A stretch of DNA of 64,000 nucleotides, from contig JAMPXK010000007.1 in assembly GCA_023701245.1 (NCBI GenBank), positions 1,733 to 65,732 of the forward strand, written 5' to 3'. How positions within the stretch are numbered: the stretch's first letter is position 1; every line of letters starts with the position of its first letter. Positions 1 through 64,000 of the stretch are shown piece after piece. The notes under the pieces are model-generated. The model saw only the letters and a list, made by a program, of their open reading frames with translations, made no database searches and was not told where the DNA came from. The DNA comes from Elusimicrobiales bacterium. Lineage in GTDB: Bacteria > Elusimicrobiota > Elusimicrobia > Elusimicrobiales > UBA9959. The translations under genes were made by a program, and so were the position numbers.

Positions 1-473
1 CGCATTACCTCGGCTGGAAAATGAAGACGCTCAACTTCGAGCCGCGCTTCATAGAACTGGCGGGGGCCATCAACTCCTCTATGCCCGACCACGTGGTGGA
101 ACGCCTGGGCGAGATCCTCAACAGCCGCGGCCTGGCGCTGAGCCGCTCCAAGGTGCTGATGATAGGCATGGCCTACAAGCCAGACATTTCCGACCCGCGC
201 GAAAGCCCGGCGCGGGACGTGCTGATACTGCTGGAGAAGACCGGCGCCAGGGCGGATTTTTACGACCCGTACGTATCCGAAACGGACGTGGAAGGGGAAG
301 TGCGCCGCTCCCGCAGGGACGCGCTCAAGAAGATAAAGGACTACGACTGCGTGATGATAGTCACGCCGCATTCCTGCATAAACTACGCCGAGATAGTAAA
401 AAAAGCCAGGCTCGTCTTCGACACCAGGAACGCCACCAAAGGCCTGAAAGGGAAGAACATATTCCGCCTATGA
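1..473 (+). CDS. Nucleotide-sugar (UDP-GlcNAc/ManNAc-type) dehydrogenase, C-terminal part; 5' end outside window
   Basis: Frame open from window start (HYLGWKMK...); RFIELAGAINSSMP, GMAYKPDISDPRESP and FDTRN match the UDP-glucose/GDP-mannose dehydrogenase UDP-binding domain. Confidence 0.85.
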   Translation, partial: HYLGWKMKTLNFEPRFIELAGAINSSMPDHVVERLGEILNSRGLALSRSKVLMIGMAYKPDISDPRESPARDVLILLEKTGARADFYDPYVSETDVEGEVRRSRRDALKKIKDYDCVMIVTPHSCINYAEIVKKARLVFDTRNATKGLKGKNIFRL

Positions 474-2305
474 CCGACGCCCAGGACCCAAAGCTCCTCT
501 GGTTCAGTTTCCTCAAGACCTTCACCCGCGCGCTGGTACAGATCAACCTGTACAAGCCCGACCATCCCCAGGTGCGCCAGGCGCTGGACGAAGGCCAGGC
601 CCTGCTGGGCCAGATAGCCGACTCCCTGGGCGGCGGGGACCTCTCCGTCACCATAGACAACGATAAACTGCTCATAAACGGCGTGCCGCTGGTGGCCGCC
701 GACAAACTGCCCAATTCCCTGCGCAACCTCTACACCAAGTTCCGCCTCCAGACCATCACCTTCAAGCCCGGCGCCTCCGGGGAGGACCTGCTGGCCCTCT
801 GCCAGGTGCAGGCCCACAAGGGCGAAGCCAAAGCGTTCCTGGCCGAACGCGGCGTGGAGAAGATAAAGCTCGACGAGGCCGTTTACGCCAAGGTGGACTC
901 CGCCCGCACTCCCGGCGCGGCGTCCGTGGTGACCCCCGGCCAGACCGGCGCCGCCGGCCAGGCCGCCTCCCCGCAGGAAAAAGTGGCCGAAAAGATCTCC
1001 GGCCAGAGTTTCGAGTCGGCGCTGGCCACCGTGGTGGGCCGCGTCACCTCGGACCCGGAAGAGCAGCGCCGGGTCATAGCCCTGCTGGAAGCCAAATTCA
1101 GGGACGCCGTGGAAGCCGGCGTCACCCGGGCGCTGGAAGAAGTGCGCCGCGAGAAGAAAAAAGTCGAGAACGACATGGCCCGCACCGAGTCCGTCATGAC
1201 CAGCATGGCCGACGGCGTGGTGGTGGTGGACAAGGACGGCAAGATCCTGATGATGAACCCGCAGGCGGAGGCCATTTCCGGCAAGCCCCTGGCTGAGCTG
1301 TCCGGCAAGAAGATCGTGGACCTGTCGCAGATCGAGAACCAGGTGGTCTCGCTGGCCAAAGAGATCAAGAGCGAGAACCGGGCGGATATCTCCAAAGAGA
1401 TCATCAAGACCGGCTCCGCAGAAATCGCCGAGACCGTAAAAAAGGCCACCGCCCTGATCCAGAACGAGGACGGCAAGATAGTCGGCTCCGTCTCCATCCC
1501 CACCGACGCGGTGAAGCTCAAGCAGGTGGAGCAGCTGCAGCAGGACTTCATCGCCAACATGACGCACGAGCTGCGCTCGCCGCTCACTTCCATAAAAGCC
1601 GCCCTGGAGATCATGGGCCGGGAAGCCGGCGCCCCCACCGAATCGGCGCGCGGCATTCTCAACACCGCCATCCGCAATACCGAACGCCTGAACTCCATAA
1701 TCACCGACATCCTGGACTTCTCCAAACTGCAGTCGGGCAAGATGGTCTTCCACCAGGAAGGCGCCGCGGCGGGCGACATAGTAAGGGAAGCGGCCGAGGC
1801 CATGCGCGCCTGGACCACCTCCAAGGGCATAACCCTGAACGTGAACGTGGAGCCCGGTGTGCAGCACGTCTACGCGGACAAACGCCGCACGGTCCAGGTG
1901 CTGATAAACCTCGTCTCCAACGCCATCAAGTTCACGCCGCAGGGCGGGACCATAGAGATCTCCGCCGACGCGGGCAAGGAAGCGCTCTCCGGCTTTTCCT
2001 TCTTCTCCGTCAAGGACACCGGCTGCGGCATAAAGAAAGAGGACCAGGGCAAGATCTTCGAGAAGTTCGTGCAGGTGGCCTCCGGGGAGAAGGTGGGCGG
2101 CACCGGCCTGGGGCTGTCCATCACCAAGGCCATGGTGGTAATGCAGGGCGGCCGCATCACGCTGGAAAGCGAGCCGGGCAAAGGCTCCACCTTCCGGGTG
2201 GGCATGCCCGTCTACAAGGGCCAGGGCGACCAGCAGGTCTTCGAGCAGGTGCCGGAAGTAAAAGAGGCCCCGAAGCCCTGGTGGAAGAAGCTGCTGGGAA
2301 TGTAG
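470..2305 (+). CDS. Cytoplasmic sensor histidine kinase (N-terminal LYxxxHP domain, coiled coil, PAS, HisKA, HATPase)
   Basis: H-box FIANMTHELRSPL, N-box NLVSNAIKFT, G1 VKDTGCGI, G2 GTGLGL; PAS DGVVVVDKDGKILMMNP; ATGA overlap with upstream gene. Confidence 0.9.
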   Translation: MTDAQDPKLLWFSFLKTFTRALVQINLYKPDHPQVRQALDEGQALLGQIADSLGGGDLSVTIDNDKLLINGVPLVAADKLPNSLRNLYTKFRLQTITFKPGASGEDLLALCQVQAHKGEAKAFLAERGVEKIKLDEAVYAKVDSARTPGAASVVTPGQTGAAGQAASPQEKVAEKISGQSFESALATVVGRVTSDPEEQRRVIALLEAKFRDAVEAGVTRALEEVRREKKKVENDMARTESVMTSMADGVVVVDKDGKILMMNPQAEAISGKPLAELSGKKIVDLSQIENQVVSLAKEIKSENRADISKEIIKTGSAEIAETVKKATALIQNEDGKIVGSVSIPTDAVKLKQVEQLQQDFIANMTHELRSPLTSIKAALEIMGREAGAPTESARGILNTAIRNTERLNSIITDILDFSKLQSGKMVFHQEGAAAGDIVREAAEAMRAWTTSKGITLNVNVEPGVQHVYADKRRTVQVLINLVSNAIKFTPQGGTIEISADAGKEALSGFSFFSVKDTGCGIKKEDQGKIFEKFVQVASGEKVGGTGLGLSITKAMVVMQGGRITLESEPGKGSTFRVGMPVYKGQGDQQVFEQVPEVKEAPKPWWKKLLGM

Positions 2306-2383
2306 CCCAGCAAGGCCGCCGGCAGGGCCGGGGATTGTTATCCCCCACCGATAAATAATAAAATATCCCTTCAGCAGTTCTTT

Positions 2384-2458
2384 GCGCCCGTATCTCAACG
2401 GATAGAGTCCCGCCCTGCGAAGGCGGTTATACAGGTTCGATTCCTGTCGGGCGCACCA
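2384..2458 (+). tRNA. tRNA-Arg, anticodon GCG
   Basis: Acceptor GCGCCCG/CGGGCGC, anticodon arm CCGCC-CTGCGAA-GGCGG (GCG at 2417-2419), T-arm ACAGG-TTCGATT-CCTGT, encoded ACCA end; D-stem has a T10:T25 mismatch. Confidence 0.9.
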
Positions 2459-2631
2459 AATTTCTTCGTAAAGAACCCGAAGCGTGCCATAATAATGGCA
2501 CGCGGCAGGAATCGAAAGGCGGAGCCGCGAGGCCAGCGGGCCGCAGCGGCGAGCCGGGGTCGCGGCCTCGAGCGAGCGACGGCGAGCGAGAGAGCCGTGA
2601 CCGCTTAATGTCGGGCGCACCAAATTTCTTC
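2445..2631 (+). mobile_element. Miniature tRNA-3'-anchored element bounded by 23-bp direct repeats (attL/attR-like)
   Basis: TGTCGGGCGCACCAAATTTCTTC at 2445-2467 and 2609-2631; interior holds an inverted copy of the T-arm (CAGGAATCGAA, 2506-2516) and hairpins; no ORF. Confidence 0.65.
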
Positions 2632-2633
2632 CT

Positions 2634-2828
2634 ATGTCAGAACATAAAGAGACAAAAAAGACCGAGAACAAGACCGGCCGCTACGTCTACGACGCCAAGC
2701 TGGGCAAAGTGGTAAAGGTCTCCGACGCTATCCCCGGCCTCAAGAAGGGCGGCTCGCCCCAGGGCGGCACCTGCCCCATGAACCCGGGCGGCCACCAGTG
2801 CGGCGGCGGCTGCGGCTGCGGCGGCTAA
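2634..2828 (+). CDS. Small hypothetical protein with Cys/Gly-rich tail
   Basis: 64 aa, host-like codon usage; tail TCPMNPGGHQCGGGCGCGG. Confidence 0.65.
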   Translation: MSEHKETKKTENKTGRYVYDAKLGKVVKVSDAIPGLKKGGSPQGGTCPMNPGGHQCGGGCGCGG

Positions 2829-2915
2829 GGCCCCGGAGCCGGCCCGAAGGGCTTGAGAGTCAAGGGTTTTGGGCCCGGCGCTTTCAGGCCTTTTTGCTTT
2901 TTAAAGGAACTCCCC

Positions 2916-4421
2916 ATGGAAAAGAAATTCTCGCAGCTGCGCAGAAAATACGAGGAAGTGGCGGCCCTGGGCTCGGCCGCCTCGGTACTGGGCTGGGACC
3001 AGCGCGTCTACATGCCGCCCAAAGGCGCCGAAGCCCGCGGCCGCGCGCTGGCCGCCCTGGAAGAAACCCTGCACGTCAAATTCACGGCCCCGGAAACGGG
3101 CGCCCTTATCGCGGAGCTCTACGACTGGGCGCAGGCCAGGGGCGGCGACAGCTTCGAAGCGGCCTACCTGCGCGCCCTCAAGCGCGACTATGACAAGGCC
3201 GTAAAACTGCCGGCGGCCTTCGTCTCCGAATTCTCGCTGGCCTGCACCGCCGCCTACGAAGCCTGGCACAAAGCCAAACAGGCGTCGGACTTCTCCGTCT
3301 TCGCTCCCCACCTTGAAAAGATGCTGCAGCTGAACCTGCGCAAGGCCGCCATCCTCGACCCCAAGGCCGCCCCTTACGACGCCCTGCTCGACATCTACGA
3401 ACCGGGCATGACCCGCGCCCGGCTGGACGCGATCTTCGCGGAACTGCTGGCGGGCCTGAAACCCGTGATAAAGGCCATAGCCGCCAAAAGCGGCAAAGTC
3501 TCCGACGCCCCCTTCCGCGGGGATTTCGACCCCGCCGCGCAGCTTCGCCTGGCCGACGAGCTCGTAAAAGCTCTGGGCTTCGACTTCGACCGCGGCCGCC
3601 AGGACCGCTCGCCGCACCCCTTCACCACCGGCGGTTCCATCAACGACATCCGCATCACCACGCGCGCCCACGCCGACTGGCTGCCCGCCTGCGTCTACGC
3701 CTCCATCCACGAATGCGGCCACGCCCTCTATGAACTGGGATCGCCGCAGGACTTCGAATTCACCCCGCTGGCCGGCGGCGCATCCCTGGGCATGCACGAA
3801 TCCCAGTCGCGCTTCTGGGAGAACGTGGTAGGCCGCAGCCGGCCGTTCGCGGCCTGGGCCCTGCCGCTGTACCGCAAACACTTCCCCGGCAAGTTCGACA
3901 ACCTCACCCCGGAGGACCTGTACCGGGCGGCCAATAAGTCCGCGCCCTCCCTGGTGCGCGTGGAGGCCGACGAGGTGACCTACAATCTCCACATAGCGCT
4001 GCGCTACGAAATAGAGACCATGCTGCTCGACGGCAGCCTGAAGGTGAAGGACGCGCCGGCCATGTGGAACTCCAGGATGAAGGACTACCTGGGGATAGCC
4101 CCGGCCAACGACGCCGAGGGCATACTGCAGGACGTGCACTGGTCGCAGGGCACGCTGGGCTATTTCCCCACCTATACGCTGGGCAACCTGGCCGCGGCCC
4201 AGCTCTTTAACGCCATGAAGAGAGACCTTGGGGATACCGACGCCCTGGTGGCCCGCGGCGAGTTCGCGCCGCTGCTGGCCTGGCTGGGCGGGAAAATCCA
4301 CGTGCACGGCCGCAAGTACCTGCCGGAGGAACTGCTGCAGCGGGCTATCGGCGAGAAACTCAGCGTGGGACCTTTTGTGGACTACATAAAGGCCAAATAT
4401 TCGGAGATCTACGGCTTCTGA
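2916..4421 (+). CDS. Carboxypeptidase, M32 family
   Basis: HPF, DIRITTR, HECGHALYE (HExxH), HESQSRFWEN, RVEADEVTYNLH, GILQDVHW, GYFPTYTLG; ATG at 2916 after AAGGA. Confidence 0.95.
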   Translation: MEKKFSQLRRKYEEVAALGSAASVLGWDQRVYMPPKGAEARGRALAALEETLHVKFTAPETGALIAELYDWAQARGGDSFEAAYLRALKRDYDKAVKLPAAFVSEFSLACTAAYEAWHKAKQASDFSVFAPHLEKMLQLNLRKAAILDPKAAPYDALLDIYEPGMTRARLDAIFAELLAGLKPVIKAIAAKSGKVSDAPFRGDFDPAAQLRLADELVKALGFDFDRGRQDRSPHPFTTGGSINDIRITTRAHADWLPACVYASIHECGHALYELGSPQDFEFTPLAGGASLGMHESQSRFWENVVGRSRPFAAWALPLYRKHFPGKFDNLTPEDLYRAANKSAPSLVRVEADEVTYNLHIALRYEIETMLLDGSLKVKDAPAMWNSRMKDYLGIAPANDAEGILQDVHWSQGTLGYFPTYTLGNLAAAQLFNAMKRDLGDTDALVARGEFAPLLAWLGGKIHVHGRKYLPEELLQRAIGEKLSVGPFVDYIKAKYSEIYGF

Positions 4422-4472
4422 CCAGGCGGATTTAGCGGCGGAACTTCTGACAGGACCAAAGGGGAGAGAACA

Positions 4473-4757
4473 ATGTTCAAGACCAATGAATACTTCGACG
4501 GCAAGGTTAAATCGATAGCTTTCGCGGCCGGCGGCGGCGCCGCCACCGTGGGGGTGATGGCGCCCGGCGACTACGAGTTCGGCACCGGCAAGAAAGAGAT
4601 AATGAGCGTGGTCAGCGGCCGGCTCACGGTAAAGCTGCCCGGCCAGACGCAATGGAAGGACTTCCCTAAAGGCAGCACGTTCACCGTGGCGCCCAATTCC
4701 AAGTTCCAGCTGAAAGTGGCCGAAGACACCGCCTACCTCTGCCTCTACGTGGATTAA
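4473..4757 (+). CDS. ppnP: Pyrimidine/purine nucleoside phosphorylase (YaiE/DUF1255)
   Basis: [17 protein letters not shown]...[14 protein letters not shown]...AYLC signature; strong SD. Confidence 0.9.
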
Positions 4758-4777
4758 AGGCGGCGGCTTTTAAAGAG

Positions 4778-4809
4778 AAAGCCCCGGCGAAAGCCGGGGC
4801 TTTTCTTTT
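4778..4809. terminator. Bidirectional intrinsic terminator
   Basis: AAA-GCCCCGGC-GAAA-GCCGGGGC-TTTT between convergent genes. Confidence 0.8.
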
Positions 4810-4824
4810 CCCTGCCTGAGGCGC

Positions 4825-5052
4825 TCAACCGCCGGAGTAGATGTGGGAAATAACCACGCGGTCGCCTTCGGCCAGGGCGTCGCCCGGGGCCACGGCTTTA
4901 CCGTTGCGCGTCATGATGGTGGGACGTTTCTTGTTTATCTTCACGAACGCGGACAGCTCCCCGGCCGTCATCGGGCCGGGGAGTTCCAGCGTCTTCTCGC
5001 TGAAGCCGCCTTCGTAGATAAGCGGGCCTATAAGTTTCACCGTCACTTTCAT
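4825..5052 (-). CDS. MoaD/ThiS-family sulfur carrier
   Basis: 75 aa ubiquitin-like fold ending in SGG; overlaps the stop of the oxidoreductase. Confidence 0.85.
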   Translation of the reverse strand: MKVTVKLIGPLIYEGGFSEKTLELPGPMTAGELSAFVKINKKRPTIMTRNGKAVAPGDALAEGDRVVISHIYSGG

Positions 5053-6890
5053 CAGTTCAATTTCGCGTATTTCCCGGCCGCGGCGGCCTCGCCTTCGAGG
5101 CCCAGTTTCCGGAGCGTTTCCATGGTGGGGATACCGCGCTTGTCGTAGCCGCGCTGGTCGTAGTAATGCTGCAGCAGCGAGTCGTACTTGTCATACTCCA
5201 GCACCACGCCTTTCTGCGGGCCTTCGGTATCGGCGTTGCTCTTATCGAACCAGACCGCCGGCGGGTAATCGTCCTTGCGGGTGACGTTCGGGAACTCGCG
5301 CAGGTAATGCAGCTTTATCATGGAGTAGGCGCGGTCTGCCGCGGTCCAGAAATTCTCCAGCGTCCAGTCCAGACCCGTGACGGCGTTGAAGAACTTGGGA
5401 TAGTTCTCCAGTTCGTAGCCCACTTCCACCCAGGGAAAGCGGCAGGCCACCAGCATTTCGAACAGGCCGCCGCGGATGCGCTGCAGTTCTATCACCTTGG
5501 CCGCCTTCTCGGGGCCGTAGCTCTCGCGCTTGCTGTGCTTGAGCTCGAAGGTGATGATCCAGGCCTCGCGGTGGTGGCCGCCTATGGCCGCCACGCCGAA
5601 GGCCAGCGCCTGACCGGGAATGGACTTGCAGTTGTAGGCGGCCATCTCCAGGCCTTTGACCTGCATGGCGTAGTCCGCGGAGTTCTTGCCGTAGACCTTG
5701 GCGGCCTTCAGCGCGCCGTCGGCCAGCAGGTTGCCGGCCTCGCCCTTACGGGTGGCTATGTCCCAGAGCAGCGTTTTGCCCTTATCGGCGTCGCCGAATT
5801 TGAAGTCGCCCTTGGCGGCGCCGTGCTCTATGGCGTCGGCGTAGAAGCCCAGCACCGCGCCCGCGGAGATGGTGTCCAGGCCATAGTCGTCGCACAGGTA
5901 ATTCAGCGAGCCCACCTTTTTGAGGTCGAACACGTTCACGTTCGGGCCCAGCATACCGATATTCTCGTAGTCCAGCTCGCTCTCGCGGCCTTCGTCGTCG
6001 TGGATGGTGATGCCGCAATGCATGGTGCAGCTGGGGCAGCCGTAGGTGGCTATGCGGGCGGCGTCCAGGCGCTCGCCGTCTATCTTGTGGGCCTCCGGAT
6101 GGGAAGTTTTGCGCATGTTCTGCACGGGCAGGCCGTTGACCTCGTTGCACCAGGCCAGCACGGCGTTGGTGCTCTGCTTCGACCAGCCGCTTTTCTGGTC
6201 CAGCTCGCGGGCCTTCTTCAGGCCGTCTATGCCGAGCTTGCGCATCAGCTCCGGGTCCGCCTGCGGGATCTGCTTGGTGCCTTTCACCACTATGGCCTTG
6301 AGCATTTTGGAACCCATCACGGCGCCTATGCCGGGGCGGCCGCCGGCGCGGCCTTCCAGGCTGCGGATCACGGCGAACAGTACCTTGTTCTCGCCGGCCT
6401 GGCCGATATTGAGCACGCCGGCGTTCTTGCCGTGCTTCTTATAGATCCATTCGTTGGAGAAGTAGGTGCCCTTGCCCCACATCTCGTCCGCGGGCAGGAA
6501 CTCCACCTTGTCGTCCTCTATGTTGAGGTAGGTCGGCTTATCGGCCTTGCCCTCTATTATCATGGCGTCGTAGCCGGCCTTGCGCAGCTGGCTGGAAACG
6601 TTGGAGCCCAGGTTGCCGTCGCCGTAGAAACCGGTGAGCGGGGACTTAGCCGCCACCACCACTTTGCCGGTGTTCGGGGCCGGGATGCCGGCTATGGGGC
6701 CCAGGGCCACCACCAGTTTGTTCTCGGGACCCAGCGGGTCTATGCCGGGTTTGAGTTCGTCGAAAAGTATTTTGGAGGCGAAACCTCGCCCGCCTACCCA
6801 TTTTTTGGCGAAGTCTTCCGTAAAGCTTTCTTTCTTCCAGGTTTTGTCGGTGAGGTTCACCCTCAGGATATAGCCGGTCCAGCCTTTCAT
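5052..6890 (-). CDS. Tungsten aldehyde:ferredoxin oxidoreductase, FOR-like clade
   Basis: AKSPLTG, GRAGGRPGIGAVMGSK, CPSCTMHC, ESELDYEN, DDYGLDTIS, QRIRGGLFEMLVACRFPW; adjacent moaD and tup genes. Confidence 0.92.
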   Translation of the reverse strand: MKGWTGYILRVNLTDKTWKKESFTEDFAKKWVGGRGFASKILFDELKPGIDPLGPENKLVVALGPIAGIPAPNTGKVVVAAKSPLTGFYGDGNLGSNVSSQLRKAGYDAMIIEGKADKPTYLNIEDDKVEFLPADEMWGKGTYFSNEWIYKKHGKNAGVLNIGQAGENKVLFAVIRSLEGRAGGRPGIGAVMGSKMLKAIVVKGTKQIPQADPELMRKLGIDGLKKARELDQKSGWSKQSTNAVLAWCNEVNGLPVQNMRKTSHPEAHKIDGERLDAARIATYGCPSCTMHCGITIHDDEGRESELDYENIGMLGPNVNVFDLKKVGSLNYLCDDYGLDTISAGAVLGFYADAIEHGAAKGDFKFGDADKGKTLLWDIATRKGEAGNLLADGALKAAKVYGKNSADYAMQVKGLEMAAYNCKSIPGQALAFGVAAIGGHHREAWIITFELKHSKRESYGPEKAAKVIELQRIRGGLFEMLVACRFPWVEVGYELENYPKFFNAVTGLDWTLENFWTAADRAYSMIKLHYLREFPNVTRKDDYPPAVWFDKSNADTEGPQKGVVLEYDKYDSLLQHYYDQRGYDKRGIPTMETLRKLGLEGEAAAAGKYAKLN

Positions 6891-7093
6891 GTTCCCTCCG
6901 TTGGATTGAACTGCAAAAGATAATTAATTTTACCTTTTTAAAAAGGCGGCGCGCGGTACTTTGGGCCCAGCCGGACCTGGGCCCTAATACGCGGTTTTTT
7001 TAGGCACAAAGCCTTATGTGCGCAAGCACCGCTAATTTGTAACCTAGTCTTGCAAGATCTTGGGCCTTACCGGGCCACTTTAAGGAGCTAACG

Positions 7094-7555
7094 ATGAAAA
7101 TATTAATGACCGCCGTACTGCTTGCCTCGGGATTTTCCCCGCTGGCCGCAGGTTCTTTCGCCGACCTGAGCTCGCAGGCCCCGGCCAGCGAGATCAAACT
7201 CCCATCCCCGGTACTGGTTCCCGCCCAGGACAAAGCCGTTCAGAGCTGGGCCGAAGCCGCCAAGCTCGCTTTCGAGCGCGAAATCGAGGCCGGCGGCCTG
7301 ACCAATTTCGCCGACCTTAAAGAGCTCCCCCCCGGCGCCCGCGCCAGGCTGGAAAAAGAGCTGGCCACCCTGCCCGAGGGCCCCGGCAACACTTCCGAAG
7401 CCTTCAAACTGAACGTCAACGGCCGCACCGCCTTCGTGGTGCAGAGCTACGTGCACGACGACACCATGCGCGCCTGGCTCTTCAACGCGGCCGGCGTGCT
7501 GGTGGCCCGCGGCGAAGGCAGCGTGGACAAAGAATTCGCCTGGCTGCCGCTGTAA
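7094..7555 (+). CDS. Secreted hypothetical protein
   Basis: Signal peptide MKILMTAVLLASGFSPLAA; SD AAGGAG; followed by a terminator. Confidence 0.75.
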   Translation: MKILMTAVLLASGFSPLAAGSFADLSSQAPASEIKLPSPVLVPAQDKAVQSWAEAAKLAFEREIEAGGLTNFADLKELPPGARARLEKELATLPEGPGNTSEAFKLNVNGRTAFVVQSYVHDDTMRAWLFNAAGVLVARGEGSVDKEFAWLPL

Positions 7556-7568
7556 GACAGCGGCGGAC

Positions 7569-7601
7569 AAAAAAGGCCTGGGGTTACCCCCAGGCCTTTT
7601 T
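7569..7601. terminator. Bidirectional intrinsic terminator
   Basis: AAAAAAGGCCTGGGG-TTAC-CCCCAGGCCTTTTT between convergent genes. Confidence 0.8.
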
Positions 7602-7627
7602 ATTTAACGACCGGTTATGGCCGGCGC

Positions 7628-8296
7628 TTATCTGCCGCCGGTGAACATGCGGCCGGTTATCACATAAAGTTCCCTGCCGCTCTTTTCGGTCCAGATCTCA
7701 GAGTAGTCGAAGTGCAGGCCGCTGACCTTTATGGTGGTCAGGATATCGACGTTCTCACTGTAAGCCTCTTTCAGCACCACGGTCCCTTTCTCATAGGAGC
7801 CGGCTTCCGCGCCGTTCTGGTCCAGCAGCAGCGGACCTTGCTTGGTCCAGCGCGCCGGCTCCGAGGCCAGGCCAACGAAGCCGCAGTCGAAGTAACCATC
7901 CTTGCGCTCCAGGTGATCTTTCTTGTCCTCGAAGATCAGCCACATGACGTCGCAGCGGGTACCGGAACCCTGGTAGGTCCACTCGCCCCAGCCGGTCCAT
8001 TTTCCGGCCAGGCTGTTCTCCGGGTTGGCGGCGCGCCCATCGGCCGCAGGCAGGGACTGCCCGGGCCGGGAGTTGTCCGCGGGGCGGCCGGCGGCGGGCT
8101 GAAAAGCTCTGGCCATGGCGGGCCTTCCGGGCAGGGTCACGGCGGGAAGTTCGCCGCCGGGTAAAGCCCCCCCGAGGGCGGCAACGCCGGCCAGCAGGCT
8201 GTCCGGCCGCGGGGCCGCCTGCGCGAAAGCGCCCTGAACAACGGCCAGAACTGCGGCCGCGCCCAGCATAGCCGCAAAACTCTTTTTCAGTTTCAT
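7628..8296 (-). CDS. Secreted hypothetical protein (low-complexity linker plus beta-rich domain)
   Basis: Start MKLKKSFAAMLGAAAVLAVVQGAFA (ATG 8296); C-terminal domain WTGWGEWTYQGSG...C..C. Confidence 0.7.
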   Translation of the reverse strand: MKLKKSFAAMLGAAAVLAVVQGAFAQAAPRPDSLLAGVAALGGALPGGELPAVTLPGRPAMARAFQPAAGRPADNSRPGQSLPAADGRAANPENSLAGKWTGWGEWTYQGSGTRCDVMWLIFEDKKDHLERKDGYFDCGFVGLASEPARWTKQGPLLLDQNGAEAGSYEKGTVVLKEAYSENVDILTTIKVSGLHFDYSEIWTEKSGRELYVITGRMFTGGR

Positions 8297-8358
8297 GATC
8301 AGCACCTGTCCTTTCCTTGAATTAACCTTACCTCTGCCGCGGCGCGGTTTCCCGCGCG

Positions 8359-8757
8359 CTACGCCTTGCCGTACTCCGCCAGGGCCTTCTGCACCAGGCC
8401 CAGCACCGTAGCGGACGGCGTCATCTTGGGCAGGAAGGCCCGGCACTCCTTGCACTGGCCTATCACGTAGTGTTCCTTCATCTTGGCGTAGTCCTCGCCG
8501 GTCAGCACGATGAAAGGGATCCTGGCCAGTTCCGGCCGGGACGAGGCCAGCTTGTTGACTTCCTTTATGAAGGTCACCCCGTCCATCACCGGCATGGAAA
8601 TGTCCACCAGCATCAGGTCGGGGATGAAAGTCTCCATCTTCTCCAGGGCCTTCTGGCCGTCCGCCGCCACCTGCGCGGTATATCCGGCCTCCATGAACAT
8701 AAACTGGTACATGGTGCGCATGGCGTAATCGTCGTCTATCACCAGGATATTTGCCAT
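8359..8757 (-). CDS. Single-domain response regulator (REC)
   Basis: ILVIDDD, LMLVDISMPVMDG, IVLTG, FLPK. Confidence 0.88.
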   Translation of the reverse strand: MANILVIDDDYAMRTMYQFMFMEAGYTAQVAADGQKALEKMETFIPDLMLVDISMPVMDGVTFIKEVNKLASSRPELARIPFIVLTGEDYAKMKEHYVIGQCKECRAFLPKMTPSATVLGLVQKALAEYGKA

Positions 8758-8770
8758 AAATGTCCCCCCG

Positions 8771-9253
8771 CTAATGCCCGCCGCCCCGGAGCATCTCCAG
8801 GGCGTGCGGTATCAGGTCCAGCACCGCTTCCAGGGATTCCTTCACGGCCTTGGGGCTGCCGGGCAGGTTCAGGATGATGGTGCCGCCGCGTATGCCGCAG
8901 ATGCCGCGCGAAAGCGCGGCTTTTTTCGTCTTCCTGAGCCCTTCGGCGCGCATCAGCTCCGGCAGGCCGGGGATATTCTTTTCCAGCACCTGGGCGGTGG
9001 CCTCGGGCGTGACGTCGCGGCCGCTGAAGCCGGTGCCGCCTGTAGTGACGGCCACGTCGACCCTGAGCGTGTCGCAGTAATGCAGCAGTTTCTCTTTGAT
9101 GGCGGGGATCTCGTCGGGCACCAGGTCGTAGGCGGCCACGCGGCCGCCTATGGCCTTCACCATTTCACCCACCAGCTTGCCGCTGACGTCCTCGGCTTCG
9201 CCGCGGGAGCAGCGGTCGCTGGAGGTAAGTACGGCTATTTCAATAAAGGCCAA
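8771..9253 (-). CDS. mog: Molybdopterin adenylyltransferase (MogA/MoaB family)
   Basis: LTSSDR, TTGGTGFSGRDVTPEAT, LSRG, NLPGSPKAV; TTG start with GGAG SD. Confidence 0.9.
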   Translation of the reverse strand: MAFIEIAVLTSSDRCSRGEAEDVSGKLVGEMVKAIGGRVAAYDLVPDEIPAIKEKLLHYCDTLRVDVAVTTGGTGFSGRDVTPEATAQVLEKNIPGLPELMRAEGLRKTKKAALSRGICGIRGGTIILNLPGSPKAVKESLEAVLDLIPHALEMLRGGGH

Positions 9254-9689
9254 TGGGGTCTCCCACGGCGATCTCGCCGCCTTCCACGACTTCCGCGAAA
9301 ATGCCCTTTCGCGGCATTATGCAGTCTCCCACCTGATGGTAGATGGCGCAGCGGCTGTGGCATTCTTTGCCTATCTTGGAGATTTTCAGCACGGCGGTAC
9401 TGCCGGCGCGGAGTTTATCGCCCAGCTTCAGGGCGGCCAGGTCCAAGCCCTCGGTGGTAAGGTTCTCCGCGTAAATACCGGGGCGGATCTCCACCCCGGC
9501 GCCTTTGGCCCTGGCATCGGCCATCTGGCCGCGCACGCTTTCCATGTCCAGCAGGCTGACCTGGCGGACGTCGGTACCGGCATGGGCGTCCCCGGCTATG
9601 CCAAGGCCTTTTACCAGCACGGCCTTCTGAACGCCCTCTTTCGGGACGCCCTTGGCGGCGCTGCAGTTTATCGAGAAGATCTTTCCCAT
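9240..9689 (-). CDS. MOSC-domain protein
   Basis: GIAGDAHAG, RQVSLL, PGIYAENLTT, IGKECHSRCAIY...CIMP; TAATG coupling to moaC. Confidence 0.88.
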   Translation of the reverse strand: MGKIFSINCSAAKGVPKEGVQKAVLVKGLGIAGDAHAGTDVRQVSLLDMESVRGQMADARAKGAGVEIRPGIYAENLTTEGLDLAALKLGDKLRAGSTAVLKISKIGKECHSRCAIYHQVGDCIMPRKGIFAEVVEGGEIAVGDPIGLY

Positions 9690-10117
9690 TAATCGCGCTT
9701 GTAATGCCCGCTTTTGCCGCCCAGCTTCTCCAGCAGGAAAATTTCGCCTATCTCCAGGTCCTGGGCGTACATCTTGCACATGTCGTAAATGGTGAGGGCC
9801 GCGGCGCTGGCGGCCACCAGGGCCTCCATCTCCACGCCGGTCTTGCCCGTGCAGCGGGCCTCGGTGGTTATGCGCACCCCCGCTTTTTCCACCTTGAACT
9901 CCACTCCCACGAAATTCAGCGGCAGGTTATGGCACAGCGGGATAAGCCCGGCGGTGTTCTTGGCGGCGAGGATGCCGGCGAAGCGCGCGGCCTCCAGCAC
10001 GTTCCCCTTGGCCAGCGTGCCGGCTTTTATCAGCCGGACGATGGCGGGGGTAAGGCGTATGTACGCCTGCGCCCGCGCGGTGCGCCTGGTATCTTTTTTA
10101 TCGCCTACGTCTATCAT
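9689..10117 (-). CDS. moaC: Cyclic pyranopterin monophosphate synthase
   Basis: MIDVGDK, LIPLCH, TGVEMEAL, IYDMCK, KLGGKSG. Confidence 0.95.
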   Translation of the reverse strand: MIDVGDKKDTRRTARAQAYIRLTPAIVRLIKAGTLAKGNVLEAARFAGILAAKNTAGLIPLCHNLPLNFVGVEFKVEKAGVRITTEARCTGKTGVEMEALVAASAAALTIYDMCKMYAQDLEIGEIFLLEKLGGKSGHYKRD

Positions 10118-10125
10118 AGCAGCCC

Positions 10126-11082
10126 CTACCCGCCTATACTGCTCATCTCGACATGACCCGCCGAAGGCGAGTCTTTCCTGTAACTAGATTTTACTAAAAA
10201 TATCTTTTTAATACGGTCGTCCAGGACCGCGTCGGGCGCGCCGCCGCGCAGCAGGTCCTTAAGGCCGTGAGTGGCCGGCGAGAACAGGCAGGGATAGACC
10301 CGGCCCGCGCAGTCCATGCGCACCCGGTTGCAGCTGCCGCAGAAATAGTCGCTGCGGCCGCTGATAAACCCCACGCGGCCCTTGGCGCCGCGCAGCCTGT
10401 AAACGCTGGCGGGTCCGTCGGAAGCGGCGGCCGGCAGCCGCTCCAGGGGTCCCAGGGCGTCCTCTATCCTGCGCTTGGTTTCCGCGGTGGTGAACAGCGC
10501 GCCCTTAAGGCGGGCGGACCGCTCGTTGGCCGGGTAAAACTCTATGAACCGCACGGTAAGCGGCAGCTCCAGGGAAAGCCGCGCGAAGTCGGCGGCTTCG
10601 CCGTCGTTCAGGCCCTTCATAAGCACGGTATTGAGCTTCACCCCGGAGTACCCGGCGGCCAGAGCGGCGCTTATCCCCGCCCAGACCTTGTCCAGCCCGG
10701 AAGAGCCGGTGATCTTCCTGAAAGTCTCTTCCCTGAGGGAGTCCAGGCTGATGTTGACCCTGTCCAGGCCGGCTTCGCGCAGCGGACCGGCCAGTTTGCC
10801 CAGCAGCAGGCCGTTGGTGGTCAGCGCCAGTTCCCTCAGGCCGGGAACGGCGGCGAGCATCCCCACCAGGCCCACCACGTTCTTCTTTACCAGAGGCTCA
10901 CCGCCGGTAAGGCGGATCTTCCTTACGCCAGCCCGCACGAAAGCCGCGGCGGCGCGCGTCAGTTCCTCGTGGCGCAGCAGTTCCTCATGCCGGAGGAACT
11001 TCCCCTTCTCCAGCGGGGTACAGTAGACGCAGTTAAGATTGCACCTGTCGGTAAGCGACAGCCTGAGGTAATCTACAGCCAT
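10126..11082 (-). CDS. moaA: GTP 3',8-cyclase
   Basis: YLRLSLTDRCNLNCVYC, LTGGEPL, FCGSCNRVR...PCLF, C-terminal MSSIGG. Confidence 0.95.
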   Translation of the reverse strand: MAVDYLRLSLTDRCNLNCVYCTPLEKGKFLRHEELLRHEELTRAAAAFVRAGVRKIRLTGGEPLVKKNVVGLVGMLAAVPGLRELALTTNGLLLGKLAGPLREAGLDRVNISLDSLREETFRKITGSSGLDKVWAGISAALAAGYSGVKLNTVLMKGLNDGEAADFARLSLELPLTVRFIEFYPANERSARLKGALFTTAETKRRIEDALGPLERLPAAASDGPASVYRLRGAKGRVGFISGRSDYFCGSCNRVRMDCAGRVYPCLFSPATHGLKDLLRGGAPDAVLDDRIKKIFLVKSSYRKDSPSAGHVEMSSIGG

Positions 11083-12254
11083 GAGATGAATTTCGCCTTT
11101 TCGCCTTTCTTTACGGCGCCGTTCTCCTTCACCATCGTAAAGCCGCCGGCCGCGGCCAGCGCCAGAATGTCCGCCGAGCCGTTATTGGAGATCTCTTTCA
11201 GCGAGAACCGGGCGTCTACGCCTACCGTGGAAAGCATCATGGCCCGGCGCGGGGTGCGGGGTTCGAAAGCCGCGGCGCAGACGCCGTCCAGGAAGACCGG
11301 CGCGAAGTCGGGGCGGCCGGCCATCTTGCGGATGGCGGGCCGGATATAGGCGAGGTAGGCCATAAAGTTGGCCACCGGGTTGCCGGGAATGCCGAATACG
11401 AGCGTGCGGCCCCTTACGCCGAAGAACATGGGCTTGCCGGGACGCACGCGCACGGCGTGAAAAAGTTTTTTTACGCCGAGTTCTTCAAGCACGCCGGGCA
11501 CCAGATCATAGTCGCCCATGGATACCCCCCCCGAGACCAGGGCGATATCCGCTTTCAGGGCTTTCGCCAGGGCGGCCCGGAGTTTTTTGTGCTCGTCGCG
11601 GACTATCACCGGCGCCGCGCCAATGCCGTCGGCTTTCAGCAGGGCTGAAAGCATGGGGCCATTGCTGTTGTAGATCCGGTCCTTGCCGAGGGGCTTGCCG
11701 GGCGGCACTATTTCTCCTCCGGTATTTATCAGCGACACCGAAGGCAACCGGCCGCATTTCACGGTACCCCGGCCGGCGGCCGCCAGGGCCGCCACGTGCT
11801 GCGCGCCGATTACTGTCCCGCGCCGCATTATCACCCGGCCTTTCTTTATGTCCTCGCCGCGCAGCGCTATGTTATCTCTTTTGCCCGCGTTCTTGGAGAA
11901 CCACACCAGGCCGCCGCTCTCCGCAGAGTACTCCACCATTATAACGGCGTCGGCGCCGGCCGGCACGGGCGCGCCGGTCATGATCTTGACGCAGCAGCCG
12001 GAAGCCAGCCTGCCCCTGAAACTTTTTCCGGCCTGTATAAGGCCAAGACATCTGAAGCCGCGGCCGGGCTTCACGTCCGCGGCGCGCACGGCGTAGCCGT
12101 CCACGGCGCTTTTGTCGAAAGGCGGCATGTCCAGGGCGGAACGTATCTCTTCGGCCAGCGCGCGGCCCACGGCGTCTTCCACGCGGACCAGGACCGGCGG
12201 CAGCGGCCGGGCGCTCTTCATCACCACTTCCATCGCCTCTTCGAAAGTTATCAT
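11073..12254 (-). CDS. moeA: Molybdopterin molybdo/tungstotransferase
   Basis: PPFDKSAVDGYAV, IMTGAPVP, IYNSNG, SGGVSMGDYD, RPGKP, IPGNPV. Confidence 0.93.
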   Translation of the reverse strand: MITFEEAMEVVMKSARPLPPVLVRVEDAVGRALAEEIRSALDMPPFDKSAVDGYAVRAADVKPGRGFRCLGLIQAGKSFRGRLASGCCVKIMTGAPVPAGADAVIMVEYSAESGGLVWFSKNAGKRDNIALRGEDIKKGRVIMRRGTVIGAQHVAALAAAGRGTVKCGRLPSVSLINTGGEIVPPGKPLGKDRIYNSNGPMLSALLKADGIGAAPVIVRDEHKKLRAALAKALKADIALVSGGVSMGDYDLVPGVLEELGVKKLFHAVRVRPGKPMFFGVRGRTLVFGIPGNPVANFMAYLAYIRPAIRKMAGRPDFAPVFLDGVCAAAFEPRTPRRAMMLSTVGVDARFSLKEISNNGSADILALAAAGGFTMVKENGAVKKGEKAKFISWL

Positions 12255-13315
12255 AGTTCCCTCTTTATAAGGTGCGCGGCGGTCGCCTTGAACGAGGCGT
12301 ACACTTGCGCGCCGGCCTTTAAGCCCAAGCCGTCCACCAGCTGCTTGGTCACGGCGGCCTGCAAGGTAAAACCGCAATCCAGTTCCACCTTATACTCCAG
12401 CCCCCACGGGGCCACCGAAACCACTTCCGCCTTAAAATTGTTGCGCCGCCCGCCGGCATCCGCGTTCAGGGAAACGCTGACGTCCTCGGGCCGCAGACAG
12501 AAGAACACGCTGTCGCCGGCCCCGCAGGAAGAAACCGCCATCAGCGTCCGGCCCCCGGCCTCTACCGAGCAGAGGTTCTCGCTATTGGCGGCCACGCGCC
12601 CGGGCAGGATGGTCTCCACCCCAACGAAATCCGCCACTTCTTTGGAAGCGGGCCGGGAGAAGATCTCCTGCGGCTCGCCTTGCTGCAGTATGCGACCGTT
12701 CACCAGCACCGCCAGCTTGTCGGCCAGCGTCAGCGCACCGGCCTGGTCCTGCGTCACCAGCACCACGGCGGCCCCGGAGGTTTTTATGACCTTGCGCAGG
12801 TCTCGGGCAATAGAGTCCTTTACCCGTTCGTCCAGGGCGGCGAACGGTTCGTCGAGCAGCAGCAGCTTCGGCCTGGTGACAAAGGCCCGCGCCAGGACGG
12901 CGCGGTGGCTTTCGCCCTGGGAAAGGGTCTTGGCGTTGCGCTCTTTGAGGTGCGCGATGCGCAACAGCTCCAGCGCCGCGTCCACCGCGGCGGCGTCGCG
13001 CAGGCCCCGCAGCCGCAGCGGCAGGGCCACGTTATTAAAAACGGTATCGTTGAGCAGGTAAGGCTGCGACAGGACGGCTGCCATGGCCCGGCGCAACGGC
13101 AATTTATTGGCGGCCGCCAGCGCGTCGCGCCCCATGATCTCCAGGGTCCCGGCGGCAGGCTTGTTCAGCAGCGCCATGGCATTGAGCAGGGTGGTCTTCC
13201 CCGCGCCGTTGGGACCGATGATGGCGAACACCTCGCCTTCGCGGATGCGGAGCGACTCCACCTCCAGCCTGAAGCCGGAGTCGAAAGCGAGGCGCAGGCC
13301 GGAGAGCTTTATCAT
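12251..13315 (-). CDS. tupC: Tungstate ABC transporter ATPase with TOBE domains
   Basis: GPNGAGKTT, LSQGE, LLLDEPF, C-terminal TOBE-like; operon with tupAB. Confidence 0.85.
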   Translation of the reverse strand: MIKLSGLRLAFDSGFRLEVESLRIREGEVFAIIGPNGAGKTTLLNAMALLNKPAAGTLEIMGRDALAAANKLPLRRAMAAVLSQPYLLNDTVFNNVALPLRLRGLRDAAAVDAALELLRIAHLKERNAKTLSQGESHRAVLARAFVTRPKLLLLDEPFAALDERVKDSIARDLRKVIKTSGAAVVLVTQDQAGALTLADKLAVLVNGRILQQGEPQEIFSRPASKEVADFVGVETILPGRVAANSENLCSVEAGGRTLMAVSSCGAGDSVFFCLRPEDVSVSLNADAGGRRNNFKAEVVSVAPWGLEYKVELDCGFTLQAAVTKQLVDGLGLKAGAQVYASFKATAAHLIKREL

Positions 13316-14013
13316 CGCGTCAGCACCTTGTTCTGCTGGATGACGGTGAGCGCTAAATTCACTATAAAGCCCAGCGCAAGCAGCACCAGGCCAATGGCTA
13401 TGGCCATGTCAAAATTCCCCATCTGGGTTTCCATAACGGTGGCGGTGGTGAGCATGCGCGTCTGGTGGCGGATATTGCCGCCCACTATCATCACGGCGCC
13501 GACTTCCGCCACCAGCCGGCCGAAACCGGCTATCACCGCGGCCACTATCGTAAGACGTATTTCCTTGAGACAGATCCAGACGGCCTGCCGGTCGCTGGCG
13601 CCCAGCGCCAGGATCTGGTTGTAGAACTTGGGGTCCACGTTCTGCATGGCGGAGATGGACAGCGCCGTGATGATGGGCAGCGCTATGATGAACTGCGCGA
13701 TGATCATGCCCTTGGGCGTGTACAGCCAGTTGAGGAAACCCAGCGGCCCGCTGCGCGCGAGGAACAGCATGACCACCAGCCCGGCCACCACCGGCGGCAG
13801 GCCCATGCCGGTATTCACCAGCGCTATCAGGAGTTTTTTAAGCGGGAATTTCTTTACAGCGATCCAGCTGCCCAGCGGCACCCCCGCCAGCACGGCGAAA
13901 GCCGTGGCCGCGAGCGAGACCATAAGCGACAGCCGCGCGATGGCGAAGATCTCGGGGTTGCCCGAGAGGATAAGGTGCAGGGCCTTTTGAAAGCCCTGCA
14001 GGATGAACTCCAT
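13312..14013 (-). CDS. tupB: Tungstate ABC transporter permease
   Basis: NTGMGLPPVVAGL...RSGPLG, AEVGAVMIVGGNI...TR.LTT. Confidence 0.9.
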   Translation of the reverse strand: MEFILQGFQKALHLILSGNPEIFAIARLSLMVSLAATAFAVLAGVPLGSWIAVKKFPLKKLLIALVNTGMGLPPVVAGLVVMLFLARSGPLGFLNWLYTPKGMIIAQFIIALPIITALSISAMQNVDPKFYNQILALGASDRQAVWICLKEIRLTIVAAVIAGFGRLVAEVGAVMIVGGNIRHQTRMLTTATVMETQMGNFDMAIAIGLVLLALGFIVNLALTVIQQNKVLTR

Positions 14014-14022
14014 CAGGTTCCT

Positions 14023-14850
14023 TTACTTTACGGCGTGATCGTAGAAAAAAAGCCGCTGACCATACTTCTGAACGCCGAAATTTTCGATTATATCCCTGGC
14101 CGGCTTTGAAAGGACGAAGTCGTAGTAGGCGCGGGCGCCGCTGGCGTTTATCTTTTTGAACTTGGCCTGGTTGGCCAGGATCAGGCTATAGCGGTTCACC
14201 AGGGCTTCGTCCCCTTCGCAAAGGACCGCAAGCGCCAGGTTCTTCTTCATGGACAGCCAGGTAGACCTGTCCGCCAGCACATAGGCCTTCTTTTCGCCGG
14301 CTATCGAGAGGGTCCCGGCCATGCCCTGCCCGGCTTCCAGGTAGGCCGCCGCCGCCGGCCTGGCCCCGGCGGCAGCCCAGAGTTTAAGTTCCTTTTTGTG
14401 CGTACCGCTCTGGTCCGCGCGCGAAACGAACAGGGCCCCTGAAGCGGAAATTTTAGCCAAAGCCTCCGCGGCTGTTTTCGTTCCTTTCACTTTAGCCGGG
14501 TCCGCGGCCGGGCCCAGCAGCACAAAATCGTTATGCATGAAGGTCACGCGGCCGGTGCCGTACCCCTCGGCCACGAAACGCACCTCGTCTTCCGGGCTGT
14601 GCACCAGGAGGAGGTCCGCCTCTCCGGTGCGGCCCAGCTGCATGGCCTGCCCGGACCCCACGGCGATGGCCTGGAGCTTGTATTTGCCGTCATTCTGGAA
14701 GGCTTCATTGAGCGCGTCCAGCAGGCCGGTGTCGCGCACGCTGGTAGTGGTGGCCAGCCGTACGGTATCATCGGGCGGCTGACATTCCTGGCAGCAGGAG
14801 GAAAGAACCAGAGCTGCGAACGCTGAAAGAAGGAATTTTAATTTTTTCAT
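14023..14850 (-). CDS. tupA: Tungstate-binding periplasmic (lipo)protein
   Basis: LATTTS tungstate signature, AVGSGQA, SRADQSGTH; lipobox-like LSSC. Confidence 0.9.
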   Translation of the reverse strand: MKKLKFLLSAFAALVLSSCCQECQPPDDTVRLATTTSVRDTGLLDALNEAFQNDGKYKLQAIAVGSGQAMQLGRTGEADLLLVHSPEDEVRFVAEGYGTGRVTFMHNDFVLLGPAADPAKVKGTKTAAEALAKISASGALFVSRADQSGTHKKELKLWAAAGARPAAAAYLEAGQGMAGTLSIAGEKKAYVLADRSTWLSMKKNLALAVLCEGDEALVNRYSLILANQAKFKKINASGARAYYDFVLSKPARDIIENFGVQKYGQRLFFYDHAVK

Positions 14851-14953
14851 AGGCACCTCGACCGGCTGAGATCTTTCAATAATGATATCAAATACCACTT
14901 TTCCCTCAAAAACAGGCAAAAACCGGGATACCCCTCCGACTTTCCAGCCGGAG

Positions 14954-15931
14954 TTATGGCCTCAGAAGCTCCACCTTGGCCATGGAGCGCACATTGCGGT
15001 CCACGAAAAAGTCGGCGGTGGAGAACAGCGCGAAGCGGCCGTCTTTCCCGCTCCCCTTGTCCTGCACTATGAAGTCGGCGTTATCGCCGCGGTTGACGAT
15101 CTCGGACAGGCTGAAAGCGGCCCGGTAAGCGTCGCCGGCCGACACCACCACCAGCCAGCCGGCCGACTCCTGCGGGGGTATGCCGGCCTGCGCCAGCGCA
15201 TCCTTGAACAGGAAACCGCCGGCCTCTTTGACTTCCTTGAACCCGGTGCCGTGCCCATAGCCGGAAATCAGATATTCACGCTTGGCGGCCTTACCCGCGG
15301 ATTTCACCGCGTAAACCTTGCCGCCCTTGATCACCTGGAAAGCCGGCGCGTAGGCGGCCTTGTGCTTCTCGCCGGGGTAATTGCCCGGGGCGGACATTAC
15401 GGTAATTTTGGACGGGTTCTCTATGAACCGCGCGCTATAGAGGTCGTCGGCGCAGACCAGCCGGGAGACTTCGGGCAGCGGCCAGTCTGTTTTCTTCTTG
15501 CCCGGTGTTATGGAGCGAGCGCTCTTATAGATCAGCGACTGGAAGTTATTGCGGGCATAGTATATCTCGCCCCAGCTGAACACGGCTTTGTCGCCCTTCT
15601 CGTTCTCCACCGCCACGAACAGATCCACCTCGGGATGAAAATCCTCCCGGGCCTTTTTTATCTTCTTCGCCTCCAGGATATCGTAGAGAGCATAGCCGGT
15701 GAAGAAATAGGCTCCTTTAAAAACGGGCTTACCCTGCTCCCAGGCCAGTTCCTTTACGGCCGCGGACCGCTGCGGCAGCGCGGCCAGGTCCACCAGGCCC
15801 GGGCTCTCCACTTCGCCGCCCACGTAAACGTTTTTCACTTCGTAGTCCCGGCCGGCTCCCTGGTACAGGCTGTTCTGGGCCGCCGCCGGCGCGGCGGCCA
15901 GCAGCAGCGCCATGGGCAGAATGTTCTTCAT
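14954..15931 (-). CDS. Secreted protein with two sulfite-oxidase-like (Oxidored_molyb-like) half-repeats
   Basis: Signal peptide; internal repeat GY.LYDIL...V..E.GDKAVFSWGEI versus GF.FKDAL...V..DAYRAAFSLSEI; DFFVDRNVR. Confidence 0.6.
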   Translation of the reverse strand: MKNILPMALLLAAAPAAAQNSLYQGAGRDYEVKNVYVGGEVESPGLVDLAALPQRSAAVKELAWEQGKPVFKGAYFFTGYALYDILEAKKIKKAREDFHPEVDLFVAVENEKGDKAVFSWGEIYYARNNFQSLIYKSARSITPGKKKTDWPLPEVSRLVCADDLYSARFIENPSKITVMSAPGNYPGEKHKAAYAPAFQVIKGGKVYAVKSAGKAAKREYLISGYGHGTGFKEVKEAGGFLFKDALAQAGIPPQESAGWLVVVSAGDAYRAAFSLSEIVNRGDNADFIVQDKGSGKDGRFALFSTADFFVDRNVRSMAKVELLRP

Positions 15932-15942
15932 AGTTCTCCCTT

Positions 15943-16866
15943 TCACGCCTTCGACAGCTGCGTGGACTTGATATGCAAAAGGTATTCGGCCAGTGCCTTG
16001 TGGCGGGCCAGGCCGGCCTTGCCGGACTTCTGGTACAGGTAAAAGTAATCTTCCAGCAGCTTCAGGCGCGGGAACACATCGGCGAGCGCACCCGATCTCA
16101 GTTCTTTCAGCACGCAGTAGCGCGGCACGAAGCCCGCGCCCATGCCCTCCATCGCGGCGTTTATCACGGCGCGGATATGCGTCATTTGCGTTATGTCGCG
16201 GAACTCGGGACGTTCGGCTACGGGCAGAGCATTCAGGAAATTCCCCCACCAGCGCCCGGCCTTGTCGAGCGACAGCACCGGGCAGCGCTCCAGGTCCTTC
16301 GGCTCTTTCAGGCCGCGCCGGCGGATGAACTCGGGCGAGGCTATGACGGCGTACTCCTCACGGAACAGCGGGCGGCGGTCTATGCCTTCCACGCGGTGCT
16401 CGCGGCAGTCTATGACCATGTCCAGCTCGTCGTTGAGCAGGGGCCGCAGCAGCTCGTGGCTGAAGGTGAAGTCCACGTGCACGCCGGGATTGGCGGCGAT
16501 GAAGCCCTTGAGGTATTTCACCAGCAGGGTGGTGCCGAATTCCACCGTGGCTCCCAGCTTTATGGTGCCGCCGCCCCGGCGGCCGGCCAGCTGCTCCTGC
16601 GCCTTCTCCAACTCGTAGAAGACCGTCTCGCAGGCCTTGTAGAGGATGCGGCCCGCCTCGGTCAGCTCCAGGCCGCGGGGGGGCTTTTTGAACAACTGGT
16701 CCCCGGCAGAGCGCTGCAGTTTCTTCACGGCGTGGCTGACCGCCGGCTGCGTCACGCAGAGGCGTCTGGCGGCTTCGGTAAAATTGAGCGTCTGCGCCAC
16801 CGCGAAAAAGGCCCGCAGCTGGTACAGGTCCAGCGGCAGGCGCGGCGCAGCATTACTTTTATTCAT
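15943..16866 (-). CDS. LysR-family transcriptional regulator
   Basis: LYQLRAF..VAQTLNFTEAARRLCVTQPAVSHAVKKL, LTEAG; substrate-binding domain. Confidence 0.93.
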   Translation of the reverse strand: MNKSNAAPRLPLDLYQLRAFFAVAQTLNFTEAARRLCVTQPAVSHAVKKLQRSAGDQLFKKPPRGLELTEAGRILYKACETVFYELEKAQEQLAGRRGGGTIKLGATVEFGTTLLVKYLKGFIAANPGVHVDFTFSHELLRPLLNDELDMVIDCREHRVEGIDRRPLFREEYAVIASPEFIRRRGLKEPKDLERCPVLSLDKAGRWWGNFLNALPVAERPEFRDITQMTHIRAVINAAMEGMGAGFVPRYCVLKELRSGALADVFPRLKLLEDYFYLYQKSGKAGLARHKALAEYLLHIKSTQLSKA

Positions 16867-16888
16867 AGTTACCATTAACACTATGAAT
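16861..16888. promoter_or_regulatory. Palindromic operator between divergent LysR and pruA
   Basis: Perfect 9-bp arms ATTCATAGT-N10-ACTATGAAT overlapping the probable LysR start codon. Confidence 0.5.
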
Positions 16889-16942
16889 TATACTAATGTC
16901 GCGCCGATTGTTACCATAGTTAAAACAGCTACAGGAGGCCTC

Positions 16943-18580
16943 ATGAACACCCTCAACACCATCTTCCAGATACCCGAGCCGGTGAACGAACCCATACTCA
17001 ACTACGCCCCAGGCAGCCGGGAGCGCGCCGAGCTCAAAGCCAAGATAACCGAACTGCGCGGCCAGGTGATAGACATCCCCCTGCTCATAGGCGGCAAGGA
17101 AGTGCGCACAGGCCGTACCGTGGACATAGTGGTGCCGCATGAGAACAAGAAAGTGATAGGCCGCTTCCACAAGGCCGGCCCGAAAGAGGTGGAAATGGCC
17201 GTGCAGGCCGCGGCCGACGCGCGCGAGACCTGGGGCCGCATGCCCTGGCATGCCAGGGCCGCCATCTTCCTGAAGGCCGGGGAACTCCTGGCCACCACCT
17301 GGCGCTCTACCTTGAACGCCGCCACCATGATAGGCCAGAGCAAGAACCCCTACCAGGCCGAAATAGACTCCGCCTGCGAGCTCGTGGACTTCTACCGCTT
17401 CAATACCTGGTTCGCCGAGCAGATCCACGACCAGCAGCCATTGTCCCCCTCCGGCAGCTGGAACTACGTGGACTACCGCCCGCTGGAAGGCTTCGTCTTC
17501 GCGGTGACGCCGTTCAACTTCACTTCCATCGCCGGCAATCTGCCCACGGCCCCGGCCATCATGGGCAATACCGTGATCTGGAAGCCGGCCTCCACCGCTG
17601 TTTACTCCGGCTACTTCCTCATGAAGCTCTGGCAGGCCGCGGGCCTGCCCGCCGGCGCCATCAACATGCTGCCCGGCTCCGGCGGCGAGGTAGGCAACCC
17701 GGTCATAGCCAGCCGCGACCTGATGGGCCTGCACTTTACCGGCTCCACCGGGGTCTTCAACGGCATGTGGTCCTCCATCACCGGGAACTTCAGCCGGTAC
17801 CGCGGCTACCCGCGCGTGGTAGGCGAGACCGGCGGCAAGGATTTCATCTTCGCCCACGAGAGCTGCGATACCGAGGCGCTCAAATGCGCCATCGTGCGCG
17901 GCGCCTTCGAATACCAGGGCCAGAAATGCTCCGCGGCCAGCCGCTCCTATATCCCGCGCTCGGTCTGGAACGCCATAAAGGACGACCTGGTGGCCCAGGT
18001 GAAGAGCGTGAAGATGGGCCCGGCGGAGGACTTCACCAACTTCTTCAACGCCGTCATAGATAAAGGCGCCTTCAACACCATCAAAGAGTACATCGACTTC
18101 GCGAAGAACGCCCCCGACGCCAAGATCCTGGCCGGCGGCGGCTGCGATGACTCACAGGGCTATTTCATACAGCCCACGCTCATAGAGACCAGCAACCCCA
18201 GGTTCAGGACCATGGAAGAAGAGATCTTCGGGCCGGTGATGACCGTGTACGTCTATGAGGACGGCAAATTCGACGAGACGCTGCGGCTCTGCGATGAAAC
18301 TTCTCCCTACGCGCTGACCGGGGCCATCTTCGCCCAGGACCGCGCCGCGGTGCTGAAGGCCGAGGACGCCCTGCGCAACGCGGCGGGAAACTTCTACATC
18401 AACGACAAGCCCACCGGAGCCGTGGTGGGCCAGCAGCCTTTCGGCGGCGCAAGAGCCAGCGGCACCAACGACAAGGCCGGCTCCATCATCAACATGATGC
18501 GCTGGACCTCGCCGCGAGCCGTGAAGGAGAACTTCACCCCCCCGCATGACTACCGCTACCCGTTCATGCTGGAGAAGTAG
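16943..18580 (+). CDS. pruA: L-glutamate gamma-semialdehyde (P5C) dehydrogenase
   Basis: PVNEPILNYAPGS, QAEIDSACEL, PFNFTSI, GETGGKDF, EYQGQKCSA, NDKPTGAVVGQQPFGG; SD AGGAGG. Confidence 0.95.
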   Translation: MNTLNTIFQIPEPVNEPILNYAPGSRERAELKAKITELRGQVIDIPLLIGGKEVRTGRTVDIVVPHENKKVIGRFHKAGPKEVEMAVQAAADARETWGRMPWHARAAIFLKAGELLATTWRSTLNAATMIGQSKNPYQAEIDSACELVDFYRFNTWFAEQIHDQQPLSPSGSWNYVDYRPLEGFVFAVTPFNFTSIAGNLPTAPAIMGNTVIWKPASTAVYSGYFLMKLWQAAGLPAGAINMLPGSGGEVGNPVIASRDLMGLHFTGSTGVFNGMWSSITGNFSRYRGYPRVVGETGGKDFIFAHESCDTEALKCAIVRGAFEYQGQKCSAASRSYIPRSVWNAIKDDLVAQVKSVKMGPAEDFTNFFNAVIDKGAFNTIKEYIDFAKNAPDAKILAGGGCDDSQGYFIQPTLIETSNPRFRTMEEEIFGPVMTVYVYEDGKFDETLRLCDETSPYALTGAIFAQDRAAVLKAEDALRNAAGNFYINDKPTGAVVGQQPFGGARASGTNDKAGSIINMMRWTSPRAVKENFTPPHDYRYPFMLEK

Positions 18581-18594
18581 GTCCGGCGGAAAAT

Positions 18595-18630
18595 AAAAAA
18601 AGACCCGGGGGTGTTCCCCGGGTCTTTTTT
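18595..18630. terminator. Bidirectional intrinsic terminator
   Basis: A-run, GACCCGGGG/CCCCGGGTC stem, T-run, between convergent genes. Confidence 0.8.
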
Positions 18631-18637
18631 ATGCCGG

Positions 18638-18985
18638 TCAAAGCCGGTCGTATTTGGTGTGTTTGTTCCTGGCTTTCTTTACGGGGTATTTTTTGGCGTT
18701 CTTTTTGAGCTTGCGCGCCACGGCGGCAGGCAGGTCTATGGCCAGGTCGTGGCCGAGCAGCAGCACCCAGTACAGCACGTCGGCGAGCTCATCGGAGATG
18801 TCGGCCTTTTTCGCTTTCACGTGGCGGGTTATCTCCTCCGGGTTTTTCCACTGGAAATGCTCCAGCAGCTCCGCGGCCTCCAGCGCCAGCGAAATGGCCA
18901 CGTCCTTAGGGTTATGGAACTGCCGCCAGTTGCGGGCGTCGCGGAAGGCGATCACTTTTTTTGTCAGGTTTTTTATATCGGGCAT
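18638..18985 (-). CDS. MazG-like nucleotide pyrophosphohydrolase
   Basis: FRDARNWRQFHNPKD, EAAELLEHFQW, DELADV, KYPV. Confidence 0.9.
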   Translation of the reverse strand: MPDIKNLTKKVIAFRDARNWRQFHNPKDVAISLALEAAELLEHFQWKNPEEITRHVKAKKADISDELADVLYWVLLLGHDLAIDLPAAVARKLKKNAKKYPVKKARNKHTKYDRL

Positions 18986-18993
18986 AAGGGTTA

Positions 18994-19896
18994 TCAGGCG
19001 AACACAGAGAACAGCAGGCCGGCGGTCAGCGCGAAAACCAGCCAGTAGGCCGCGTAGAACAGCAGGCCGCGGCGTCCTATGAGCTTCTGCGACATTATCA
19101 TGGTCGGAATGCAGGTGCCTACCGACCCCAGCAGGAAAGTGAAGGCCGGACCGGGCCCGAGGCCGAGCTTCATCAGCGACAGCGTGAGCGGGATCTCCTC
19201 GCCTTCGCAGACATAGAGCGGCACGCCCAGCAGGGCGCTCGCCAGGTAGGCCAGCGGCCCCGAAGCGCCGATATACTTCATGATGAAGCCGGGCGGCAGC
19301 AGCACGGTCAAGAGAGAAGCGATGGCCATGCCTATAAGAAAGTATTTACCGAGGTCTTTGAGGATATCCACGAACACCGGCCAGAATTTTTTAGGCTCGT
19401 CCTCTTCGGCGCCCCCCCCGCAGCCGCAGCCGGAACAGCATTTCTTATCGGCCGCCGGCGCCGGGATTTCCAGGGCGGCACCATAATGCTTTTCCAGCCA
19501 GATGAACAGCGCCCCGACCCCCATTGCGCCCAGCAGGGCCGCCAACGCGCGGGCCAGGGTGAACTTCCAGCCGAGCACCGCGAAGGTGAGTATCAGCGTC
19601 TGCGGGCTTACCAGGGGCGAGGCCAGCAGGAAACTGGTGACGGTGCCGAGGTCAGCCCCCTTGCGGCGCAGGCCTTCGGCCATGGGCATGGTGGCGCAGG
19701 AACAGCCGGGCATAACCATGCCGAGCACGGCCGCTTTCGCCATGGACAGCCAGCCGCCGCGCAGGTGTTTCAGCGCGAACTCCGGCCTCAGGAACACGTC
19801 CAGCGCCGCCCCGAAAGCCGCGCCGCCCAGGAAGTAAGGCAGCACCAGCCAGGTAAGCGACAGGAATTCTTTGGCGAAAGAGTAAAGGTATTCCAT
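18994..19896 (-). CDS. Permease, DUF318/ArsP family
   Basis: PGCSCATMP, FLLASP, Cys-rich loop CCSGCGC, GVPLYVC; multiple TM segments. Confidence 0.85.
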   Translation of the reverse strand: MEYLYSFAKEFLSLTWLVLPYFLGGAAFGAALDVFLRPEFALKHLRGGWLSMAKAAVLGMVMPGCSCATMPMAEGLRRKGADLGTVTSFLLASPLVSPQTLILTFAVLGWKFTLARALAALLGAMGVGALFIWLEKHYGAALEIPAPAADKKCCSGCGCGGGAEEDEPKKFWPVFVDILKDLGKYFLIGMAIASLLTVLLPPGFIMKYIGASGPLAYLASALLGVPLYVCEGEEIPLTLSLMKLGLGPGPAFTFLLGSVGTCIPTMIMSQKLIGRRGLLFYAAYWLVFALTAGLLFSVFA

Positions 19897-19899
19897 CGT

Positions 19900-22470
19900 T
19901 TAATCCAAAAGTTTCGAGAGCGCCGCGGCCAGGTCCTCTACCCGGTACGGCTTGGACAGGACGCCGTCGAAACCGTGCGTCGAATACTCGGCCATGATCG
20001 GGTCTTCGGCATAACCGCTGGAGACTATCACCTTGGCGGCAGGGTCTATCTGCTTAAGGCGCTTCACTGCCTCAGCCCCGCCCATGCCGCCGGCTATGGT
20101 CAGGTCCATGATGGCGGCGGCAAAAGGCCGGCCGGCGGCCCGCGCGTCGCCCCAGGCCTTAAGCGCGTCCTCGCCCCTGACGGCCACCTCCGCTTCGAAA
20201 CCCAGGGCCGCCAGCATCCGGCGCAGGGCTTTGTAGACGACTTCTTCGTCGTCGAGGATAAGCACACGGCCTCCGCTCTTCAGCTGTTTTCCGGCCGTTG
20301 CGCCGGCCGCGGGCTGCGCGGCCTTGTCGGTCAGAGGCAGATAAACGGTAAAGACGCTCCCCGCGCCGGACGCGGAACTGGCGCAGATGTGACCGTCATG
20401 CTTTACTATTATGGAGCGCGCCACCGCCAGGCCCAGACCGCGCCCGCTGCCCTTGGTGCTGAAATACGGCTCGAAAAGCCGGGCCATTACCGGTTCAGGG
20501 ATGCCGCCGCCGGAGTCACGGACGGAGAATTCGGCGTACCGGCCCGGCGGCAGATGAACGGCTTCCACGGCGGCATGGGAAGCCAGGTCCAGGGAAACTT
20601 GTATAGCGCCGCCGCCGGGCATGGACTGGGCGGCGTTGAGCGCCAGGTTCTGCACCACCTGGAAAAGCTGGTCCCTGTCCCCCATTACGGTAAAAGAACC
20701 GTCGGGCAGCTTCAACTCGGGCTTCACCGGGGAACCGTGCAGGGAGAAAGAAACGGCTTCCCTGACCAGTTTGGAGAGGTCCAGCGGGAACTTGACCGGC
20801 TCGCCGCCTGAAGCGAAGGTGAGCAGCTGGCGAGCCAGGCCTTTGGCCGCCAGGCACGCGGAGTCGGCCTCTTCCATCAGTTCTTTAAGGTCGCCGCCTT
20901 CCGCGGAGATCTTCCTGATAAGGGAAATATTGCCGGCTATCCCGGTAAGGATATTGTTGAAATCGTGGGCGATACCGCCGGCCAGGGTTCCTAAGGACTC
21001 CAGCTTCTGGGCCACACGCATGGCCTCTTCTGCGCGCTTCATCTCGGTAATATCCCAGATTATGCCGTCTATACGTTCCGGGGCACCCATACTGTCGCGC
21101 CGCAGAAGCCCGCGGGCCGCGAGGTGATGTGTGGAGCCGTCGGGCCAGACCGCGCGGTATTCCATCGAATACTGACCGCCGGTCTCCACCACCCGCGCCA
21201 GGGCGCTCTTGACCCTGCTCCTGTCAGCCGGGTGCAGCGCGGAAAAAAATTCCTCCGCCCGCCCGGTAAATGAGGCGTGATCCAAGCCCAGCAGCCGGCA
21301 GACCTGCTCGTCGAAATGGCGGCGGTTCTCTTTGATGTCCAGGTACCAGGTCCCCATGCGCGCGGAACGCAGCGCCAGGCCCAGCCGCTCGGCGGTGTCC
21401 CTAAGGCAGGCCTCTCCATTTTTGCGCGCGGTGATATCCTGCGCGTAGCCTTTCAGCACCGCCGGCTTGCCCGTCTCGTCTTTGACCAGTTCGGAGGCCT
21501 CGGCGTGAACCCAGTGCAGGCTGCCGTCCGGCCAGAGCACCCGGTACTCCAGCGGCGCCGGTTTGTTGGCCTCGATGACCTGGCGGTTAGAGGCCTCCAC
21601 GGCGGCTTTGTCGTCCGGGTGGATGGCGCTCGCCAGCACATCGGCCAGGTTGCCGCCAAATCCGGTTTTATCTATACCGAAGATGGAATACATCTCGTCG
21701 GACCAACTGAGGAGGTTGGTCTTAATATCCCAGCGCCAGGTACCCAGTTTAGCCACCCGCAAGGCCCCAGAAAGGACTTTTTCCGCCTCTATACGGCCCT
21801 CGTAATCGTCCCGGGTTTCGGCCATAAGGCGGCGGTTGACGATAAGAAAAAGGCTGTAGGTCAGCAGGATCACAAGGCCGGAATAAAGAAGGAAAAGCGC
21901 GGTATCCGTGGGGCAGGGGTCGAAGAAGTCATGGGAATGCCGCCAAAAGAGCGCGGAAATTATGCGGGCCAGGCTGACCAGTATGAACGCGGAGAAGGTG
22001 TGAGCGGCCGCCCTCCCCAGGCGCCGCAGCCCGCTCGGGTAGGAGCGCAGCAGCACGATTATCCTGAGGCTGTAAAAAACGAGAAAAACGTTGAAGTTTA
22101 TGTTGCGCGCCGGAAAGTCGGGGTCCAGAATGGAGAAGTAATAATGAATGGCCGCGAACAGGGCCAACGCGGCGATATTAAGCCGGTCCAGGGACGGGAA
22201 TCCCGCAAAACTGGCCAGCCCGGAGTAAAGCAGCGCCACGCCGCCCAGCGCCAGCACGTTGGCGACGACCATCGACAGAAGGTCTGGGATCTGCCCGCGC
22301 AGCATTATCAGCACCATCCCGGCCAGCTGCAGCACGAAGGTCGCTACCCAGAATTCCAGGCCGCGATAACGCTCCCGGTTATTGCGCCACAACAGCCAGA
22401 CGACAACGGTACAGACCAGGTGCGTCAGCAGCTGGCTGAAAAGCACGGTGCGTATATCCAGAAAATCCAT
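19900..22470 (-). CDS. Membrane hybrid histidine kinase (multi-TM, 2 PAS, HisKA, HATPase, REC)
   Basis: LAGGIAHDFNN, NLALNAAQSM, FEPYFSTK, GLGLA, MDLTIAGGMGG. Confidence 0.92.
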   Translation of the reverse strand: MDFLDIRTVLFSQLLTHLVCTVVVWLLWRNNRERYRGLEFWVATFVLQLAGMVLIMLRGQIPDLLSMVVANVLALGGVALLYSGLASFAGFPSLDRLNIAALALFAAIHYYFSILDPDFPARNINFNVFLVFYSLRIIVLLRSYPSGLRRLGRAAAHTFSAFILVSLARIISALFWRHSHDFFDPCPTDTALFLLYSGLVILLTYSLFLIVNRRLMAETRDDYEGRIEAEKVLSGALRVAKLGTWRWDIKTNLLSWSDEMYSIFGIDKTGFGGNLADVLASAIHPDDKAAVEASNRQVIEANKPAPLEYRVLWPDGSLHWVHAEASELVKDETGKPAVLKGYAQDITARKNGEACLRDTAERLGLALRSARMGTWYLDIKENRRHFDEQVCRLLGLDHASFTGRAEEFFSALHPADRSRVKSALARVVETGGQYSMEYRAVWPDGSTHHLAARGLLRRDSMGAPERIDGIIWDITEMKRAEEAMRVAQKLESLGTLAGGIAHDFNNILTGIAGNISLIRKISAEGGDLKELMEEADSACLAAKGLARQLLTFASGGEPVKFPLDLSKLVREAVSFSLHGSPVKPELKLPDGSFTVMGDRDQLFQVVQNLALNAAQSMPGGGAIQVSLDLASHAAVEAVHLPPGRYAEFSVRDSGGGIPEPVMARLFEPYFSTKGSGRGLGLAVARSIIVKHDGHICASSASGAGSVFTVYLPLTDKAAQPAAGATAGKQLKSGGRVLILDDEEVVYKALRRMLAALGFEAEVAVRGEDALKAWGDARAAGRPFAAAIMDLTIAGGMGGAEAVKRLKQIDPAAKVIVSSGYAEDPIMAEYSTHGFDGVLSKPYRVEDLAAALSKLLD

Positions 22471-22516
22471 ACCGATATTCTCCCAGACCAGCGGCTAAAA
22501 GTCAACCGGAGCGGCT

Positions 22517-22546
22517 AAAAAAAACGGCCGGGCTGCCCCGGCCGTT
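22517..22546 (-). terminator. Terminator after dut
   Basis: AACGGCCGGG/CCCGGCCGTT stem with an A-run on the + strand. Confidence 0.65.
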
Positions 22547-22567
22547 CCCCAGGCGGTCGCCTGCGCC

Positions 22568-23011
22568 TTAATGCTTGCCGGTGCTGCCGAAGCCGCCTTC
22601 GCCGCGGGTGGTGGCGGCCAGTTCCGCGGTCTCGCGGAATTCGGCGTGCTTTACTTTGGCGAAGACCATCTGCGCCACTTTCTCGCCTTTCTTTATCTCG
22701 TAGGGGGTCTTGGGGTCGAGGTTCACCAGGATGACACCGACTTCGCCGCGGTAAGGGGCGTCCACGGTGCCGGGGGTGTTGAGCACGGAGATGCCGTGCT
22801 TGAGGGCGAGGCCGCTCTTGGGGCGCACCTGGCCTTCGTAACCTTCGGGGATGGCCATCTTGAGGCCGGTGGGCACCAGCACGCGCGCGCCGGGCTGCAG
22901 GGTGTGGTCGATAACAGAATACAGGTCCACGCCGGCGTCGCCGTGGTGGGCGTAGGCGGGCAATTTGGCCTCGGGATTTATTTTCTGTATCTCTATTTCC
23001 AGTTTTGACAT
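22568..23011 (-). CDS. dut: dUTP pyrophosphatase
   Basis: DAGVDL, VPTG, RPKSGLA, NTPGTVDAPYRGEV, RGEGGFGSTG. Confidence 0.95.
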   Translation of the reverse strand: MSKLEIEIQKINPEAKLPAYAHHGDAGVDLYSVIDHTLQPGARVLVPTGLKMAIPEGYEGQVRPKSGLALKHGISVLNTPGTVDAPYRGEVGVILVNLDPKTPYEIKKGEKVAQMVFAKVKHAEFRETAELAATTRGEGGFGSTGKH

Positions 23012-23015
23012 TGTA

Positions 23016-23741
23016 TTATCCTCTTACCTGGGTATTGGGCAGGTGCTTGAGCACTTCCTTGTGGATGTCCTGTAAAAGCTGCGGCGGGGTTTCCGGGAAA
23101 TTCTCCAGGCGCTTGTCCAGCAGGCCGTCTTTGCGGGGCACGAACTTCTGCACGTAGTACTTGTGCGCCGGCGTGCCGGTGGCCTGTATGATATGGCGCG
23201 CCGCGGCCGCCATCTCCTGCACGGTGAGGAAGGAGATCTCCCCGTCGCCGCGCACTACCGGCGCCACCGTGGTGCGGAACTCGTAAACCGGGAACCGGGC
23301 CACCAGGCGCAGGCTTTCGTCCATGGCCGAGCAATGCCCCTCCACGCCGGCGGTCTCGGGCCAGAGGAACTTGGGACCTTTCACGTCCATGGCCACGTAG
23401 TCCACGAGTTTTCCGGCCAGCAGGCGCTCCAGCACTTTGGGATTGCTGCCGTTGGTGTCGAGCTTTACAGACAGCCCTTTGGCGCGCACCTTCTCGATGA
23501 AAGGGACGAGGTCCGGCTGCAGGGTGGGCTCGCCGCCGCAGATCACTACGCCGTTGACCCAGTCTTTTACGGTGTCGAGGTAGTCGAAGAACCCGGCGTC
23601 GCCGATATCTTTGGCGTTGGCCAGCAGGGGTGCGGCGTGGCAATGGGGACAGAGGTAATTGCAGCCGGGCGTAAAAGCCACCGCCGCTATCCGCCCCGGA
23701 TAGTCAATAAGATTAAACCCTAAAGCCGCGCCTATTTTCAT
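23016..23741 (-). CDS. nrdG: Anaerobic ribonucleotide reductase activating enzyme
   Basis: IDYPGRIAAVAFTPGCNYLCPHCH, GGEPT, KLDTNGS, YEFRTT; ATG at 23741. Confidence 0.9.
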   Translation of the reverse strand: MKIGAALGFNLIDYPGRIAAVAFTPGCNYLCPHCHAAPLLANAKDIGDAGFFDYLDTVKDWVNGVVICGGEPTLQPDLVPFIEKVRAKGLSVKLDTNGSNPKVLERLLAGKLVDYVAMDVKGPKFLWPETAGVEGHCSAMDESLRLVARFPVYEFRTTVAPVVRGDGEISFLTVQEMAAAARHIIQATGTPAHKYYVQKFVPRKDGLLDKRLENFPETPPQLLQDIHKEVLKHLPNTQVRG

Positions 23742-23773
23742 GTTTGGATAATTAAAGCACGAGATTCCCGGTC

Positions 23774-23932
23774 GGTGCTGCCACAGGGGGGCAGAACGCA
23801 AAAACAGGGTCGCTGCGGTGTCGCCTCGCTCCACCCGCACACCGTGCTCGCCCTTCCCTGTCTCGGCCCTCGCGCTATGCAAGCTCGGGCCTCCGACAGG
23901 GTTTTGCTAACCTGCCCCCCTGCGTCAGCCCC
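23774..23932 (-). repeat. Structured intergenic element, copy A
   Basis: On minus strand GGTTAGCAAAACCCT...GAGCACGGTGTGC...TTTTTGCGTTC; same fold as copies B and C. Confidence 0.8.
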
Positions 23933-23952
23933 TCAGACATTTATTCACGTAT

Positions 23953-24086
23953 GCGGATGACAAGGGGACAGGGTGAGCAAAACCCTCGCGGAGGCCGAGC
24001 CTTGCGCAGCGGCGAGGCCGAGTGGGGAGCGGCGGCCACGGTGTGGCCGACCGCGTGTTTTGCGTTCCTGTCCCCTTGGCGTCCGC
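23953..24086 (+). repeat. Structured intergenic element, copy B
   Basis: GGTGAGCAAAACCCT...CCACGGTGTGG...TTTTGCGTTCC; terminal stem AAGGGGACAGG/CCTGTCCCCTT. Confidence 0.8.
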
Positions 24087-24090
24087 TCGC

Positions 24091-27000
24091 CTACTTTACG
24101 GCGTAGGCGCCTTCCACCATCTTGTAGTATTCCACTTCCTTGCGGTGCACCGGCTTGCCGCGCTTGAACTCCAGCTCGTAGCGCGACGCGGTGCCGTTAT
24201 TCTTGACGAGCACGGTGGGGATGGGGTCCAGCGGCACGTTCCAGCGGGCGGCCGTCAGGCGAGCCTCGGGCGTGGTCAGGTCGTGGAATTCCACCGGGAT
24301 CTCCATGCCCTTTTCCTTCAGGGCCTTGGTCAGCGCCACCTTGGCCTCCTCGCACATGCCGCAGCCGGCCTTGCCGAACACCATCACTTTCTTGGACGGG
24401 TCCTTTTCGTGCAGCCAGCTCACCTTCGGGGAGAAGTCCGCGTAGTGGTGCGCCACGGCCTCACGGGCGCGGCTGATCTCCAGCTGGGAATCGTTCCAGC
24501 CGGGGAGGTTGGAGAAGTAACCGACGATCTTGGTGCGCTTGGTCATGTTCTCGCTGCCGCATTTGCCGCACTTGTCCTTGAAGCCGAAGTAGTTGGTATG
24601 GCAGCCGTTGCAGTGCGTGAACTCCGGGGACACGGTTACCTGGGAAGCCCTGGTATTGCGGTAGGTCTTCTCTATCAGCGTGCCGATGCTCTCCGGCGGG
24701 ATCTGGCTCTCGCCGCAGTACACGTGGATGATGGAACCGGATTCTATCATGTCGTGGAACTTGCTCTGCAGTTCGATGCGGTCCAGGATGCTCACGTCCG
24801 CGCCGGGGTTGAGGTGGATGGAGTTGGTGTAGTACGGGGCCTTCACCAGGTCGCCCTTGATCACCTTCTTGGCCTCGGGGTAGCGGGCCATGTCGCCCTT
24901 GGCGAGCTTCTGCGTGGCCGATTCCGCCGGGGTTTCCTCCAGGGTCACCTTCAGGCCGGTCTGCGCCTTAAGATCGTTGATCTTGGTGTACATGTAGTCT
25001 ATGACCTGCAGGCCGGTCTCGTAGGCGTCCTTGCCCTCATGCAGCTCTTTGCCGGTGAGGTACTGCACCACCTCGTTGAGGCCGATAAGGCCCATGATGT
25101 AGGTGGCCTTCTCCAGGTTCACGTAAGGCGTGCCGTCGTCCGAGGCCACGCCGAGCGAGCGCAGCGGGGAGCCGTCGGTGTCCAGCAGGGTCTGCGTGTA
25201 GGCCTTCTTCTCCAGGTGGGCGCGCATGGCTATGTCCATGGCGCGGCCGATCTGGTCCAGCGTGCCCTGCAGGGTCTTGCCTTTGAAGGCGGCCTGCGGC
25301 AGGTTGATGGTCACGTTCTGGAAACCCGTGAAGCGGATGTTCTCGGGGTGCTTGAGCAGGTACGGGTCGGTGACCTTTTCCTTGAGGCGGCAGCACTGGG
25401 CGAGCGTCGCCCCGGCGCCGTCGCGGTCGAACATGAAGTAAGTGGAGCCGTTCTTGGTGGCCAGGCGGCAGCCGTAGTCGTACACTTCGCGCTCGTCGGG
25501 GTTCTCCAGGGCTTCCTTGCTCACGTGCAGGTCGCACTTGGGGAAGGCGAACTGGATGCCGTACTTGTCGCCGTCCTCCCATACCTTCATGAGCTCGATG
25601 GCGAACTCCTGCGAGGTCTTCACCATGCGGGGGTCGCCATAGGTGATGAACTTGCGGCCGTCGGCGGGATGCACCACGTCGCCGTTGCGGCTGTCGCCGT
25701 CCACACCCTTGAAGCGCGGCGCCTCGTCCACCAGCTCTATATTGCCGGCGGCGTCTTCCAGCATGTACTTGCCGCCGGGGCCCATGGCCGGCACATTGTG
25801 CATATACTGCGGCACGCCGGTGTGGATGTTAAAGTCTATGAACAGCGTCTGGCCGCCGCGGCTGAACGCGTTCTGGCTGGCGGAGAAGATGAGGTTCTGG
25901 GCTATCTGGCGCATTTCCCGGCGGGAATGCTTGGAGAGCACGCGCACCTCGCCGGTCTTCTTGAAGTAGGGGACCGGGGTGCCGTCCTGCAGGCTGACGG
26001 AGCCAGCCTCCACCATGGCTTCCAGCGCGTCTTTCTTCAGGCGCACGGGCTTGCCTTCCAGCTCGCCTTCCACCATCACCTCGGGGCAGTTGAGCATGGG
26101 CGCGTAGAGGATGTTGAGGAAGCCGAACCCCAGCGCCCCGGCGTAGCGGCTCTGCATGGCCGCCAGGAAAGTCTGGATATGGCCGTTGAGCACCATGGCG
26201 GACTTGGCCGGGCGGCTCTTGTTCTGCAGGTTGGACACGATCTTGTCCAGGCCGTACTTCTTTATATATTCCACGGAATGGGAAGAGCAGTACACGCGCT
26301 GGGGGTAGCCCAGGTCGTGGATGTGCACCATGCCGTTGTTGTGGGCCTGCGCCACTTCCTCGCTGAACACCTTGCGCAGGTTGTACTGCTTCAGCACGTA
26401 TTCCGCTATGCCCAGGTTCACGGCCTCGGGGTTATTGGTGGTGATGTTGGAGTTTTCCTTGCTGTTGCCTATCACCAGGCTCTCCACGGTGGAGATGGGC
26501 ATGGCCAGCGCCGAGTTCTTGAGCGGGATGCCCATCATGGACAGGTGGGATTCCGCTATGCGGCGCAGGAACTGCGTGTCGTAGCTCTTGGTGCCGTACT
26601 TCTCGGAGAGCTCGTAGGCGTTGTTCTCGGTCTCCTTGGCTATCATGGCGGCCAGGTCCGGGGTCAGCGCGTATTCCTTCTCCAGGGCCTCGGCCAGCTT
26701 CTTGCGGGAGAAAGGCTCTATGGTCTCGTTGGTGATGCTCTGCACCAGCAGCATCTGGTCGGTGATGTCGGCCTTGCCGGCCTTCTTCTTGACGGTCAGG
26801 CCGCTGCGGCGCACGCGGTTGCGGTCCAGGGCGTAAAATTCGAACTTGTCGGCGGTGCGGTCGAACTTCTTCTCGCGCAGCACGGTAACGCACATGGCGT
26901 TGGAATCGTCCACGGTGGGAATGGCGCCCTTAAGGGTAAATTCGGTATTGAGCCGGCGGGCCACTTCGTTGGCCACGTCCACGGCCTTGTCTTCGTCGCG

Positions 27001-27111
27001 GCCGCCCAGGGTAAGGGCCGCCTTGGAGATGGCGGTCTTTATCTTGTCCAGGTTGAAAGGCGCCACTTTGCCGTCACGCTTCTTGATCACTTTCGGAAAA
27101 AATTCGTTCAT
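24091..27111 (-). CDS. nrdD: Class III anaerobic ribonucleotide reductase with N-terminal ATP-cone and C-terminal CxxC redoxin domain
   Basis: VIKKRDG ATP-cone, HIHDLG, VYC, QCCRL, EETPAES, YYTNS, CxxC...CxxC, KIVGY glycyl site; then GKAGCGMC...IPT. Confidence 0.93.
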   Translation of the reverse strand: MNEFFPKVIKKRDGKVAPFNLDKIKTAISKAALTLGGRDEDKAVDVANEVARRLNTEFTLKGAIPTVDDSNAMCVTVLREKKFDRTADKFEFYALDRNRVRRSGLTVKKKAGKADITDQMLLVQSITNETIEPFSRKKLAEALEKEYALTPDLAAMIAKETENNAYELSEKYGTKSYDTQFLRRIAESHLSMMGIPLKNSALAMPISTVESLVIGNSKENSNITTNNPEAVNLGIAEYVLKQYNLRKVFSEEVAQAHNNGMVHIHDLGYPQRVYCSSHSVEYIKKYGLDKIVSNLQNKSRPAKSAMVLNGHIQTFLAAMQSRYAGALGFGFLNILYAPMLNCPEVMVEGELEGKPVRLKKDALEAMVEAGSVSLQDGTPVPYFKKTGEVRVLSKHSRREMRQIAQNLIFSASQNAFSRGGQTLFIDFNIHTGVPQYMHNVPAMGPGGKYMLEDAAGNIELVDEAPRFKGVDGDSRNGDVVHPADGRKFITYGDPRMVKTSQEFAIELMKVWEDGDKYGIQFAFPKCDLHVSKEALENPDEREVYDYGCRLATKNGSTYFMFDRDGAGATLAQCCRLKEKVTDPYLLKHPENIRFTGFQNVTINLPQAAFKGKTLQGTLDQIGRAMDIAMRAHLEKKAYTQTLLDTDGSPLRSLGVASDDGTPYVNLEKATYIMGLIGLNEVVQYLTGKELHEGKDAYETGLQVIDYMYTKINDLKAQTGLKVTLEETPAESATQKLAKGDMARYPEAKKVIKGDLVKAPYYTNSIHLNPGADVSILDRIELQSKFHDMIESGSIIHVYCGESQIPPESIGTLIEKTYRNTRASQVTVSPEFTHCNGCHTNYFGFKDKCGKCGSENMTKRTKIVGYFSNLPGWNDSQLEISRAREAVAHHYADFSPKVSWLHEKDPSKKVMVFGKAGCGMCEEAKVALTKALKEKGMEIPVEFHDLTTPEARLTAARWNVPLDPIPTVLVKNNGTASRYELEFKRGKPVHRKEVEYYKMVEGAYAVK

Positions 27112-27143
27112 TTTATGTCTTGTCCCCTCTTAAATTTCTGATT

Positions 27144-27593
27144 TCACTTCTTAATGGATTTTATCTCTTTCTCGAAATCCGTCACGTCCTCGAAATCCTT
27201 GTAGATGGACGCGAACCGGATATACGCGACTTTGTCGAGCTTCTTGAGTTTCTTGGCCACCAGCTCCCCTATCAGGCCGCTGGGGATCTCGTATTTATCC
27301 TCGCTCCTCAAGACCGCTTCGATCTCACTGCCCGCCTCCTCCATTTTCTCCATGCTGACGTCCCGCTTCTGGCAGGACTTCACTATGCCGTTCATCAGCT
27401 TGTCGCGCAGGAAACTTTCGCGCCGGCCGTCCTTCTTGATGACGACCAGCGGGTGGGATTCTATGCGCTCGTAGGTGGTGAACCGCTTCTCGCACTTTTC
27501 GCATTCGCGCCGGCGCCGTATTTCAAAGGCTTCGGACGAGTCACGGCTGTCCGTCACCTTGGTATCTTCGGCTCCGCAGAATGGGCATTTCAT
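27144..27593 (-). CDS. nrdR: Transcriptional repressor NrdR
   Basis: MKCPFC, DSR, IRRRREC..C..RFTTYE, KKDGRRE, VAYIRFASIY. Confidence 0.97.
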   Translation of the reverse strand: MKCPFCGAEDTKVTDSRDSSEAFEIRRRRECEKCEKRFTTYERIESHPLVVIKKDGRRESFLRDKLMNGIVKSCQKRDVSMEKMEEAGSEIEAVLRSEDKYEIPSGLIGELVAKKLKKLDKVAYIRFASIYKDFEDVTDFEKEIKSIKK

Positions 27594-27674
27594 CTTTTCT
27601 TTTTTCCCTGTTCACGAGGGCCGAAAGGCCCTCCGGGCGTGGCCGGTACTATACTATCCTCGGCACTCGCCAGA

Positions 27675-27721
27675 CTACTATACATTGTGCTTTAAACTGC
27701 CCCCGCCACTATTAGTAGTAG
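27675..27721. promoter_or_regulatory. Tandem NrdR boxes upstream of nrdR-nrdD-nrdG-dut
   Basis: CTACTATACATTGTGC (27675) and CCACTATTAGTAGTAG (27706) resemble acaCwAtATaTwGtg, 31 bp apart. Confidence 0.7.
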
Positions 27722-27984
27722 TGCGGATATTTTACACCATATGGGATTTTTTATGCAAATTTCAGGCCGTTTTTCATTGGTAAAAATTAATGTTGACATA
27801 AAACACGGCAAATACAGCGCTCCGCGCGCGCGCAAAAAGCGGCCGGCGCGCGGCCTGTGACTTTGGGCACATGTAACCGGCTGAGCATGGATAAAAGGCC
27901 CCCCGGAGGGTAGACTATCTGGTGACGGCGTCCGCGGGTCATTATTCATCTATTATCCCGGGGATACGGCGTCAAGGAGGCAGT

Positions 27985-28434
27985 ATGAAAGACAAGGCGA
28001 GGCAGGGGTTCACCCTGATAGAGCTGATGATAGTGGTGGCGATCATAGGTATCCTGGCGGCCATAGCGATACCCAAGTTCGCCGACCTCATCAACAAGTC
28101 AAAAGAGGGCGCTACCAAAGGCGCGCTCTCTTCGGTCAGGAGCGCGCTGCAGGTGTACTACGGCGACAACGAGGGCTGGTTCCCGACGGACACCCTGGCG
28201 ATACTGACGGCCAACGCCAAGTACATCAATGAGATACCGGCGGCGAAGCTGCCGACCACCGGGCACGCGGACAGCCGCGACGTGGTGACGGCGGTGGACG
28301 AGACCGGCGGCTGGGCTTACTACAACGACCCGGCCAGCAGCGCCCTGTGGGGCACGTTCGTGGCGAACTGCACCCATGAAGACATCAAAGGCCAGGGGAT
28401 AACAGGGACCCAGGCCACGTGGTCCACCTTCTAA
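27985..28434 (+). CDS. Type IV pilin / T2SS pseudopilin-like protein
   Basis: G|FTLIELMIVVAIIGILAAIAIP N-methylation motif; SD AAGGAGG. Confidence 0.92.
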   Translation: MKDKARQGFTLIELMIVVAIIGILAAIAIPKFADLINKSKEGATKGALSSVRSALQVYYGDNEGWFPTDTLAILTANAKYINEIPAAKLPTTGHADSRDVVTAVDETGGWAYYNDPASSALWGTFVANCTHEDIKGQGITGTQATWSTF

Positions 28435-28448
28435 CAGGAGGAAAGGAG

Positions 28449-28486
28449 AAAAAAAGACCCCGCGCCGTAAGCGCGGGGTCTTTTTT
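28449..28486. terminator. Bidirectional intrinsic terminator
   Basis: A-run, GACCCCGCGC-CGTAA-GCGCGGGGTC, T-run. Confidence 0.8.
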
Positions 28487-28501
28487 GCGGGAGCGCCCGG
28501 G

Positions 28502-30433
28502 TCAGAACCTGTAAGTCAAGTCGGCTCCGTACCGCGCCCCTATCTTTTCTCCTCCGGCGTCGGGGTGTATCTCGTAATGGCGGTTGTCCAGGAGATTGAA
28601 CGCGGTCAGCCCGGCCTCCAGTCCCTCCAGCCTCCCCGGGAATTTGTAGCCGGCCCGGGCGTTGAGCAGCAGGTAGCTGCCCACGCTGTCTCCGCCGTCC
28701 GAGTTCCACCAGGTCTTCCCGGCCCAATAGGCCCAAAGCATGCCGGCCATGGCGCCGTCGTCGTAGCGCAGGCCGCCGGCGCTCTTGTAGCGCGGGGAAT
28801 TGCGCATTTTAGTGGCCTCGCCCTTGCTGGCGTTGAAATAGGAATAAGAGGCGAAGCCGCTGGCGCCGCCGCGGATATGCAGATCTACCCTGGCCTCCGC
28901 CCCGAAGGCCCTGGCCTTATCCCTGTTGGCCCAGGACTGGTCCACGCTGATATCCGGAGCGGCAGGAGTAACGGCCTCGTCCGCATAGCCGATCATGTTT
29001 TTCATCCTGTAAGCGTAAATGGTGACGCTGGTCTTGACCCTGCCGTATTCGCCCCTGTGCGCCGCCTCCACCGATTCTATCTTCTCCGGGTCTATGTCCC
29101 GGTTGCCGCGCAGGTTGTAGATCAGGTTCCCGGTGTACCCGCCGCCGGTGGTGAGGCCGGGAATGCTGTTGTCATAGGCGCTGACGCGCGTGTAATCCAT
29201 GTAATTTTCCAGGAGCGTGGGATTGCGGAACGCTTCCCCCGCGGAAACACGGAACACGTTGCCTTGGTCGGGCAGGAAAGAAACGCTGGCCTTGGGGGAG
29301 AAGACGCTGCCTGCCAGCGGGTGACGGTCCAACCGGCCGCTCAGCGCCAGGCTCCAGCGCTCGCCCGGCTCCCAGGTATCTTCCAGGAACAGGGAGTACA
29401 TGTTCTGCGAGTGCAGGCCCGCGGGGAACAGATCGCCGCGCAGCGTGTTGCGCCTGTACTCCGCGCCGGCGGTGGCGCGGTTGCCTTCGCCCAAGGGCAG
29501 CGAATACTCAGCCTGCAGGTCATAAGTGTCGGAATTCAGCGAGGCCTCTTCGCCGGGCGAGAACTCCCGCAGCCGGGAGTTGTTCTGGTTCCAGAAAAAC
29601 CGGGTCTTGAGCCCTTCCAGGGCGTAATCAGCGCGCAGGTAGGCCGCGCGCGAGACCGGCAGGCTCTCTTCGGGCGTCAGCAAGGTCATCTCGTTGCTGA
29701 GCCTGGAAACGCCGCCGGACACGCTTACCCTGCTCTCAGGCCGGGCCGAATACTCCGCCAGGAAATTAGCCTTGGAAACCCGCGACCCTAGGCGGCCGGC
29801 GTCCTCGAACCTGTTCATGGTGCGGTGCTCGCCGCCGACCTTGTAACCGAGGGCGCCGAGTTTTTTGCCATAAAGGAAAGCGCCGGAAGCCGAAGCCCGG
29901 TTCCCGGCGGAGGCGGTCAGCGCGGCCCCGTTTATCTTCTCCGGGGACTTGGTGATGATGTTAACGACGCCCTGCAGGGCGCTGGCGCCGTAAAGGGCGG
30001 AAAAAGGCCCCTCCACTATCTCTATGCGGTCTATTTCCAGCAGGCTGACCGGGATGCTCTCCCAAAGGACCATCCCGTAAAAGTCCTGCAGGACGGTCTT
30101 GCCGTCCAGCAGCACCAGCACCCGGTTGCTGAGGCTCTGGTTGAAGCCCCGGATGGCCACGTCACCCTGGCCGGTGCGGGTCTCTATCACGTCCACCCCT
30201 GGCGCCAGCCGCAGGACGTCCCACAGCGTGCGGGCCCCGGAGAGGCGGATATCGTCGGCGGTTATCACGGACACCGAAGCCGGCGCTTTGGCCTGGGAGG
30301 TGGGAAAGAAGGTGGCCGTCAGGAACTTGGCCTCCTCGCGGAAGAACTCCAGGTCGTCATCATAGGTTCCGGCCGCGACCGGTCCGGCGCAAAGCAGGCA
30401 GCCCAGGAAAGCAAGCAAGAACGTGTTTGTCAT
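28502..30433 (-). CDS. TonB-dependent outer-membrane receptor
   Basis: Signal peptide; plug APASVSVIT...IRGF...IDRIEIVEGPFSALYG; FRNPT, NLLD, terminal YRF. Confidence 0.92.
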   Translation of the reverse strand: MTNTFLLAFLGCLLCAGPVAAGTYDDDLEFFREEAKFLTATFFPTSQAKAPASVSVITADDIRLSGARTLWDVLRLAPGVDVIETRTGQGDVAIRGFNQSLSNRVLVLLDGKTVLQDFYGMVLWESIPVSLLEIDRIEIVEGPFSALYGASALQGVVNIITKSPEKINGAALTASAGNRASASGAFLYGKKLGALGYKVGGEHRTMNRFEDAGRLGSRVSKANFLAEYSARPESRVSVSGGVSRLSNEMTLLTPEESLPVSRAAYLRADYALEGLKTRFFWNQNNSRLREFSPGEEASLNSDTYDLQAEYSLPLGEGNRATAGAEYRRNTLRGDLFPAGLHSQNMYSLFLEDTWEPGERWSLALSGRLDRHPLAGSVFSPKASVSFLPDQGNVFRVSAGEAFRNPTLLENYMDYTRVSAYDNSIPGLTTGGGYTGNLIYNLRGNRDIDPEKIESVEAAHRGEYGRVKTSVTIYAYRMKNMIGYADEAVTPAAPDISVDQSWANRDKARAFGAEARVDLHIRGGASGFASYSYFNASKGEATKMRNSPRYKSAGGLRYDDGAMAGMLWAYWAGKTWWNSDGGDSVGSYLLLNARAGYKFPGRLEGLEAGLTAFNLLDNRHYEIHPDAGGEKIGARYGADLTYRF

Positions 30434-30477
30434 AATGTTCGGTCTTACTTGATTATATTATAAACGGGAGGCGCCGC

Positions 30478-32553
30478 TTAAGAAAGGTCTATCAGGTTCC
30501 AGCGGGCGGCGTAAAGGTCGCGCAGCTTAAGGCGCAGGCGGGCGTTTTCGGGCTTTACCAGGTCCGGGTCTTCGGCCAGCAGCCGCTCGCGGTCCGCTAT
30601 CGCCAGCTCCAGGATATCCTTGTCCCGGGACATGTCCGCCAGCTTGAAATCCATGTCGCCGTGCTGGCGCACCCCCAGGATCTCGCCGGCGCCGCGGATG
30701 TAGATGTCCTTTTCGCTCAGCTCGAAACCGTTGGCCGTCTGCACCATGGCCCGCAGCCGTTCGGAGGCGTCGCCGGAGCGCGCGTGCGGCACCAGCAGGC
30801 AGCGCGAATCCCACCGGCCGCGCCCCACCCGGCCGCGCAGCTGGTGCAGGCTCGCCAGGCCGTAGCGCTCGGCGTTGTTTATCACCATCAGCGTGGCGTT
30901 GGGCACGTCTATGCCCACCTCTATCACCTGCGTCGCCACCAGGACGTCGGTGCGCCCGGCCGCGAAATCTTCCATCACCTTTTTCTTCAGTTCCCCCGGC
31001 ATGCGGCCATGCAGCATATCCACCCGGCGCCCGCGGAAAAAAGCCCGCAGCCGCTCGAATTCCGACTTCACCGACTTCAGGTCGGCTTCGGCGGTCTCCT
31101 CGATGACCGGGTAGACCACGTAAACCTGCCTCCCCTTGGCGACCTCGTCCGCGGCGGCCTGGAGCGCCACGTCCTCGGTGGCCTCCGCGGTCTTTACCGG
31201 GCGCCGGCCGGGCGGCATTTCCTTTATGACGGAAAGGTCCAGGTCCCCGTACAGGGCCAGGAACAGCGTGCGGGGAATGGGCGTGGCCGTCATTATCAGC
31301 ATGTCCGCGCGGTCGCCCTTGGCCCGCAGGGCGGCGCGCTGGCGCACCCCGAAGCGGTGCTGCTCGTCTATGACCACCAGGCGCAGGTTGCCGAACTTCA
31401 CGCCCTCGCCCATTACGGCGTGGGTGCCCAGGAGGATGTCTATCTTCCCCGCGGCCAGGTCGGCCAGTATTTTTTTCTTTTCGGCGGCCTTCACGCGGCC
31501 CGTCAGCAGCGCCACGCGCACCCCGAGTCCTCTGAGGAAGCGCTCGAAAGTGAGGAAATGCTGCTCGGCCAGGATCTCGGTAGGCGCGGCGAACGCGCTC
31601 TGCCCGCCGTTCTCGGCCGCCAGCAGCATGGCGCTGAGCGCCACCACCGTCTTGCCGGACCCCACGTCGCCTTCCAGCAGGCGCGCCATGGGGGTGGGGC
31701 CCTGCATATCGGCGAAGATCTCGTTTATGGCGTGCGCCTGGGCGCCGGTAAGGGCGAAGCCCAGGTTGTCGCGGAAAGGCGTAAGCAGGGTCTTCTTCAC
31801 CTCGTAGGAAAAACCCTTGGTCACGCCGCGGGTCTGGCGCTTTTTAATGGCCCAGGCCAGCGTCAGCAGCAGCAGTTCCTCGTAGATGAAGCGGCGGCGG
31901 GCCTGCTCCAGTTCGAAGTTGTTCTCCGGGAAATGGATGCCCCGGGCGGCCAGGTCCCGGGCGGCCAGGCCCCGCCGCAGCACCAGCTCCGGCGGCAGGA
32001 AATCGGCCACGGCCTCGTGGCCGGCCAGGACCGCCTCGTAGGCGGCCTCGCGCATGAACCGCGCGGTCAGGCCCTCGGTCAGCGGGTACACCGGCACTAT
32101 CCGTCCCACGTGCATTTTCAGCGCGCGGGCGTCGTCGTCGCCGTAATATTCGTCCGCGCGCAGGCGGCTCAGGAACAGCGGGTCTTCGGGGGTGCCGGTG
32201 ACCCAGACCGTGCGCCCTTCCCGCAGGTCCTTGCGCAGCGTCGCAAAAACGTCGAAGCGCGGGCTGTGCCGCTTGAAGAAGCTGGCCTCCGCCTCACCGT
32301 AGGGGGTCTCCAGCACGACCTTGAAGATGCGCAGGCCGCTGCCGGTGTAAAGGTCGCGGACCGATCTTATCTTCCCCCTGACGACGGGAGAGTCCTCCAG
32401 GAACGGCAGGGGCTCCTTGCGGCCGGGCAGGCGGCGGTCCTCCCATTTGCGGGGGAAATAGAACAGCAGGTCGTCCAGCGTTCCGATGCCGAGGCGCGAA
32501 AAAAGCTCCGCTTTTTTGGGGCCGACGCCCTTCAGGAATTGTATGGAAGGCAT
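30478..32553 (-). CDS. recG: ATP-dependent DNA helicase RecG
   Basis: LKGVGPK, GDVGSGKT, APTEILAEQH, IDEQHRFG, TATPIPRT, QLRGRVGRG. Confidence 0.97.
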   Translation of the reverse strand: MPSIQFLKGVGPKKAELFSRLGIGTLDDLLFYFPRKWEDRRLPGRKEPLPFLEDSPVVRGKIRSVRDLYTGSGLRIFKVVLETPYGEAEASFFKRHSPRFDVFATLRKDLREGRTVWVTGTPEDPLFLSRLRADEYYGDDDARALKMHVGRIVPVYPLTEGLTARFMREAAYEAVLAGHEAVADFLPPELVLRRGLAARDLAARGIHFPENNFELEQARRRFIYEELLLLTLAWAIKKRQTRGVTKGFSYEVKKTLLTPFRDNLGFALTGAQAHAINEIFADMQGPTPMARLLEGDVGSGKTVVALSAMLLAAENGGQSAFAAPTEILAEQHFLTFERFLRGLGVRVALLTGRVKAAEKKKILADLAAGKIDILLGTHAVMGEGVKFGNLRLVVIDEQHRFGVRQRAALRAKGDRADMLIMTATPIPRTLFLALYGDLDLSVIKEMPPGRRPVKTAEATEDVALQAAADEVAKGRQVYVVYPVIEETAEADLKSVKSEFERLRAFFRGRRVDMLHGRMPGELKKKVMEDFAAGRTDVLVATQVIEVGIDVPNATLMVINNAERYGLASLHQLRGRVGRGRWDSRCLLVPHARSGDASERLRAMVQTANGFELSEKDIYIRGAGEILGVRQHGDMDFKLADMSRDKDILELAIADRERLLAEDPDLVKPENARLRLKLRDLYAARWNLIDLS

Positions 32554-32616
32554 GTTTTTTACCGCAAACCTATTATATTATTTCCCGCGCCCGTCGTAAA
32601 AAGCAGCCAGGCAGGT

Positions 32617-32681
32617 TTGAGCGCCTTTTGAGGCGGATTTGAGCGATTCTTGAACGCTCTTTGTTATACTTTCTATGTAGC
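32617..32681 (+). promoter_or_regulatory. Promoter with 11-bp-periodic TTGA direct repeats and TATACT -10 box
   Basis: TTGA at 32617, 32628, 32639, 32650 (TTGT at 32661); TATACT at 32665; same phasing at 36996-37060. Confidence 0.65.
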
Positions 32682-32885
32682 AAAACGTTCTTTAAAAAAC
32701 AGATCCCCAGCGTTGTAGGTGCGCCCCCCTAACCCAAACCCCCAAGACTCGGGGCTTCGGCCCCGTGCTCTATGCATCTGCAGCGCTGGCTTTTTAAAAG
32801 CCCCGCCGGGCTACAACAGTTAAGACTCCACTCGTAAGGCATACTGTACCTCTCCCCAGAACGTCCCGGCGGGGCGCTTTTTTTT
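32677..32885 (+). ncRNA. Candidate structured small RNA with C-rich loops
   Basis: 16-bp stem 32707-32722/32774-32789, GGGGC-TTCG-GCCCC hairpin, 11-bp stem 32800-32810/32865-32875 then T8; AAGACTC in both loops; no credible ORF. Confidence 0.55.
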
Positions 32886-32900
32886 ATTATAATCAGGATT

Positions 32901-33587
32901 ATGAAGGAAAGAGCGCTCATAGTCGACGACGACCCCGAACTGCTGGGGATCCTCCGCAAATACCTGGAGAACCACGGACTGGAGACCATCAGCGCCGCCA
33001 ACGGCGCCGAGGCTCTGGCCGCCGCCCCCTCCCGCCGCCCCGACATCATCATAACGGACGTGGAAATGCCCCGCATGGACGGGTTCACCCTCTGCCGCCG
33101 CATCAAGGACAACAAGGCCCTGGCGGACATCCCCGTCATCATCATGACCGGCAAGAAGGTGACCGAAGCCGACCACGTGGCCGGCTACGGCTACGGCGCC
33201 GACGACTACGTGGTAAAACCATTTTCCTACGCGGTGCTGCTGGCCAAGATCAAGGCCATGCTGCGGCGGGCCGCGCGCGGCAGGAAGAAAGAGGCGGTCA
33301 AGAAGAAGGGAGACCTGGAAGTCAACCTGGAGGCCAGGACCATAAAGATAAAGGGCCGCCCGGTAAAACTCACCTCCAAGGAATTCGACCTGCTCAATAC
33401 CCTCACTTCCAACCCCGGCCGGGTGCTCAGCCTCAACAGCCTGCTGGAAGCGGTCTGGGGCTACAACACCGCCGACTACAACGACCCCCACACGGTGGAG
33501 GTCCACGTGTCCAACCTGCGCCGCAAGATCGGCGCCTTCGGCAAACGCATCAAGGCCGTACCGGGCCACGGCTACAAGTTCGAATAA
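32901..33587 (+). CDS. OmpR/PhoB-family response regulator
   Basis: IVDDD, DVEMPRMDG, GADDYVVKPF, LTSKEFDLL, HTVEVHVSNLRRK, GHGYKF. Confidence 0.95.
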   Translation: MKERALIVDDDPELLGILRKYLENHGLETISAANGAEALAAAPSRRPDIIITDVEMPRMDGFTLCRRIKDNKALADIPVIIMTGKKVTEADHVAGYGYGADDYVVKPFSYAVLLAKIKAMLRRAARGRKKEAVKKKGDLEVNLEARTIKIKGRPVKLTSKEFDLLNTLTSNPGRVLSLNSLLEAVWGYNTADYNDPHTVEVHVSNLRRKIGAFGKRIKAVPGHGYKFE

Positions 33588-33639
33588 GGGCGCCCCGGCC
33601 TTCTTTTGTATAATTACCCCGACGGGGTTTGGCTTTAAC

Positions 33640-35595
33640 ATGAAAAGATCCGGCGTAAAAAGTCAGGACAAAGCGGCTTTTGGAAATATCCTCCAGGCCA
33701 TGCTGCTCACCGCTTTTTCGCCGGACAATTTCGACCCTTTCCTTAAAAAGATAGCCGCCCTGCTCTCCGGGCCGGAAGGCCTGGGGGCCGGCGCCAAGGT
33801 GGCCGTGCTGCTGAAAGGCGAGAACGGCAGGCCGCTGCGCTGCGCCGCCGCCGGGTTCTCCAAAGGAGCGCTGGCGCAGCTGGCCGGCGGGGCCCGGCTC
33901 CACGCCGCCGGCGGCCGCTTCTTTTCCGCGCCCGTTTGCGCCGGCAACGCCAAGGTAGGCCGCCTGGCGGCCCTGCTGCCCGCCCCCCCTGAAAACCCCC
34001 AGGCGGCGGCAGGCATGCTGGAAATGGCGGCCAAGGTGGTAGGCGCGCGCCTGACAGGGGAAAAGCGCGACGCGGAGCTGAACGCGGAAAAGGATATCGC
34101 GGACTCGGTAAAGCACGTGGAAGAACTCTACCTGGCCTTTCCCGGCATCTCCATAGAGGAGATCTCCCGGGCGGTGCTGGACGAGGCCCGCCGCCTCACC
34201 GGCAGCGCTTTCGGTTTCGCGGCCATGATAGACCCTGGGACCGGCTTCATGAACGTGGCGTCCATGACCACGGAAACCTGGGACGTCTGCCGCATGAAGG
34301 AAAAGCCGGTGATCTTCAAAGAATTCACCGGGCTCTGGGGCTGGGTGCTCAAACACAAGAAACCCCTGCTCTCCAACAAGGCGGGCAAGGACCGCCGCTC
34401 CTCCGGCACCCCGCGCGGCCACATAAAAATAGATAAATTCCTGGCCGTGCCCGCCATGTCGGGCAGGAAGCTCCTGGGCATCCTGGGCCTGGCCAATCCC
34501 GGGGCAGATTACGGCCCGGCGGACCTGGACGCCGCCCAGAAACTGGCCCGGGTCTACGCCATCATCCTCCAGCGCAAGCTGGCGGAAGACCGCCAGCGCG
34601 AAGAGGACAGCCGCTTCAAGGCCATTATCGCCTCCTCCAAGGACATCATCTACACCGCCAATCTGAAAGGCCAGATCACCTATATCAGCCCCCAGGCGCG
34701 CGAATACGGCTACGAACCGGAGGAACTGCTGGGGCGCGGCGTAGTCCAGATGGCGCACCCGGAAGACCAGGATTTCGTGATAAAGGCCTTCGCCAACGCC
34801 GTGAGCACGGGCCGCACGCTGCCCATCCTCCCGTACCGGATCCGCAAGAAGGACAACACCTATTTTTACGCCGAGCAGAAGAGCGGCATAGTGACCCGCA
34901 ACGGGGCCCCGCTCTACATCACCGGGGTCATCCGCGACGTCACGGAGCAGAAAAAGACGGACCTGCTGCTCAAGGAGAACGAAGCCCTGCTGCGCATGGT
35001 CTTCGACACGGCCAAGGACGCCATCTTCATAAAGGACATGAACGGGATGTACGTAAAGGTCAACAAGGCCTGCGCCGACATCTTCGGGCTGACCCCGGAG
35101 CAGATGCTCTACAAGCGCGACAGCGAACTTTTCGAACCGGAGGCGGCGGCCGAGATCTTCAAGGACGATTCGGACGTGGTCCTGAGCGGTAAAACGCTGC
35201 TGCTCAACAAGGTGCGCCGGCTGCCGGCCGGCACCCTGCACCTGAGCGTGGTGAAGACGCCCCTGCGCGATATCCGCGGCCGGATCATAGGCGTGCTGGG
35301 CATCTCGCGCGACATCAGCGAACTCAAGAAGATGGAGCGCGAACTCGCCATCTCCACCGCGGCCGCGGCCGTCAGCAAGGTGGCCCGCCCCATGGCCCAC
35401 GATTTCAACAACGCGCTGGCGGCCATAAACGGCTACGCCACGCTGATAGAGGACGGCCTTACGGAGACCAGCCCCATCAAGACCGAGATCGCGCAGATCA
35501 TCAAGGCCGTAAAGCGCGCCGCGGAACTCACTTCCAAGTTCCAGGATTTCGCGCGCAATCCCAAACTGGAAGAACACGGGGGCGGTAATGTCTAA
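33640..35595 (+). CDS. GAF-PAS-PAS sensor ending in HisKA, with no ATPase domain
   Basis: GAF (GTPRGH...FLAVP), two PAS, C-terminal PMAHDFNNALAAING...RAAELT..FQDFAR then stop. Confidence 0.85.
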   Translation: MKRSGVKSQDKAAFGNILQAMLLTAFSPDNFDPFLKKIAALLSGPEGLGAGAKVAVLLKGENGRPLRCAAAGFSKGALAQLAGGARLHAAGGRFFSAPVCAGNAKVGRLAALLPAPPENPQAAAGMLEMAAKVVGARLTGEKRDAELNAEKDIADSVKHVEELYLAFPGISIEEISRAVLDEARRLTGSAFGFAAMIDPGTGFMNVASMTTETWDVCRMKEKPVIFKEFTGLWGWVLKHKKPLLSNKAGKDRRSSGTPRGHIKIDKFLAVPAMSGRKLLGILGLANPGADYGPADLDAAQKLARVYAIILQRKLAEDRQREEDSRFKAIIASSKDIIYTANLKGQITYISPQAREYGYEPEELLGRGVVQMAHPEDQDFVIKAFANAVSTGRTLPILPYRIRKKDNTYFYAEQKSGIVTRNGAPLYITGVIRDVTEQKKTDLLLKENEALLRMVFDTAKDAIFIKDMNGMYVKVNKACADIFGLTPEQMLYKRDSELFEPEAAAEIFKDDSDVVLSGKTLLLNKVRRLPAGTLHLSVVKTPLRDIRGRIIGVLGISRDISELKKMERELAISTAAAAVSKVARPMAHDFNNALAAINGYATLIEDGLTETSPIKTEIAQIIKAVKRAAELTSKFQDFARNPKLEEHGGGNV

Positions 35596-36274
35596 AAAGA
35601 TCCTGCTGGTGGACGACGACAGGAAGATGCTGGAAGTGATGCGGCGCTACCTGGAGAACCACGACTACACGGTGATCTTCACCGACAACGGGTCCGAGGC
35701 CCTCATCATCGCCAGGGATTCCCGGCCCGACGCCGTGATCACCGACGTGGCGCTGCCGGGGCTGGACGGCTTCTCGCTGTGCAAGGCGCTCAAAGGCTCG
35801 CCGGAAACCGCCGCCATCCCGGTCATAATCATCTCCGGGGACCGCACCGAGGACGAGGACGTGGTGGAAGGCTACGGCCGGGGCGCGGACGACTACCTGA
35901 CCAAGCCTTTCGCTTTTCCCGTGCTGGCCGCCAAGCTCAACGCCGTGATGCGCCGCTACGAGGCGGCCGGCGCCGGCGGCCGGATAAAGGAGCAGGGCGT
36001 GGAGCTGGACCCGGGCGCGCGCGCCGTGAAGGTGGCCGGCAAGCCGGTACAGCTGACCCGCAAGGAATTCGACCTGCTCACCCTGCTGCTGGAGAAAAAG
36101 GGCCGCGTACTGGGCGTGCCCTACATCCTGGAAACGGTCTGGGGCTACGACCTGGCCAATTACGACAACCCGCACACGGTGGAAACGCACGTTTCCTCCC
36201 TGCGCAAGAAACTCGGGACAAAACTGGCCGGGCGCATCGCCAGCGTCACCGGGCACGGCTACAAGTTCGAATAG
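35588..36274 (+). CDS. OmpR/PhoB-family response regulator (paralog of 32901..33587)
   Basis: LVDDD, DVALPGLDG, GADDYLTKPF, LTRKEFDLL, HTVETHVSSLRKK, GHGYKFE. Confidence 0.95.
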   Translation: MSKKILLVDDDRKMLEVMRRYLENHDYTVIFTDNGSEALIIARDSRPDAVITDVALPGLDGFSLCKALKGSPETAAIPVIIISGDRTEDEDVVEGYGRGADDYLTKPFAFPVLAAKLNAVMRRYEAAGAGGRIKEQGVELDPGARAVKVAGKPVQLTRKEFDLLTLLLEKKGRVLGVPYILETVWGYDLANYDNPHTVETHVSSLRKKLGTKLAGRIASVTGHGYKFE

Positions 36275-36285
36275 CGGGGACCCTT

Positions 36286-36999
36286 ATGGCAAAACTCATA
36301 CCGGACAAGGCCAAGATGACCGCCGTAGGGCGGCTGGCCGGCGGCGTGGCCCACGACATGAACAATATCCTGGGGGCCATAGAAGGCTACGCCAGCCTGA
36401 TGGGCACCACCCTCAAGCAGGACGACCCCATGAAACAGGACCTGGAGGAGATCCGCAAGGCCGTGGTCCGGGCCACCGCCCTTACCCGGCAGCTTTTCGC
36501 CTTCGGCCTGCGCTACCCCGCCCAGACCAGGAGCAGCGACGCCGCGGCGGCGGTTGAAACCCTCAAGAAGGACGCGGCCGCGCTGGCGGCCAGGGGGATA
36601 ACCCTGACCGTGGACGCCGCCCCGGGCCTGCCGCCCGTGACCGGCGACCAGGCCCAGCTGGAGCTGGCCCTGGCCCACCTGCTCTCCAATGCCCGGGACG
36701 CCATGCCCTCCGGGGGTTCCGTAACCGTAACGCTGCGCCAGGCGCCGCCGGCCGCGGACGGGGCGCGCTTTGTGGAGATCTCGGTGACCGACACCGGCAC
36801 CGGCATTACCCCGGAGACCATGCAGTATCTTTTCGAGCCCTTTTTCACCACCAAGGAACGGGGCCGGGGCGCCGGCCTGGGCCTGCCCACGGTCTACGGC
36901 ATGGCCAAACAGCGCGGCGGCTGGGTGGAAGCCGAAAGCGAGCCCGGCCGCGGGGCCAGGTTCTCCGTCTTCCTCCCGGAAGCCCCTCATAAGACTTGA
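36286..36999 (+). CDS. Sensor-less histidine kinase core (HisKA plus HATPase)
   Basis: GRLAGGVAHDMNN, NARDAM, DTGTGI, FEPFFTTK, GLGL; ATG at 36286 after GGGGA. Confidence 0.88.
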   Translation: MAKLIPDKAKMTAVGRLAGGVAHDMNNILGAIEGYASLMGTTLKQDDPMKQDLEEIRKAVVRATALTRQLFAFGLRYPAQTRSSDAAAAVETLKKDAAALAARGITLTVDAAPGLPPVTGDQAQLELALAHLLSNARDAMPSGGSVTVTLRQAPPAADGARFVEISVTDTGTGITPETMQYLFEPFFTTKERGRGAGLGLPTVYGMAKQRGGWVEAESEPGRGARFSVFLPEAPHKT

Positions 37000-37060
37000 G
37001 GAATATCTGAGCCCTTCCTGAACTATCCCGTAGCTCCCCCTCCTATACTATTAGTGTAGC
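36996..37060 (+). promoter_or_regulatory. Second promoter with the same 11-bp TGA(G) array
   Basis: TGA at 36997, 37008, 37019; TATACT at 37044; then N5-TGTAGC as at 32665. Confidence 0.6.
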
Positions 37061-37072
37061 CAAGGGGGAGTT

Positions 37073-37906
37073 ATGAAAACCATATTTAAAACCTTCACCG
37101 TGCAGAGCCTGGCGCTGGCCTTCTTTTCGGCCGCCTGCTTTGCGGCGGACTACAACGGCCTGGCCCTGGGGCTGGCCGCTGCCGCCAGGGAGAACGGCAT
37201 CTCCCGCGTGCTGCTGGGCTCTTTCTCGGCGGCCGCCGGCGCCGAAAGCGAAGCCGGCTACGCCCTGGAGAAGACCGCCGCCGGGCTCGCCCTGCAGCGG
37301 GACCTGACGGTCATGGACCAGGAATCCCTGCAGGCCTACACCGGCTCCCGGGAAGGCTGGCTCAAGCAGCTGCCCTCTAAAATGCGCCCCCAGGGTTTCA
37401 TAAAAGGCGCCGTCTTCCAGGACGGCGACAGCGTGAGCGTGATGATAAAGCTGGTGGACGCCCGCAGCGGCCGGGTGCTCCGCGCCGTGGAGCTCAGGTC
37501 CGCGGCCCGCTTCAACCCGGCCCCGCAGGCCGAACTGCCCGGCCTGAACTGGGGAGACCTGCCCCCCGTGCCCGAGGCGCCCAAGGACCTGCGCGACGCC
37601 CTTAACGAAGGCGACAGCTGCCAGGCCTCTTACCGGCACATGAACCGCCTTAACGAAGCCGCCGTGGACCTGAAAGCCCGCTACTGGGCCCGCAAGATGA
37701 AGCAGCCCGGCTTCGCGGCCGGCAGCCTGAGCCGCAACCCCGGCAGCGAGATCCGCGACAGCCAGGTAAAGCAGAAGTTCTACGAACTGCTGAGCAAGTA
37801 TTACGGCCAGGAGGAAGTTCCGGCGCTGCCCGAAGCCCGCCAGCGGCAGCTGGAGGACTTCATGGACAAAGAGAAGTCCGTGATCGACAGATGCGGGATA
37901 AATTAA
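37073..37906 (+). CDS. Secreted protein with FlgO/CsgG-like N-terminal domain
   Basis: Signal peptide; FIKGAV...VSVMIKLVDARSGRVL resembles the FlgO/CsgG/TolB-N fold; C-terminal helical domain with two Cys. Confidence 0.6.
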   Translation: MKTIFKTFTVQSLALAFFSAACFAADYNGLALGLAAAARENGISRVLLGSFSAAAGAESEAGYALEKTAAGLALQRDLTVMDQESLQAYTGSREGWLKQLPSKMRPQGFIKGAVFQDGDSVSVMIKLVDARSGRVLRAVELRSAARFNPAPQAELPGLNWGDLPPVPEAPKDLRDALNEGDSCQASYRHMNRLNEAAVDLKARYWARKMKQPGFAAGSLSRNPGSEIRDSQVKQKFYELLSKYYGQEEVPALPEARQRQLEDFMDKEKSVIDRCGIN

Positions 37907-37936
37907 GGGTTTGGGGCGAAGGGGCCAGGGGGAGTT

Positions 37937-38875
37937 ATGAACAGGAAACTTTTAATAGCGGATGACGACAAGGCGTTCCAGAAGATCATCGCGCGGGCTT
38001 TCGAAGGCACGGACTGGGAAGTGACCAGCGCCGATGACGGCGTGACCGCCCTGGAGCGCATAGCGGCCCAGGCGCCCGACGTTATCCTGCTGGACCTGAA
38101 CATGCCCCGCCTGGGCGGCCGGGAACTGCTGGCCCGCATCCGCAAGGACGCCCGCCTGGCCCTCATCCCCGTGATCATAATCAGCGGCGACAACAGCCCC
38201 CAGGAGCAGGCGGCCGAGTTCGGCCTGGGCGCCGACGACTTCATCTCCAAACCTTTCAGCACCCTGGAACTGACCTCCCGGGTGGAAAGCGCCAGCCGCA
38301 GGACGCGCAGGATGCTGGCCGCCAACCCGCTGACCTTCCTGCCGGGCGGCCCGGCCATAGAGGAGGAGGTTTCCCACCGCATCAAGACCGGCCTGCCCCT
38401 GGGCTTCTTCTATATCGATATCGACAACTTCAAGGCCTACAACGACAATTACGGCTACCTCAACGGCGACAACGCCATCAAGCAGGCCGCCGCCCTGTTC
38501 ACAGAGATCCAGAACGAGTTCGCCTCGGAGAACGTGTTCGTGGGACACGTAGGCGGCGACGACTTCGTGATGATGTCCGACCCCGGGCGGGCCGAGGAGA
38601 TCGCCAAACTTATAGCGACCAGGTTCGACGCCCTGGCCCCCAGGCTCTACAACAAAGAGGACCGGGAGCGCGGCTACACCTCCTCCAAGGACCGCATGGG
38701 CAATGTCCGCCAGTTCCCGCTGATGTCGCTCACCATAGCCGTGGCCACCAACGAAAAACGCAGCCTGGACCATTACGCCAAGATAGTGGACATAGCTTCG
38801 GAGATCAAGAAATACCTGAAAGGCCTGAAGAACCGCACCGGCAGCGTCTACCTTAAAGACCGCAGGCTGGACTAA
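37937..38875 (+). CDS. Response regulator with GGDEF-family domain (GGDDF variant)
   Basis: REC (DLNMP), ANPLTFLPG, DIDNFKAYNDNYGY, GHVGGDDF. Confidence 0.9.
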   Translation: MNRKLLIADDDKAFQKIIARAFEGTDWEVTSADDGVTALERIAAQAPDVILLDLNMPRLGGRELLARIRKDARLALIPVIIISGDNSPQEQAAEFGLGADDFISKPFSTLELTSRVESASRRTRRMLAANPLTFLPGGPAIEEEVSHRIKTGLPLGFFYIDIDNFKAYNDNYGYLNGDNAIKQAAALFTEIQNEFASENVFVGHVGGDDFVMMSDPGRAEEIAKLIATRFDALAPRLYNKEDRERGYTSSKDRMGNVRQFPLMSLTIAVATNEKRSLDHYAKIVDIASEIKKYLKGLKNRTGSVYLKDRRLD

Positions 38876-38911
38876 GCCGCCGGTTTTTATAATATAATCT
38901 AGGCACAAGTT

Positions 38912-39709
38912 ATGGCCAAGATACTTATTATAGACGACGACGGGATAGTGCGCGACGCGCTGACGGTATTCTTCACGCGCGCCGGGCACCAGGTCTTTTC
39001 CGCGGCCGACGGCGGCAACGGCGTGCTGCTGTTCAAGAACGTCGGTCCGGACCTGGTGGTGCTGGACCGCGACATGCCGGTCAAGACCGGTTCCGTGGTC
39101 TTTAAAGAGATCCGGGAAATCTCTAAAGGCACTCCGGTGATAATCCTGACCGGCTACGACGCCCCTGAAGACGCCGAAGCCTACCTGCGCGACGGAGCCG
39201 CGTCCTTTCTCTCCAAGGGCGACGGGCTTTCCGTAGTGCTGGACGCGGTGGACAAACTGCTGGGCCGCCAGCGCCCGCGCCAGGAAACGGCCGCCTCCGC
39301 CCGGCAGCCGGTAAAACCCGCCCAGGCGGGATCGAGAGGCCTGCTGCTGGCCGCCGACGACGACCCCGCCATCCTCAACATTCTCAAGCGCTTTCTCACT
39401 TCGCTCGGGTTCGAAGTGATAACGGCCGAGGACGGGACCCGCACCGTGGCCCTGGCCCGCGAACGCCGGCCCGATATCATACTGCTGGACATCCTCATGC
39501 CCGGCAAGGACGGCATAGAGGTGCTCAAGGACCTGCGGCCGGAGATGCCCGGCACCGGCTTTATCATGATAACCGGCAACGAGGACGAGGACGTGGCCAA
39601 GGCCTGCCTGAACCTGGGCGCTTTCGATTACATCGAGAAGCCGGTGAACCTGGACCTGCTGGGCAATATCCTGAAAGCCCGCATGCTGATACAGCGCTCC
39701 CAGGGCTGA
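38912..39709 (+). CDS. Tandem REC-REC response regulator
   Basis: IIDDD...LDRDMP and AADDD...LDILMP; no output domain. Confidence 0.88.
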   Translation: MAKILIIDDDGIVRDALTVFFTRAGHQVFSAADGGNGVLLFKNVGPDLVVLDRDMPVKTGSVVFKEIREISKGTPVIILTGYDAPEDAEAYLRDGAASFLSKGDGLSVVLDAVDKLLGRQRPRQETAASARQPVKPAQAGSRGLLLAADDDPAILNILKRFLTSLGFEVITAEDGTRTVALARERRPDIILLDILMPGKDGIEVLKDLRPEMPGTGFIMITGNEDEDVAKACLNLGAFDYIEKPVNLDLLGNILKARMLIQRSQG

Positions 39710-39725
39710 CGCCCCGCCGGCAAAT

Positions 39726-39755
39726 AAAAAGCCCGCCTCCAGGCGGGCTTTTTTT
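39726..39755. terminator. Bidirectional intrinsic terminator
   Basis: AAAAA-GCCCGCC-TCCA-GGCGGGC-TTTTTTT. Confidence 0.8.
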
Positions 39756-39773
39756 GCGCCTCTCCCGGGCGGG

Positions 39774-40661
39774 TCAGGCCCGCTCCCCCCGCTTCGCGGC
39801 CAGGGCGGCCAGTTCAGCCGTTTCTTTTTTTGACAGGTTAAGCCCGGCCAGGAATTCCGCCCCGGCGGGGCCCATCAGCGCGGCCACGCCGGCCAGGCGC
39901 GGGCGGCCGGGCGGCAGGGCCAGGAGCGCGGGCCCGAAAGCGAAAGCCGGGTGCAGGAACGCCAGCGCCCCCAGGTCCTTGAGCAGCCCCAGCGCCGGCA
40001 GCGGGTCGGCCTCTGAAAGTATTTTCACCAGTTCGTTGCGCAGGCGCTCCCGGCTTAAAAGGCCCGGCAGGCCGTCTTTGACCGCCGCCAGCGCCAGCTC
40101 CAGCGTGCCGCCTTCCAGCCGCCAGCCGAAGCGCCCCGCGAAACGGGCCGCCCGGTAAACGCGGGTGGGATCGTCCTGGAAACTTTTAGCGTGCAGGACG
40201 CGCAGCGCGCCGGCCGCCAGGTCTTCCAGGCCTTTATAAGGGTCCAGCAGCGAAAATTTTTCCGGGCCGTTAAGGCGCACGGCCATGGCGTTGCAGGCGA
40301 AGTCGCGGCGCCCCAGGTCTTCGGCCGCGGACAGCGCCTGGGAAACTTCCGGCAGCGCGGCCGGCCGGGGATAGGTCTCCTTGCGGAACCTGGCGAAGTC
40401 CAGGCGGCGGCCGGTCCCGTCGAAGAACCGCACGGTGAGGAAGGGCGAGAATTTTTTATGCGTGCCGCCGTACTCCCGCTCCAGGCCGGCCACCAGCGGA
40501 GCGGGGTCCCCGCTCACCAGGAAATCTATGTCCGCGCTGGCGCGGCCCAGCGCCCAGTCCCGCGCGCAGCCGCCCACGGCGTAAAGCTCCAGCCCGGCCG
40601 CGTCGGCCAGGGCGGCCGCCTGTTCCAGCAGGGGCAGGTCGTTGAGCGGGCGCAGCAGCAT
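39774..40661 (-). CDS. tRNA nucleotidyltransferase (CCA/A-adding family)
   Basis: VGGCARD...DIDF, RRDF, DDPTRVYRAARF, SRERL. Confidence 0.85.
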   Translation of the reverse strand: MLLRPLNDLPLLEQAAALADAAGLELYAVGGCARDWALGRASADIDFLVSGDPAPLVAGLEREYGGTHKKFSPFLTVRFFDGTGRRLDFARFRKETYPRPAALPEVSQALSAAEDLGRRDFACNAMAVRLNGPEKFSLLDPYKGLEDLAAGALRVLHAKSFQDDPTRVYRAARFAGRFGWRLEGGTLELALAAVKDGLPGLLSRERLRNELVKILSEADPLPALGLLKDLGALAFLHPAFAFGPALLALPPGRPRLAGVAALMGPAGAEFLAGLNLSKKETAELAALAAKRGERA

Positions 40662-41305
40662 CAGATCTTTACGAAGGGGAGGGTGTCTTCCTTGCCGGCC
40701 TTAAGGACGTCCACCAGCTTCTTCAGCCGGGGCAAAGCGTCGTTCCTGGCGTACAAGGCCTCGGCGGCCTTCAGGGCCGCGGCGCGGCCGAACAGGCCGG
40801 TCGGCATAGGGAGAGTGAAAGGGATGTCCAGCTCGCGGGCGGCTACCGGGTTCACGGGCAGCAGCTTCAGGCCTTCCTCGCGCGCCATGAACTCCATCAC
40901 TTCGGTCTCTTCTTCGCGGTCCCGGTCGTTCTCCAGCCTGGCCGTCAGTTGGCCGAGGCCGAAAAGATAGAGCGGCGCCGCCGTCAGGCCCTGCCCGGAG
41001 AAGAGGGAGGCCTTCAGGGGCTCGTAATCGGCGTTCATGCGCGCCACCCACTTTTCTTTTTCCTTCTCGTAGGCCTCGGGCATGACGAAAGCCAGCAGGT
41101 CCCGCTGCGGGTCGATGTAGAGGAAAGGCTCTTCGTGCTGCAGCATCTCCTCGCACTGGGGACAGACCAGCAGGTCGAACTCTCCGCTGAGGATAAGTTC
41201 CTTCACGTCGTGGTCGCGGTCCCCGCGGACCACGGTCCAGAAGTCCGCGTCGAAACTTTCCCCGCAGTGCGGGCACTCTACCCTGAAGACGCCTTTCGTG
41301 GCCAT
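40661..41305 (-). CDS. CpXC-domain protein
   Basis: CPHC...CPQC...FLYIDP pattern. Confidence 0.75.
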   Translation of the reverse strand: MATKGVFRVECPHCGESFDADFWTVVRGDRDHDVKELILSGEFDLLVCPQCEEMLQHEEPFLYIDPQRDLLAFVMPEAYEKEKEKWVARMNADYEPLKASLFSGQGLTAAPLYLFGLGQLTARLENDRDREEETEVMEFMAREEGLKLLPVNPVAARELDIPFTLPMPTGLFGRAAALKAAEALYARNDALPRLKKLVDVLKAGKEDTLPFVKI

Positions 41306-41306
41306 G

Positions 41307-42755
41307 TTACAGGCCCACTTCCCGGTTGAAGGCCTCTATCAGGCGGTCATACTCTTCCGCCATGGCGAAGGACTCGTCCCAGAAGGCCGGGTCCCAGAGG
41401 CGGCGCAGGTCTTCGGAGGTGCGGCCCTGCTGCTCCACCCAGGTGAAGTACTTGAGGTTGTGCACGGCTTTGCGGTCGGTGTAGGTGAGCTCCTTGAGGT
41501 AGTTCACGCTCTCGCCCAGCAGGCGGCGCTCCAAGTCCACCAGCGCGTTCTCGCGGGTGTACTTGCCCATTTCCTTTTCCATTTCCTTGAGGCGGGAACC
41601 GTAGAGGTCCATGGAATCGGTGAACACGGTGACGATGACGTCGTCTTTGCCCATTTCGTAGTACTTGGCGGTCTTGATGGCGCTGAGCAGGTTGGAGATG
41701 CCGGAGAAACCGAGCAGGGCGAGCTTCTCGATAACGTCCTTCTTCACGCCGTACTCGGCCAGCACTTTTTTACCCTCGGGCTCGTTGAAGAGGCGGGCTA
41801 TGCGCACGCAGGCCTCGTCGTCGATGGCGGTGACCACGTCGGTGTTGCGCACGTTATGCACCCACGGGATGTGCTTGTCGCCTATGCCCTCTATGCGGTG
41901 CTCGCCGAAGCCGTTATTGAGGATGGTGGGGCACTGCAGGGCCTCGGAGGCGGTGATCTTCATGCCGGGGAACTTCTTCTTGAGGTAGTCGCCCGCGCCT
42001 ATGGTGCCGGCCGACCCAGTGGCGGAAGTGAAGGCCGCCAGGCGGCTCTTCGGGCCCTTTATGGCATTGAAGGCCTCTTCCAGCGCGCTTCCGGTCACGT
42101 GGTAATGCCAGGTGGGGTTGCCCATCTCCTCGAACTGGTTGAAGATCACGCAGTCCTTGCGGGTCTTCTTGATCTCCCAGCACTTGTCGTAAATTTCCTT
42201 GACGTTGCTTTCGGTGCCGGGGGTGGCTATCACCTCGGAGCCGATCTCCTTGAGCCAGTCGAAGCGCTCTTTGCTCATCCCCTCGGGCAGGATGGCCACG
42301 GGCGTGGTGCCCAGCAGCTTTGAATCGAAGGCGCCGCCGCGGCAGTAGTTGCCGGTGGAAGGCCATACGGCTTTCTGCGCCTCGGCGTCGAACTCGCCCG
42401 TGACCATGCGGGGGGCCAGGCAGCCGTAAGCCGCGCCGACCTTGTGCGCGCCGGTGGGGAAGTACTTGCCCACGATGCCTATCACGCGGGCGTCGAGGCC
42501 GGTGATCTCGCGGGGGATCTCCAGCATGTTGACGGGGCCGAAGCCGCCGGTCTTGGGGTCGTTATGCCAGTTGATGCGGAAGAGGTTGATGGGATTGACG
42601 TCCCAGAGGCCGACGGGTTTAAGGGCCTTCTTGATTTTGTCCGGGATGAGGTTGGGGTCCTTCATCTGCGCGAAAGTGGGCATCACTATCTTGCGCTTGC
42701 GGCAGAGCGCGGCGTTCCTTTTAACGATGACGGGATTGACTTTGAGTTTAGCCAT
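41307..42755 (-). CDS. PLP-dependent enzyme, fold type II (cysteine synthase-like)
   Basis: PTGAHKVGA (PLP Lys), PSTGNY, TGSAGT, HRIEGIG. Confidence 0.85.
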   Translation of the reverse strand: MAKLKVNPVIVKRNAALCRKRKIVMPTFAQMKDPNLIPDKIKKALKPVGLWDVNPINLFRINWHNDPKTGGFGPVNMLEIPREITGLDARVIGIVGKYFPTGAHKVGAAYGCLAPRMVTGEFDAEAQKAVWPSTGNYCRGGAFDSKLLGTTPVAILPEGMSKERFDWLKEIGSEVIATPGTESNVKEIYDKCWEIKKTRKDCVIFNQFEEMGNPTWHYHVTGSALEEAFNAIKGPKSRLAAFTSATGSAGTIGAGDYLKKKFPGMKITASEALQCPTILNNGFGEHRIEGIGDKHIPWVHNVRNTDVVTAIDDEACVRIARLFNEPEGKKVLAEYGVKKDVIEKLALLGFSGISNLLSAIKTAKYYEMGKDDVIVTVFTDSMDLYGSRLKEMEKEMGKYTRENALVDLERRLLGESVNYLKELTYTDRKAVHNLKYFTWVEQQGRTSEDLRRLWDPAFWDESFAMAEEYDRLIEAFNREVGL

Positions 42756-42796
42756 GGGAGCCTCCGGTGTATATCTTCGCGAAAATCTTTTTTAAA

Positions 42797-44326
42797 TTAT
42801 ACCAATATACCGGGCTTTTGGCCTCGGCCGGGCAGCCAGAGCGGGAACAGGTACGCCTCGTCCCTGCGGCAGCCCTTGGCGCGCCCGAAGGTCCGCTCCA
42901 GCGCGGCCAGCAGTTTTTTCGGCTCCCCGGCAAGGCTTTCCAGCCCGCGGTAAAGCCGTTCGGTCGGGGCGGCGCCGCGGCAGGCCCCGGCGAGCAGCGC
43001 CAGGTCACGGCGCGCCAGCGCGTAGTCGCGCTTTTCCAGGGCGGAGAGCACCAGGTTCAGCGCCGCCCAGAGCGCGTGCCGGTACGGGAACGCCCCTTTC
43101 AGCGCCTTCAGCAGGTCCGCCCTGGCGCGGCCATGGTTCTTTTTCAGGCGCCAGACTTCGCCGCGCACCACCAGCGCTTCGCCGTCCCTGGGGTTGGCCT
43201 TAACCGCGCGGTCGGCCGCCGCCAGGGCGCGGTCCAGGCGGCCGGTCTTCATAAGCGCTATGGCCAGCCAGGTATCGGCATAGTAAGCTTTTTTAGCCGC
43301 CGCCGCCGCCAGGTCGGCGAGGGCGCCGGCGTAGTCTCCGGTAAAAAGTTTAAGTTCGCCGCGCCACGCCCTCAGCGGCCCCTCCTGGTCCGGGCAAGCT
43401 TTCAGTCCCTTGGCCAGCCATCCGAAGGCGGCCCGCCGGCGGCCCAGGCAGAGTTCGGCCTCGGCCAGCCGCCCGAAAGCGTCTCCCTCCGGCGGCGGCG
43501 AGGCCAGCGCCCTGGCGAAAGCCGCCCGCGCGCCGCGGTGGTCGGGCGGCAGGGAAAAAAGCCGCTTGCGCCCTATCTCCTTGAACATCCAGCCGTAGCG
43601 GCGCAGGTTGGCCGGGCGCACCCGGCGCCATTCGCCCAGCGCCTTTTTACGCGCCCGCTCCCAGGCCGGGGCAGGCCCGGAAACCGGCACGCTGGCCAGG
43701 TAGGTCAGGTAGTAACGCTTCCAGACATCCAGCCCCGCCGGCAGCCTTGCCGCGCAAAGCGCGCGGATGCGTCCGGCGCAGACCGCGGCCGGGTAAAGCA
43801 CGCTCTGGAAGGTGACCGGGGCCGCCAGGACGGAAATTATTTCGTTGCCGGCGGGCGCGCGCAGGTTCAGCAGGTTTTCGGCCAGCAGGAAAGCCGCCGC
43901 GTACTCGCCCGCCGCGAAGCGGGCTTTGAACAGGGCGAGCAAACCCGGCACCTCGCAGGACAGGTTGAAGCGCTTGACGTCCCCGGCGAGGATGGCGGCG
44001 GCATTGGGCGCCCACTGCGGCCCGAGGCCCCGCGCGGCCAGGCGCGCGGCGGCCGGCCGGCCGGCAACCAGGTAAAGCTGCGCCAGAACGATCTGCGCCC
44101 GCGGGTCCGCCGGCTTAAGGCTGGCGGCCAGCGCCGCGGCGCTCAGCGCGTCCGCAATTCTGCCTTCGGCCCAGAACGCCTCCGCGCGGACGCGCAGCAG
44201 GAAAGACGAGCGGTCTCCGGCGGCCAGGCGCCGCCCGGCCAGCGCCGCGGCTTCGCCAAAGCGCCCTTCGCGCATCAGGCTCTCCGCGAGTTTTACGGCT
44301 TCGCTGTCGGCGCCGGAGGTTTGCAT
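42797..44326 (-). CDS. TPR-repeat protein
   Basis: Repeated TPR-like helices (WRGELKLFTGDYAGALADL; ALVVRGEVWRL); Ala/Arg-rich. Confidence 0.65.
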   Translation of the reverse strand: MQTSGADSEAVKLAESLMREGRFGEAAALAGRRLAAGDRSSFLLRVRAEAFWAEGRIADALSAAALAASLKPADPRAQIVLAQLYLVAGRPAAARLAARGLGPQWAPNAAAILAGDVKRFNLSCEVPGLLALFKARFAAGEYAAAFLLAENLLNLRAPAGNEIISVLAAPVTFQSVLYPAAVCAGRIRALCAARLPAGLDVWKRYYLTYLASVPVSGPAPAWERARKKALGEWRRVRPANLRRYGWMFKEIGRKRLFSLPPDHRGARAAFARALASPPPEGDAFGRLAEAELCLGRRRAAFGWLAKGLKACPDQEGPLRAWRGELKLFTGDYAGALADLAAAAAKKAYYADTWLAIALMKTGRLDRALAAADRAVKANPRDGEALVVRGEVWRLKKNHGRARADLLKALKGAFPYRHALWAALNLVLSALEKRDYALARRDLALLAGACRGAAPTERLYRGLESLAGEPKKLLAALERTFGRAKGCRRDEAYLFPLWLPGRGQKPGILV

Positions 44327-44352
44327 AGTTAAAATTTAGCAATTCTGGGGGC

Positions 44353-44387
44353 AAAAAAATACCCGCCGGCAAGGGCGGGTATCTTTT
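44353..44387 (-). terminator. Intrinsic terminator
   Basis: A-run with ATACCCGCC/GGCGGGTAT stem after the 44402 gene. Confidence 0.65.
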
Positions 44388-44401
44388 CGCGCGGCGGCGG
44401 C

Positions 44402-45289
44402 TTACTTCACTTCCACGCTGGGGGTCTTGTCCTTCTTTACGAAGTTGTCCTTGGAAATAACGCCCAGGCGCTTGAAGCCCCACTTCAGGAAATACTTCTT
44501 GGCGCCGCGGTCGCCGCTTACCGGGTCGGCCGGCTCGGGCCGCGTCAGTTCGCTCTCGGCGAAGGTCATCGTATACCCTTCGGCGGCGGCGAAGGAGAAC
44601 TCCTTCTCGCCCTTGAAGGTATCGAAGAACACCGCGTTGTCCTTATAGAGTTCCACCTTTATGGCCACGTTCTCTCCGGCGTATTCCTTGGCCCACTTGT
44701 CGGTCACCTTGAAGGTGTATTTGCCGTCGGCATAGGAGAAGTCGGCGTAGCTCAGGCCGTCCTCGTCGGCCTTCATCGGGGTCCTTTCGTGGGAAGTCAG
44801 GGTGAACAGCGTGTAGCCGGGCTTGCTCTCGCGCTTGGCGCTGTAGCGGTAAGCGGCGGCGTTAAGGTAGAGGTCCAGCCAGGGCCCCTGCAGGCACATG
44901 TCGAAGCTCTCTTTTTCCCAGGGCAGCAGCGCGCGGTCGGCCATCTTTATCTGGCCGTACTCGTACCAGGTCATGCCGGGGCGCTCGCTGCAGTGCTGCA
45001 CGGGCTGGTTGTTGGGGCCCACGGTGGTATAGCACTCGGTCACGTATTCCTGGCTGCGCAGGTAGACCTTTTGGGTCAGGGCGCCGGAATCCTCGGGGCC
45101 GAACGTGAAGCGCACGCAGTCGCGGGTGGTGTGGGTGCGGCCGGGCAGGGCCAGCGGGACCTGCACATCGGCCGAAACGGCCTGGCCGACGAAGTCGTTC
45201 ACGCTCACGCCCTGGTCGAAGTTCACCTGGGCGCTGGCGGCGGCCGCCAGGCCGAAGGCCGCCGTTGCGGCTAATATTGCTTTTTTCAT
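44402..45289 (-). CDS. Secreted hypothetical protein
   Basis: Signal peptide MKKAILAATAAFGLAAAASA; four Cys; SD GGAGGA. Confidence 0.8.
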   Translation of the reverse strand: MKKAILAATAAFGLAAAASAQVNFDQGVSVNDFVGQAVSADVQVPLALPGRTHTTRDCVRFTFGPEDSGALTQKVYLRSQEYVTECYTTVGPNNQPVQHCSERPGMTWYEYGQIKMADRALLPWEKESFDMCLQGPWLDLYLNAAAYRYSAKRESKPGYTLFTLTSHERTPMKADEDGLSYADFSYADGKYTFKVTDKWAKEYAGENVAIKVELYKDNAVFFDTFKGEKEFSFAAAEGYTMTFAESELTRPEPADPVSGDRGAKKYFLKWGFKRLGVISKDNFVKKDKTPSVEVK

Positions 45290-45378
45290 TATGCTTTCAT
45301 TCCTCCGGATCTATATTTCCCCCCCGGAAAACTACCGGGTTATAGCGATATTTTACCTTATTTCCCGCTGCGGGCGGC

Positions 45379-45651
45379 CTAGGCCACTTTCACGTTCTTT
45401 CCTATCCAGACAAAGGCGGAAGGCAGCACCATGCACTGGCAGTGCGAACTGAGTATGGAATTGTGTTCCGGCATGATGTTCACTATGCCGTTGGTCCAGG
45501 ACACGTAGCGGATATGCTCCCCTTCCACCCATTCGTAAACGCGGGGGCCCACCCGCGGCATGATGGTCCACACCACCGCGTTGTCCCAGGGGATCTCCTC
45601 CGCGTTGGACGAGTACTTTATCTCCGGTATCTTGGCCGCCATCGAATCCAT
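45379..45651 (-). CDS. Small hypothetical protein
   Basis: 90 aa with host-like codons; SD AAGGAG; Trp-rich, HCQC. Confidence 0.7.
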   Translation of the reverse strand: MDSMAAKIPEIKYSSNAEEIPWDNAVVWTIMPRVGPRVYEWVEGEHIRYVSWTNGIVNIMPEHNSILSSHCQCMVLPSAFVWIGKNVKVA

Positions 45652-45679
45652 GAATTTCTCCTTATTTTATACCCGTGAA

Positions 45680-45816
45680 GGGGCCTGACGCGGGGGCCGG
45701 GTTAGCAAAACCCTGCCGGAGCCCGACGCTTGCGTAAGCGCGGAGGGCGAGGCGGGGAGGCGCGAGCACGGTGTGCGAGACGCCGTTTTTGCGTTCCGGC
45801 CCGCGTGGCGGGCCCC
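45680..45816 (+). repeat. Structured intergenic element, copy C
   Basis: GGTTAGCAAAACCCT...GAGCACGGTGTGC...TTTTTGCGTTCC; abuts the 3' end of rnpB. Confidence 0.8.
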
Positions 45817-45824
45817 GAAACTTT

Positions 45825-46210
45825 TTAGACCGCGGACTGTACCCCGAATTCTGTCCGGCGCCTTGCGGCGCCTGGAGGACCATTTATCTGTTGCGGCCCA
45901 CTCTGCGCCGCCCCCCGGAGGGGGCCGGACGGGCAGTCCGAGCGCAATTTTGGCCTTGCTTCAGGAGGGGCTTGCCCTGCCGCGCCGGTCTCCCGGCGCG
46001 CGGTGCGCTCTTACCGCACCTTTTCACCCTTACCCTTGCGGGCGGTATGTTCTCTGTGGCGCTGTCCGTCGACGGGGGATCTGGCCCCCGCCTCCCGGCC
46101 TATGCCGCGCACATATTATGCTGCGCGGTTTGAACCGGCACCCTGCCCTGTGAAGTTCGGAAGTTCCTCCCACCCCTCGCGGGGAGAGCGGCCCTCCGTC
46201 CGCGGTCTAA
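45825..46210 (-). ncRNA. rnpB: RNase P RNA (type A-like, lacking P18)
   Basis: P1 TTAGACCGCGGAC/GTCCGCGGTCTAA; GAGGAACTTCCGAAC, GCCACAGAGAA, GGTGAAAAGGTGCGGTAAGAGCGCACCG, AGCAAGGCCAAA, AGATAAATG, ACAGAATTCGG. Confidence 0.93.
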
Positions 46211-46214
46211 AGCG

Positions 46215-46961
46215 TCAGCCGTTTATGGTCTGCTCCAGGAACATCAGGCGCCGGCAGTCGGCGCAAACGGCAAAAGCGTCCTGCTTCTTGATGTCCACCG
46301 TCTTCTGCGGCGTAAGCGACATGTGGCAGCCCCCGCACGAGTACTTGCCCGTGGCCGGGTCCTGGTAGGCCGCCGCCACCGCCAGGCCCGCTCGGCTGGC
46401 GCGGATGGCCTCGTATTTATCCAGGAGATCGGGGCTGATGTCGGCCGCCGCCTCGTCCCGGTCCTTTTTAGCCGCCTCTATGGCGGCGGCGAGCTCCGCT
46501 GCGGAAGCCTCCAGCGCGGCCGCCTCCGAATTCATGACCCCCTCCAGCTTCTTCACCTCGGCCGCCTCCGCCTTCTCCAGCACGGCCGCCTTGTCTATCT
46601 CCTCTAGGATCAGCAGCTCCCGGGTTTCCAGCTCGTCCTTAACGGCCTTGTCCCGCTCGATCTCGCTCAACAGGGCCTTGAAAGCGTCGTTCTCCTTCAC
46701 CAGGTTCAGTTCGCGCTGGTGCTTGCGGATGCCCTCTTCCGCTTCGGCTATGCGCAGCTCGGCGTCCTTCTTGGCGACCTGCAGCGCGCAAAGGGCCTCT
46801 TTGGCCGCGGCCATGGAAAGCTTCTTGTCCTCGAACGCCTTGCGCAGGGCGGCCAGCTTTACCGGCACCTCGGCCGCGCGGGCGGTCAGCGCGCCTATGG
46901 CCGTGTCTTTGCGCTGCAGTTCCACCAGCGCGCGCACTTCGGTCGTGTGAACTATTTCCAT
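46215..46961 (-). CDS. Coiled-coil C4 zinc-ribbon protein (DUF164/HP0958 family)
   Basis: LVELQRKD, long coiled coil, CGGCHM...CADCRRLM; this family is often upstream of rnpB. Confidence 0.88.
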   Translation of the reverse strand: MEIVHTTEVRALVELQRKDTAIGALTARAAEVPVKLAALRKAFEDKKLSMAAAKEALCALQVAKKDAELRIAEAEEGIRKHQRELNLVKENDAFKALLSEIERDKAVKDELETRELLILEEIDKAAVLEKAEAAEVKKLEGVMNSEAAALEASAAELAAAIEAAKKDRDEAAADISPDLLDKYEAIRASRAGLAVAAAYQDPATGKYSCGGCHMSLTPQKTVDIKKQDAFAVCADCRRLMFLEQTING

Positions 46962-46981
46962 GGTTTTTCCGGTCCCGGCCT

Positions 46982-47854
46982 TTAAGCTGCCGCCCTGGGC
47001 GCGCCCTTTACGTTCTTAAGGATGGCTATGGCCGCGCGGCTGCGGTTGAGGGTGTAGAGATGCAGCCCGGGCGCCCCTCCGTCGAGCAGGGCCCGCGCCT
47101 GGCGGGAGGCGTACTCCACGCTGAACTTGAACATCCCGTCCTTGTCGCCCTCCCAGCGCTCTATCCCGCGGCGCAGTTCGTCGGGCACGGTCACCTGCAT
47201 CATCTTCGTGAAATTCTGCATCTGCTTGTAGCCGGTCAGCGGCATCAGGCCCGGCAGCACCGGCACGGAAATCCCCGCGGCCGCGGCCTTCTCCAGGAAC
47301 CTGAAATAATAGCTGTTGTCGAAGAACAGCTGGGTGATAAGGTACTCCGCCCCGGCGTCCACCTTCTCCCTGAGCCTGGCGATATCCGCCTCCAGGCTGG
47401 CCGCCTCCGGGTGCTTTTCCGGGTAACAGGCGCCGCCCAGGGAGAACCCGCCCTCCCGTTTGAGGTCGGCGATAAGCTGCGCGGCGTAACTGTAGTCGCT
47501 GCGGCGCGCGCCGGAATCCACGTTGTGCGGGTCGCCGCGCAGGGCCAGGACGTTGGTGATGTCCATTTTCTTAAGCCCGTCGCAGATCTCCGCTATCTCC
47601 CGGCGGGTGTGGGCCAGGCAGGTCAGGTGCGCCACTATCTCCAGCCCGAACTGCGCCTTGAGCACCCCGCAGAGCGCCACCGTGCGGTACGGGGTCACCC
47701 CGCTGGAGGAATTTGTGACCGAGACGAAATCCGGCGACAGCGCCTTGAGCTCCAGCGCCGTATTGAACAGCCGCGCCGTGTCCTCCGCCGTCTTGGGCGG
47801 ATAGAACTCGAAGGAATAGACCGTGCCGGTCCTAAGGCGCTCTGGCAGGTTCAT
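46982..47854 (-). CDS. metF: Methylenetetrahydrofolate reductase
   Basis: SFEFYPPK, AHLTC, LALRGD, YPEKH, ITQLFFD, HLYTLN. Confidence 0.95.
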   Translation of the reverse strand: MNLPERLRTGTVYSFEFYPPKTAEDTARLFNTALELKALSPDFVSVTNSSSGVTPYRTVALCGVLKAQFGLEIVAHLTCLAHTRREIAEICDGLKKMDITNVLALRGDPHNVDSGARRSDYSYAAQLIADLKREGGFSLGGACYPEKHPEAASLEADIARLREKVDAGAEYLITQLFFDNSYYFRFLEKAAAAGISVPVLPGLMPLTGYKQMQNFTKMMQVTVPDELRRGIERWEGDKDGMFKFSVEYASRQARALLDGGAPGLHLYTLNRSRAAIAILKNVKGAPRAAA

Positions 47855-47856
47855 GG

Positions 47857-48849
47857 CTAGTCCGGGAACCCCACGCGCGAGGGCGGCCAGTAGGTGAACC
47901 AGGCCGTGCCCTTTATATTGGCTTCCGGGACCGGGCCCCAGTAGCGCGAGTCGCAGGACCGGTCGCGGTTGTCGCCCATCACCAGGTAGCTGCCGGTCGG
48001 CACGGTCACCGGACCGAAATTGTCGCGGATATACTCGGAGAACATCTTGCCGAGCATGCGGTCATCCCAGAATCTCTGGTAATCCGCCGGGGTAAGCCTG
48101 CCGGCGCCGGCGGGATAGCGGCCCGGGTCCAGGTACTGGGCGTAGCCTTCTTCCTTGAGCGGTTCCCCGTTGACGAGGACCTTGCCGGCCCGCACCTCGA
48201 AGACGTCGCCGGGCATGCCTATGACGCGCTTGATGAAATCCTTGCCGTACTGGCTGCCGCCGCACTGGAACTCCGCGGGGTCCTCGGAAGGGAAGCGGAA
48301 GACCACGATGTCGCCTCGCTTCACTTTCCGGAACTTCAGGAACTTCTTCTGGGTGTAGGGGACGCGGAAGCCGTAGATGAACTTGTTGACGAACAGGTGG
48401 TCCCCTATGAGGAACGTGCGCTCCATGGAGCCGGACGGGATCTTGAAGGCCTGGATAAAGAGGTACATCACCACCGAGGCCAGCAGCACCGCGGAGAAGA
48501 CCGTTTCGGACCACTCCATGTCCTTCTTCATGGTCTGGTTCAGGCCGTCCTTAACCTCGCCCGCCCCCCCCTTCCACCAGGCGTAGGCCGCGCCGGCCAG
48601 GCCGGCCAGGAGGCCGTAGGTCAGCTGGCGGGAACTGAACAGCATGGTGGTCGTCACGTCGCCGCGGCGGTTGTCCAGGCTGACCGAGAGCAGCACCATG
48701 CCCACGAAAGAGACCAGACCGGCGAAAACGGCGTGCCAGCCCCGCGTAAAGGGCGTGGCGTCCTTGAACCGCCCCTTCTCCTTGAAATGGTGCGACAGGA
48801 ACAGGTGCGCGCCCATCAGTATGCCTATCCAGAAAAGTTTTTCTTCCAT
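47857..48849 (-). CDS. lepB: Signal peptidase I with N-terminal membrane extension
   Basis: IPSGSME, GDHLFVNKF, FIKRVIGMPGD, GDNRDRSCDSRYWG. Confidence 0.93.
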   Translation of the reverse strand: MEEKLFWIGILMGAHLFLSHHFKEKGRFKDATPFTRGWHAVFAGLVSFVGMVLLSVSLDNRRGDVTTTMLFSSRQLTYGLLAGLAGAAYAWWKGGAGEVKDGLNQTMKKDMEWSETVFSAVLLASVVMYLFIQAFKIPSGSMERTFLIGDHLFVNKFIYGFRVPYTQKKFLKFRKVKRGDIVVFRFPSEDPAEFQCGGSQYGKDFIKRVIGMPGDVFEVRAGKVLVNGEPLKEEGYAQYLDPGRYPAGAGRLTPADYQRFWDDRMLGKMFSEYIRDNFGPVTVPTGSYLVMGDNRDRSCDSRYWGPVPEANIKGTAWFTYWPPSRVGFPD

Positions 48850-48859
48850 TGTTGCGTCC

Positions 48860-50671
48860 TTATTTATCCTGACTGATCTTCAAAAGCGACATGAAGGCTT
48901 CCTGCGGGATCTCCACGGAGCCCATCAGCTTCATCTTGCGCTTGCCTTCCTTCTGCGCTTCCAGCAGTTTGCGTTTGCGGGTGATGTCTCCGCCGTAACA
49001 CTTCGCCAGCACGTCCTTGCGCTGGGCGCCTATGGTCTCGCGGGCTATGATCTTGCCGTTGACCTGCGCCTGCACGGCGATCTCGAACATATGCTTGGGG
49101 ATGAGGCCCTTGAGCTTCTCGCAGATCTGCCGGGAGTTGCCCAGCGCCTTGGTCTTGTGCGTTATGAAGGAGAGCGCGTCCACCGGCTCGGAGTGCAGCA
49201 GGATCTCTATCTTGACCATGTCCGAGGAGCGGTATTCGTGCGGTTCGTAGTCGAACGAGGCGTAGCCGCGCGACACGGACTTCAGTTTGTCGTAGAAGTC
49301 CAGGATGATCTCGGAGAGCGGCAGGTAATACTCCACGATAACCCTCGTGGTGGAGATGTACTCTATCTTTATGTGCTCGCCGCGTTTTTCCTTGAGGAGG
49401 TTCATGATGCCCTCCATGTATGTCAGCGGCGCTATGATGTTGGCTTTGACGTAGGGCTCCATGATATCCATCACATCGCCGTAATGGGGGAAATCCGCCG
49501 GGTTGGTCACCTCTATATATTTCCCTTTCAGGCCCTGCTTGTCCTTGGCCTGCACCTTGTAGATGACGTTGGGGTTGGTGGCGATGAGCGGGATGTCGAA
49601 CTCGCGCTCTATGCGCTCCCGGATGATGTCGAGGTGCAGCAGGCCCATGAAGCCCAGGCGGAAGCCGAAGCCCAGCGCCTTGGAGGTCTCGCCCTGGAAG
49701 TTGAACGAGGAATCGGTGAGGTTCAGCTTTTCTATGGCGGTCTTCAAGGCGGTGTAGTCGGTGGTGTTGACCGGGTAGAAACCGGCGAAGACCACGGGGT
49801 TCACTTCCTTGTAGCCGGGCAGCGGCGCGTCGAGCTTTACGCCCTTTTCGAAGATGGTGTCGCCCATCTTGATCTCGTGGATGTCGCGGATGCCGGCCAC
49901 GATGTAGCCGACCTCGCCGGTCCTGATGGACTGGCCCTTGATGAGCTTGGGCGTAAGGTAGCCGACCTCTTCCACCTTGTAGCTGGTGCCCTTGGAGTGG
50001 AAAGTGATGTACTTGCCGGCGGAGATGGAACCGTCCACCACGCGGGTATAGATGACCACGCCCTTGTAGACGTCGTAGAAAGAGTCGAAGACCAGGGCCT
50101 TCAGGGGCCGTTCGGAAGAGCCCACCGGCGGCGGGATCTCCTTGATCACGCGCTCCAGCACTTCGCGCGCGCCGCGGCCGTCCTTGGCGCTGATGCGGGA
50201 GGAATCCTTCGGGTCCCTGAGCACCTCCCAGATCTGCTCCTCGGTGGCGTCGGGGTTGGCGTGCTCCAGGTCGATCTTGTTGATGACGGGGATGATGGTA
50301 AGGCCCAGGCTCTGCGCCAGGTGCGCGTGCGCCAGCGTCTGCGCCTCCACGCCCTGCGACGCGTCCACCAGCAGGATGGCGCCCTCGCAGGCGGCCATGG
50401 CGCGGCTCACCTCGTAGGAAAAGTCCACGTGGCCGGGCGTGTCGATGAGGTTGAGGATGTATTCCTCGCCGTCGGCCTCGCTCTTGTAGAGCATGCGCAC
50501 GGCCTTGGCCTTGATGGTGATGCCGCGCTCCCGCTCCAGTTCCATGCCGTCGAGGAACTGTTCCTTCATCTGACGGTCCGGCACCGTGTCGGTGAGCTGG
50601 ATAAAGCGGTCGGCCAGCGTGCTCTTGCCGTGGTCTATATGCGCGATGATGCAGAAGTTGCGTATCTTCAT
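48860..50671 (-). CDS. lepA: Elongation factor 4
   Basis: IRNFCIIAHIDHGKSTLADR, DTPGHVDF, KCYGGDITRKRKLL. Confidence 0.98.
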   Translation of the reverse strand: MKIRNFCIIAHIDHGKSTLADRFIQLTDTVPDRQMKEQFLDGMELERERGITIKAKAVRMLYKSEADGEEYILNLIDTPGHVDFSYEVSRAMAACEGAILLVDASQGVEAQTLAHAHLAQSLGLTIIPVINKIDLEHANPDATEEQIWEVLRDPKDSSRISAKDGRGAREVLERVIKEIPPPVGSSERPLKALVFDSFYDVYKGVVIYTRVVDGSISAGKYITFHSKGTSYKVEEVGYLTPKLIKGQSIRTGEVGYIVAGIRDIHEIKMGDTIFEKGVKLDAPLPGYKEVNPVVFAGFYPVNTTDYTALKTAIEKLNLTDSSFNFQGETSKALGFGFRLGFMGLLHLDIIRERIEREFDIPLIATNPNVIYKVQAKDKQGLKGKYIEVTNPADFPHYGDVMDIMEPYVKANIIAPLTYMEGIMNLLKEKRGEHIKIEYISTTRVIVEYYLPLSEIILDFYDKLKSVSRGYASFDYEPHEYRSSDMVKIEILLHSEPVDALSFITHKTKALGNSRQICEKLKGLIPKHMFEIAVQAQVNGKIIARETIGAQRKDVLAKCYGGDITRKRKLLEAQKEGKRKMKLMGSVEIPQEAFMSLLKISQDK

Positions 50672-50680
50672 GTTGTTTGA

Positions 50681-50773
50681 GGGACGTTGTTGACTATTTG
50701 ACTATTTTTCACCGGTCTTTAAAATTTTAGCGTCATATCTTGACTGAAATAGTCAAATAGTCAACAACGTCCC
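50681..50773. repeat. AT-rich palindromic element with 27-bp perfect inverted repeats
   Basis: GGGACGTTGTTGACTATTTGACTATTT (50681-50707) and its reverse complement (50747-50773). Confidence 0.85.
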
Positions 50774-50783
50774 GGTCCTATAT

Positions 50784-52511
50784 CTATTTCACCTCGTCCT
50801 CTATCAGGCGGCGGATCTCTTCGGAGGTGGGCAGACCCAGGGCGCGCTGGCCCAGGGCGGAGAATTTCTCGAAGTTGATGGCCCGCACCGAATGCTTGGA
50901 GCGCAGGTACATCTTGGCCGGCACGGAGAGGATGTCCACGCCCAGCCCCACCAGCAACGGGATGGCGTACGGGTCGGAGGCCATTTCGCCGCAGACGCTC
51001 ACCGGCTTGCCCTTCTTGTGCGCGGTCTGAACCACCAGGTTGATAAGGCGCAGCACGGCGGGATGGAACGGCTCGTAGAGCTCCGACACGTACTGGTTGA
51101 TGCGGTCCACCGCCAGCGTGTACTGCACCAGGTCGTTGGTGCCTATGGAGACGAAGTCGATCTCCGGCAGCAGCGAGTCCAGGATAATGGCGGCCGCGGG
51201 GATCTCTATCATCACGCCGAACTCCGGGTCTTTCTTTACGGGGAACCCCTCTTCGGCCAGCTCGGTCCGGACGTCGGAAGCTATCTTCTTGACCGTCAGC
51301 AGCTCGTCCACGGAGGAGAGCATGGGGATCATGATCTTGATGTTGCCCTCGGTGTTGGCCTTGTAGATGGCGCGCAGCTGCGTCTTGAGCAGTTCCGGGT
51401 ACTTGATGAACAGGCGGATGCCGCGGAAGCCCATGAACGGGTTGCGCTCGTCCTTGAGGCCCTTGATGCCCAGTTCCGTGGCGCGGTCGCCGCCGATGTC
51501 CGCGGTGCGGATGGTGAGCGGGATGCCGGGGGCGGCCTTGACCACGGAGGCGTAGGCCTTGAGCTGCTCTTCCTCCGTGGGAACGCTCGCCCGGTTCATG
51601 TAAAGGAACTCCGTGCGGTACAGGCCCACGCCCTCGGCCTTCACGGCCATCAGTTCGGGGGCGTCCTCGGCCGAGTCCAGGTTGCACATCAGGCTGATCT
51701 TGTGGCCGTCGCGCGTGGTGGCCGGCAGGCCCTTGAGGCGGTGGAAGAAATGCTCCTGCTTCTGCAGCTCTTCCTTGCGGGCCTTGTACTTCTCGATTAT
51801 CTCCGGCGAGGGCGAAATGATGACCATGCCCTGCTCGCCGTCCACTATCAGCGTGTCGCCGCTCTGGATCTGGCGGCTGATGTCGGAGAGGCCCACCACG
51901 GCCGGGATGCCCATGCTCTGGGCGAAGATGGCCGTATGGCTGGACTTGGACCCCAGGTCCATGCAGAAACCGAGCACCTTGTTGGATTCGCGGATGTGCA
52001 GCGTGTCCGAGGGGTAGAGGTTGTGCGCCACTATGATGACCGGCTCTTTCAGGTCCTTCAGCGAGGTCTTCTCGGAGTTCACCAGGTTGGAGATGATCTT
52101 TTTACCCACGTCGAAAATGTCGTGCTTGCGCTCGTGGAAGAATTCGTCGTCGATCTTTTCGAACTGCTCCTCGGCCTTGTCCAGGATCTCCGACAGCGCG
52201 AACTCCGCGTTCATGGCCTTGGCCACGATCAGCTTGGGGACCTCCTTGGTGATCAGGGGGTCCTGCAGGATAAGGTGGTGGGCGTCTATGAGCTTGGCGT
52301 GGTTCTTGCCGAGCACGTTGAGGATCTTGGCGCGGATCACGTCCAAGTCCTCGCGGGTCTTCTCGAGGGCGTCCTTGAAGCGTTTTACCTCGGCCTTTAT
52401 CTTTTCAGGCTCTATCTCCTTCTGCTCAATGAGGATGTTCTCCTCCTTGACGATATGGGCCTTGCCGATGGCGATGCCGAGGCTGGCAGCTACGCCTTTT
52501 TTTATTAGCAT
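50784..52511 (-). CDS. ptsI: PTS enzyme I
   Basis: SHTAI (phospho-His), GVGLYRTEF, NPFMGFRGIR, SIGTNDL, VCGEMA. Confidence 0.97.
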   Translation of the reverse strand: MLIKKGVAASLGIAIGKAHIVKEENILIEQKEIEPEKIKAEVKRFKDALEKTREDLDVIRAKILNVLGKNHAKLIDAHHLILQDPLITKEVPKLIVAKAMNAEFALSEILDKAEEQFEKIDDEFFHERKHDIFDVGKKIISNLVNSEKTSLKDLKEPVIIVAHNLYPSDTLHIRESNKVLGFCMDLGSKSSHTAIFAQSMGIPAVVGLSDISRQIQSGDTLIVDGEQGMVIISPSPEIIEKYKARKEELQKQEHFFHRLKGLPATTRDGHKISLMCNLDSAEDAPELMAVKAEGVGLYRTEFLYMNRASVPTEEEQLKAYASVVKAAPGIPLTIRTADIGGDRATELGIKGLKDERNPFMGFRGIRLFIKYPELLKTQLRAIYKANTEGNIKIMIPMLSSVDELLTVKKIASDVRTELAEEGFPVKKDPEFGVMIEIPAAAIILDSLLPEIDFVSIGTNDLVQYTLAVDRINQYVSELYEPFHPAVLRLINLVVQTAHKKGKPVSVCGEMASDPYAIPLLVGLGVDILSVPAKMYLRSKHSVRAINFEKFSALGQRALGLPTSEEIRRLIEDEVK

Positions 52512-52533
52512 GATCCGCTCCGGTTAGAAGTCA

Positions 52534-52800
52534 TTATTCCTCGTCGAACTTTCTCGCGAACAGTTCCTCTATGGCCTTCACGGCCTCGGCCTCGTCCTTC
52601 CCCTTGGCCGTCACCTCTATCACGCTGCCCTTGCCGGCGGCCAGGGTCATGATGCCCATGATGCTCTTGGCGTTGACCTCCATACCGTCCTTGACCAGCT
52701 TAATGTCGCTGGCGAAGCGCGAGGCGGTGTTGGCCACCATGCCGGCGGGCCGGGCGTGGATGCCAAGTTCGTTGATGATGGTTATGGCTCGTTTTGTCAT
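52534..52800 (-). CDS. ptsH: Phosphocarrier HPr
   Basis: GIHARPA (His15), NAKSIMGIM (Ser46). Confidence 0.96.
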   Translation of the reverse strand: MTKRAITIINELGIHARPAGMVANTASRFASDIKLVKDGMEVNAKSIMGIMTLAAGKGSVIEVTAKGKDEAEAVKAIEELFARKFDEE

Positions 52801-53627
52801 AGGTAAAGTTTGAAGGGCTCCAGTTTAAGCAGACCGAAAAGCAGCACCGAGGCCGCCAGGATCAGGCCGGCCGAGAAAAAGACGGAACGCCCGAAAGCGC
52901 GCGCTACCCGATGCAGGGCCAGCACGGCGATCGGCAGGCCTATCTTCAGCAGCAGGTCCGCCGGGCGGCAGGCGCCGCAGTTGAACCCGGCGAGCAGCCC
53001 GAAGGCCAGCAGCACTATGGCCAGCGACATGGCGAACCCGGCCGCCGAGAGCAGGCGGATGAGGCGCGGCCAGTTGGCGGCGTCGAGCGCGCAGTTGGCC
53101 GAGCCGCCGCAGGCGTAGCCGGCCTTGAGGCCTTTCCAGCGGATGTAGACCGAGAAGACCGAATAGACCGCGATGCCCGACAGCGGCCCCGCCAGCAGCA
53201 CGCCGAAGGCCGGGGTCTCCGTCATGTCGGTGAACAGCCAGCCGTAAAAGCCGCAGCCCGCCCAGACCAGCAGGCAGAGCTGCACGGTCATGGGCTTGAG
53301 CCGGCCCCAGAAGATCCGGTCGCCGATGGAGGCGAAACTGGAGGCCAGCGCCTGTTTCACTCCGGGCAGGTGCTTGACCATGTCCTGGTCTCCGGCCGCG
53401 GCCCGCTCTTCCATGCGGGCTACATTGCCCAGCACGAACGACGCCATGTAGGGCTGGGTATTGAAGATCTCCAGGTGGCGCAGGAGGGCGGCCTTCAGGC
53501 GGTCGCCGCCGGCATAGGCCTTCTCCAGGGCGGGCTGCAGGGCAAAAGCGAAGCCCAGGTTCTGGAACCTTTCATAGTTCCAACCCGCCTGGAGCAAGAA
53601 CGACCGCAGGAACATCTTGAACAGCAT
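52797..53627 (-). CDS. PTS mannose-family EIID
   Basis: RSFLLQAGWNYERFQNLG, FNTQP, IGDRIFW. Confidence 0.88.
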   Translation of the reverse strand: MLFKMFLRSFLLQAGWNYERFQNLGFAFALQPALEKAYAGGDRLKAALLRHLEIFNTQPYMASFVLGNVARMEERAAAGDQDMVKHLPGVKQALASSFASIGDRIFWGRLKPMTVQLCLLVWAGCGFYGWLFTDMTETPAFGVLLAGPLSGIAVYSVFSVYIRWKGLKAGYACGGSANCALDAANWPRLIRLLSAAGFAMSLAIVLLAFGLLAGFNCGACRPADLLLKIGLPIAVLALHRVARAFGRSVFFSAGLILAASVLLFGLLKLEPFKLYL

Positions 53628-53633
53628 TCGACC

Positions 53634-54248
53634 CTATCCTTTCTTGTAGATCTGCGTCCTGAACCTGAAATACAGCCCGCTGAGGCCCAGCCAGGGCATC
53701 AGCGAATAAGCGAAATCGGCGCCGGGATAAAGCCGGGAGACCCCCGGCAGCAGGCCCAGCAGCGCGGCCAGGCCCGTCATGGCCAGCACGTAGCCGGCCA
53801 GGGCGGCGTTCTCCATGACCAGCGCCCGGGCCAGCCAGCGGCGCAGCCGGAGATCTCCCGCCGCCACCTGCGCCTCTATAAGGGCGTTCAGGCCGGAACG
53901 GGCGGCGCGCAGGCGGTACTCTACCGGGGAATAAGCGACGCCGGCGGCCACGCCGATGAAGAAAGCCAGCGAAGGCGCCAGCCCCCCCGCCGCGTGGGCC
54001 AGCACGCCGACGGCGGCGGCGGCGGTGCCGTTGGGCGGCACCACGCCGCCCACCGGGATGAAATCGATGTAGAGCAGTTCCAGCAGGATGCCGATCTTGG
54101 CGCCTTCCAGCGGGCAGCCGTTGAGCCAGCCGAGCAGGGGCCCCACCAGCGCCGGGCGCGAGAGCAGGAACTGGCCCGCCTGCACGGAGTCCAGGCCCAG
54201 CAGGCCGGCCAGGGCGGAAGAGATAAGGGCTTTGAGGGCCAGGGTCAC
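53634..54248 (-). CDS. PTS mannose-family EIIC (short, divergent)
   Basis: LD...GQFLLSRPALVG, LELL..IPVGGVVPP; GTG start overlaps the GH57 stop (GTGA). Confidence 0.82.
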   Translation of the reverse strand: MTLALKALISSALAGLLGLDSVQAGQFLLSRPALVGPLLGWLNGCPLEGAKIGILLELLYIDFIPVGGVVPPNGTAAAAVGVLAHAAGGLAPSLAFFIGVAAGVAYSPVEYRLRAARSGLNALIEAQVAAGDLRLRRWLARALVMENAALAGYVLAMTGLAALLGLLPGVSRLYPGADFAYSLMPWLGLSGLYFRFRTQIYKKG

Positions 54249-56233
54249 AGCGGCCGCACCTCCAGGGTAAAAGCCAGCGACGCCCCGGGCTCCAGCTCGC
54301 GCTTCAAATGCGCCAGCATTACCGCGCCCTGGTAGGTCTTTTCCGCGCCCTCTTCGGAACGCGAGACGGTCTCCAGCGGGAAGCTCCACAGGTCCAGCGG
54401 CTGGTCGAACTCTATTTCCACGCCGCCGTAAACCGGGTCCCGGAAAGTTTTTTTCTTCACCTTATGGAACTCGCCGGGAGGACAATGCTCCTTATTGGAG
54501 AAAGCCAGCGCCAGTTCCGTGCCGAACCAGACCGCGGCCTTATGGCCGCCCAGGTTGGAAACCTTGTAGGCGGCGCGCCAGGAGCCGTCGCCGCGCAGCA
54601 GCACGCTCTTCTCCACGCGCACCGGAGAAGACGCCCCGCCGGCCCAGACCGCGCCTTCGCGCGCGAAGCGCAGCGCCAGGCCTTCCGCCTCCTCGGCCTG
54701 ACGGAAAGAATACTCACCGGTGACGAAATCGCCCTGCTCGCCGTAAGAGGCCTTGGAGAAGGCCTGGAAAGAGGTGTCGGCGTGCAGGAAATGGTCCAGC
54801 AGGCTCATGCGCGGGTGCCAGTCGTAGGCCAGGTCTTTCTTGAGCTCCGCCTCGGCCGCCCGGCGCTTTTCGCTGGAGGAAATGCTCCTGGCGTCCGCCT
54901 CGTGGTAGGCCTCGGGGTGGCGCCAGACCAGCGACCCGAAGTTCACGCCGCGCGGCTTATAGTCCCACTCCCACATACCCGCGCCCTTGGCCGGGGAAAA
55001 ATAGAAATTGGCCTGCTCGCCCTCCGCCAGCAGTTCCGGGGAACCGTCGGCGTCCCAGTCTTCCAGGGCCACCTCGAAACCGCGGCCGCGCCGCGCCGGC
55101 AGCGCACCTTCCGCCTCCAGGATGTTCTTATACACAGCCATGCGGATATGGGGCAGGTAGATGCCGCCGAACACGCCGTGCCAGTACCCGCAGTTGCACT
55201 GCGCCCGGTAAAGCGCCTGGCGGCCGTGATTGGAGCCGGAACCGCGCACCCTGGCGCTGGCCCGCAGCATCCGCCGGTATAGCCGGTTGGCTTCCGGGTA
55301 CTTGGAGAAGAAATTGCGGAAATAACCGCCGCGCAGGAAACTGCGGAAATCCTCGGAGGAATCCTCCCAGAGGCCGGCCAGCCGGCGCGACCGTTCGGCC
55401 GGCAGCGCCCACTGCGCCAGCTCGTGGTAGGAAGTGGTAGGCAGGTAGGCCAGACCCTTCGAGGGCTTGTCCAGGCAATCGGAGAACCGGGCGGTGGACA
55501 GCCACGCGCCGTTCTGCTCCAGCAGGGTGAACAGGCGGTCCAGCCAGCCTTTTTTGTAGACCAGGTCGTGCGTGCCCGGCCAGAGGCCGAACTTCTCGCC
55601 GTCGTCGGCCATCACCAGCACGGCGTCCCGGCCCTCGAAGCCCCGCAGGTAGTCTATGACCTTCTGGGGCTCGGCGAAAGGCATCAGGTAGCGCAGGCGG
55701 TGGTTTATGGGGAACACGTCCAGGTGGCGGCCGTTGTGCTCGGTGGTGAAGCGCCCGGTCAGGTCCCGCTCCTCGAAACCGGCCGAGAAGAAATGCACGT
55801 CGTCGAGCGCGGTGTAGCGCACGCCCAGGCCGGCCAGGGAGCCGGCCAGCTCCGGTTCCCACACCCTTTCGGCCAGCCACAGGCCGGCCGGGTCCGCGGC
55901 GAAGCGCCCGCGCACGTAGTCGCGCATCATGTTCACCTGGCCGCGGCGGTCCTCTTCCGGGAGCAGGGCCAGGATGGGCTCGTAATAGCCGCCGGAAAGT
56001 ATTTCCAGGCGCCCGGCCTTCACCAGGCCGGCCAGCCGGTCCAGGAAATCAGGGTGCGCCTTTTCCAGCCAGTCGTAGAGGATCCCGGAGAAATGAGCGC
56101 TGACGCGCACGCCCGGGTGCCTGTCCAGCACGTCGAAGAACGGCCTGTAGCTGAGCGCGAAGGCCTCCTCGAGCACGCTCTCGAAGTTGCCCACCGGCTG
56201 GTGGTTATGCAGGGCTATTACCAGTTTTACCAT
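54245..56233 (-). CDS. GH57 alpha-amylase / 4-alpha-glucanotransferase
   Basis: HNHQP, GGYYEPIL, WLAERVWEP, DDGEKFG.WP, AQCNCGYWHGVFGG, TYQG. Confidence 0.92.
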   Translation of the reverse strand: MVKLVIALHNHQPVGNFESVLEEAFALSYRPFFDVLDRHPGVRVSAHFSGILYDWLEKAHPDFLDRLAGLVKAGRLEILSGGYYEPILALLPEEDRRGQVNMMRDYVRGRFAADPAGLWLAERVWEPELAGSLAGLGVRYTALDDVHFFSAGFEERDLTGRFTTEHNGRHLDVFPINHRLRYLMPFAEPQKVIDYLRGFEGRDAVLVMADDGEKFGLWPGTHDLVYKKGWLDRLFTLLEQNGAWLSTARFSDCLDKPSKGLAYLPTTSYHELAQWALPAERSRRLAGLWEDSSEDFRSFLRGGYFRNFFSKYPEANRLYRRMLRASARVRGSGSNHGRQALYRAQCNCGYWHGVFGGIYLPHIRMAVYKNILEAEGALPARRGRGFEVALEDWDADGSPELLAEGEQANFYFSPAKGAGMWEWDYKPRGVNFGSLVWRHPEAYHEADARSISSSEKRRAAEAELKKDLAYDWHPRMSLLDHFLHADTSFQAFSKASYGEQGDFVTGEYSFRQAEEAEGLALRFAREGAVWAGGASSPVRVEKSVLLRGDGSWRAAYKVSNLGGHKAAVWFGTELALAFSNKEHCPPGEFHKVKKKTFRDPVYGGVEIEFDQPLDLWSFPLETVSRSEEGAEKTYQGAVMLAHLKRELEPGASLAFTLEVRPL

Positions 56234-56243
56234 TAAAGCTGTT

Positions 56244-56720
56244 TCAGGCTATCGCTTCCATCAGGTCCACCGGAGTGTCGGAGGGCACGCCGCGCCCCTC
56301 TATCTTTATGCCGGACGAGGACAGGGTTTTGAGGGCCGAACAATCCTGGTCGTTGAGGAAGATGGCCTTGCCGATGGATAAATTCTTGCCGGCGGAATAA
56401 TGCATGCCGCCGATATTGAGCGAGGGGATCCGGAGGCCTTTGCCGGCCAGCTCCACGGCCTCGGCCAGGCCGGGCAGCAGCAGCAGCACCTTGCGCGCGG
56501 ACTTCTCCGCCTCCGGCAGGTACGCGGAGGCCTCGGCCACGGTCAGGATCTTCAGGTCCACGCCCTCGGGCGTGGCGAAACGCATGATCATGCGGCGCAT
56601 CTCGTCGCCGGCTATCTCGTCGGACACTACGGCCAGCTCTTCGGCGCGCAAATGCGGCACCCAGCCTTCCACCACCTGGCCGTGCACCAGCCTGTCGTCC
56701 ACCCGGTAAAGAATTATCAT
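56244..56720 (-). CDS. PTS mannose-family EIIB
   Basis: RVDDRLVHGQV, NIGGM. Confidence 0.93.
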   Translation of the reverse strand: MIILYRVDDRLVHGQVVEGWVPHLRAEELAVVSDEIAGDEMRRMIMRFATPEGVDLKILTVAEASAYLPEAEKSARKVLLLLPGLAEAVELAGKGLRIPSLNIGGMHYSAGKNLSIGKAIFLNDQDCSALKTLSSSGIKIEGRGVPSDTPVDLMEAIA

Positions 56721-56730
56721 CCGCGGTTCC

Positions 56731-57138
56731 TCACTTCTTGAGCAGCAGGCTTTTGACCTCGCAGATGGCCTTGCGGCCGTCCTCTATGATCTTGGCGGTC
56801 AGCCTGTCGAAATCCAGCGTGGTCCTGTAGGAGAAGGCGGACGTCATCATGTTGATGTTGACGCCGCAGATGACCGCGCACTTGTCGATGTCCTTGGCCA
56901 GCGGCAGCACCACGTTCATGGGCGTGCCCCCAGGCATGTCCAGCAGGAAGACCAGCCCGTCTCCGGAGCGCATCTCCTCTATGGCGCGGCCCACCGTTTC
57001 CTTGACCCGCTCCAGGGTCATGCGCGGCGAGATGGAGATGTTCTTGAGGCCCTCGGCCTGGACGCCGACGATGCCTTCGGCGGCCTCTATGAGGTACGCG
57101 CCGAACTCCCCGTGGGTAATGACGATGATATTGATCAT
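56731..57138 (-). CDS. PTS mannose-family EIIA
   Basis: IIVITHG, DMPGGTP.N, GVN. Confidence 0.92.
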   Translation of the reverse strand: MINIIVITHGEFGAYLIEAAEGIVGVQAEGLKNISISPRMTLERVKETVGRAIEEMRSGDGLVFLLDMPGGTPMNVVLPLAKDIDKCAVICGVNINMMTSAFSYRTTLDFDRLTAKIIEDGRKAICEVKSLLLKK

Positions 57139-57171
57139 AGAACCTGCGCTTCGGGCGCCCGCGGGCGGCCC

Positions 57172-58029
57172 TTATTTACGGATGTCCCGGTGATACTCGG
57201 AGACGGAAAAACCGCCGGCGGCCAGCTTTTTGGCCAGTTCGCCGGTGATGTAAACGCTGCGGTGCCGGCCGCCGGTGCAGCCTATGGCGATGGTGAGATA
57301 GGACTTGCCTTCCTTGACGTAGAGCGGCAGCAGGGCCTTGATCTGCTCGGAGTAGTTCTTCATGAACGAGCGGAACCCGGGCTTGGAGCGGAGGTAGCGG
57401 CCTATCGGGGCGTCCAGGCCGGTCCTGGCGCGCAGCGACGGCACGTAGTAGGGATTGGGCAGGAAGCGCACGTCCATCACTATGTCCGCGTCTAGCGGGA
57501 TGCCGTACTTGTAGCCGAAAGAAATTATGGAGAGCTTCATCTCGGCGGTGCGCTTGAGCTCCAGCATGCCGGAGAGATGTTCTTTAAGTTCGCCCAGCGT
57601 CAGCTTGGAGGTGTCTATCACCTTGTTGGCGCGCGCCTTCAGGTCGGTCAGGATGCGGCGCTCTTCCTTGACGGCCGCGGCGATGTTCTTGCCGAGCGGG
57701 TGGCGGTGGCGGGTCTCCGAGAAGCGCTGCATCAGCACCGCGTCGGAGGCGTCCAGGAACACCACGCGGTACTCCAGGCCCAGTTTGCCCAGGCTGTCGA
57801 GGGTGCGGATGAAATCCTTGAAGAACCGGCCTTCCCGGATGTCTATGCCCAGGGCCACGTTCTTAAGGTAGCGGCGGCTCTGGACGAGCGCGGCGAAGGA
57901 CGGGATCAGCGCGATGGGGAGGTTGTCCACGCAATAGAAGCCCAGGTCCTCGAAAGACTTGAGAGCCTGGCTCTTGCCGGCGCCGGACATGCCGGTTATG
58001 ATGAAGATCCTGCCTTTGGCCTGGGGCAT
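57172..58029 (-). CDS. rapZ: RNase adapter / P-loop protein RapZ
   Basis: TGMSGAGKS, EDLGFYCVDNLP, SFGYKYG, DVRFLPNP, GCTGGRHRSV. Confidence 0.95.
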   Translation of the reverse strand: MPQAKGRIFIITGMSGAGKSQALKSFEDLGFYCVDNLPIALIPSFAALVQSRRYLKNVALGIDIREGRFFKDFIRTLDSLGKLGLEYRVVFLDASDAVLMQRFSETRHRHPLGKNIAAAVKEERRILTDLKARANKVIDTSKLTLGELKEHLSGMLELKRTAEMKLSIISFGYKYGIPLDADIVMDVRFLPNPYYVPSLRARTGLDAPIGRYLRSKPGFRSFMKNYSEQIKALLPLYVKEGKSYLTIAIGCTGGRHRSVYITGELAKKLAAGGFSVSEYHRDIRK

Positions 58030-58030
58030 A

Positions 58031-58996
58031 TTATTTCTTGCTCATCTCCCGGATAAGGCTTTCGTTGAACTTCTTGGCCACGAAGTAGCCCTGGTTCTTG
58101 AGGCGCTGGTTGAGCGAGGCCACCTCTATGAGGACGGCCAGGTTGCGGCCCGGGGTGACCGGCAGCCGCAGCGAAGGCACCGGCACTTCCAGGATGTTTA
58201 CCTCGGCCTGCGCCAGGCCGGTGCGGTCGTAATTACCGAGCGTCCCGGCCACCACGCTTTCCAGCTTCACGTGCATCTCTATGAGCGACTGGTCCATGAT
58301 GGAGCCTATACCGAAGAGCAGCTCCACGTCAATGATGCCCAGCCCGCGCACTTCCATGTAATGCTTGATGTTCTTGGGCGAGTTGCCCACCAGCATGTAG
58401 CCGATGCGGCGCTTGACCTCGACCACGTCGTCGGCGATGAGGATATGGCCGCGCTTCAAAAGTTCCAGCGCGCACTCCGACTTGCCCACGCCCGAGTCGC
58501 CCTGGATGAGCACGCCCAGGCCGTAGACGTTCACCAGCACGCCGTGCACGTAGGTGGTGGCGGCCAGCTGGTCGTCGAGGTAGGTGGTGATCTCCCGGAT
58601 GAAGGTGGAGGTGTCCTCCGTGGTGCACAACAGCGGGATGGAGGCCTTGGAACAGGCCTGTTTGATCACCGGCAGGGGCTTCACGCCGCCGGTCACTATC
58701 ACGCAGGGGATGTCTGGCGCGGCGAACATCTTCTGCAGGTTCGCCAGCACCCGGCGGGGGTCTTCTTTCTGGCAGTAGGCGTATTCGCCCTGCCCGATGA
58801 TCTGTATGCGTTCCGAGCGGAACTGCTCCATGTGCCCGGCGATGGCCAGGCCGGGCCGGTTGATCTCGCTGACCGTGATCTGCCGGCCGAGGTTCCCGGC
58901 CCCGGAAACGGGCTTAAGCCCCAGGATCTTGCCCCGGGACTTAAGCAGTTCCCTGACCGTAAGGGATTTCCCCTGTTTTTTCGGCTGCTGGGTCAT
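58031..58996 (-). CDS. hprK: HPr kinase/phosphorylase
   Basis: RPGL, HGVLVNVYGLGVLIQGDSGVGKSECALEL, EVRGLGII, PGRNLA. Confidence 0.96.
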   Translation of the reverse strand: MTQQPKKQGKSLTVRELLKSRGKILGLKPVSGAGNLGRQITVSEINRPGLAIAGHMEQFRSERIQIIGQGEYAYCQKEDPRRVLANLQKMFAAPDIPCVIVTGGVKPLPVIKQACSKASIPLLCTTEDTSTFIREITTYLDDQLAATTYVHGVLVNVYGLGVLIQGDSGVGKSECALELLKRGHILIADDVVEVKRRIGYMLVGNSPKNIKHYMEVRGLGIIDVELLFGIGSIMDQSLIEMHVKLESVVAGTLGNYDRTGLAQAEVNILEVPVPSLRLPVTPGRNLAVLIEVASLNQRLKNQGYFVAKKFNESLIREMSKK

Positions 58997-59011
58997 GGAG
59001 CGCGGCGCGGT

Positions 59012-59533
59012 CTACTTCTTCACCGGCTGCAGCAGCCCGTAGGTGCTGTCGAGCCGCTTGAAGACCACCTGCAGCTGCTTGCTGCCGCGGTCCTGGAACA
59101 TCCAGAAATTGTAGCCGATCTTTTCCATCTCTATGACGGCCTCTTCCTTGTTCATGGGCTTAAGCGGCACATCCTTGACTACGGAGAAGCGGATCTCGGG
59201 ACCCACCAGGGTGGCGAACTCGCCCAGGTCGATGGTCTCGGTGGCGCGGTGGTCGGTAAAGCGCTCCTTGTACTTCTTGATCTGCGCTTCCATCTTGTCC
59301 ATGGCTTTGTCGATGGCGGAATACATCTCGTCGGATACCCCGGCGGCCTTCATGGTCTGGTGGCCGGCGTGGACCACCACTTCGGCGGAGTGGATCTTCT
59401 TCTCCACGGAAACTATGACCTGGGCCCAGACTATGTTATCGATGTACTCGTGAAGCTTGGAAAGCTTGGTCTCGATGAAGTCCTTTATCGGCTTCGTCAT
59501 CTTTATCTTGCGGGCCACTATGTGTATCCTCAT
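59012..59533 (-). CDS. hpf: Ribosome hibernation promoting factor (long HPF)
   Basis: MRIHIVARKI.MT..IK.F, MYSAID..K.E.QIKKYK, KPM..EEA..EM; SD GGAGG. Confidence 0.9.
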   Translation of the reverse strand: MRIHIVARKIKMTKPIKDFIETKLSKLHEYIDNIVWAQVIVSVEKKIHSAEVVVHAGHQTMKAAGVSDEMYSAIDKAMDKMEAQIKKYKERFTDHRATETIDLGEFATLVGPEIRFSVVKDVPLKPMNKEEAVIEMEKIGYNFWMFQDRGSKQLQVVFKRLDSTYGLLQPVKK

Positions 59534-59618
59534 TGTATCCTCCGTTGCTGCTATTGATAAAACAGGTCCGGCCCGGCAAACGGCGCCGGGGGCCTTATTA
59601 ATATATTTTATCATAAAA

Positions 59619-59704
59619 GGGGTCAGGTCTTTACTTTTGACCTCTCTCTCCATAAGCCGGCGGCAAACCCGCAGCTGAAAGGTCAAAAGTAAAGACCTGA
59701 CCCC
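59619..59704. repeat. Palindromic element with 25-bp perfect inverted repeats
   Basis: GGGGTCAGGTCTTTACTTTTGACCT (59619-59643) and its reverse complement (59680-59704). Confidence 0.85.
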
Positions 59705-59724
59705 CATTTTGCTATTATCTTGAC

Positions 59725-60396
59725 ATGCGGCTGGAGGTAAAGGGTTTGGTGAAGGTGTTCCCGGCCCCGCTTTTTTCGGGCGGGACGGACCTGCGCGCCC
59801 TGGACGGGGCGGACCTGGACGCGGATACGGGGGTAACTGGCGTAGGCGGGGCCAACGGCTCCGGGAAAACCACACTTTTCAAGACTTTGGCCGGCATTTT
59901 GGAGGCCGACGGCGGCACCATCCTGGCCGGCGGCGCGGTCTCCGGCGCCGGGCGTCTGCGCCAACTGGCGGCCTACTGTCCCGCCAACCCGCGCTCCTTC
60001 TATTTCAGGCTGACGGCGGCCGAGAACCTGCGTTTCTTCGGCGCGCTGGCCGGCCTGCCCCCCGCCGAAGCCGCCGCCAGGGCGGCAAAACTGGCCGACA
60101 GGGTGGGCTTGGCCACTGCGGACCTGGAGCGCCGTTTCGACCGGCTTTCGGAAGGCAATATGCAGAAGGTGTCGCTCATCCGCGCCTTCTCCCGCCGCGC
60201 CCCGCTGCTGCTCCTGGACGAACCTTTCCGCGGGCTGGACGGCATAGCCTGCCGCGGCCTGCTGGAGCTGATAGCCGAAACCGGCCTGACCGCCACCGTG
60301 CTGGTGACCAGCCACAGCCGGGAACTGCTGGGCGCCGCCGCGAAACAGACCCTGCGCATAGAAAAAGGACGTATGCCGCCGGGAGGCACGCAATGA
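59725..60396 (+). CDS. ABC exporter ATP-binding protein
   Basis: GANGSGKTT, LSEG, LLLDEPF, TSH. Confidence 0.85.
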   Translation: MRLEVKGLVKVFPAPLFSGGTDLRALDGADLDADTGVTGVGGANGSGKTTLFKTLAGILEADGGTILAGGAVSGAGRLRQLAAYCPANPRSFYFRLTAAENLRFFGALAGLPPAEAAARAAKLADRVGLATADLERRFDRLSEGNMQKVSLIRAFSRRAPLLLLDEPFRGLDGIACRGLLELIAETGLTATVLVTSHSRELLGAAAKQTLRIEKGRMPPGGTQ

Positions 60397-61205
60397 GCGC
60401 CGCCGCCGTGGTGGCCGCCTTCGTCCGCCGGGATTTCCTGGCGGAAAGGAGCTACCGCCTCTCTTTCGCGCTGGGCGCGCTGGCCACCCTGGCCAACCTG
60501 GCGGTCTTTTATTTCATCGGCGAACTTTTCGGCGATTCCCTGGCCCCGCAGCTGGGAACTTTCGGCGCCTCCTACTTCGCCTACGTCTTTACCGCCATGG
60601 CGTTCTTCGGCTACATCGGCACCGGGGCCGGCTCTTACGCCGGGAGGCTGCGCCTGGAACAGACCCAGGGCACGCTGGAAGCCACGCTCTCCACGCCGCT
60701 GGGCGTGCCGCGCCTGCTCGCGGCCATGTCGGCCTGGAATTTCCTGTTCGCCACGTTCGAGCTGGCGGTTTACGCGCTGGCCGGGGTTCTTATCTTCAAG
60801 CTGGACCTGGGCGCCGCCAACTGGCCGGCGGCGGCGCTGGTGTTTGCCCTGGCGGCGGCGTGCTTCGCGGCCCTGGGAGTACTCTCGTCGTGTTTCGTGG
60901 TGCTGTTCAAGCGCGGCAACCCGCTGGCGTGGGTGCTGAATAATTTCGAGGGCCTGCTGGGCGGGGTCTACTTCCCGGTGGCGGTGCTGCCCTGGTGGCT
61001 GGCCTCCGTCTCCAACCTGCTGCCCGTCACCTACGCGGTGCGGGCCTTCCAGCTGGCCGTCCACAAAGGCGCCGGCCTGGCCGAAATAAAAGGCGACCTG
61101 CTTGCGCTGGCCGCCTTCGATCTGGTCCTCATCCCCGCCTCGGTCTGGCTGTTCGGCCTGGCCGTACGCCGCGCCCGCCGCGCGGGCACGCTCGGAGAAT
61201 ACTGA
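60393..61205 (+). CDS. ABC-2 type permease
   Basis: EQTQGTLE, GGVYFPVAVLP, LLPVTYA, GTLGEY; ATGA overlap. Confidence 0.88.
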   Translation: MSAAAVVAAFVRRDFLAERSYRLSFALGALATLANLAVFYFIGELFGDSLAPQLGTFGASYFAYVFTAMAFFGYIGTGAGSYAGRLRLEQTQGTLEATLSTPLGVPRLLAAMSAWNFLFATFELAVYALAGVLIFKLDLGAANWPAAALVFALAAACFAALGVLSSCFVVLFKRGNPLAWVLNNFEGLLGGVYFPVAVLPWWLASVSNLLPVTYAVRAFQLAVHKGAGLAEIKGDLLALAAFDLVLIPASVWLFGLAVRRARRAGTLGEY

Positions 61206-61211
61206 CCCCCC

Positions 61212-62774
61212 TTACTCTTTCACCGCCAGCACGTAATGCGTGCTGAGCGGGACTTTAGCCGCGACCGAACACCCCCCCTCCGAGCATGCCGCCCCGCCGG
61301 AGGCCGCCTTGCGCCAGCCGGAAGAGGTGAGATAGAAAAATTCGGCCTTCTTACCGGCAGCGGCACCTTCCCGGAAACGTATCAGCAGCTCGAGCTCCCC
61401 TGTAACGCCCCAGAAACCGCCGCCGAACTCCCAGGCGGATAACTGCGTGTAGCCGGCAGGCAGTTTCACTGCCAGAACCTGCGGAAGGCTGCCCTCCAAT
61501 ACCTCAAGCGCCGGCCCCTCCGCGCCCCCGCGCTGACGGGACTTAAAGGCCACACGGCCAAGTCCCGCTTCGGCCGAAACCGCCTCCACGGAGTAATCCA
61601 CGCCGCGGGGAGAGATCTTCACCGGCTTCCTTACAACTGAATACTCCACACGCCGCGCGCCCTCAAGCCGCTCCACCGCGGGCACGGCCTCCGATGGCCG
61701 CCGGGCGGCGGGCCGTTCCTGGACCTTGAACCTGTATGCCAGCGAAAGCCTGTGCGCGGTACCCAGGTCCCCGAAGGGTGAGAAAGCGTAATCGAAGGAG
61801 AACTGGTTATATACGAAACCGAGCCCGGCGCCGAAACCGGAAAAAGCCCCGAGTTCATTGCCGTGCTGGCGGTAGCGGTAGCCGGTGCGCAGGAACAGGC
61901 GGCCGGAGAGCGGCTGCTCCAGGCCCAGCGCCACGGAAGGATAATTGTCAACGGGCTTGGAGACATCCAGGGCCACCAGCAGGCCGTTCTCATAGACCCG
62001 GTGCGCAAGGCCGGCCTTGAAAACAAGCGGCAGCCCGAAGCGTTTGTCGTTGAACTTTATCCCCGGGCCGAGATTCTGCACCGTGAAACCGGCCGTGAAC
62101 TGGCGGTCCAGCCAATGGAAATCGTACAACGCGCCCAGGTCCAGCGCCGCGGTATTGCCGGAATCCGAATCTATGCTCTGCCGTATGAACTTCAGGCCGG
62201 CGCCCAGGCGCAGGTCGCGGCTGTAATTGAACCCGTACGCGGCGGAAAAGGCCAGGTCGTAGGCCCTGAATTTACCTTCTACCGGGGAGATGGGATTGAG
62301 CGGGTCCGCTTCGTTGAGCCCGCTGCGGCGCTCCAGGTCCCTGGGGGTGTAAAAGTAGTTAAGGCCGAAACCCATGGCGCCGTCCGAGAAGCGGCTGTTC
62401 TTGAGAAAACCTATGTCCTCTCCTGGCAGCAGGTAGCCGGCGTATTCCTGGGCCAACCCCTCGAAATACTCGTTATGGGTGAATACCGCGGCCCTGCCGT
62501 AGGGCACGGCCAGCCCGGCCGGGTTCCAATACACGGCGTAGGGATCGTCCGCTACGGCGGTATAGGCGCCGGCCATGGCCACGGGCCTTGCCCCGACGCC
62601 TATCTTGAGGAAAGCCGCGGAGGTGGTACCGGCCGACGGGTAGATCTTGGCCGCGCCGGCCGGCGGCGCCGGAGCCAACAGCGCCAGCGCGAGCAGCCAG
62701 GCGGTCATGTACCGCCGGCCCGGCCTTTCTTCTTTCATCAGGTTCCTCATATATCCCTTTTGCTCCGGCGTCAA
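61212..62774 (-). CDS. PorV/PorQ-like beta-barrel protein with extra C-terminal domain (start may be 62708)
   Basis: FLKIGVGARPVAMAGAY...YWNPAGL, DYAFSPFGDLGTAHRLSL, then about 170 more aa. Confidence 0.8.
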   Translation of the reverse strand: MTPEQKGYMRNLMKEERPGRRYMTAWLLALALLAPAPPAGAAKIYPSAGTTSAAFLKIGVGARPVAMAGAYTAVADDPYAVYWNPAGLAVPYGRAAVFTHNEYFEGLAQEYAGYLLPGEDIGFLKNSRFSDGAMGFGLNYFYTPRDLERRSGLNEADPLNPISPVEGKFRAYDLAFSAAYGFNYSRDLRLGAGLKFIRQSIDSDSGNTAALDLGALYDFHWLDRQFTAGFTVQNLGPGIKFNDKRFGLPLVFKAGLAHRVYENGLLVALDVSKPVDNYPSVALGLEQPLSGRLFLRTGYRYRQHGNELGAFSGFGAGLGFVYNQFSFDYAFSPFGDLGTAHRLSLAYRFKVQERPAARRPSEAVPAVERLEGARRVEYSVVRKPVKISPRGVDYSVEAVSAEAGLGRVAFKSRQRGGAEGPALEVLEGSLPQVLAVKLPAGYTQLSAWEFGGGFWGVTGELELLIRFREGAAAGKKAEFFYLTSSGWRKAASGGAACSEGGCSVAAKVPLSTHYVLAVKE

Positions 62775-64000
62775 TGCACTATAGCCAGCTTCTTGGTTAC
62801 CGCCTTGGTGCCGGAGGCGGCGCGCGCCTCCACCCGGTAGACATAGACGCCGCTGGCCACGTTCTTTATCTGCCAGACCAGTTCGGACGTTACGCCGCCG
62901 GGGCAGGCCGCTTTCTCCAGGCGGGCCACTTTTTCACCGGCCACGTTATAGACGTCCACTGTAACGTCGGAGGTGTCGGCCGGCAGGAATTTGAACGTCA
63001 GGGTATCGCCCTTGGCCGGGTTCGGGTACGTGTACACCGAGTTGGAGGCCAGCAGGGCCCCGGACGGCACATAGCCCATCAGCGAGTACACGGAGAAATG
63101 CGTCACTTCCGCGCTGACCTTGCGGATCTCCGGCAGTACCTTGGAAGTGTTGACCAGGGTCCAGCGCGAACCCTCCAGCAGGTATACCCGCAGGCTGGCC
63201 TCGGGAACAGCTCCGAGTTCGGCGGCGGTATACGGCAGGTACAGCGTTACCGGCTTGAGCAGTTTGGTGGCCGGGTTCTCGAACTTGACCTCGTAGATGA
63301 TCCCGGTAGCCCTGGCCCCGCCGGCATCAGCCTTTGTCCTGGCCGCCGGGCCGAAATAATCGGCGGACTCTCGCCTGACCATGAGGATATTATCGTTCTG
63401 GGAAGCCGCGTTGCCGGAGATGTTCACCTCCGCGCCGTCCCCGAGGCGTACCGTGCCGCCGTTGGAAGCGTCGAAGAACCGCCAGTTGTCGGCCGAAATT
63501 CCAGGGACCTCCGGGGAAGGAGCCGAGTCGTTGGTGCTGTCGAAAGCCGCCACGGAATAATAATACTTGATGTTCTCCGGAGCCTGGGCGTCGGTATACG
63601 TAAGCGTACCGGCCGGTACGGAGGAGTACTGAATGGCCGTAGCCGTGCCGCCGGCCTCCTGGGAACGGAAGATCCTGTAGCCATAGACGTCCGCGGCGCC
63701 GGCTCCGTCGTCAGCGGACCGGGTCCAGGCCAGCACCAGCGCGCCCCCGTGATCTCCCGGTTTGTCGGAGACCGCCAGTTCGGCCGGGGCGGCCGGCGGG
63801 TAAAGGTCGCGCGGAGCGCAGGCGGAGACGGTAGAGGCGGCGGCGGAATAATTCGAGTTGCCGTCGTAAGCCTTCAGCAGGAAATAATAGGTCACGCCAC
63901 CGGCCAGGTAGGTAACGGTCTCCGCTTCGGCGGTGCCGTAAGGCCCGGTCGCCGCACGAGAACTCTTCCATACGGCCCCCGCCGCCCAGCCGAAAGAAGG
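62771..64000 (-). CDS. Fibronectin-III repeat surface protein with T9SS-CTD-like C-terminus; 5' end outside window
   Basis: FN3 (YYFLLKAYD..NYS; Y.D...YYYSVAAFD), VTHFSVY, then VYTYPNP...VYNVAGE...ASGVYVYRV...KKLAIVH; frame open to window end. Confidence 0.8.
   Translation of the reverse strand, partial: PSFGWAAGAVWKSSRAATGPYGTAEAETVTYLAGGVTYYFLLKAYDGNSNYSAAASTVSACAPRDLYPPAAPAELAVSDKPGDHGGALVLAWTRSADDGAGAADVYGYRIFRSQEAGGTATAIQYSSVPAGTLTYTDAQAPENIKYYYSVAAFDSTNDSAPSPEVPGISADNWRFFDASNGGTVRLGDGAEVNISGNAASQNDNILMVRRESADYFGPAARTKADAGGARATGIIYEVKFENPATKLLKPVTLYLPYTAAELGAVPEASLRVYLLEGSRWTLVNTSKVLPEIRKVSAEVTHFSVYSLMGYVPSGALLASNSVYTYPNPAKGDTLTFKFLPADTSDVTVDVYNVAGEKVARLEKAACPGGVTSELVWQIKNVASGVYVYRVEARAASGTKAVTKKLAIVH

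What the first reader, a model, noticed from the sequence alone, without database searches (positions are those of the whole stretch)
23774..45816. Family of intergenic elements with a conserved fold but covarying stems (tandem G-A loops, TT bulge, CAC-GGT-GTG hairpin)
Seen: three copies (A 23774-23932 minus, B 23953-24086 plus, C 45680-45816 plus) share short anchors (TGAC, GGT[T/G]AGCAAAACCCT, CACGGTGTG, TTTTGCGTTC, TGGC), while the stems between them differ yet stay paired. Arm 1 reads CCCTGTC-GGA-GGCCC-GA-GC-TT-GC-ATA-GC-GC-GA-GGGCC-GA-GACAGGG in A, CCCTCGC-GGA-GGCC-GA-GCC-TT-GC-GCA-GC-GGC-GA-GGCC-GA-GTGGGG in B and CCCTGCC-GGA-GCCC-GA-CGC-TT-GC-GTAA-GC-GCG-GA-GGGC-GA-GGCGGGG in C. The GGA/GA and GA/GA internal loops and the TT bulge are invariant. 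The closing stem keeps an A:G mismatch in all three copies, and copy A carries an extra GA-paired hairpin. The folding strand is sense to local transcription in A but antisense in B and C, and A and B sit back-to-back between nrdD and nrdG. Established: tandem sheared G-A pairs and GNA loops stabilise ssDNA hairpins, and REP/RAYT and attC systems recognise folded ssDNA. Inference: an undescribed structure-selected dispersed element, probably a folded-ssDNA substrate for an HUH nuclease or recombinase encoded elsewhere, or a novel ncRNA.
Basis: partly seen in the sequence, partly recalled or inferred. Interest (0 to 1): 0.78.

Follow-up and report, generated by a model that had tools for sequence, protein, structure and literature searches.

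The report
Structured intergenic hairpin repeat family
The three look-alike stretches belong to a family of about 60 long DNA hairpins per genome, found so far only in one family of groundwater Elusimicrobia, that are gained, lost, flipped and paired like the REP/BIME repeats of other bacteria but are larger and have no known enzyme partner.

Summary
Copies A, B and C are real. A covariance model finds 59 copies in this 2.55 Mb draft genome and 9 to 87 in each of 24 same-genus genomes (87 is the scoring cap). It finds copies in 4 of 7 genera of the same family and almost nowhere else in the phylum. No Rfam family matches.

Each copy is a 107-186 nt hairpin ending in a three-way junction. The tip is conserved and the stems covary strongly. 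Non-standard pairs favour one strand: G.T 55 against A.C 8.

Copies are intergenic, enriched between convergent genes and depleted between divergent ones. Their orientation does not follow transcription or GC skew.

Three orthologous loci show empty sites, different subfamilies, inverted cores, nested copies and remnants. Neighbouring copies are always head-to-head (14 of 14).

Best reading (0.5): a BIME/REPIN-like, non-autonomous structured DNA repeat recognised as a folded single strand. The HUH idea is not supported. This genome has no Y1 transposase gene, and the Y1 genes of relatives are flanked by a different repeat. An RNA role could not be tested.

The parts
23774..23932 (-). Copy A: subfamily-i element (GCAAAAC/GTTTTGC inner stem) with three-way-junction tip. 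Sense to the nrdD-nrdG transcription unit.
   Evidence: Model R1 match 23782-23924 (-), 74.4 bits. DNA fold z = -5.5. Sequence read.
23813..23834 (-). Optional 23-nt mini-hairpin module inside arm 2 of copy A (GTG-GA-GC-GNG-GC-GA-CAC; most copies read GCGAAGC).
   Evidence: It appears as an insertion in the alignments. The same module sits in arm 1 in subfamily ii and in arm 2 in three subfamily-i copies. In relatives it also occurs on the 5' side of arm 1 (L113, L118, L120, L098).
23757..23777 (-). 3' tail motif next to copy A (CACCGACCGGGAATCTCGTGC on the minus strand). It resembles the CCCCGACTGGGCTTCTCGCGG tail that follows elements in relatives.
   Evidence: This is the only such motif within 80 nt of an element in this genome. 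In G018 it is conserved 3' of the copies, and it recurs at the relatives' loci.
23933..23952 (.). Short spacer of the head-to-head doublet A(-)/B(+).
   Evidence: Read. In three other genomes, 14 of 14 neighbouring pairs at most 400 nt apart have the same (-,+) order.
23953..24086 (+). Copy B: subfamily-i element that abuts the nrdD stop codon. Antisense to nrdD-nrdG.
   Evidence: R1 match 23959-24080 (+), 110.2 bits. DNA fold z = -7.1. Copies at the same place in many relatives keep the outer stem but carry other core variants.
45667..45821 (+). Copy C: subfamily-i element between the start of ORF 45379-45651 (-) and the 3' end of rnpB. Antisense to both.
   Evidence: R1 match 45688-45808 (+), 85.4 bits. 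DNA fold z = -4.5. Relatives lacking it join the flanks directly, with query bases 368-518 of window 45300-46250 missing.
23016..23741 (-). nrdG-like radical-SAM activase gene (context).
   Evidence: Pfam Radical_SAM, E = 2.9e-14.
24091..27111 (-). nrdD, anaerobic ribonucleotide reductase gene (context).
   Evidence: Pfam NRDD, E = 1.2e-105, plus ATP-cone.
45824..46207 (-). rnpB, RNase P RNA class A (context).
   Evidence: Rfam RF00010, 183.8 bits.

Best explanation
It is a lineage-specific, non-autonomous structured DNA repeat of the REP/BIME/REPIN kind, but larger.

Anatomy (shown): each unit is a 107-186 nt hairpin. Its tip is a conserved three-way junction. Arm 1 has a TT bulge, G.A steps and a GNA or GNRA loop. 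Arm 2 reads CAC-GGT-GTG and carries a bulged A. The long outer stem differs from copy to copy but stays paired.

Behaviour (shown):
- Units sit in gene-free gaps, mainly downstream of genes.
- They are present or absent at orthologous sites with no visible target duplication.
- Their cores can be inverted or exchanged while the flanks stay put.
- They nest inside one another and leave remnants.
- When adjacent they are always head-to-head.

Mechanism (inferred): the family spreads and rearranges at the DNA level. What is conserved is the fold of one particular strand, most likely read as a single-stranded DNA hairpin by a trans-acting enzyme not yet identified. It is apparently not the Y1/RAYT transposase of this genus. 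Arm-to-arm copying (template switching within the palindrome) probably adds to the compensated changes in the outer stems.
For: Copy number and spread:
- 66 nhmmer hits and 59 model hits in this genome.
- 24 of 24 same-genus genomes, and 0 of 16 from two other families of the order.
- 6 of 151 genomes across the phylum, including this one. Within the family, 4 of 7 other genomes scored (one per genus) have it.

Structure:
- MAFFT alignment: 40 of 50 pairs change on both sides, and 0 of 500 shuffles reach the score.
- Model-fitted alignment: 92.2% of cells paired and 43 of 50 pairs changing on both sides.

Strand asymmetry:
- G.T plus T.G against A.C plus C.A is 55 to 8 in outer stems of own copies, and 108 to 20 in relatives.
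- The fold strand is more stable than its complement in 47 of 47 copies with RNA parameters and 45 of 47 with DNA parameters.

Placement: convergent 18, divergent 2, tandem 31. Expected by region count: 6.7, 7.1 and 37.2, P about 6e-6.

Turnover at orthologous loci:
- nrdG-nrdD spacer: 49-465 nt across 29 loci, and 8 loci have no model hit.
- A convergent-gene gap: 6 nt in the nearest relative against a 147-nt element here. Across 22 loci it holds 0, 1 or 2 copies of differing subfamily and orientation.
- rnpB site: 26 of 29 loci filled, 2 empty (21 and 22 nt), 2 with the core inverted, several nested, and no duplication at the joints.

Modularity:
- Core identity and outer-stem identity are decoupled, r = 0.29.
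- The mini-hairpin sits at three different places.

Doublets: 14 of 14 neighbouring pairs are (-,+) in three genera.

A near-uniform set in G018 (10 full-length copies, 86-92% identical to C over 135-140 nt) shares the same ends and conserved flanks.
Against: - No mobilising enzyme was found.
- No two full-length copies in this genome are near-identical: pairs with at least 95% core identity share at most 85% of the outer stem. So recent transposition here is not shown.
- The presence/absence patterns could come largely from deletions of old copies. Solo arms and short leftover hairpins were seen.
- Polarity was not tested on a tree.
- Orientation shows no bias against GC skew (28 to 19), which an ssDNA mechanism tied to the lagging strand would predict. 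The skew signal in this draft assembly is weak.
- G.T wobbles, G.A steps and GNRA loops fit RNA as well as DNA.
- The counts of non-standard pairs are not independent events, because copies share descent.
- The gene calls behind the placement test come from my own simple caller.
Confidence: 0.5

Rival explanations
1. A multi-copy family of structured non-coding RNAs, or a cis-acting RNA element such as a 3'-end stabiliser or insulator. Here the RNA fold is what selection sees, and the DNA-level shuffling is secondary.
For: - Strong covariation.
- G.U-type pairs far outnumber A.C.
- GNRA-like tetraloops occur in arm 1.
- The fold strand is 10 kcal/mol more stable than its complement on average with RNA parameters.
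- Copies lie mostly downstream of genes.
- G018 copies share a conserved A/T-rich 5' flank and a conserved 3' tail, and doublets are arranged as if read outward from the spacer.
- T runs within 45 nt are somewhat commoner 3' of the fold strand: 9 against 3 of 51.
Against: - In tandem gene contexts the fold strand is sense in 12 and antisense in 19 cases. A cis-acting mRNA element is therefore unlikely.
- Matches to the -10 consensus are no commoner upstream than in the control: 15 against 16 of 51 at 5 of 6 or better.
- Some doublet gaps between model matches are only 13-28 nt, leaving no room for two promoters.
- At the same orthologous site the core is inverted in two species while the flanks stay.
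- Triloops of GNA type, including GCGAAGC, are recalled as hallmarks of stable DNA mini-hairpins rather than of RNAs (recalled, not tested here).
Confidence: 0.2
2. One reading: REP-like substrates of an HUH (Y1, RAYT-type) transposase encoded elsewhere.
For: - Y1_Tnp genes occur in 37 of 43 same-genus genomes.
- No target duplication is visible at the joints, as expected for HUH enzymes (recalled).
- Head-to-head doublets recall REPINs, and compensatory changes in hairpins are reported for REPINs (PMC3116915, passages read).
Against: - This genome has no Y1_Tnp match, and neither do G003, G022, G044, G053 and G056. One search scanned two of these, G003 and G022, and found 59 and 45 elements.
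- Of 24 Y1 loci (109,552 bases), one holds an element, about the background density.
- The Y1 gene at G017:C8:244941-245775 is bounded by inverted AATAGGGACAGACACCT. That repeat also occurs at three further Y1 loci and as a doublet at the rnpB site of G023, and it has 0 copies in this genome.
Confidence: 0.1
3. Selfish or inert long palindromes with no reader. In this view the apparent covariation comes from arm-to-arm copying (quasi-palindrome template switching or gene conversion between inverted arms) and from exchange between copies, not from selection on a fold.
For: - Closely related copies differ by paired changes in otherwise near-identical sequence (C73:36528 against C59:28121).
- Outer stems at the orthologous rnpB site differ widely between species yet stay paired, while the flanks are conserved.
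- Core inversions fit recombination between the arms.
- Orientation is random with respect to genes and GC skew.
Against: - Arm copying would erase mismatches, yet specific G.A steps, T.G wobbles, the TT bulge and the bulged A persist across genera.
- G.T exceeds A.C several-fold on one strand.
- The element length is held almost constant: 114-124 nt for the core plus up to 24-nt arms in copies without the module.
- The family has persisted across at least four genera.
Confidence: 0.15

Closest known systems
REP sequences and BIMEs of enterobacteria and pseudomonads
   Same: - Extragenic, multi-copy imperfect palindromes placed after genes.
- A built-in asymmetry defines a head and a tail.
- Neighbours sit in opposite orientation with particular linkers.
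- Composition is mosaic. The BIME features are recalled.
   Different: - The unit is 107-186 nt with a three-way junction, not a hairpin of about 35 nt.
- The tip is conserved and the stem variable.
- No cognate RAYT was found.
REPINs with RAYT transposases (Bertels and Rainey 2011, PMC3116915; passages read)
   Same: - Inverted doublets act as the higher-order unit.
- Hairpin-forming ability is conserved, with compensatory changes.
- Inheritance is vertical and lineage-restricted.
- Presence/absence occurs without an obvious duplication.
   Different: - In REPINs the conserved REPs are the outer arms and the compensated spacer is near the tip. Here it is the reverse.
- Each half of the doublet is a full hairpin on its own, and the two halves are only about 74% alike.
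- The genus appears to have a separate RAYT-linked repeat.
ERIC/IRU elements of enterobacteria (recalled)
   Same: - Imperfect palindromes over 100 nt long in intergenic regions.
- Moderate copy number.
- Optional internal insertions at fixed points, and deletions.
   Different: - No sequence relation was tested.
- ERICs are reported in transcribed regions with an RNA-level reading.
- Here orientation ignores transcription.
Integron attC sites (recalled)
   Same: - Structure is conserved rather than sequence.
- One strand folds better than the other.
- Unpaired bases persist.
- Length is similar.
   Different: - The elements are dispersed over more than 40 contigs in both orientations, next to housekeeping genes, not in cassette arrays.
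- Integrase genes were not searched.
MITEs such as Correia elements (recalled)
   Same: Small, non-autonomous, intergenic, with inverted ends. G018 doublets end in a roughly 36-nt inverted terminal motif.
   Different: - No target-site duplication is visible.
- The inverted arms differ between copies.
- No parent insertion sequence was found.

Membership tests
Any Rfam 15 family | Match at the family's gathering score | tested here: not met
   Window scan: only rnpB and one tRNA. E-value scans of both regions gave only far-sub-threshold palindrome-type microRNA hits. The best was 39.9 bits against a cut-off of 200.
REP/BIME | High-copy extragenic imperfect palindromes, mostly downstream of genes | tested here: met
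   59 copies. Convergent 18, divergent 2, tandem 31, against an expected 6.7, 7.1 and 37.2.
REP/BIME | Unit is a short hairpin of about 20-40 nt with a conserved flanking tetranucleotide (recalled definition) | tested here: not met
   Units are 107-186 nt with a three-way junction. No GTAG-type motif was looked for.
REPIN-RAYT system | Cognate Y1 (RAYT) gene present and flanked by the repeat | tested here: not met
   No Y1_Tnp match in this genome. One of 24 Y1 loci holds an element. Y1 genes are flanked by another repeat.
REPIN-RAYT system | Repeats organised as inverted doublets | tested here: met
   14 of 14 neighbouring pairs at most 400 nt apart are (-,+) in G018, G098 and G158. A/B in the window are the same.
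MITE (DDE-transposon derivative) | Target-site duplication at the ends | tested here: not met
   Filled and empty sites compared at the rnpB locus and at C73:22631 show no duplication. Only two loci were compared, and their flanks are 75-90% identical.
MITE (DDE-transposon derivative) | Terminal inverted repeats conserved among copies and shared with a parent IS | tested here: inconclusive
   Outer arms differ between copies. G018 doublets share an inverted terminal motif. No parent IS was searched for.
Integron attC | Cassette arrays in one orientation next to, or derived from, an integron integrase | tested here: not met
   Copies are scattered singly or in head-to-head pairs on more than 40 contigs. 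The integrase gene was not searched.
IS200/IS605 derivatives (PATE, omega-RNA-bearing ends) | Association with TnpA (Y1) or TnpB genes | tested here: inconclusive
   Y1: not met. TnpB was not searched. The window scan at gathering scores and E-value scans of the two element regions matched no further Rfam family.

The most novel reading that the evidence does not exclude
The elements are a new class of single-strand-read genetic element. A long hairpin 'chassis' has conserved 5' and 3' end motifs and fixed head-to-head pairing. It carries exchangeable apical cores: this three-way junction, or the second core type seen in the same chassis. It is propagated by a machine that is not an HUH transposase. 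One possibility is a reverse-transcribed or otherwise RNA-borne intermediate, which would make it a bacterial SINE-like family. Another is a multi-copy structured RNA with a cellular role.
Probability: 0.2. Interest if true: 0.8.

Novelty: new variant of a known kind. Interest (0 to 1): 0.58.

Why it matters
Structured interspersed repeats are known mostly from proteobacteria and firmicutes. How they move, and what they do, is still debated.

This family comes from uncultured groundwater Elusimicrobia. It offers an unusually informative case for four reasons:
- It has an elaborate fold rich in non-standard pairs.
- It has hundreds of natural variants across at least four genera.
- It has clear filled, empty, inverted and nested states at orthologous sites.
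- It has a strict head-to-head pairing rule.

It also coexists with what looks like an ordinary RAYT-linked repeat, so the two systems can be compared within one lineage.

In practice these elements break assemblies: many copies lie at contig ends. They could also be mistaken for ncRNA genes or riboswitches.

Tried and rejected
- Rfam: no family at gathering or permissive thresholds.
- Expression: no RNA holder was listed among the 10 runs returned. Read laying did not complete in six tries of the same request. So neither expression nor strain-level polymorphism was examined.
- Y1/RAYT link: rejected as described under the rivals.
- Insertion into pre-existing terminator loops: rejected. Where a terminator-like hairpin exists after nrdD in relatives, it stands beside the elements, not around them. 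The nearest relative has only 6 nt at the C73:22631 site.
- Own promoter: no excess of -10-like hexamers.
- Replication-strand bias: 28 to 19, not significant, on a weak skew signal.
- The mini-hairpin as a free-living repeat: rejected. It is found essentially only inside elements.
- A survey for other palindromes with an 11-nt seed mostly returned chance matches in coding DNA.
- My first two scripts for finding element boundaries failed, through a faulty anchor pattern and a walk that stopped at the junction. One search replaced them.
- One strand folding exceeded the length limit and was resent shorter.
- Not run: R-scape (not on hand; the count of structure pairs was used instead), a tree-based test of gain against loss, protein searches for other recombinases, structure prediction and complex prediction.

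Full report
**What is there**

They align at 74% mean column identity. Each folds on the stated strand into a long hairpin whose tip is a three-way junction. As DNA the z-scores are -4.5, -7.1 and -5.5. The complements give -2.2, -6.7 and -4.2.

The window lies in a 2.55 Mb, 96-contig draft genome of 63% G+C. The flanking genes are nrdD, a radical-SAM activase gene and rnpB, all on the minus strand.

**Family size and spread**

A profile built from the three copies finds 56 places in the genome at E up to 0.001. Iteration raises this to 66. Many lie at contig ends.

I built covariance model R1 (122 positions, 50 pairs) from 47 genome copies plus A and B. It finds:
- 59 copies here.
- 9 to 87 in each of 24 of 24 same-genus genomes, where 87 is the scoring cap.
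- None in 16 genomes of two other families of the order.
- Across the phylum, 6 of 151 genomes including this one: 4 of 7 genomes (one per genus) of the same family, and three weak matches in one genome of another family.

An exact search for the 22-base mini-hairpin over 185,579 species genomes returned 33 stretches. All came from metagenome-assembled genomes. All but four, from one genome titled only 'bacterium', were labelled Elusimicrobia, Elusimicrobiota or Elusimicrobiales.

No Rfam family matches. Two literature searches that paired Elusimicrobia with repeat or palindrome terms listed nothing relevant by title or abstract.

**Anatomy**

Full units span 107-186 nt. With up to 24-nt arms either side of the junction, copies without the optional module are 114-124 nt long.

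Arm 1 has three parts:
- An outer helix.
- A GGA/GA or GCA/GA loop.
- A seven-pair helix interrupted by a G.A step that sits after pair 2, 4 or 5, followed by an invariant TT bulge and a GC clamp closed by GTAA, GCA, ATA or ATAA.

Arm 2 is an 11-pair helix with a bulged A and a GGT loop. In one subfamily two of its pairs are replaced by a tandem G.A.

There are two main subfamilies. They differ in the stem below the junction: GCAAAAC/GTTTTGC, as in A, B and C, or GGGCC.../...GCCCG with two conserved T.G wobbles.

A 23-nt mini-hairpin (GTG-GA-GC-GAA-GC-GA-CAC) is optional. It occurs at three different places in the element and practically nowhere else in the genome.

**Covariation and strand**

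| Alignment | Cells paired | Shuffled | Pairs changed on both sides | Covariation score | Shuffles reaching it |
|---|---|---|---|---|---|
| MAFFT | 84.4% | 66.7% | 40 of 50 | 0.419 against 0.153 | 0 of 500 |
| Model-fitted (leans towards the structure) | 92.2% | 67.9% | 43 of 50 | 0.584 against 0.161 | 0 of 500 |

With the 3' partners slid by 1 to 3 columns, the score is at most 0.177 on the MAFFT alignment.

In the 24 outer-stem pairs, G.T plus T.G number 55 against 8 for A.C plus C.A in own copies. In relatives the figures are 108 against 20. Two conserved wobble columns account for 23 of the 55.

The fold strand is the more stable one in 47 of 47 copies with RNA parameters and 45 of 47 with DNA parameters. 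Strand assignment rests on the asymmetric core, not on stability. But copies share descent, so these counts are not independent events.

**Placement**

I used a simple self-trained gene caller (2,144 genes, 90% coding). With it, nearly all copies are intergenic and lie 10-80 nt from both neighbours.

| Intergenic type | Observed | Expected by region count |
|---|---|---|
| Convergent | 18 | 6.7 |
| Divergent | 2 | 7.1 |
| Tandem | 31 | 37.2 |

P is about 6e-6.

- In tandem contexts the fold strand is sense 12 times and antisense 19 times.
- There is no bias against GC skew (28 to 19) or gene-strand majority (14 to 17).
- There is no excess of -10-like hexamers (15 against 16 of 51).
- There is a small excess of T runs 3' of the fold strand (9 against 3 of 51).

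**Turnover at orthologous loci**

1. nrdG-nrdD spacer, 29 genus loci. Length is 49-465 nt. Six spacers of 49-72 nt hold no family member. Five of these carry a terminator-like hairpin, complete in four, and one carries another palindrome. Eight loci have no model hit. The others hold one to three elements. There are also remnants: solo arms, and a short hairpin made of the outermost pairs. Copies in the place of B keep their outer stem across species but carry different core variants.

2. A convergent-gene gap (own contig C73:22631). The nearest relative has 6 nt between the two stop codons, where this genome has a 147-nt element filling the gap. Across 22 loci the gap holds no copy, one or two copies of differing subfamily and orientation, a second repeat family, or a plain bidirectional terminator.

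3. rnpB site, 29 loci. Twenty-six are filled at the same point. Two are empty (21 and 22 nt). One holds a different inverted doublet. Two have the core inverted while the end motifs stay. Several are nested or tandem. No duplication is visible at the joints. By match coordinates, at least five more genomes join the flanks within 1-19 nt.

**Modularity and doublets**

Core identity and outer-stem identity are only weakly correlated (r = 0.29). The four pairs with at least 98% identical cores share 67-82% of their outer stems. The 19 pairs with at least 85% identical outer stems share 70% of their cores on average.

In G018, 10 full-length copies are 86-92% identical to C over 135-140 nt with the same ends. 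They share a conserved A/T-rich 5' flank and a 3' tail (CCCCGACTGGGCTTCYCGCGG...). Many stand head-to-head with another element, or with a member of the second family, across a spacer of about 70-100 nt. This gives a composite with inverted terminal motifs.

Over three genomes from three genera, all 14 neighbouring pairs at most 400 nt apart are in (-,+) order. A/B in the window are the same. So are the 12 neighbouring pairs up to about 160 nt apart in the loci. Some of those are the same locus in different species.

**The HUH idea**

Pfam Y1_Tnp is found in 37 of 43 genus genomes, but not in this one (92.8% complete). It is also missing from G003, G022, G044, G053 and G056. The two of these covered by the scan, G003 and G022, carry 59 and 45 elements.

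Among 24 Y1 loci (109,552 bases), one element was found, in a stretch I had extended to include it.

In the nearest relative, a Y1 gene sits where this genome has an element (C73:10735). That gene is bounded by inverted AATAGGGACAGACACCT. The same repeat flanks three other Y1 loci and forms a doublet at the rnpB site of G023. It has no copy in this genome. So the genus seems to have an ordinary RAYT-linked repeat that is distinct from this family.

**Reading**

Several features are DNA-level behaviours of the REP/BIME/REPIN kind:
- placement after genes;
- the lack of duplications at the joints;
- the strict doublet rule;
- core inversion in place;
- nesting, remnants and module exchange.

REPINs are also reported to keep their hairpin through compensatory changes (PMC3116915, passages read).

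What sets this family apart is its size, its conserved three-way-junction tip under a variable stem, its wealth of G.A steps and GNA/GNRA loops, and the absence of a partner enzyme.

The one-strand bias of the non-standard pairs argues that a single strand is read. Whether that strand is DNA or RNA cannot be settled here. I put the options as follows:

| Reading | Confidence |
|---|---|
| DNA-level repeat read as a folded single strand by an unknown enzyme | 0.5 |
| RNA family | 0.2 |
| Palindromes kept only by arm-to-arm copying | 0.15 |
| HUH substrate | 0.1 |

**Limits**

- No expression data were available, and no reads were laid.
- Supplementary files were not consulted.
- Gain against loss was not tested on a tree.
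- Gene calls are my own.
- Features of BIMEs, ERICs, attC sites and DNA mini-hairpins are recalled, except where a call is cited.

Noticed in passing
Own genome contigs C32:15775, C76:124723, C87:2982 (outside the window); relatives L097, L169, L171, L172, L180, L194, L229, L232: There is a second structured repeat family with another apical core (…GGGGAGGGG…GGGAACCGCGCAACGGTTCCC…). It sits in the same kind of long outer hairpin, at the same intergenic sites, and head-to-head with the present family in G018.
   Followed up: partly
L165 (G017:C8:244941-245775); L225; L132, L134, L135: In relatives, RAYT-like Y1 transposase genes are bounded by inverted AATAGGGACAGNCACCT. The same repeat forms a REPIN-like doublet at the rnpB site of G023. 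This genome has neither the gene nor the repeat.
   Followed up: partly
Own genome C14:19216-19308 and C21:19054-19145; C21:66791-66852 and C27:4873-4945: Two other small elements have perfect terminal inverted repeats of 25-29 bp (GGGGACGTTGTTGACTATTTGACT… and GGGGTCAGGTCTTTACTTTTGACC…). They look like classical MITEs or IS ends.
   Followed up: no
window 23757-23777; L176, L190, L191 and others at the C73:22631 locus; nrd loci L095, L099, L113, L114: The motif CCCCGACTNNGCWTCTCGCGG recurs 3' of elements and sometimes alone (L191). It may be the element's tail, or a separate small repeat or binding site.
   Followed up: partly
L105, L108, L113, L115, L116, L117 (nrdD 3' flank in relatives): A conserved terminator-like hairpin, GGCGGCGCC-loop-GGCGCCGCC with a T run, follows nrdD in several relatives. 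It is missing here, where copy B abuts the nrdD stop codon.
   Followed up: no
Own genome contig ends: C16:1, C17:1, C23:15, C54:1, C64:1, C3:24238, C5:24133, C38:14628: Many copies are cut by contig ends, so the family breaks the assembly and the true copy number is higher than counted.
   Followed up: no
window 24091-27111 (-), residues 908-952: NrdD carries a C-terminal glutaredoxin-like stretch just below the Pfam cut-off (21.7 against 26 bits).
   Followed up: no
L102 (G048 nrdG-nrdD spacer): Here the spacer holds an unrelated near-perfect palindrome with 33-nt arms (GGGGACGCTGCTTCCTATCTTCCTAAC…) instead of a family member.
   Followed up: no
L061 and L094: These two loci gave identical model scores and coordinate spacing. 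One came from a named MAG record and the other from handle G004, so they probably hold the same sequence. I did not pursue this.
   Followed up: no
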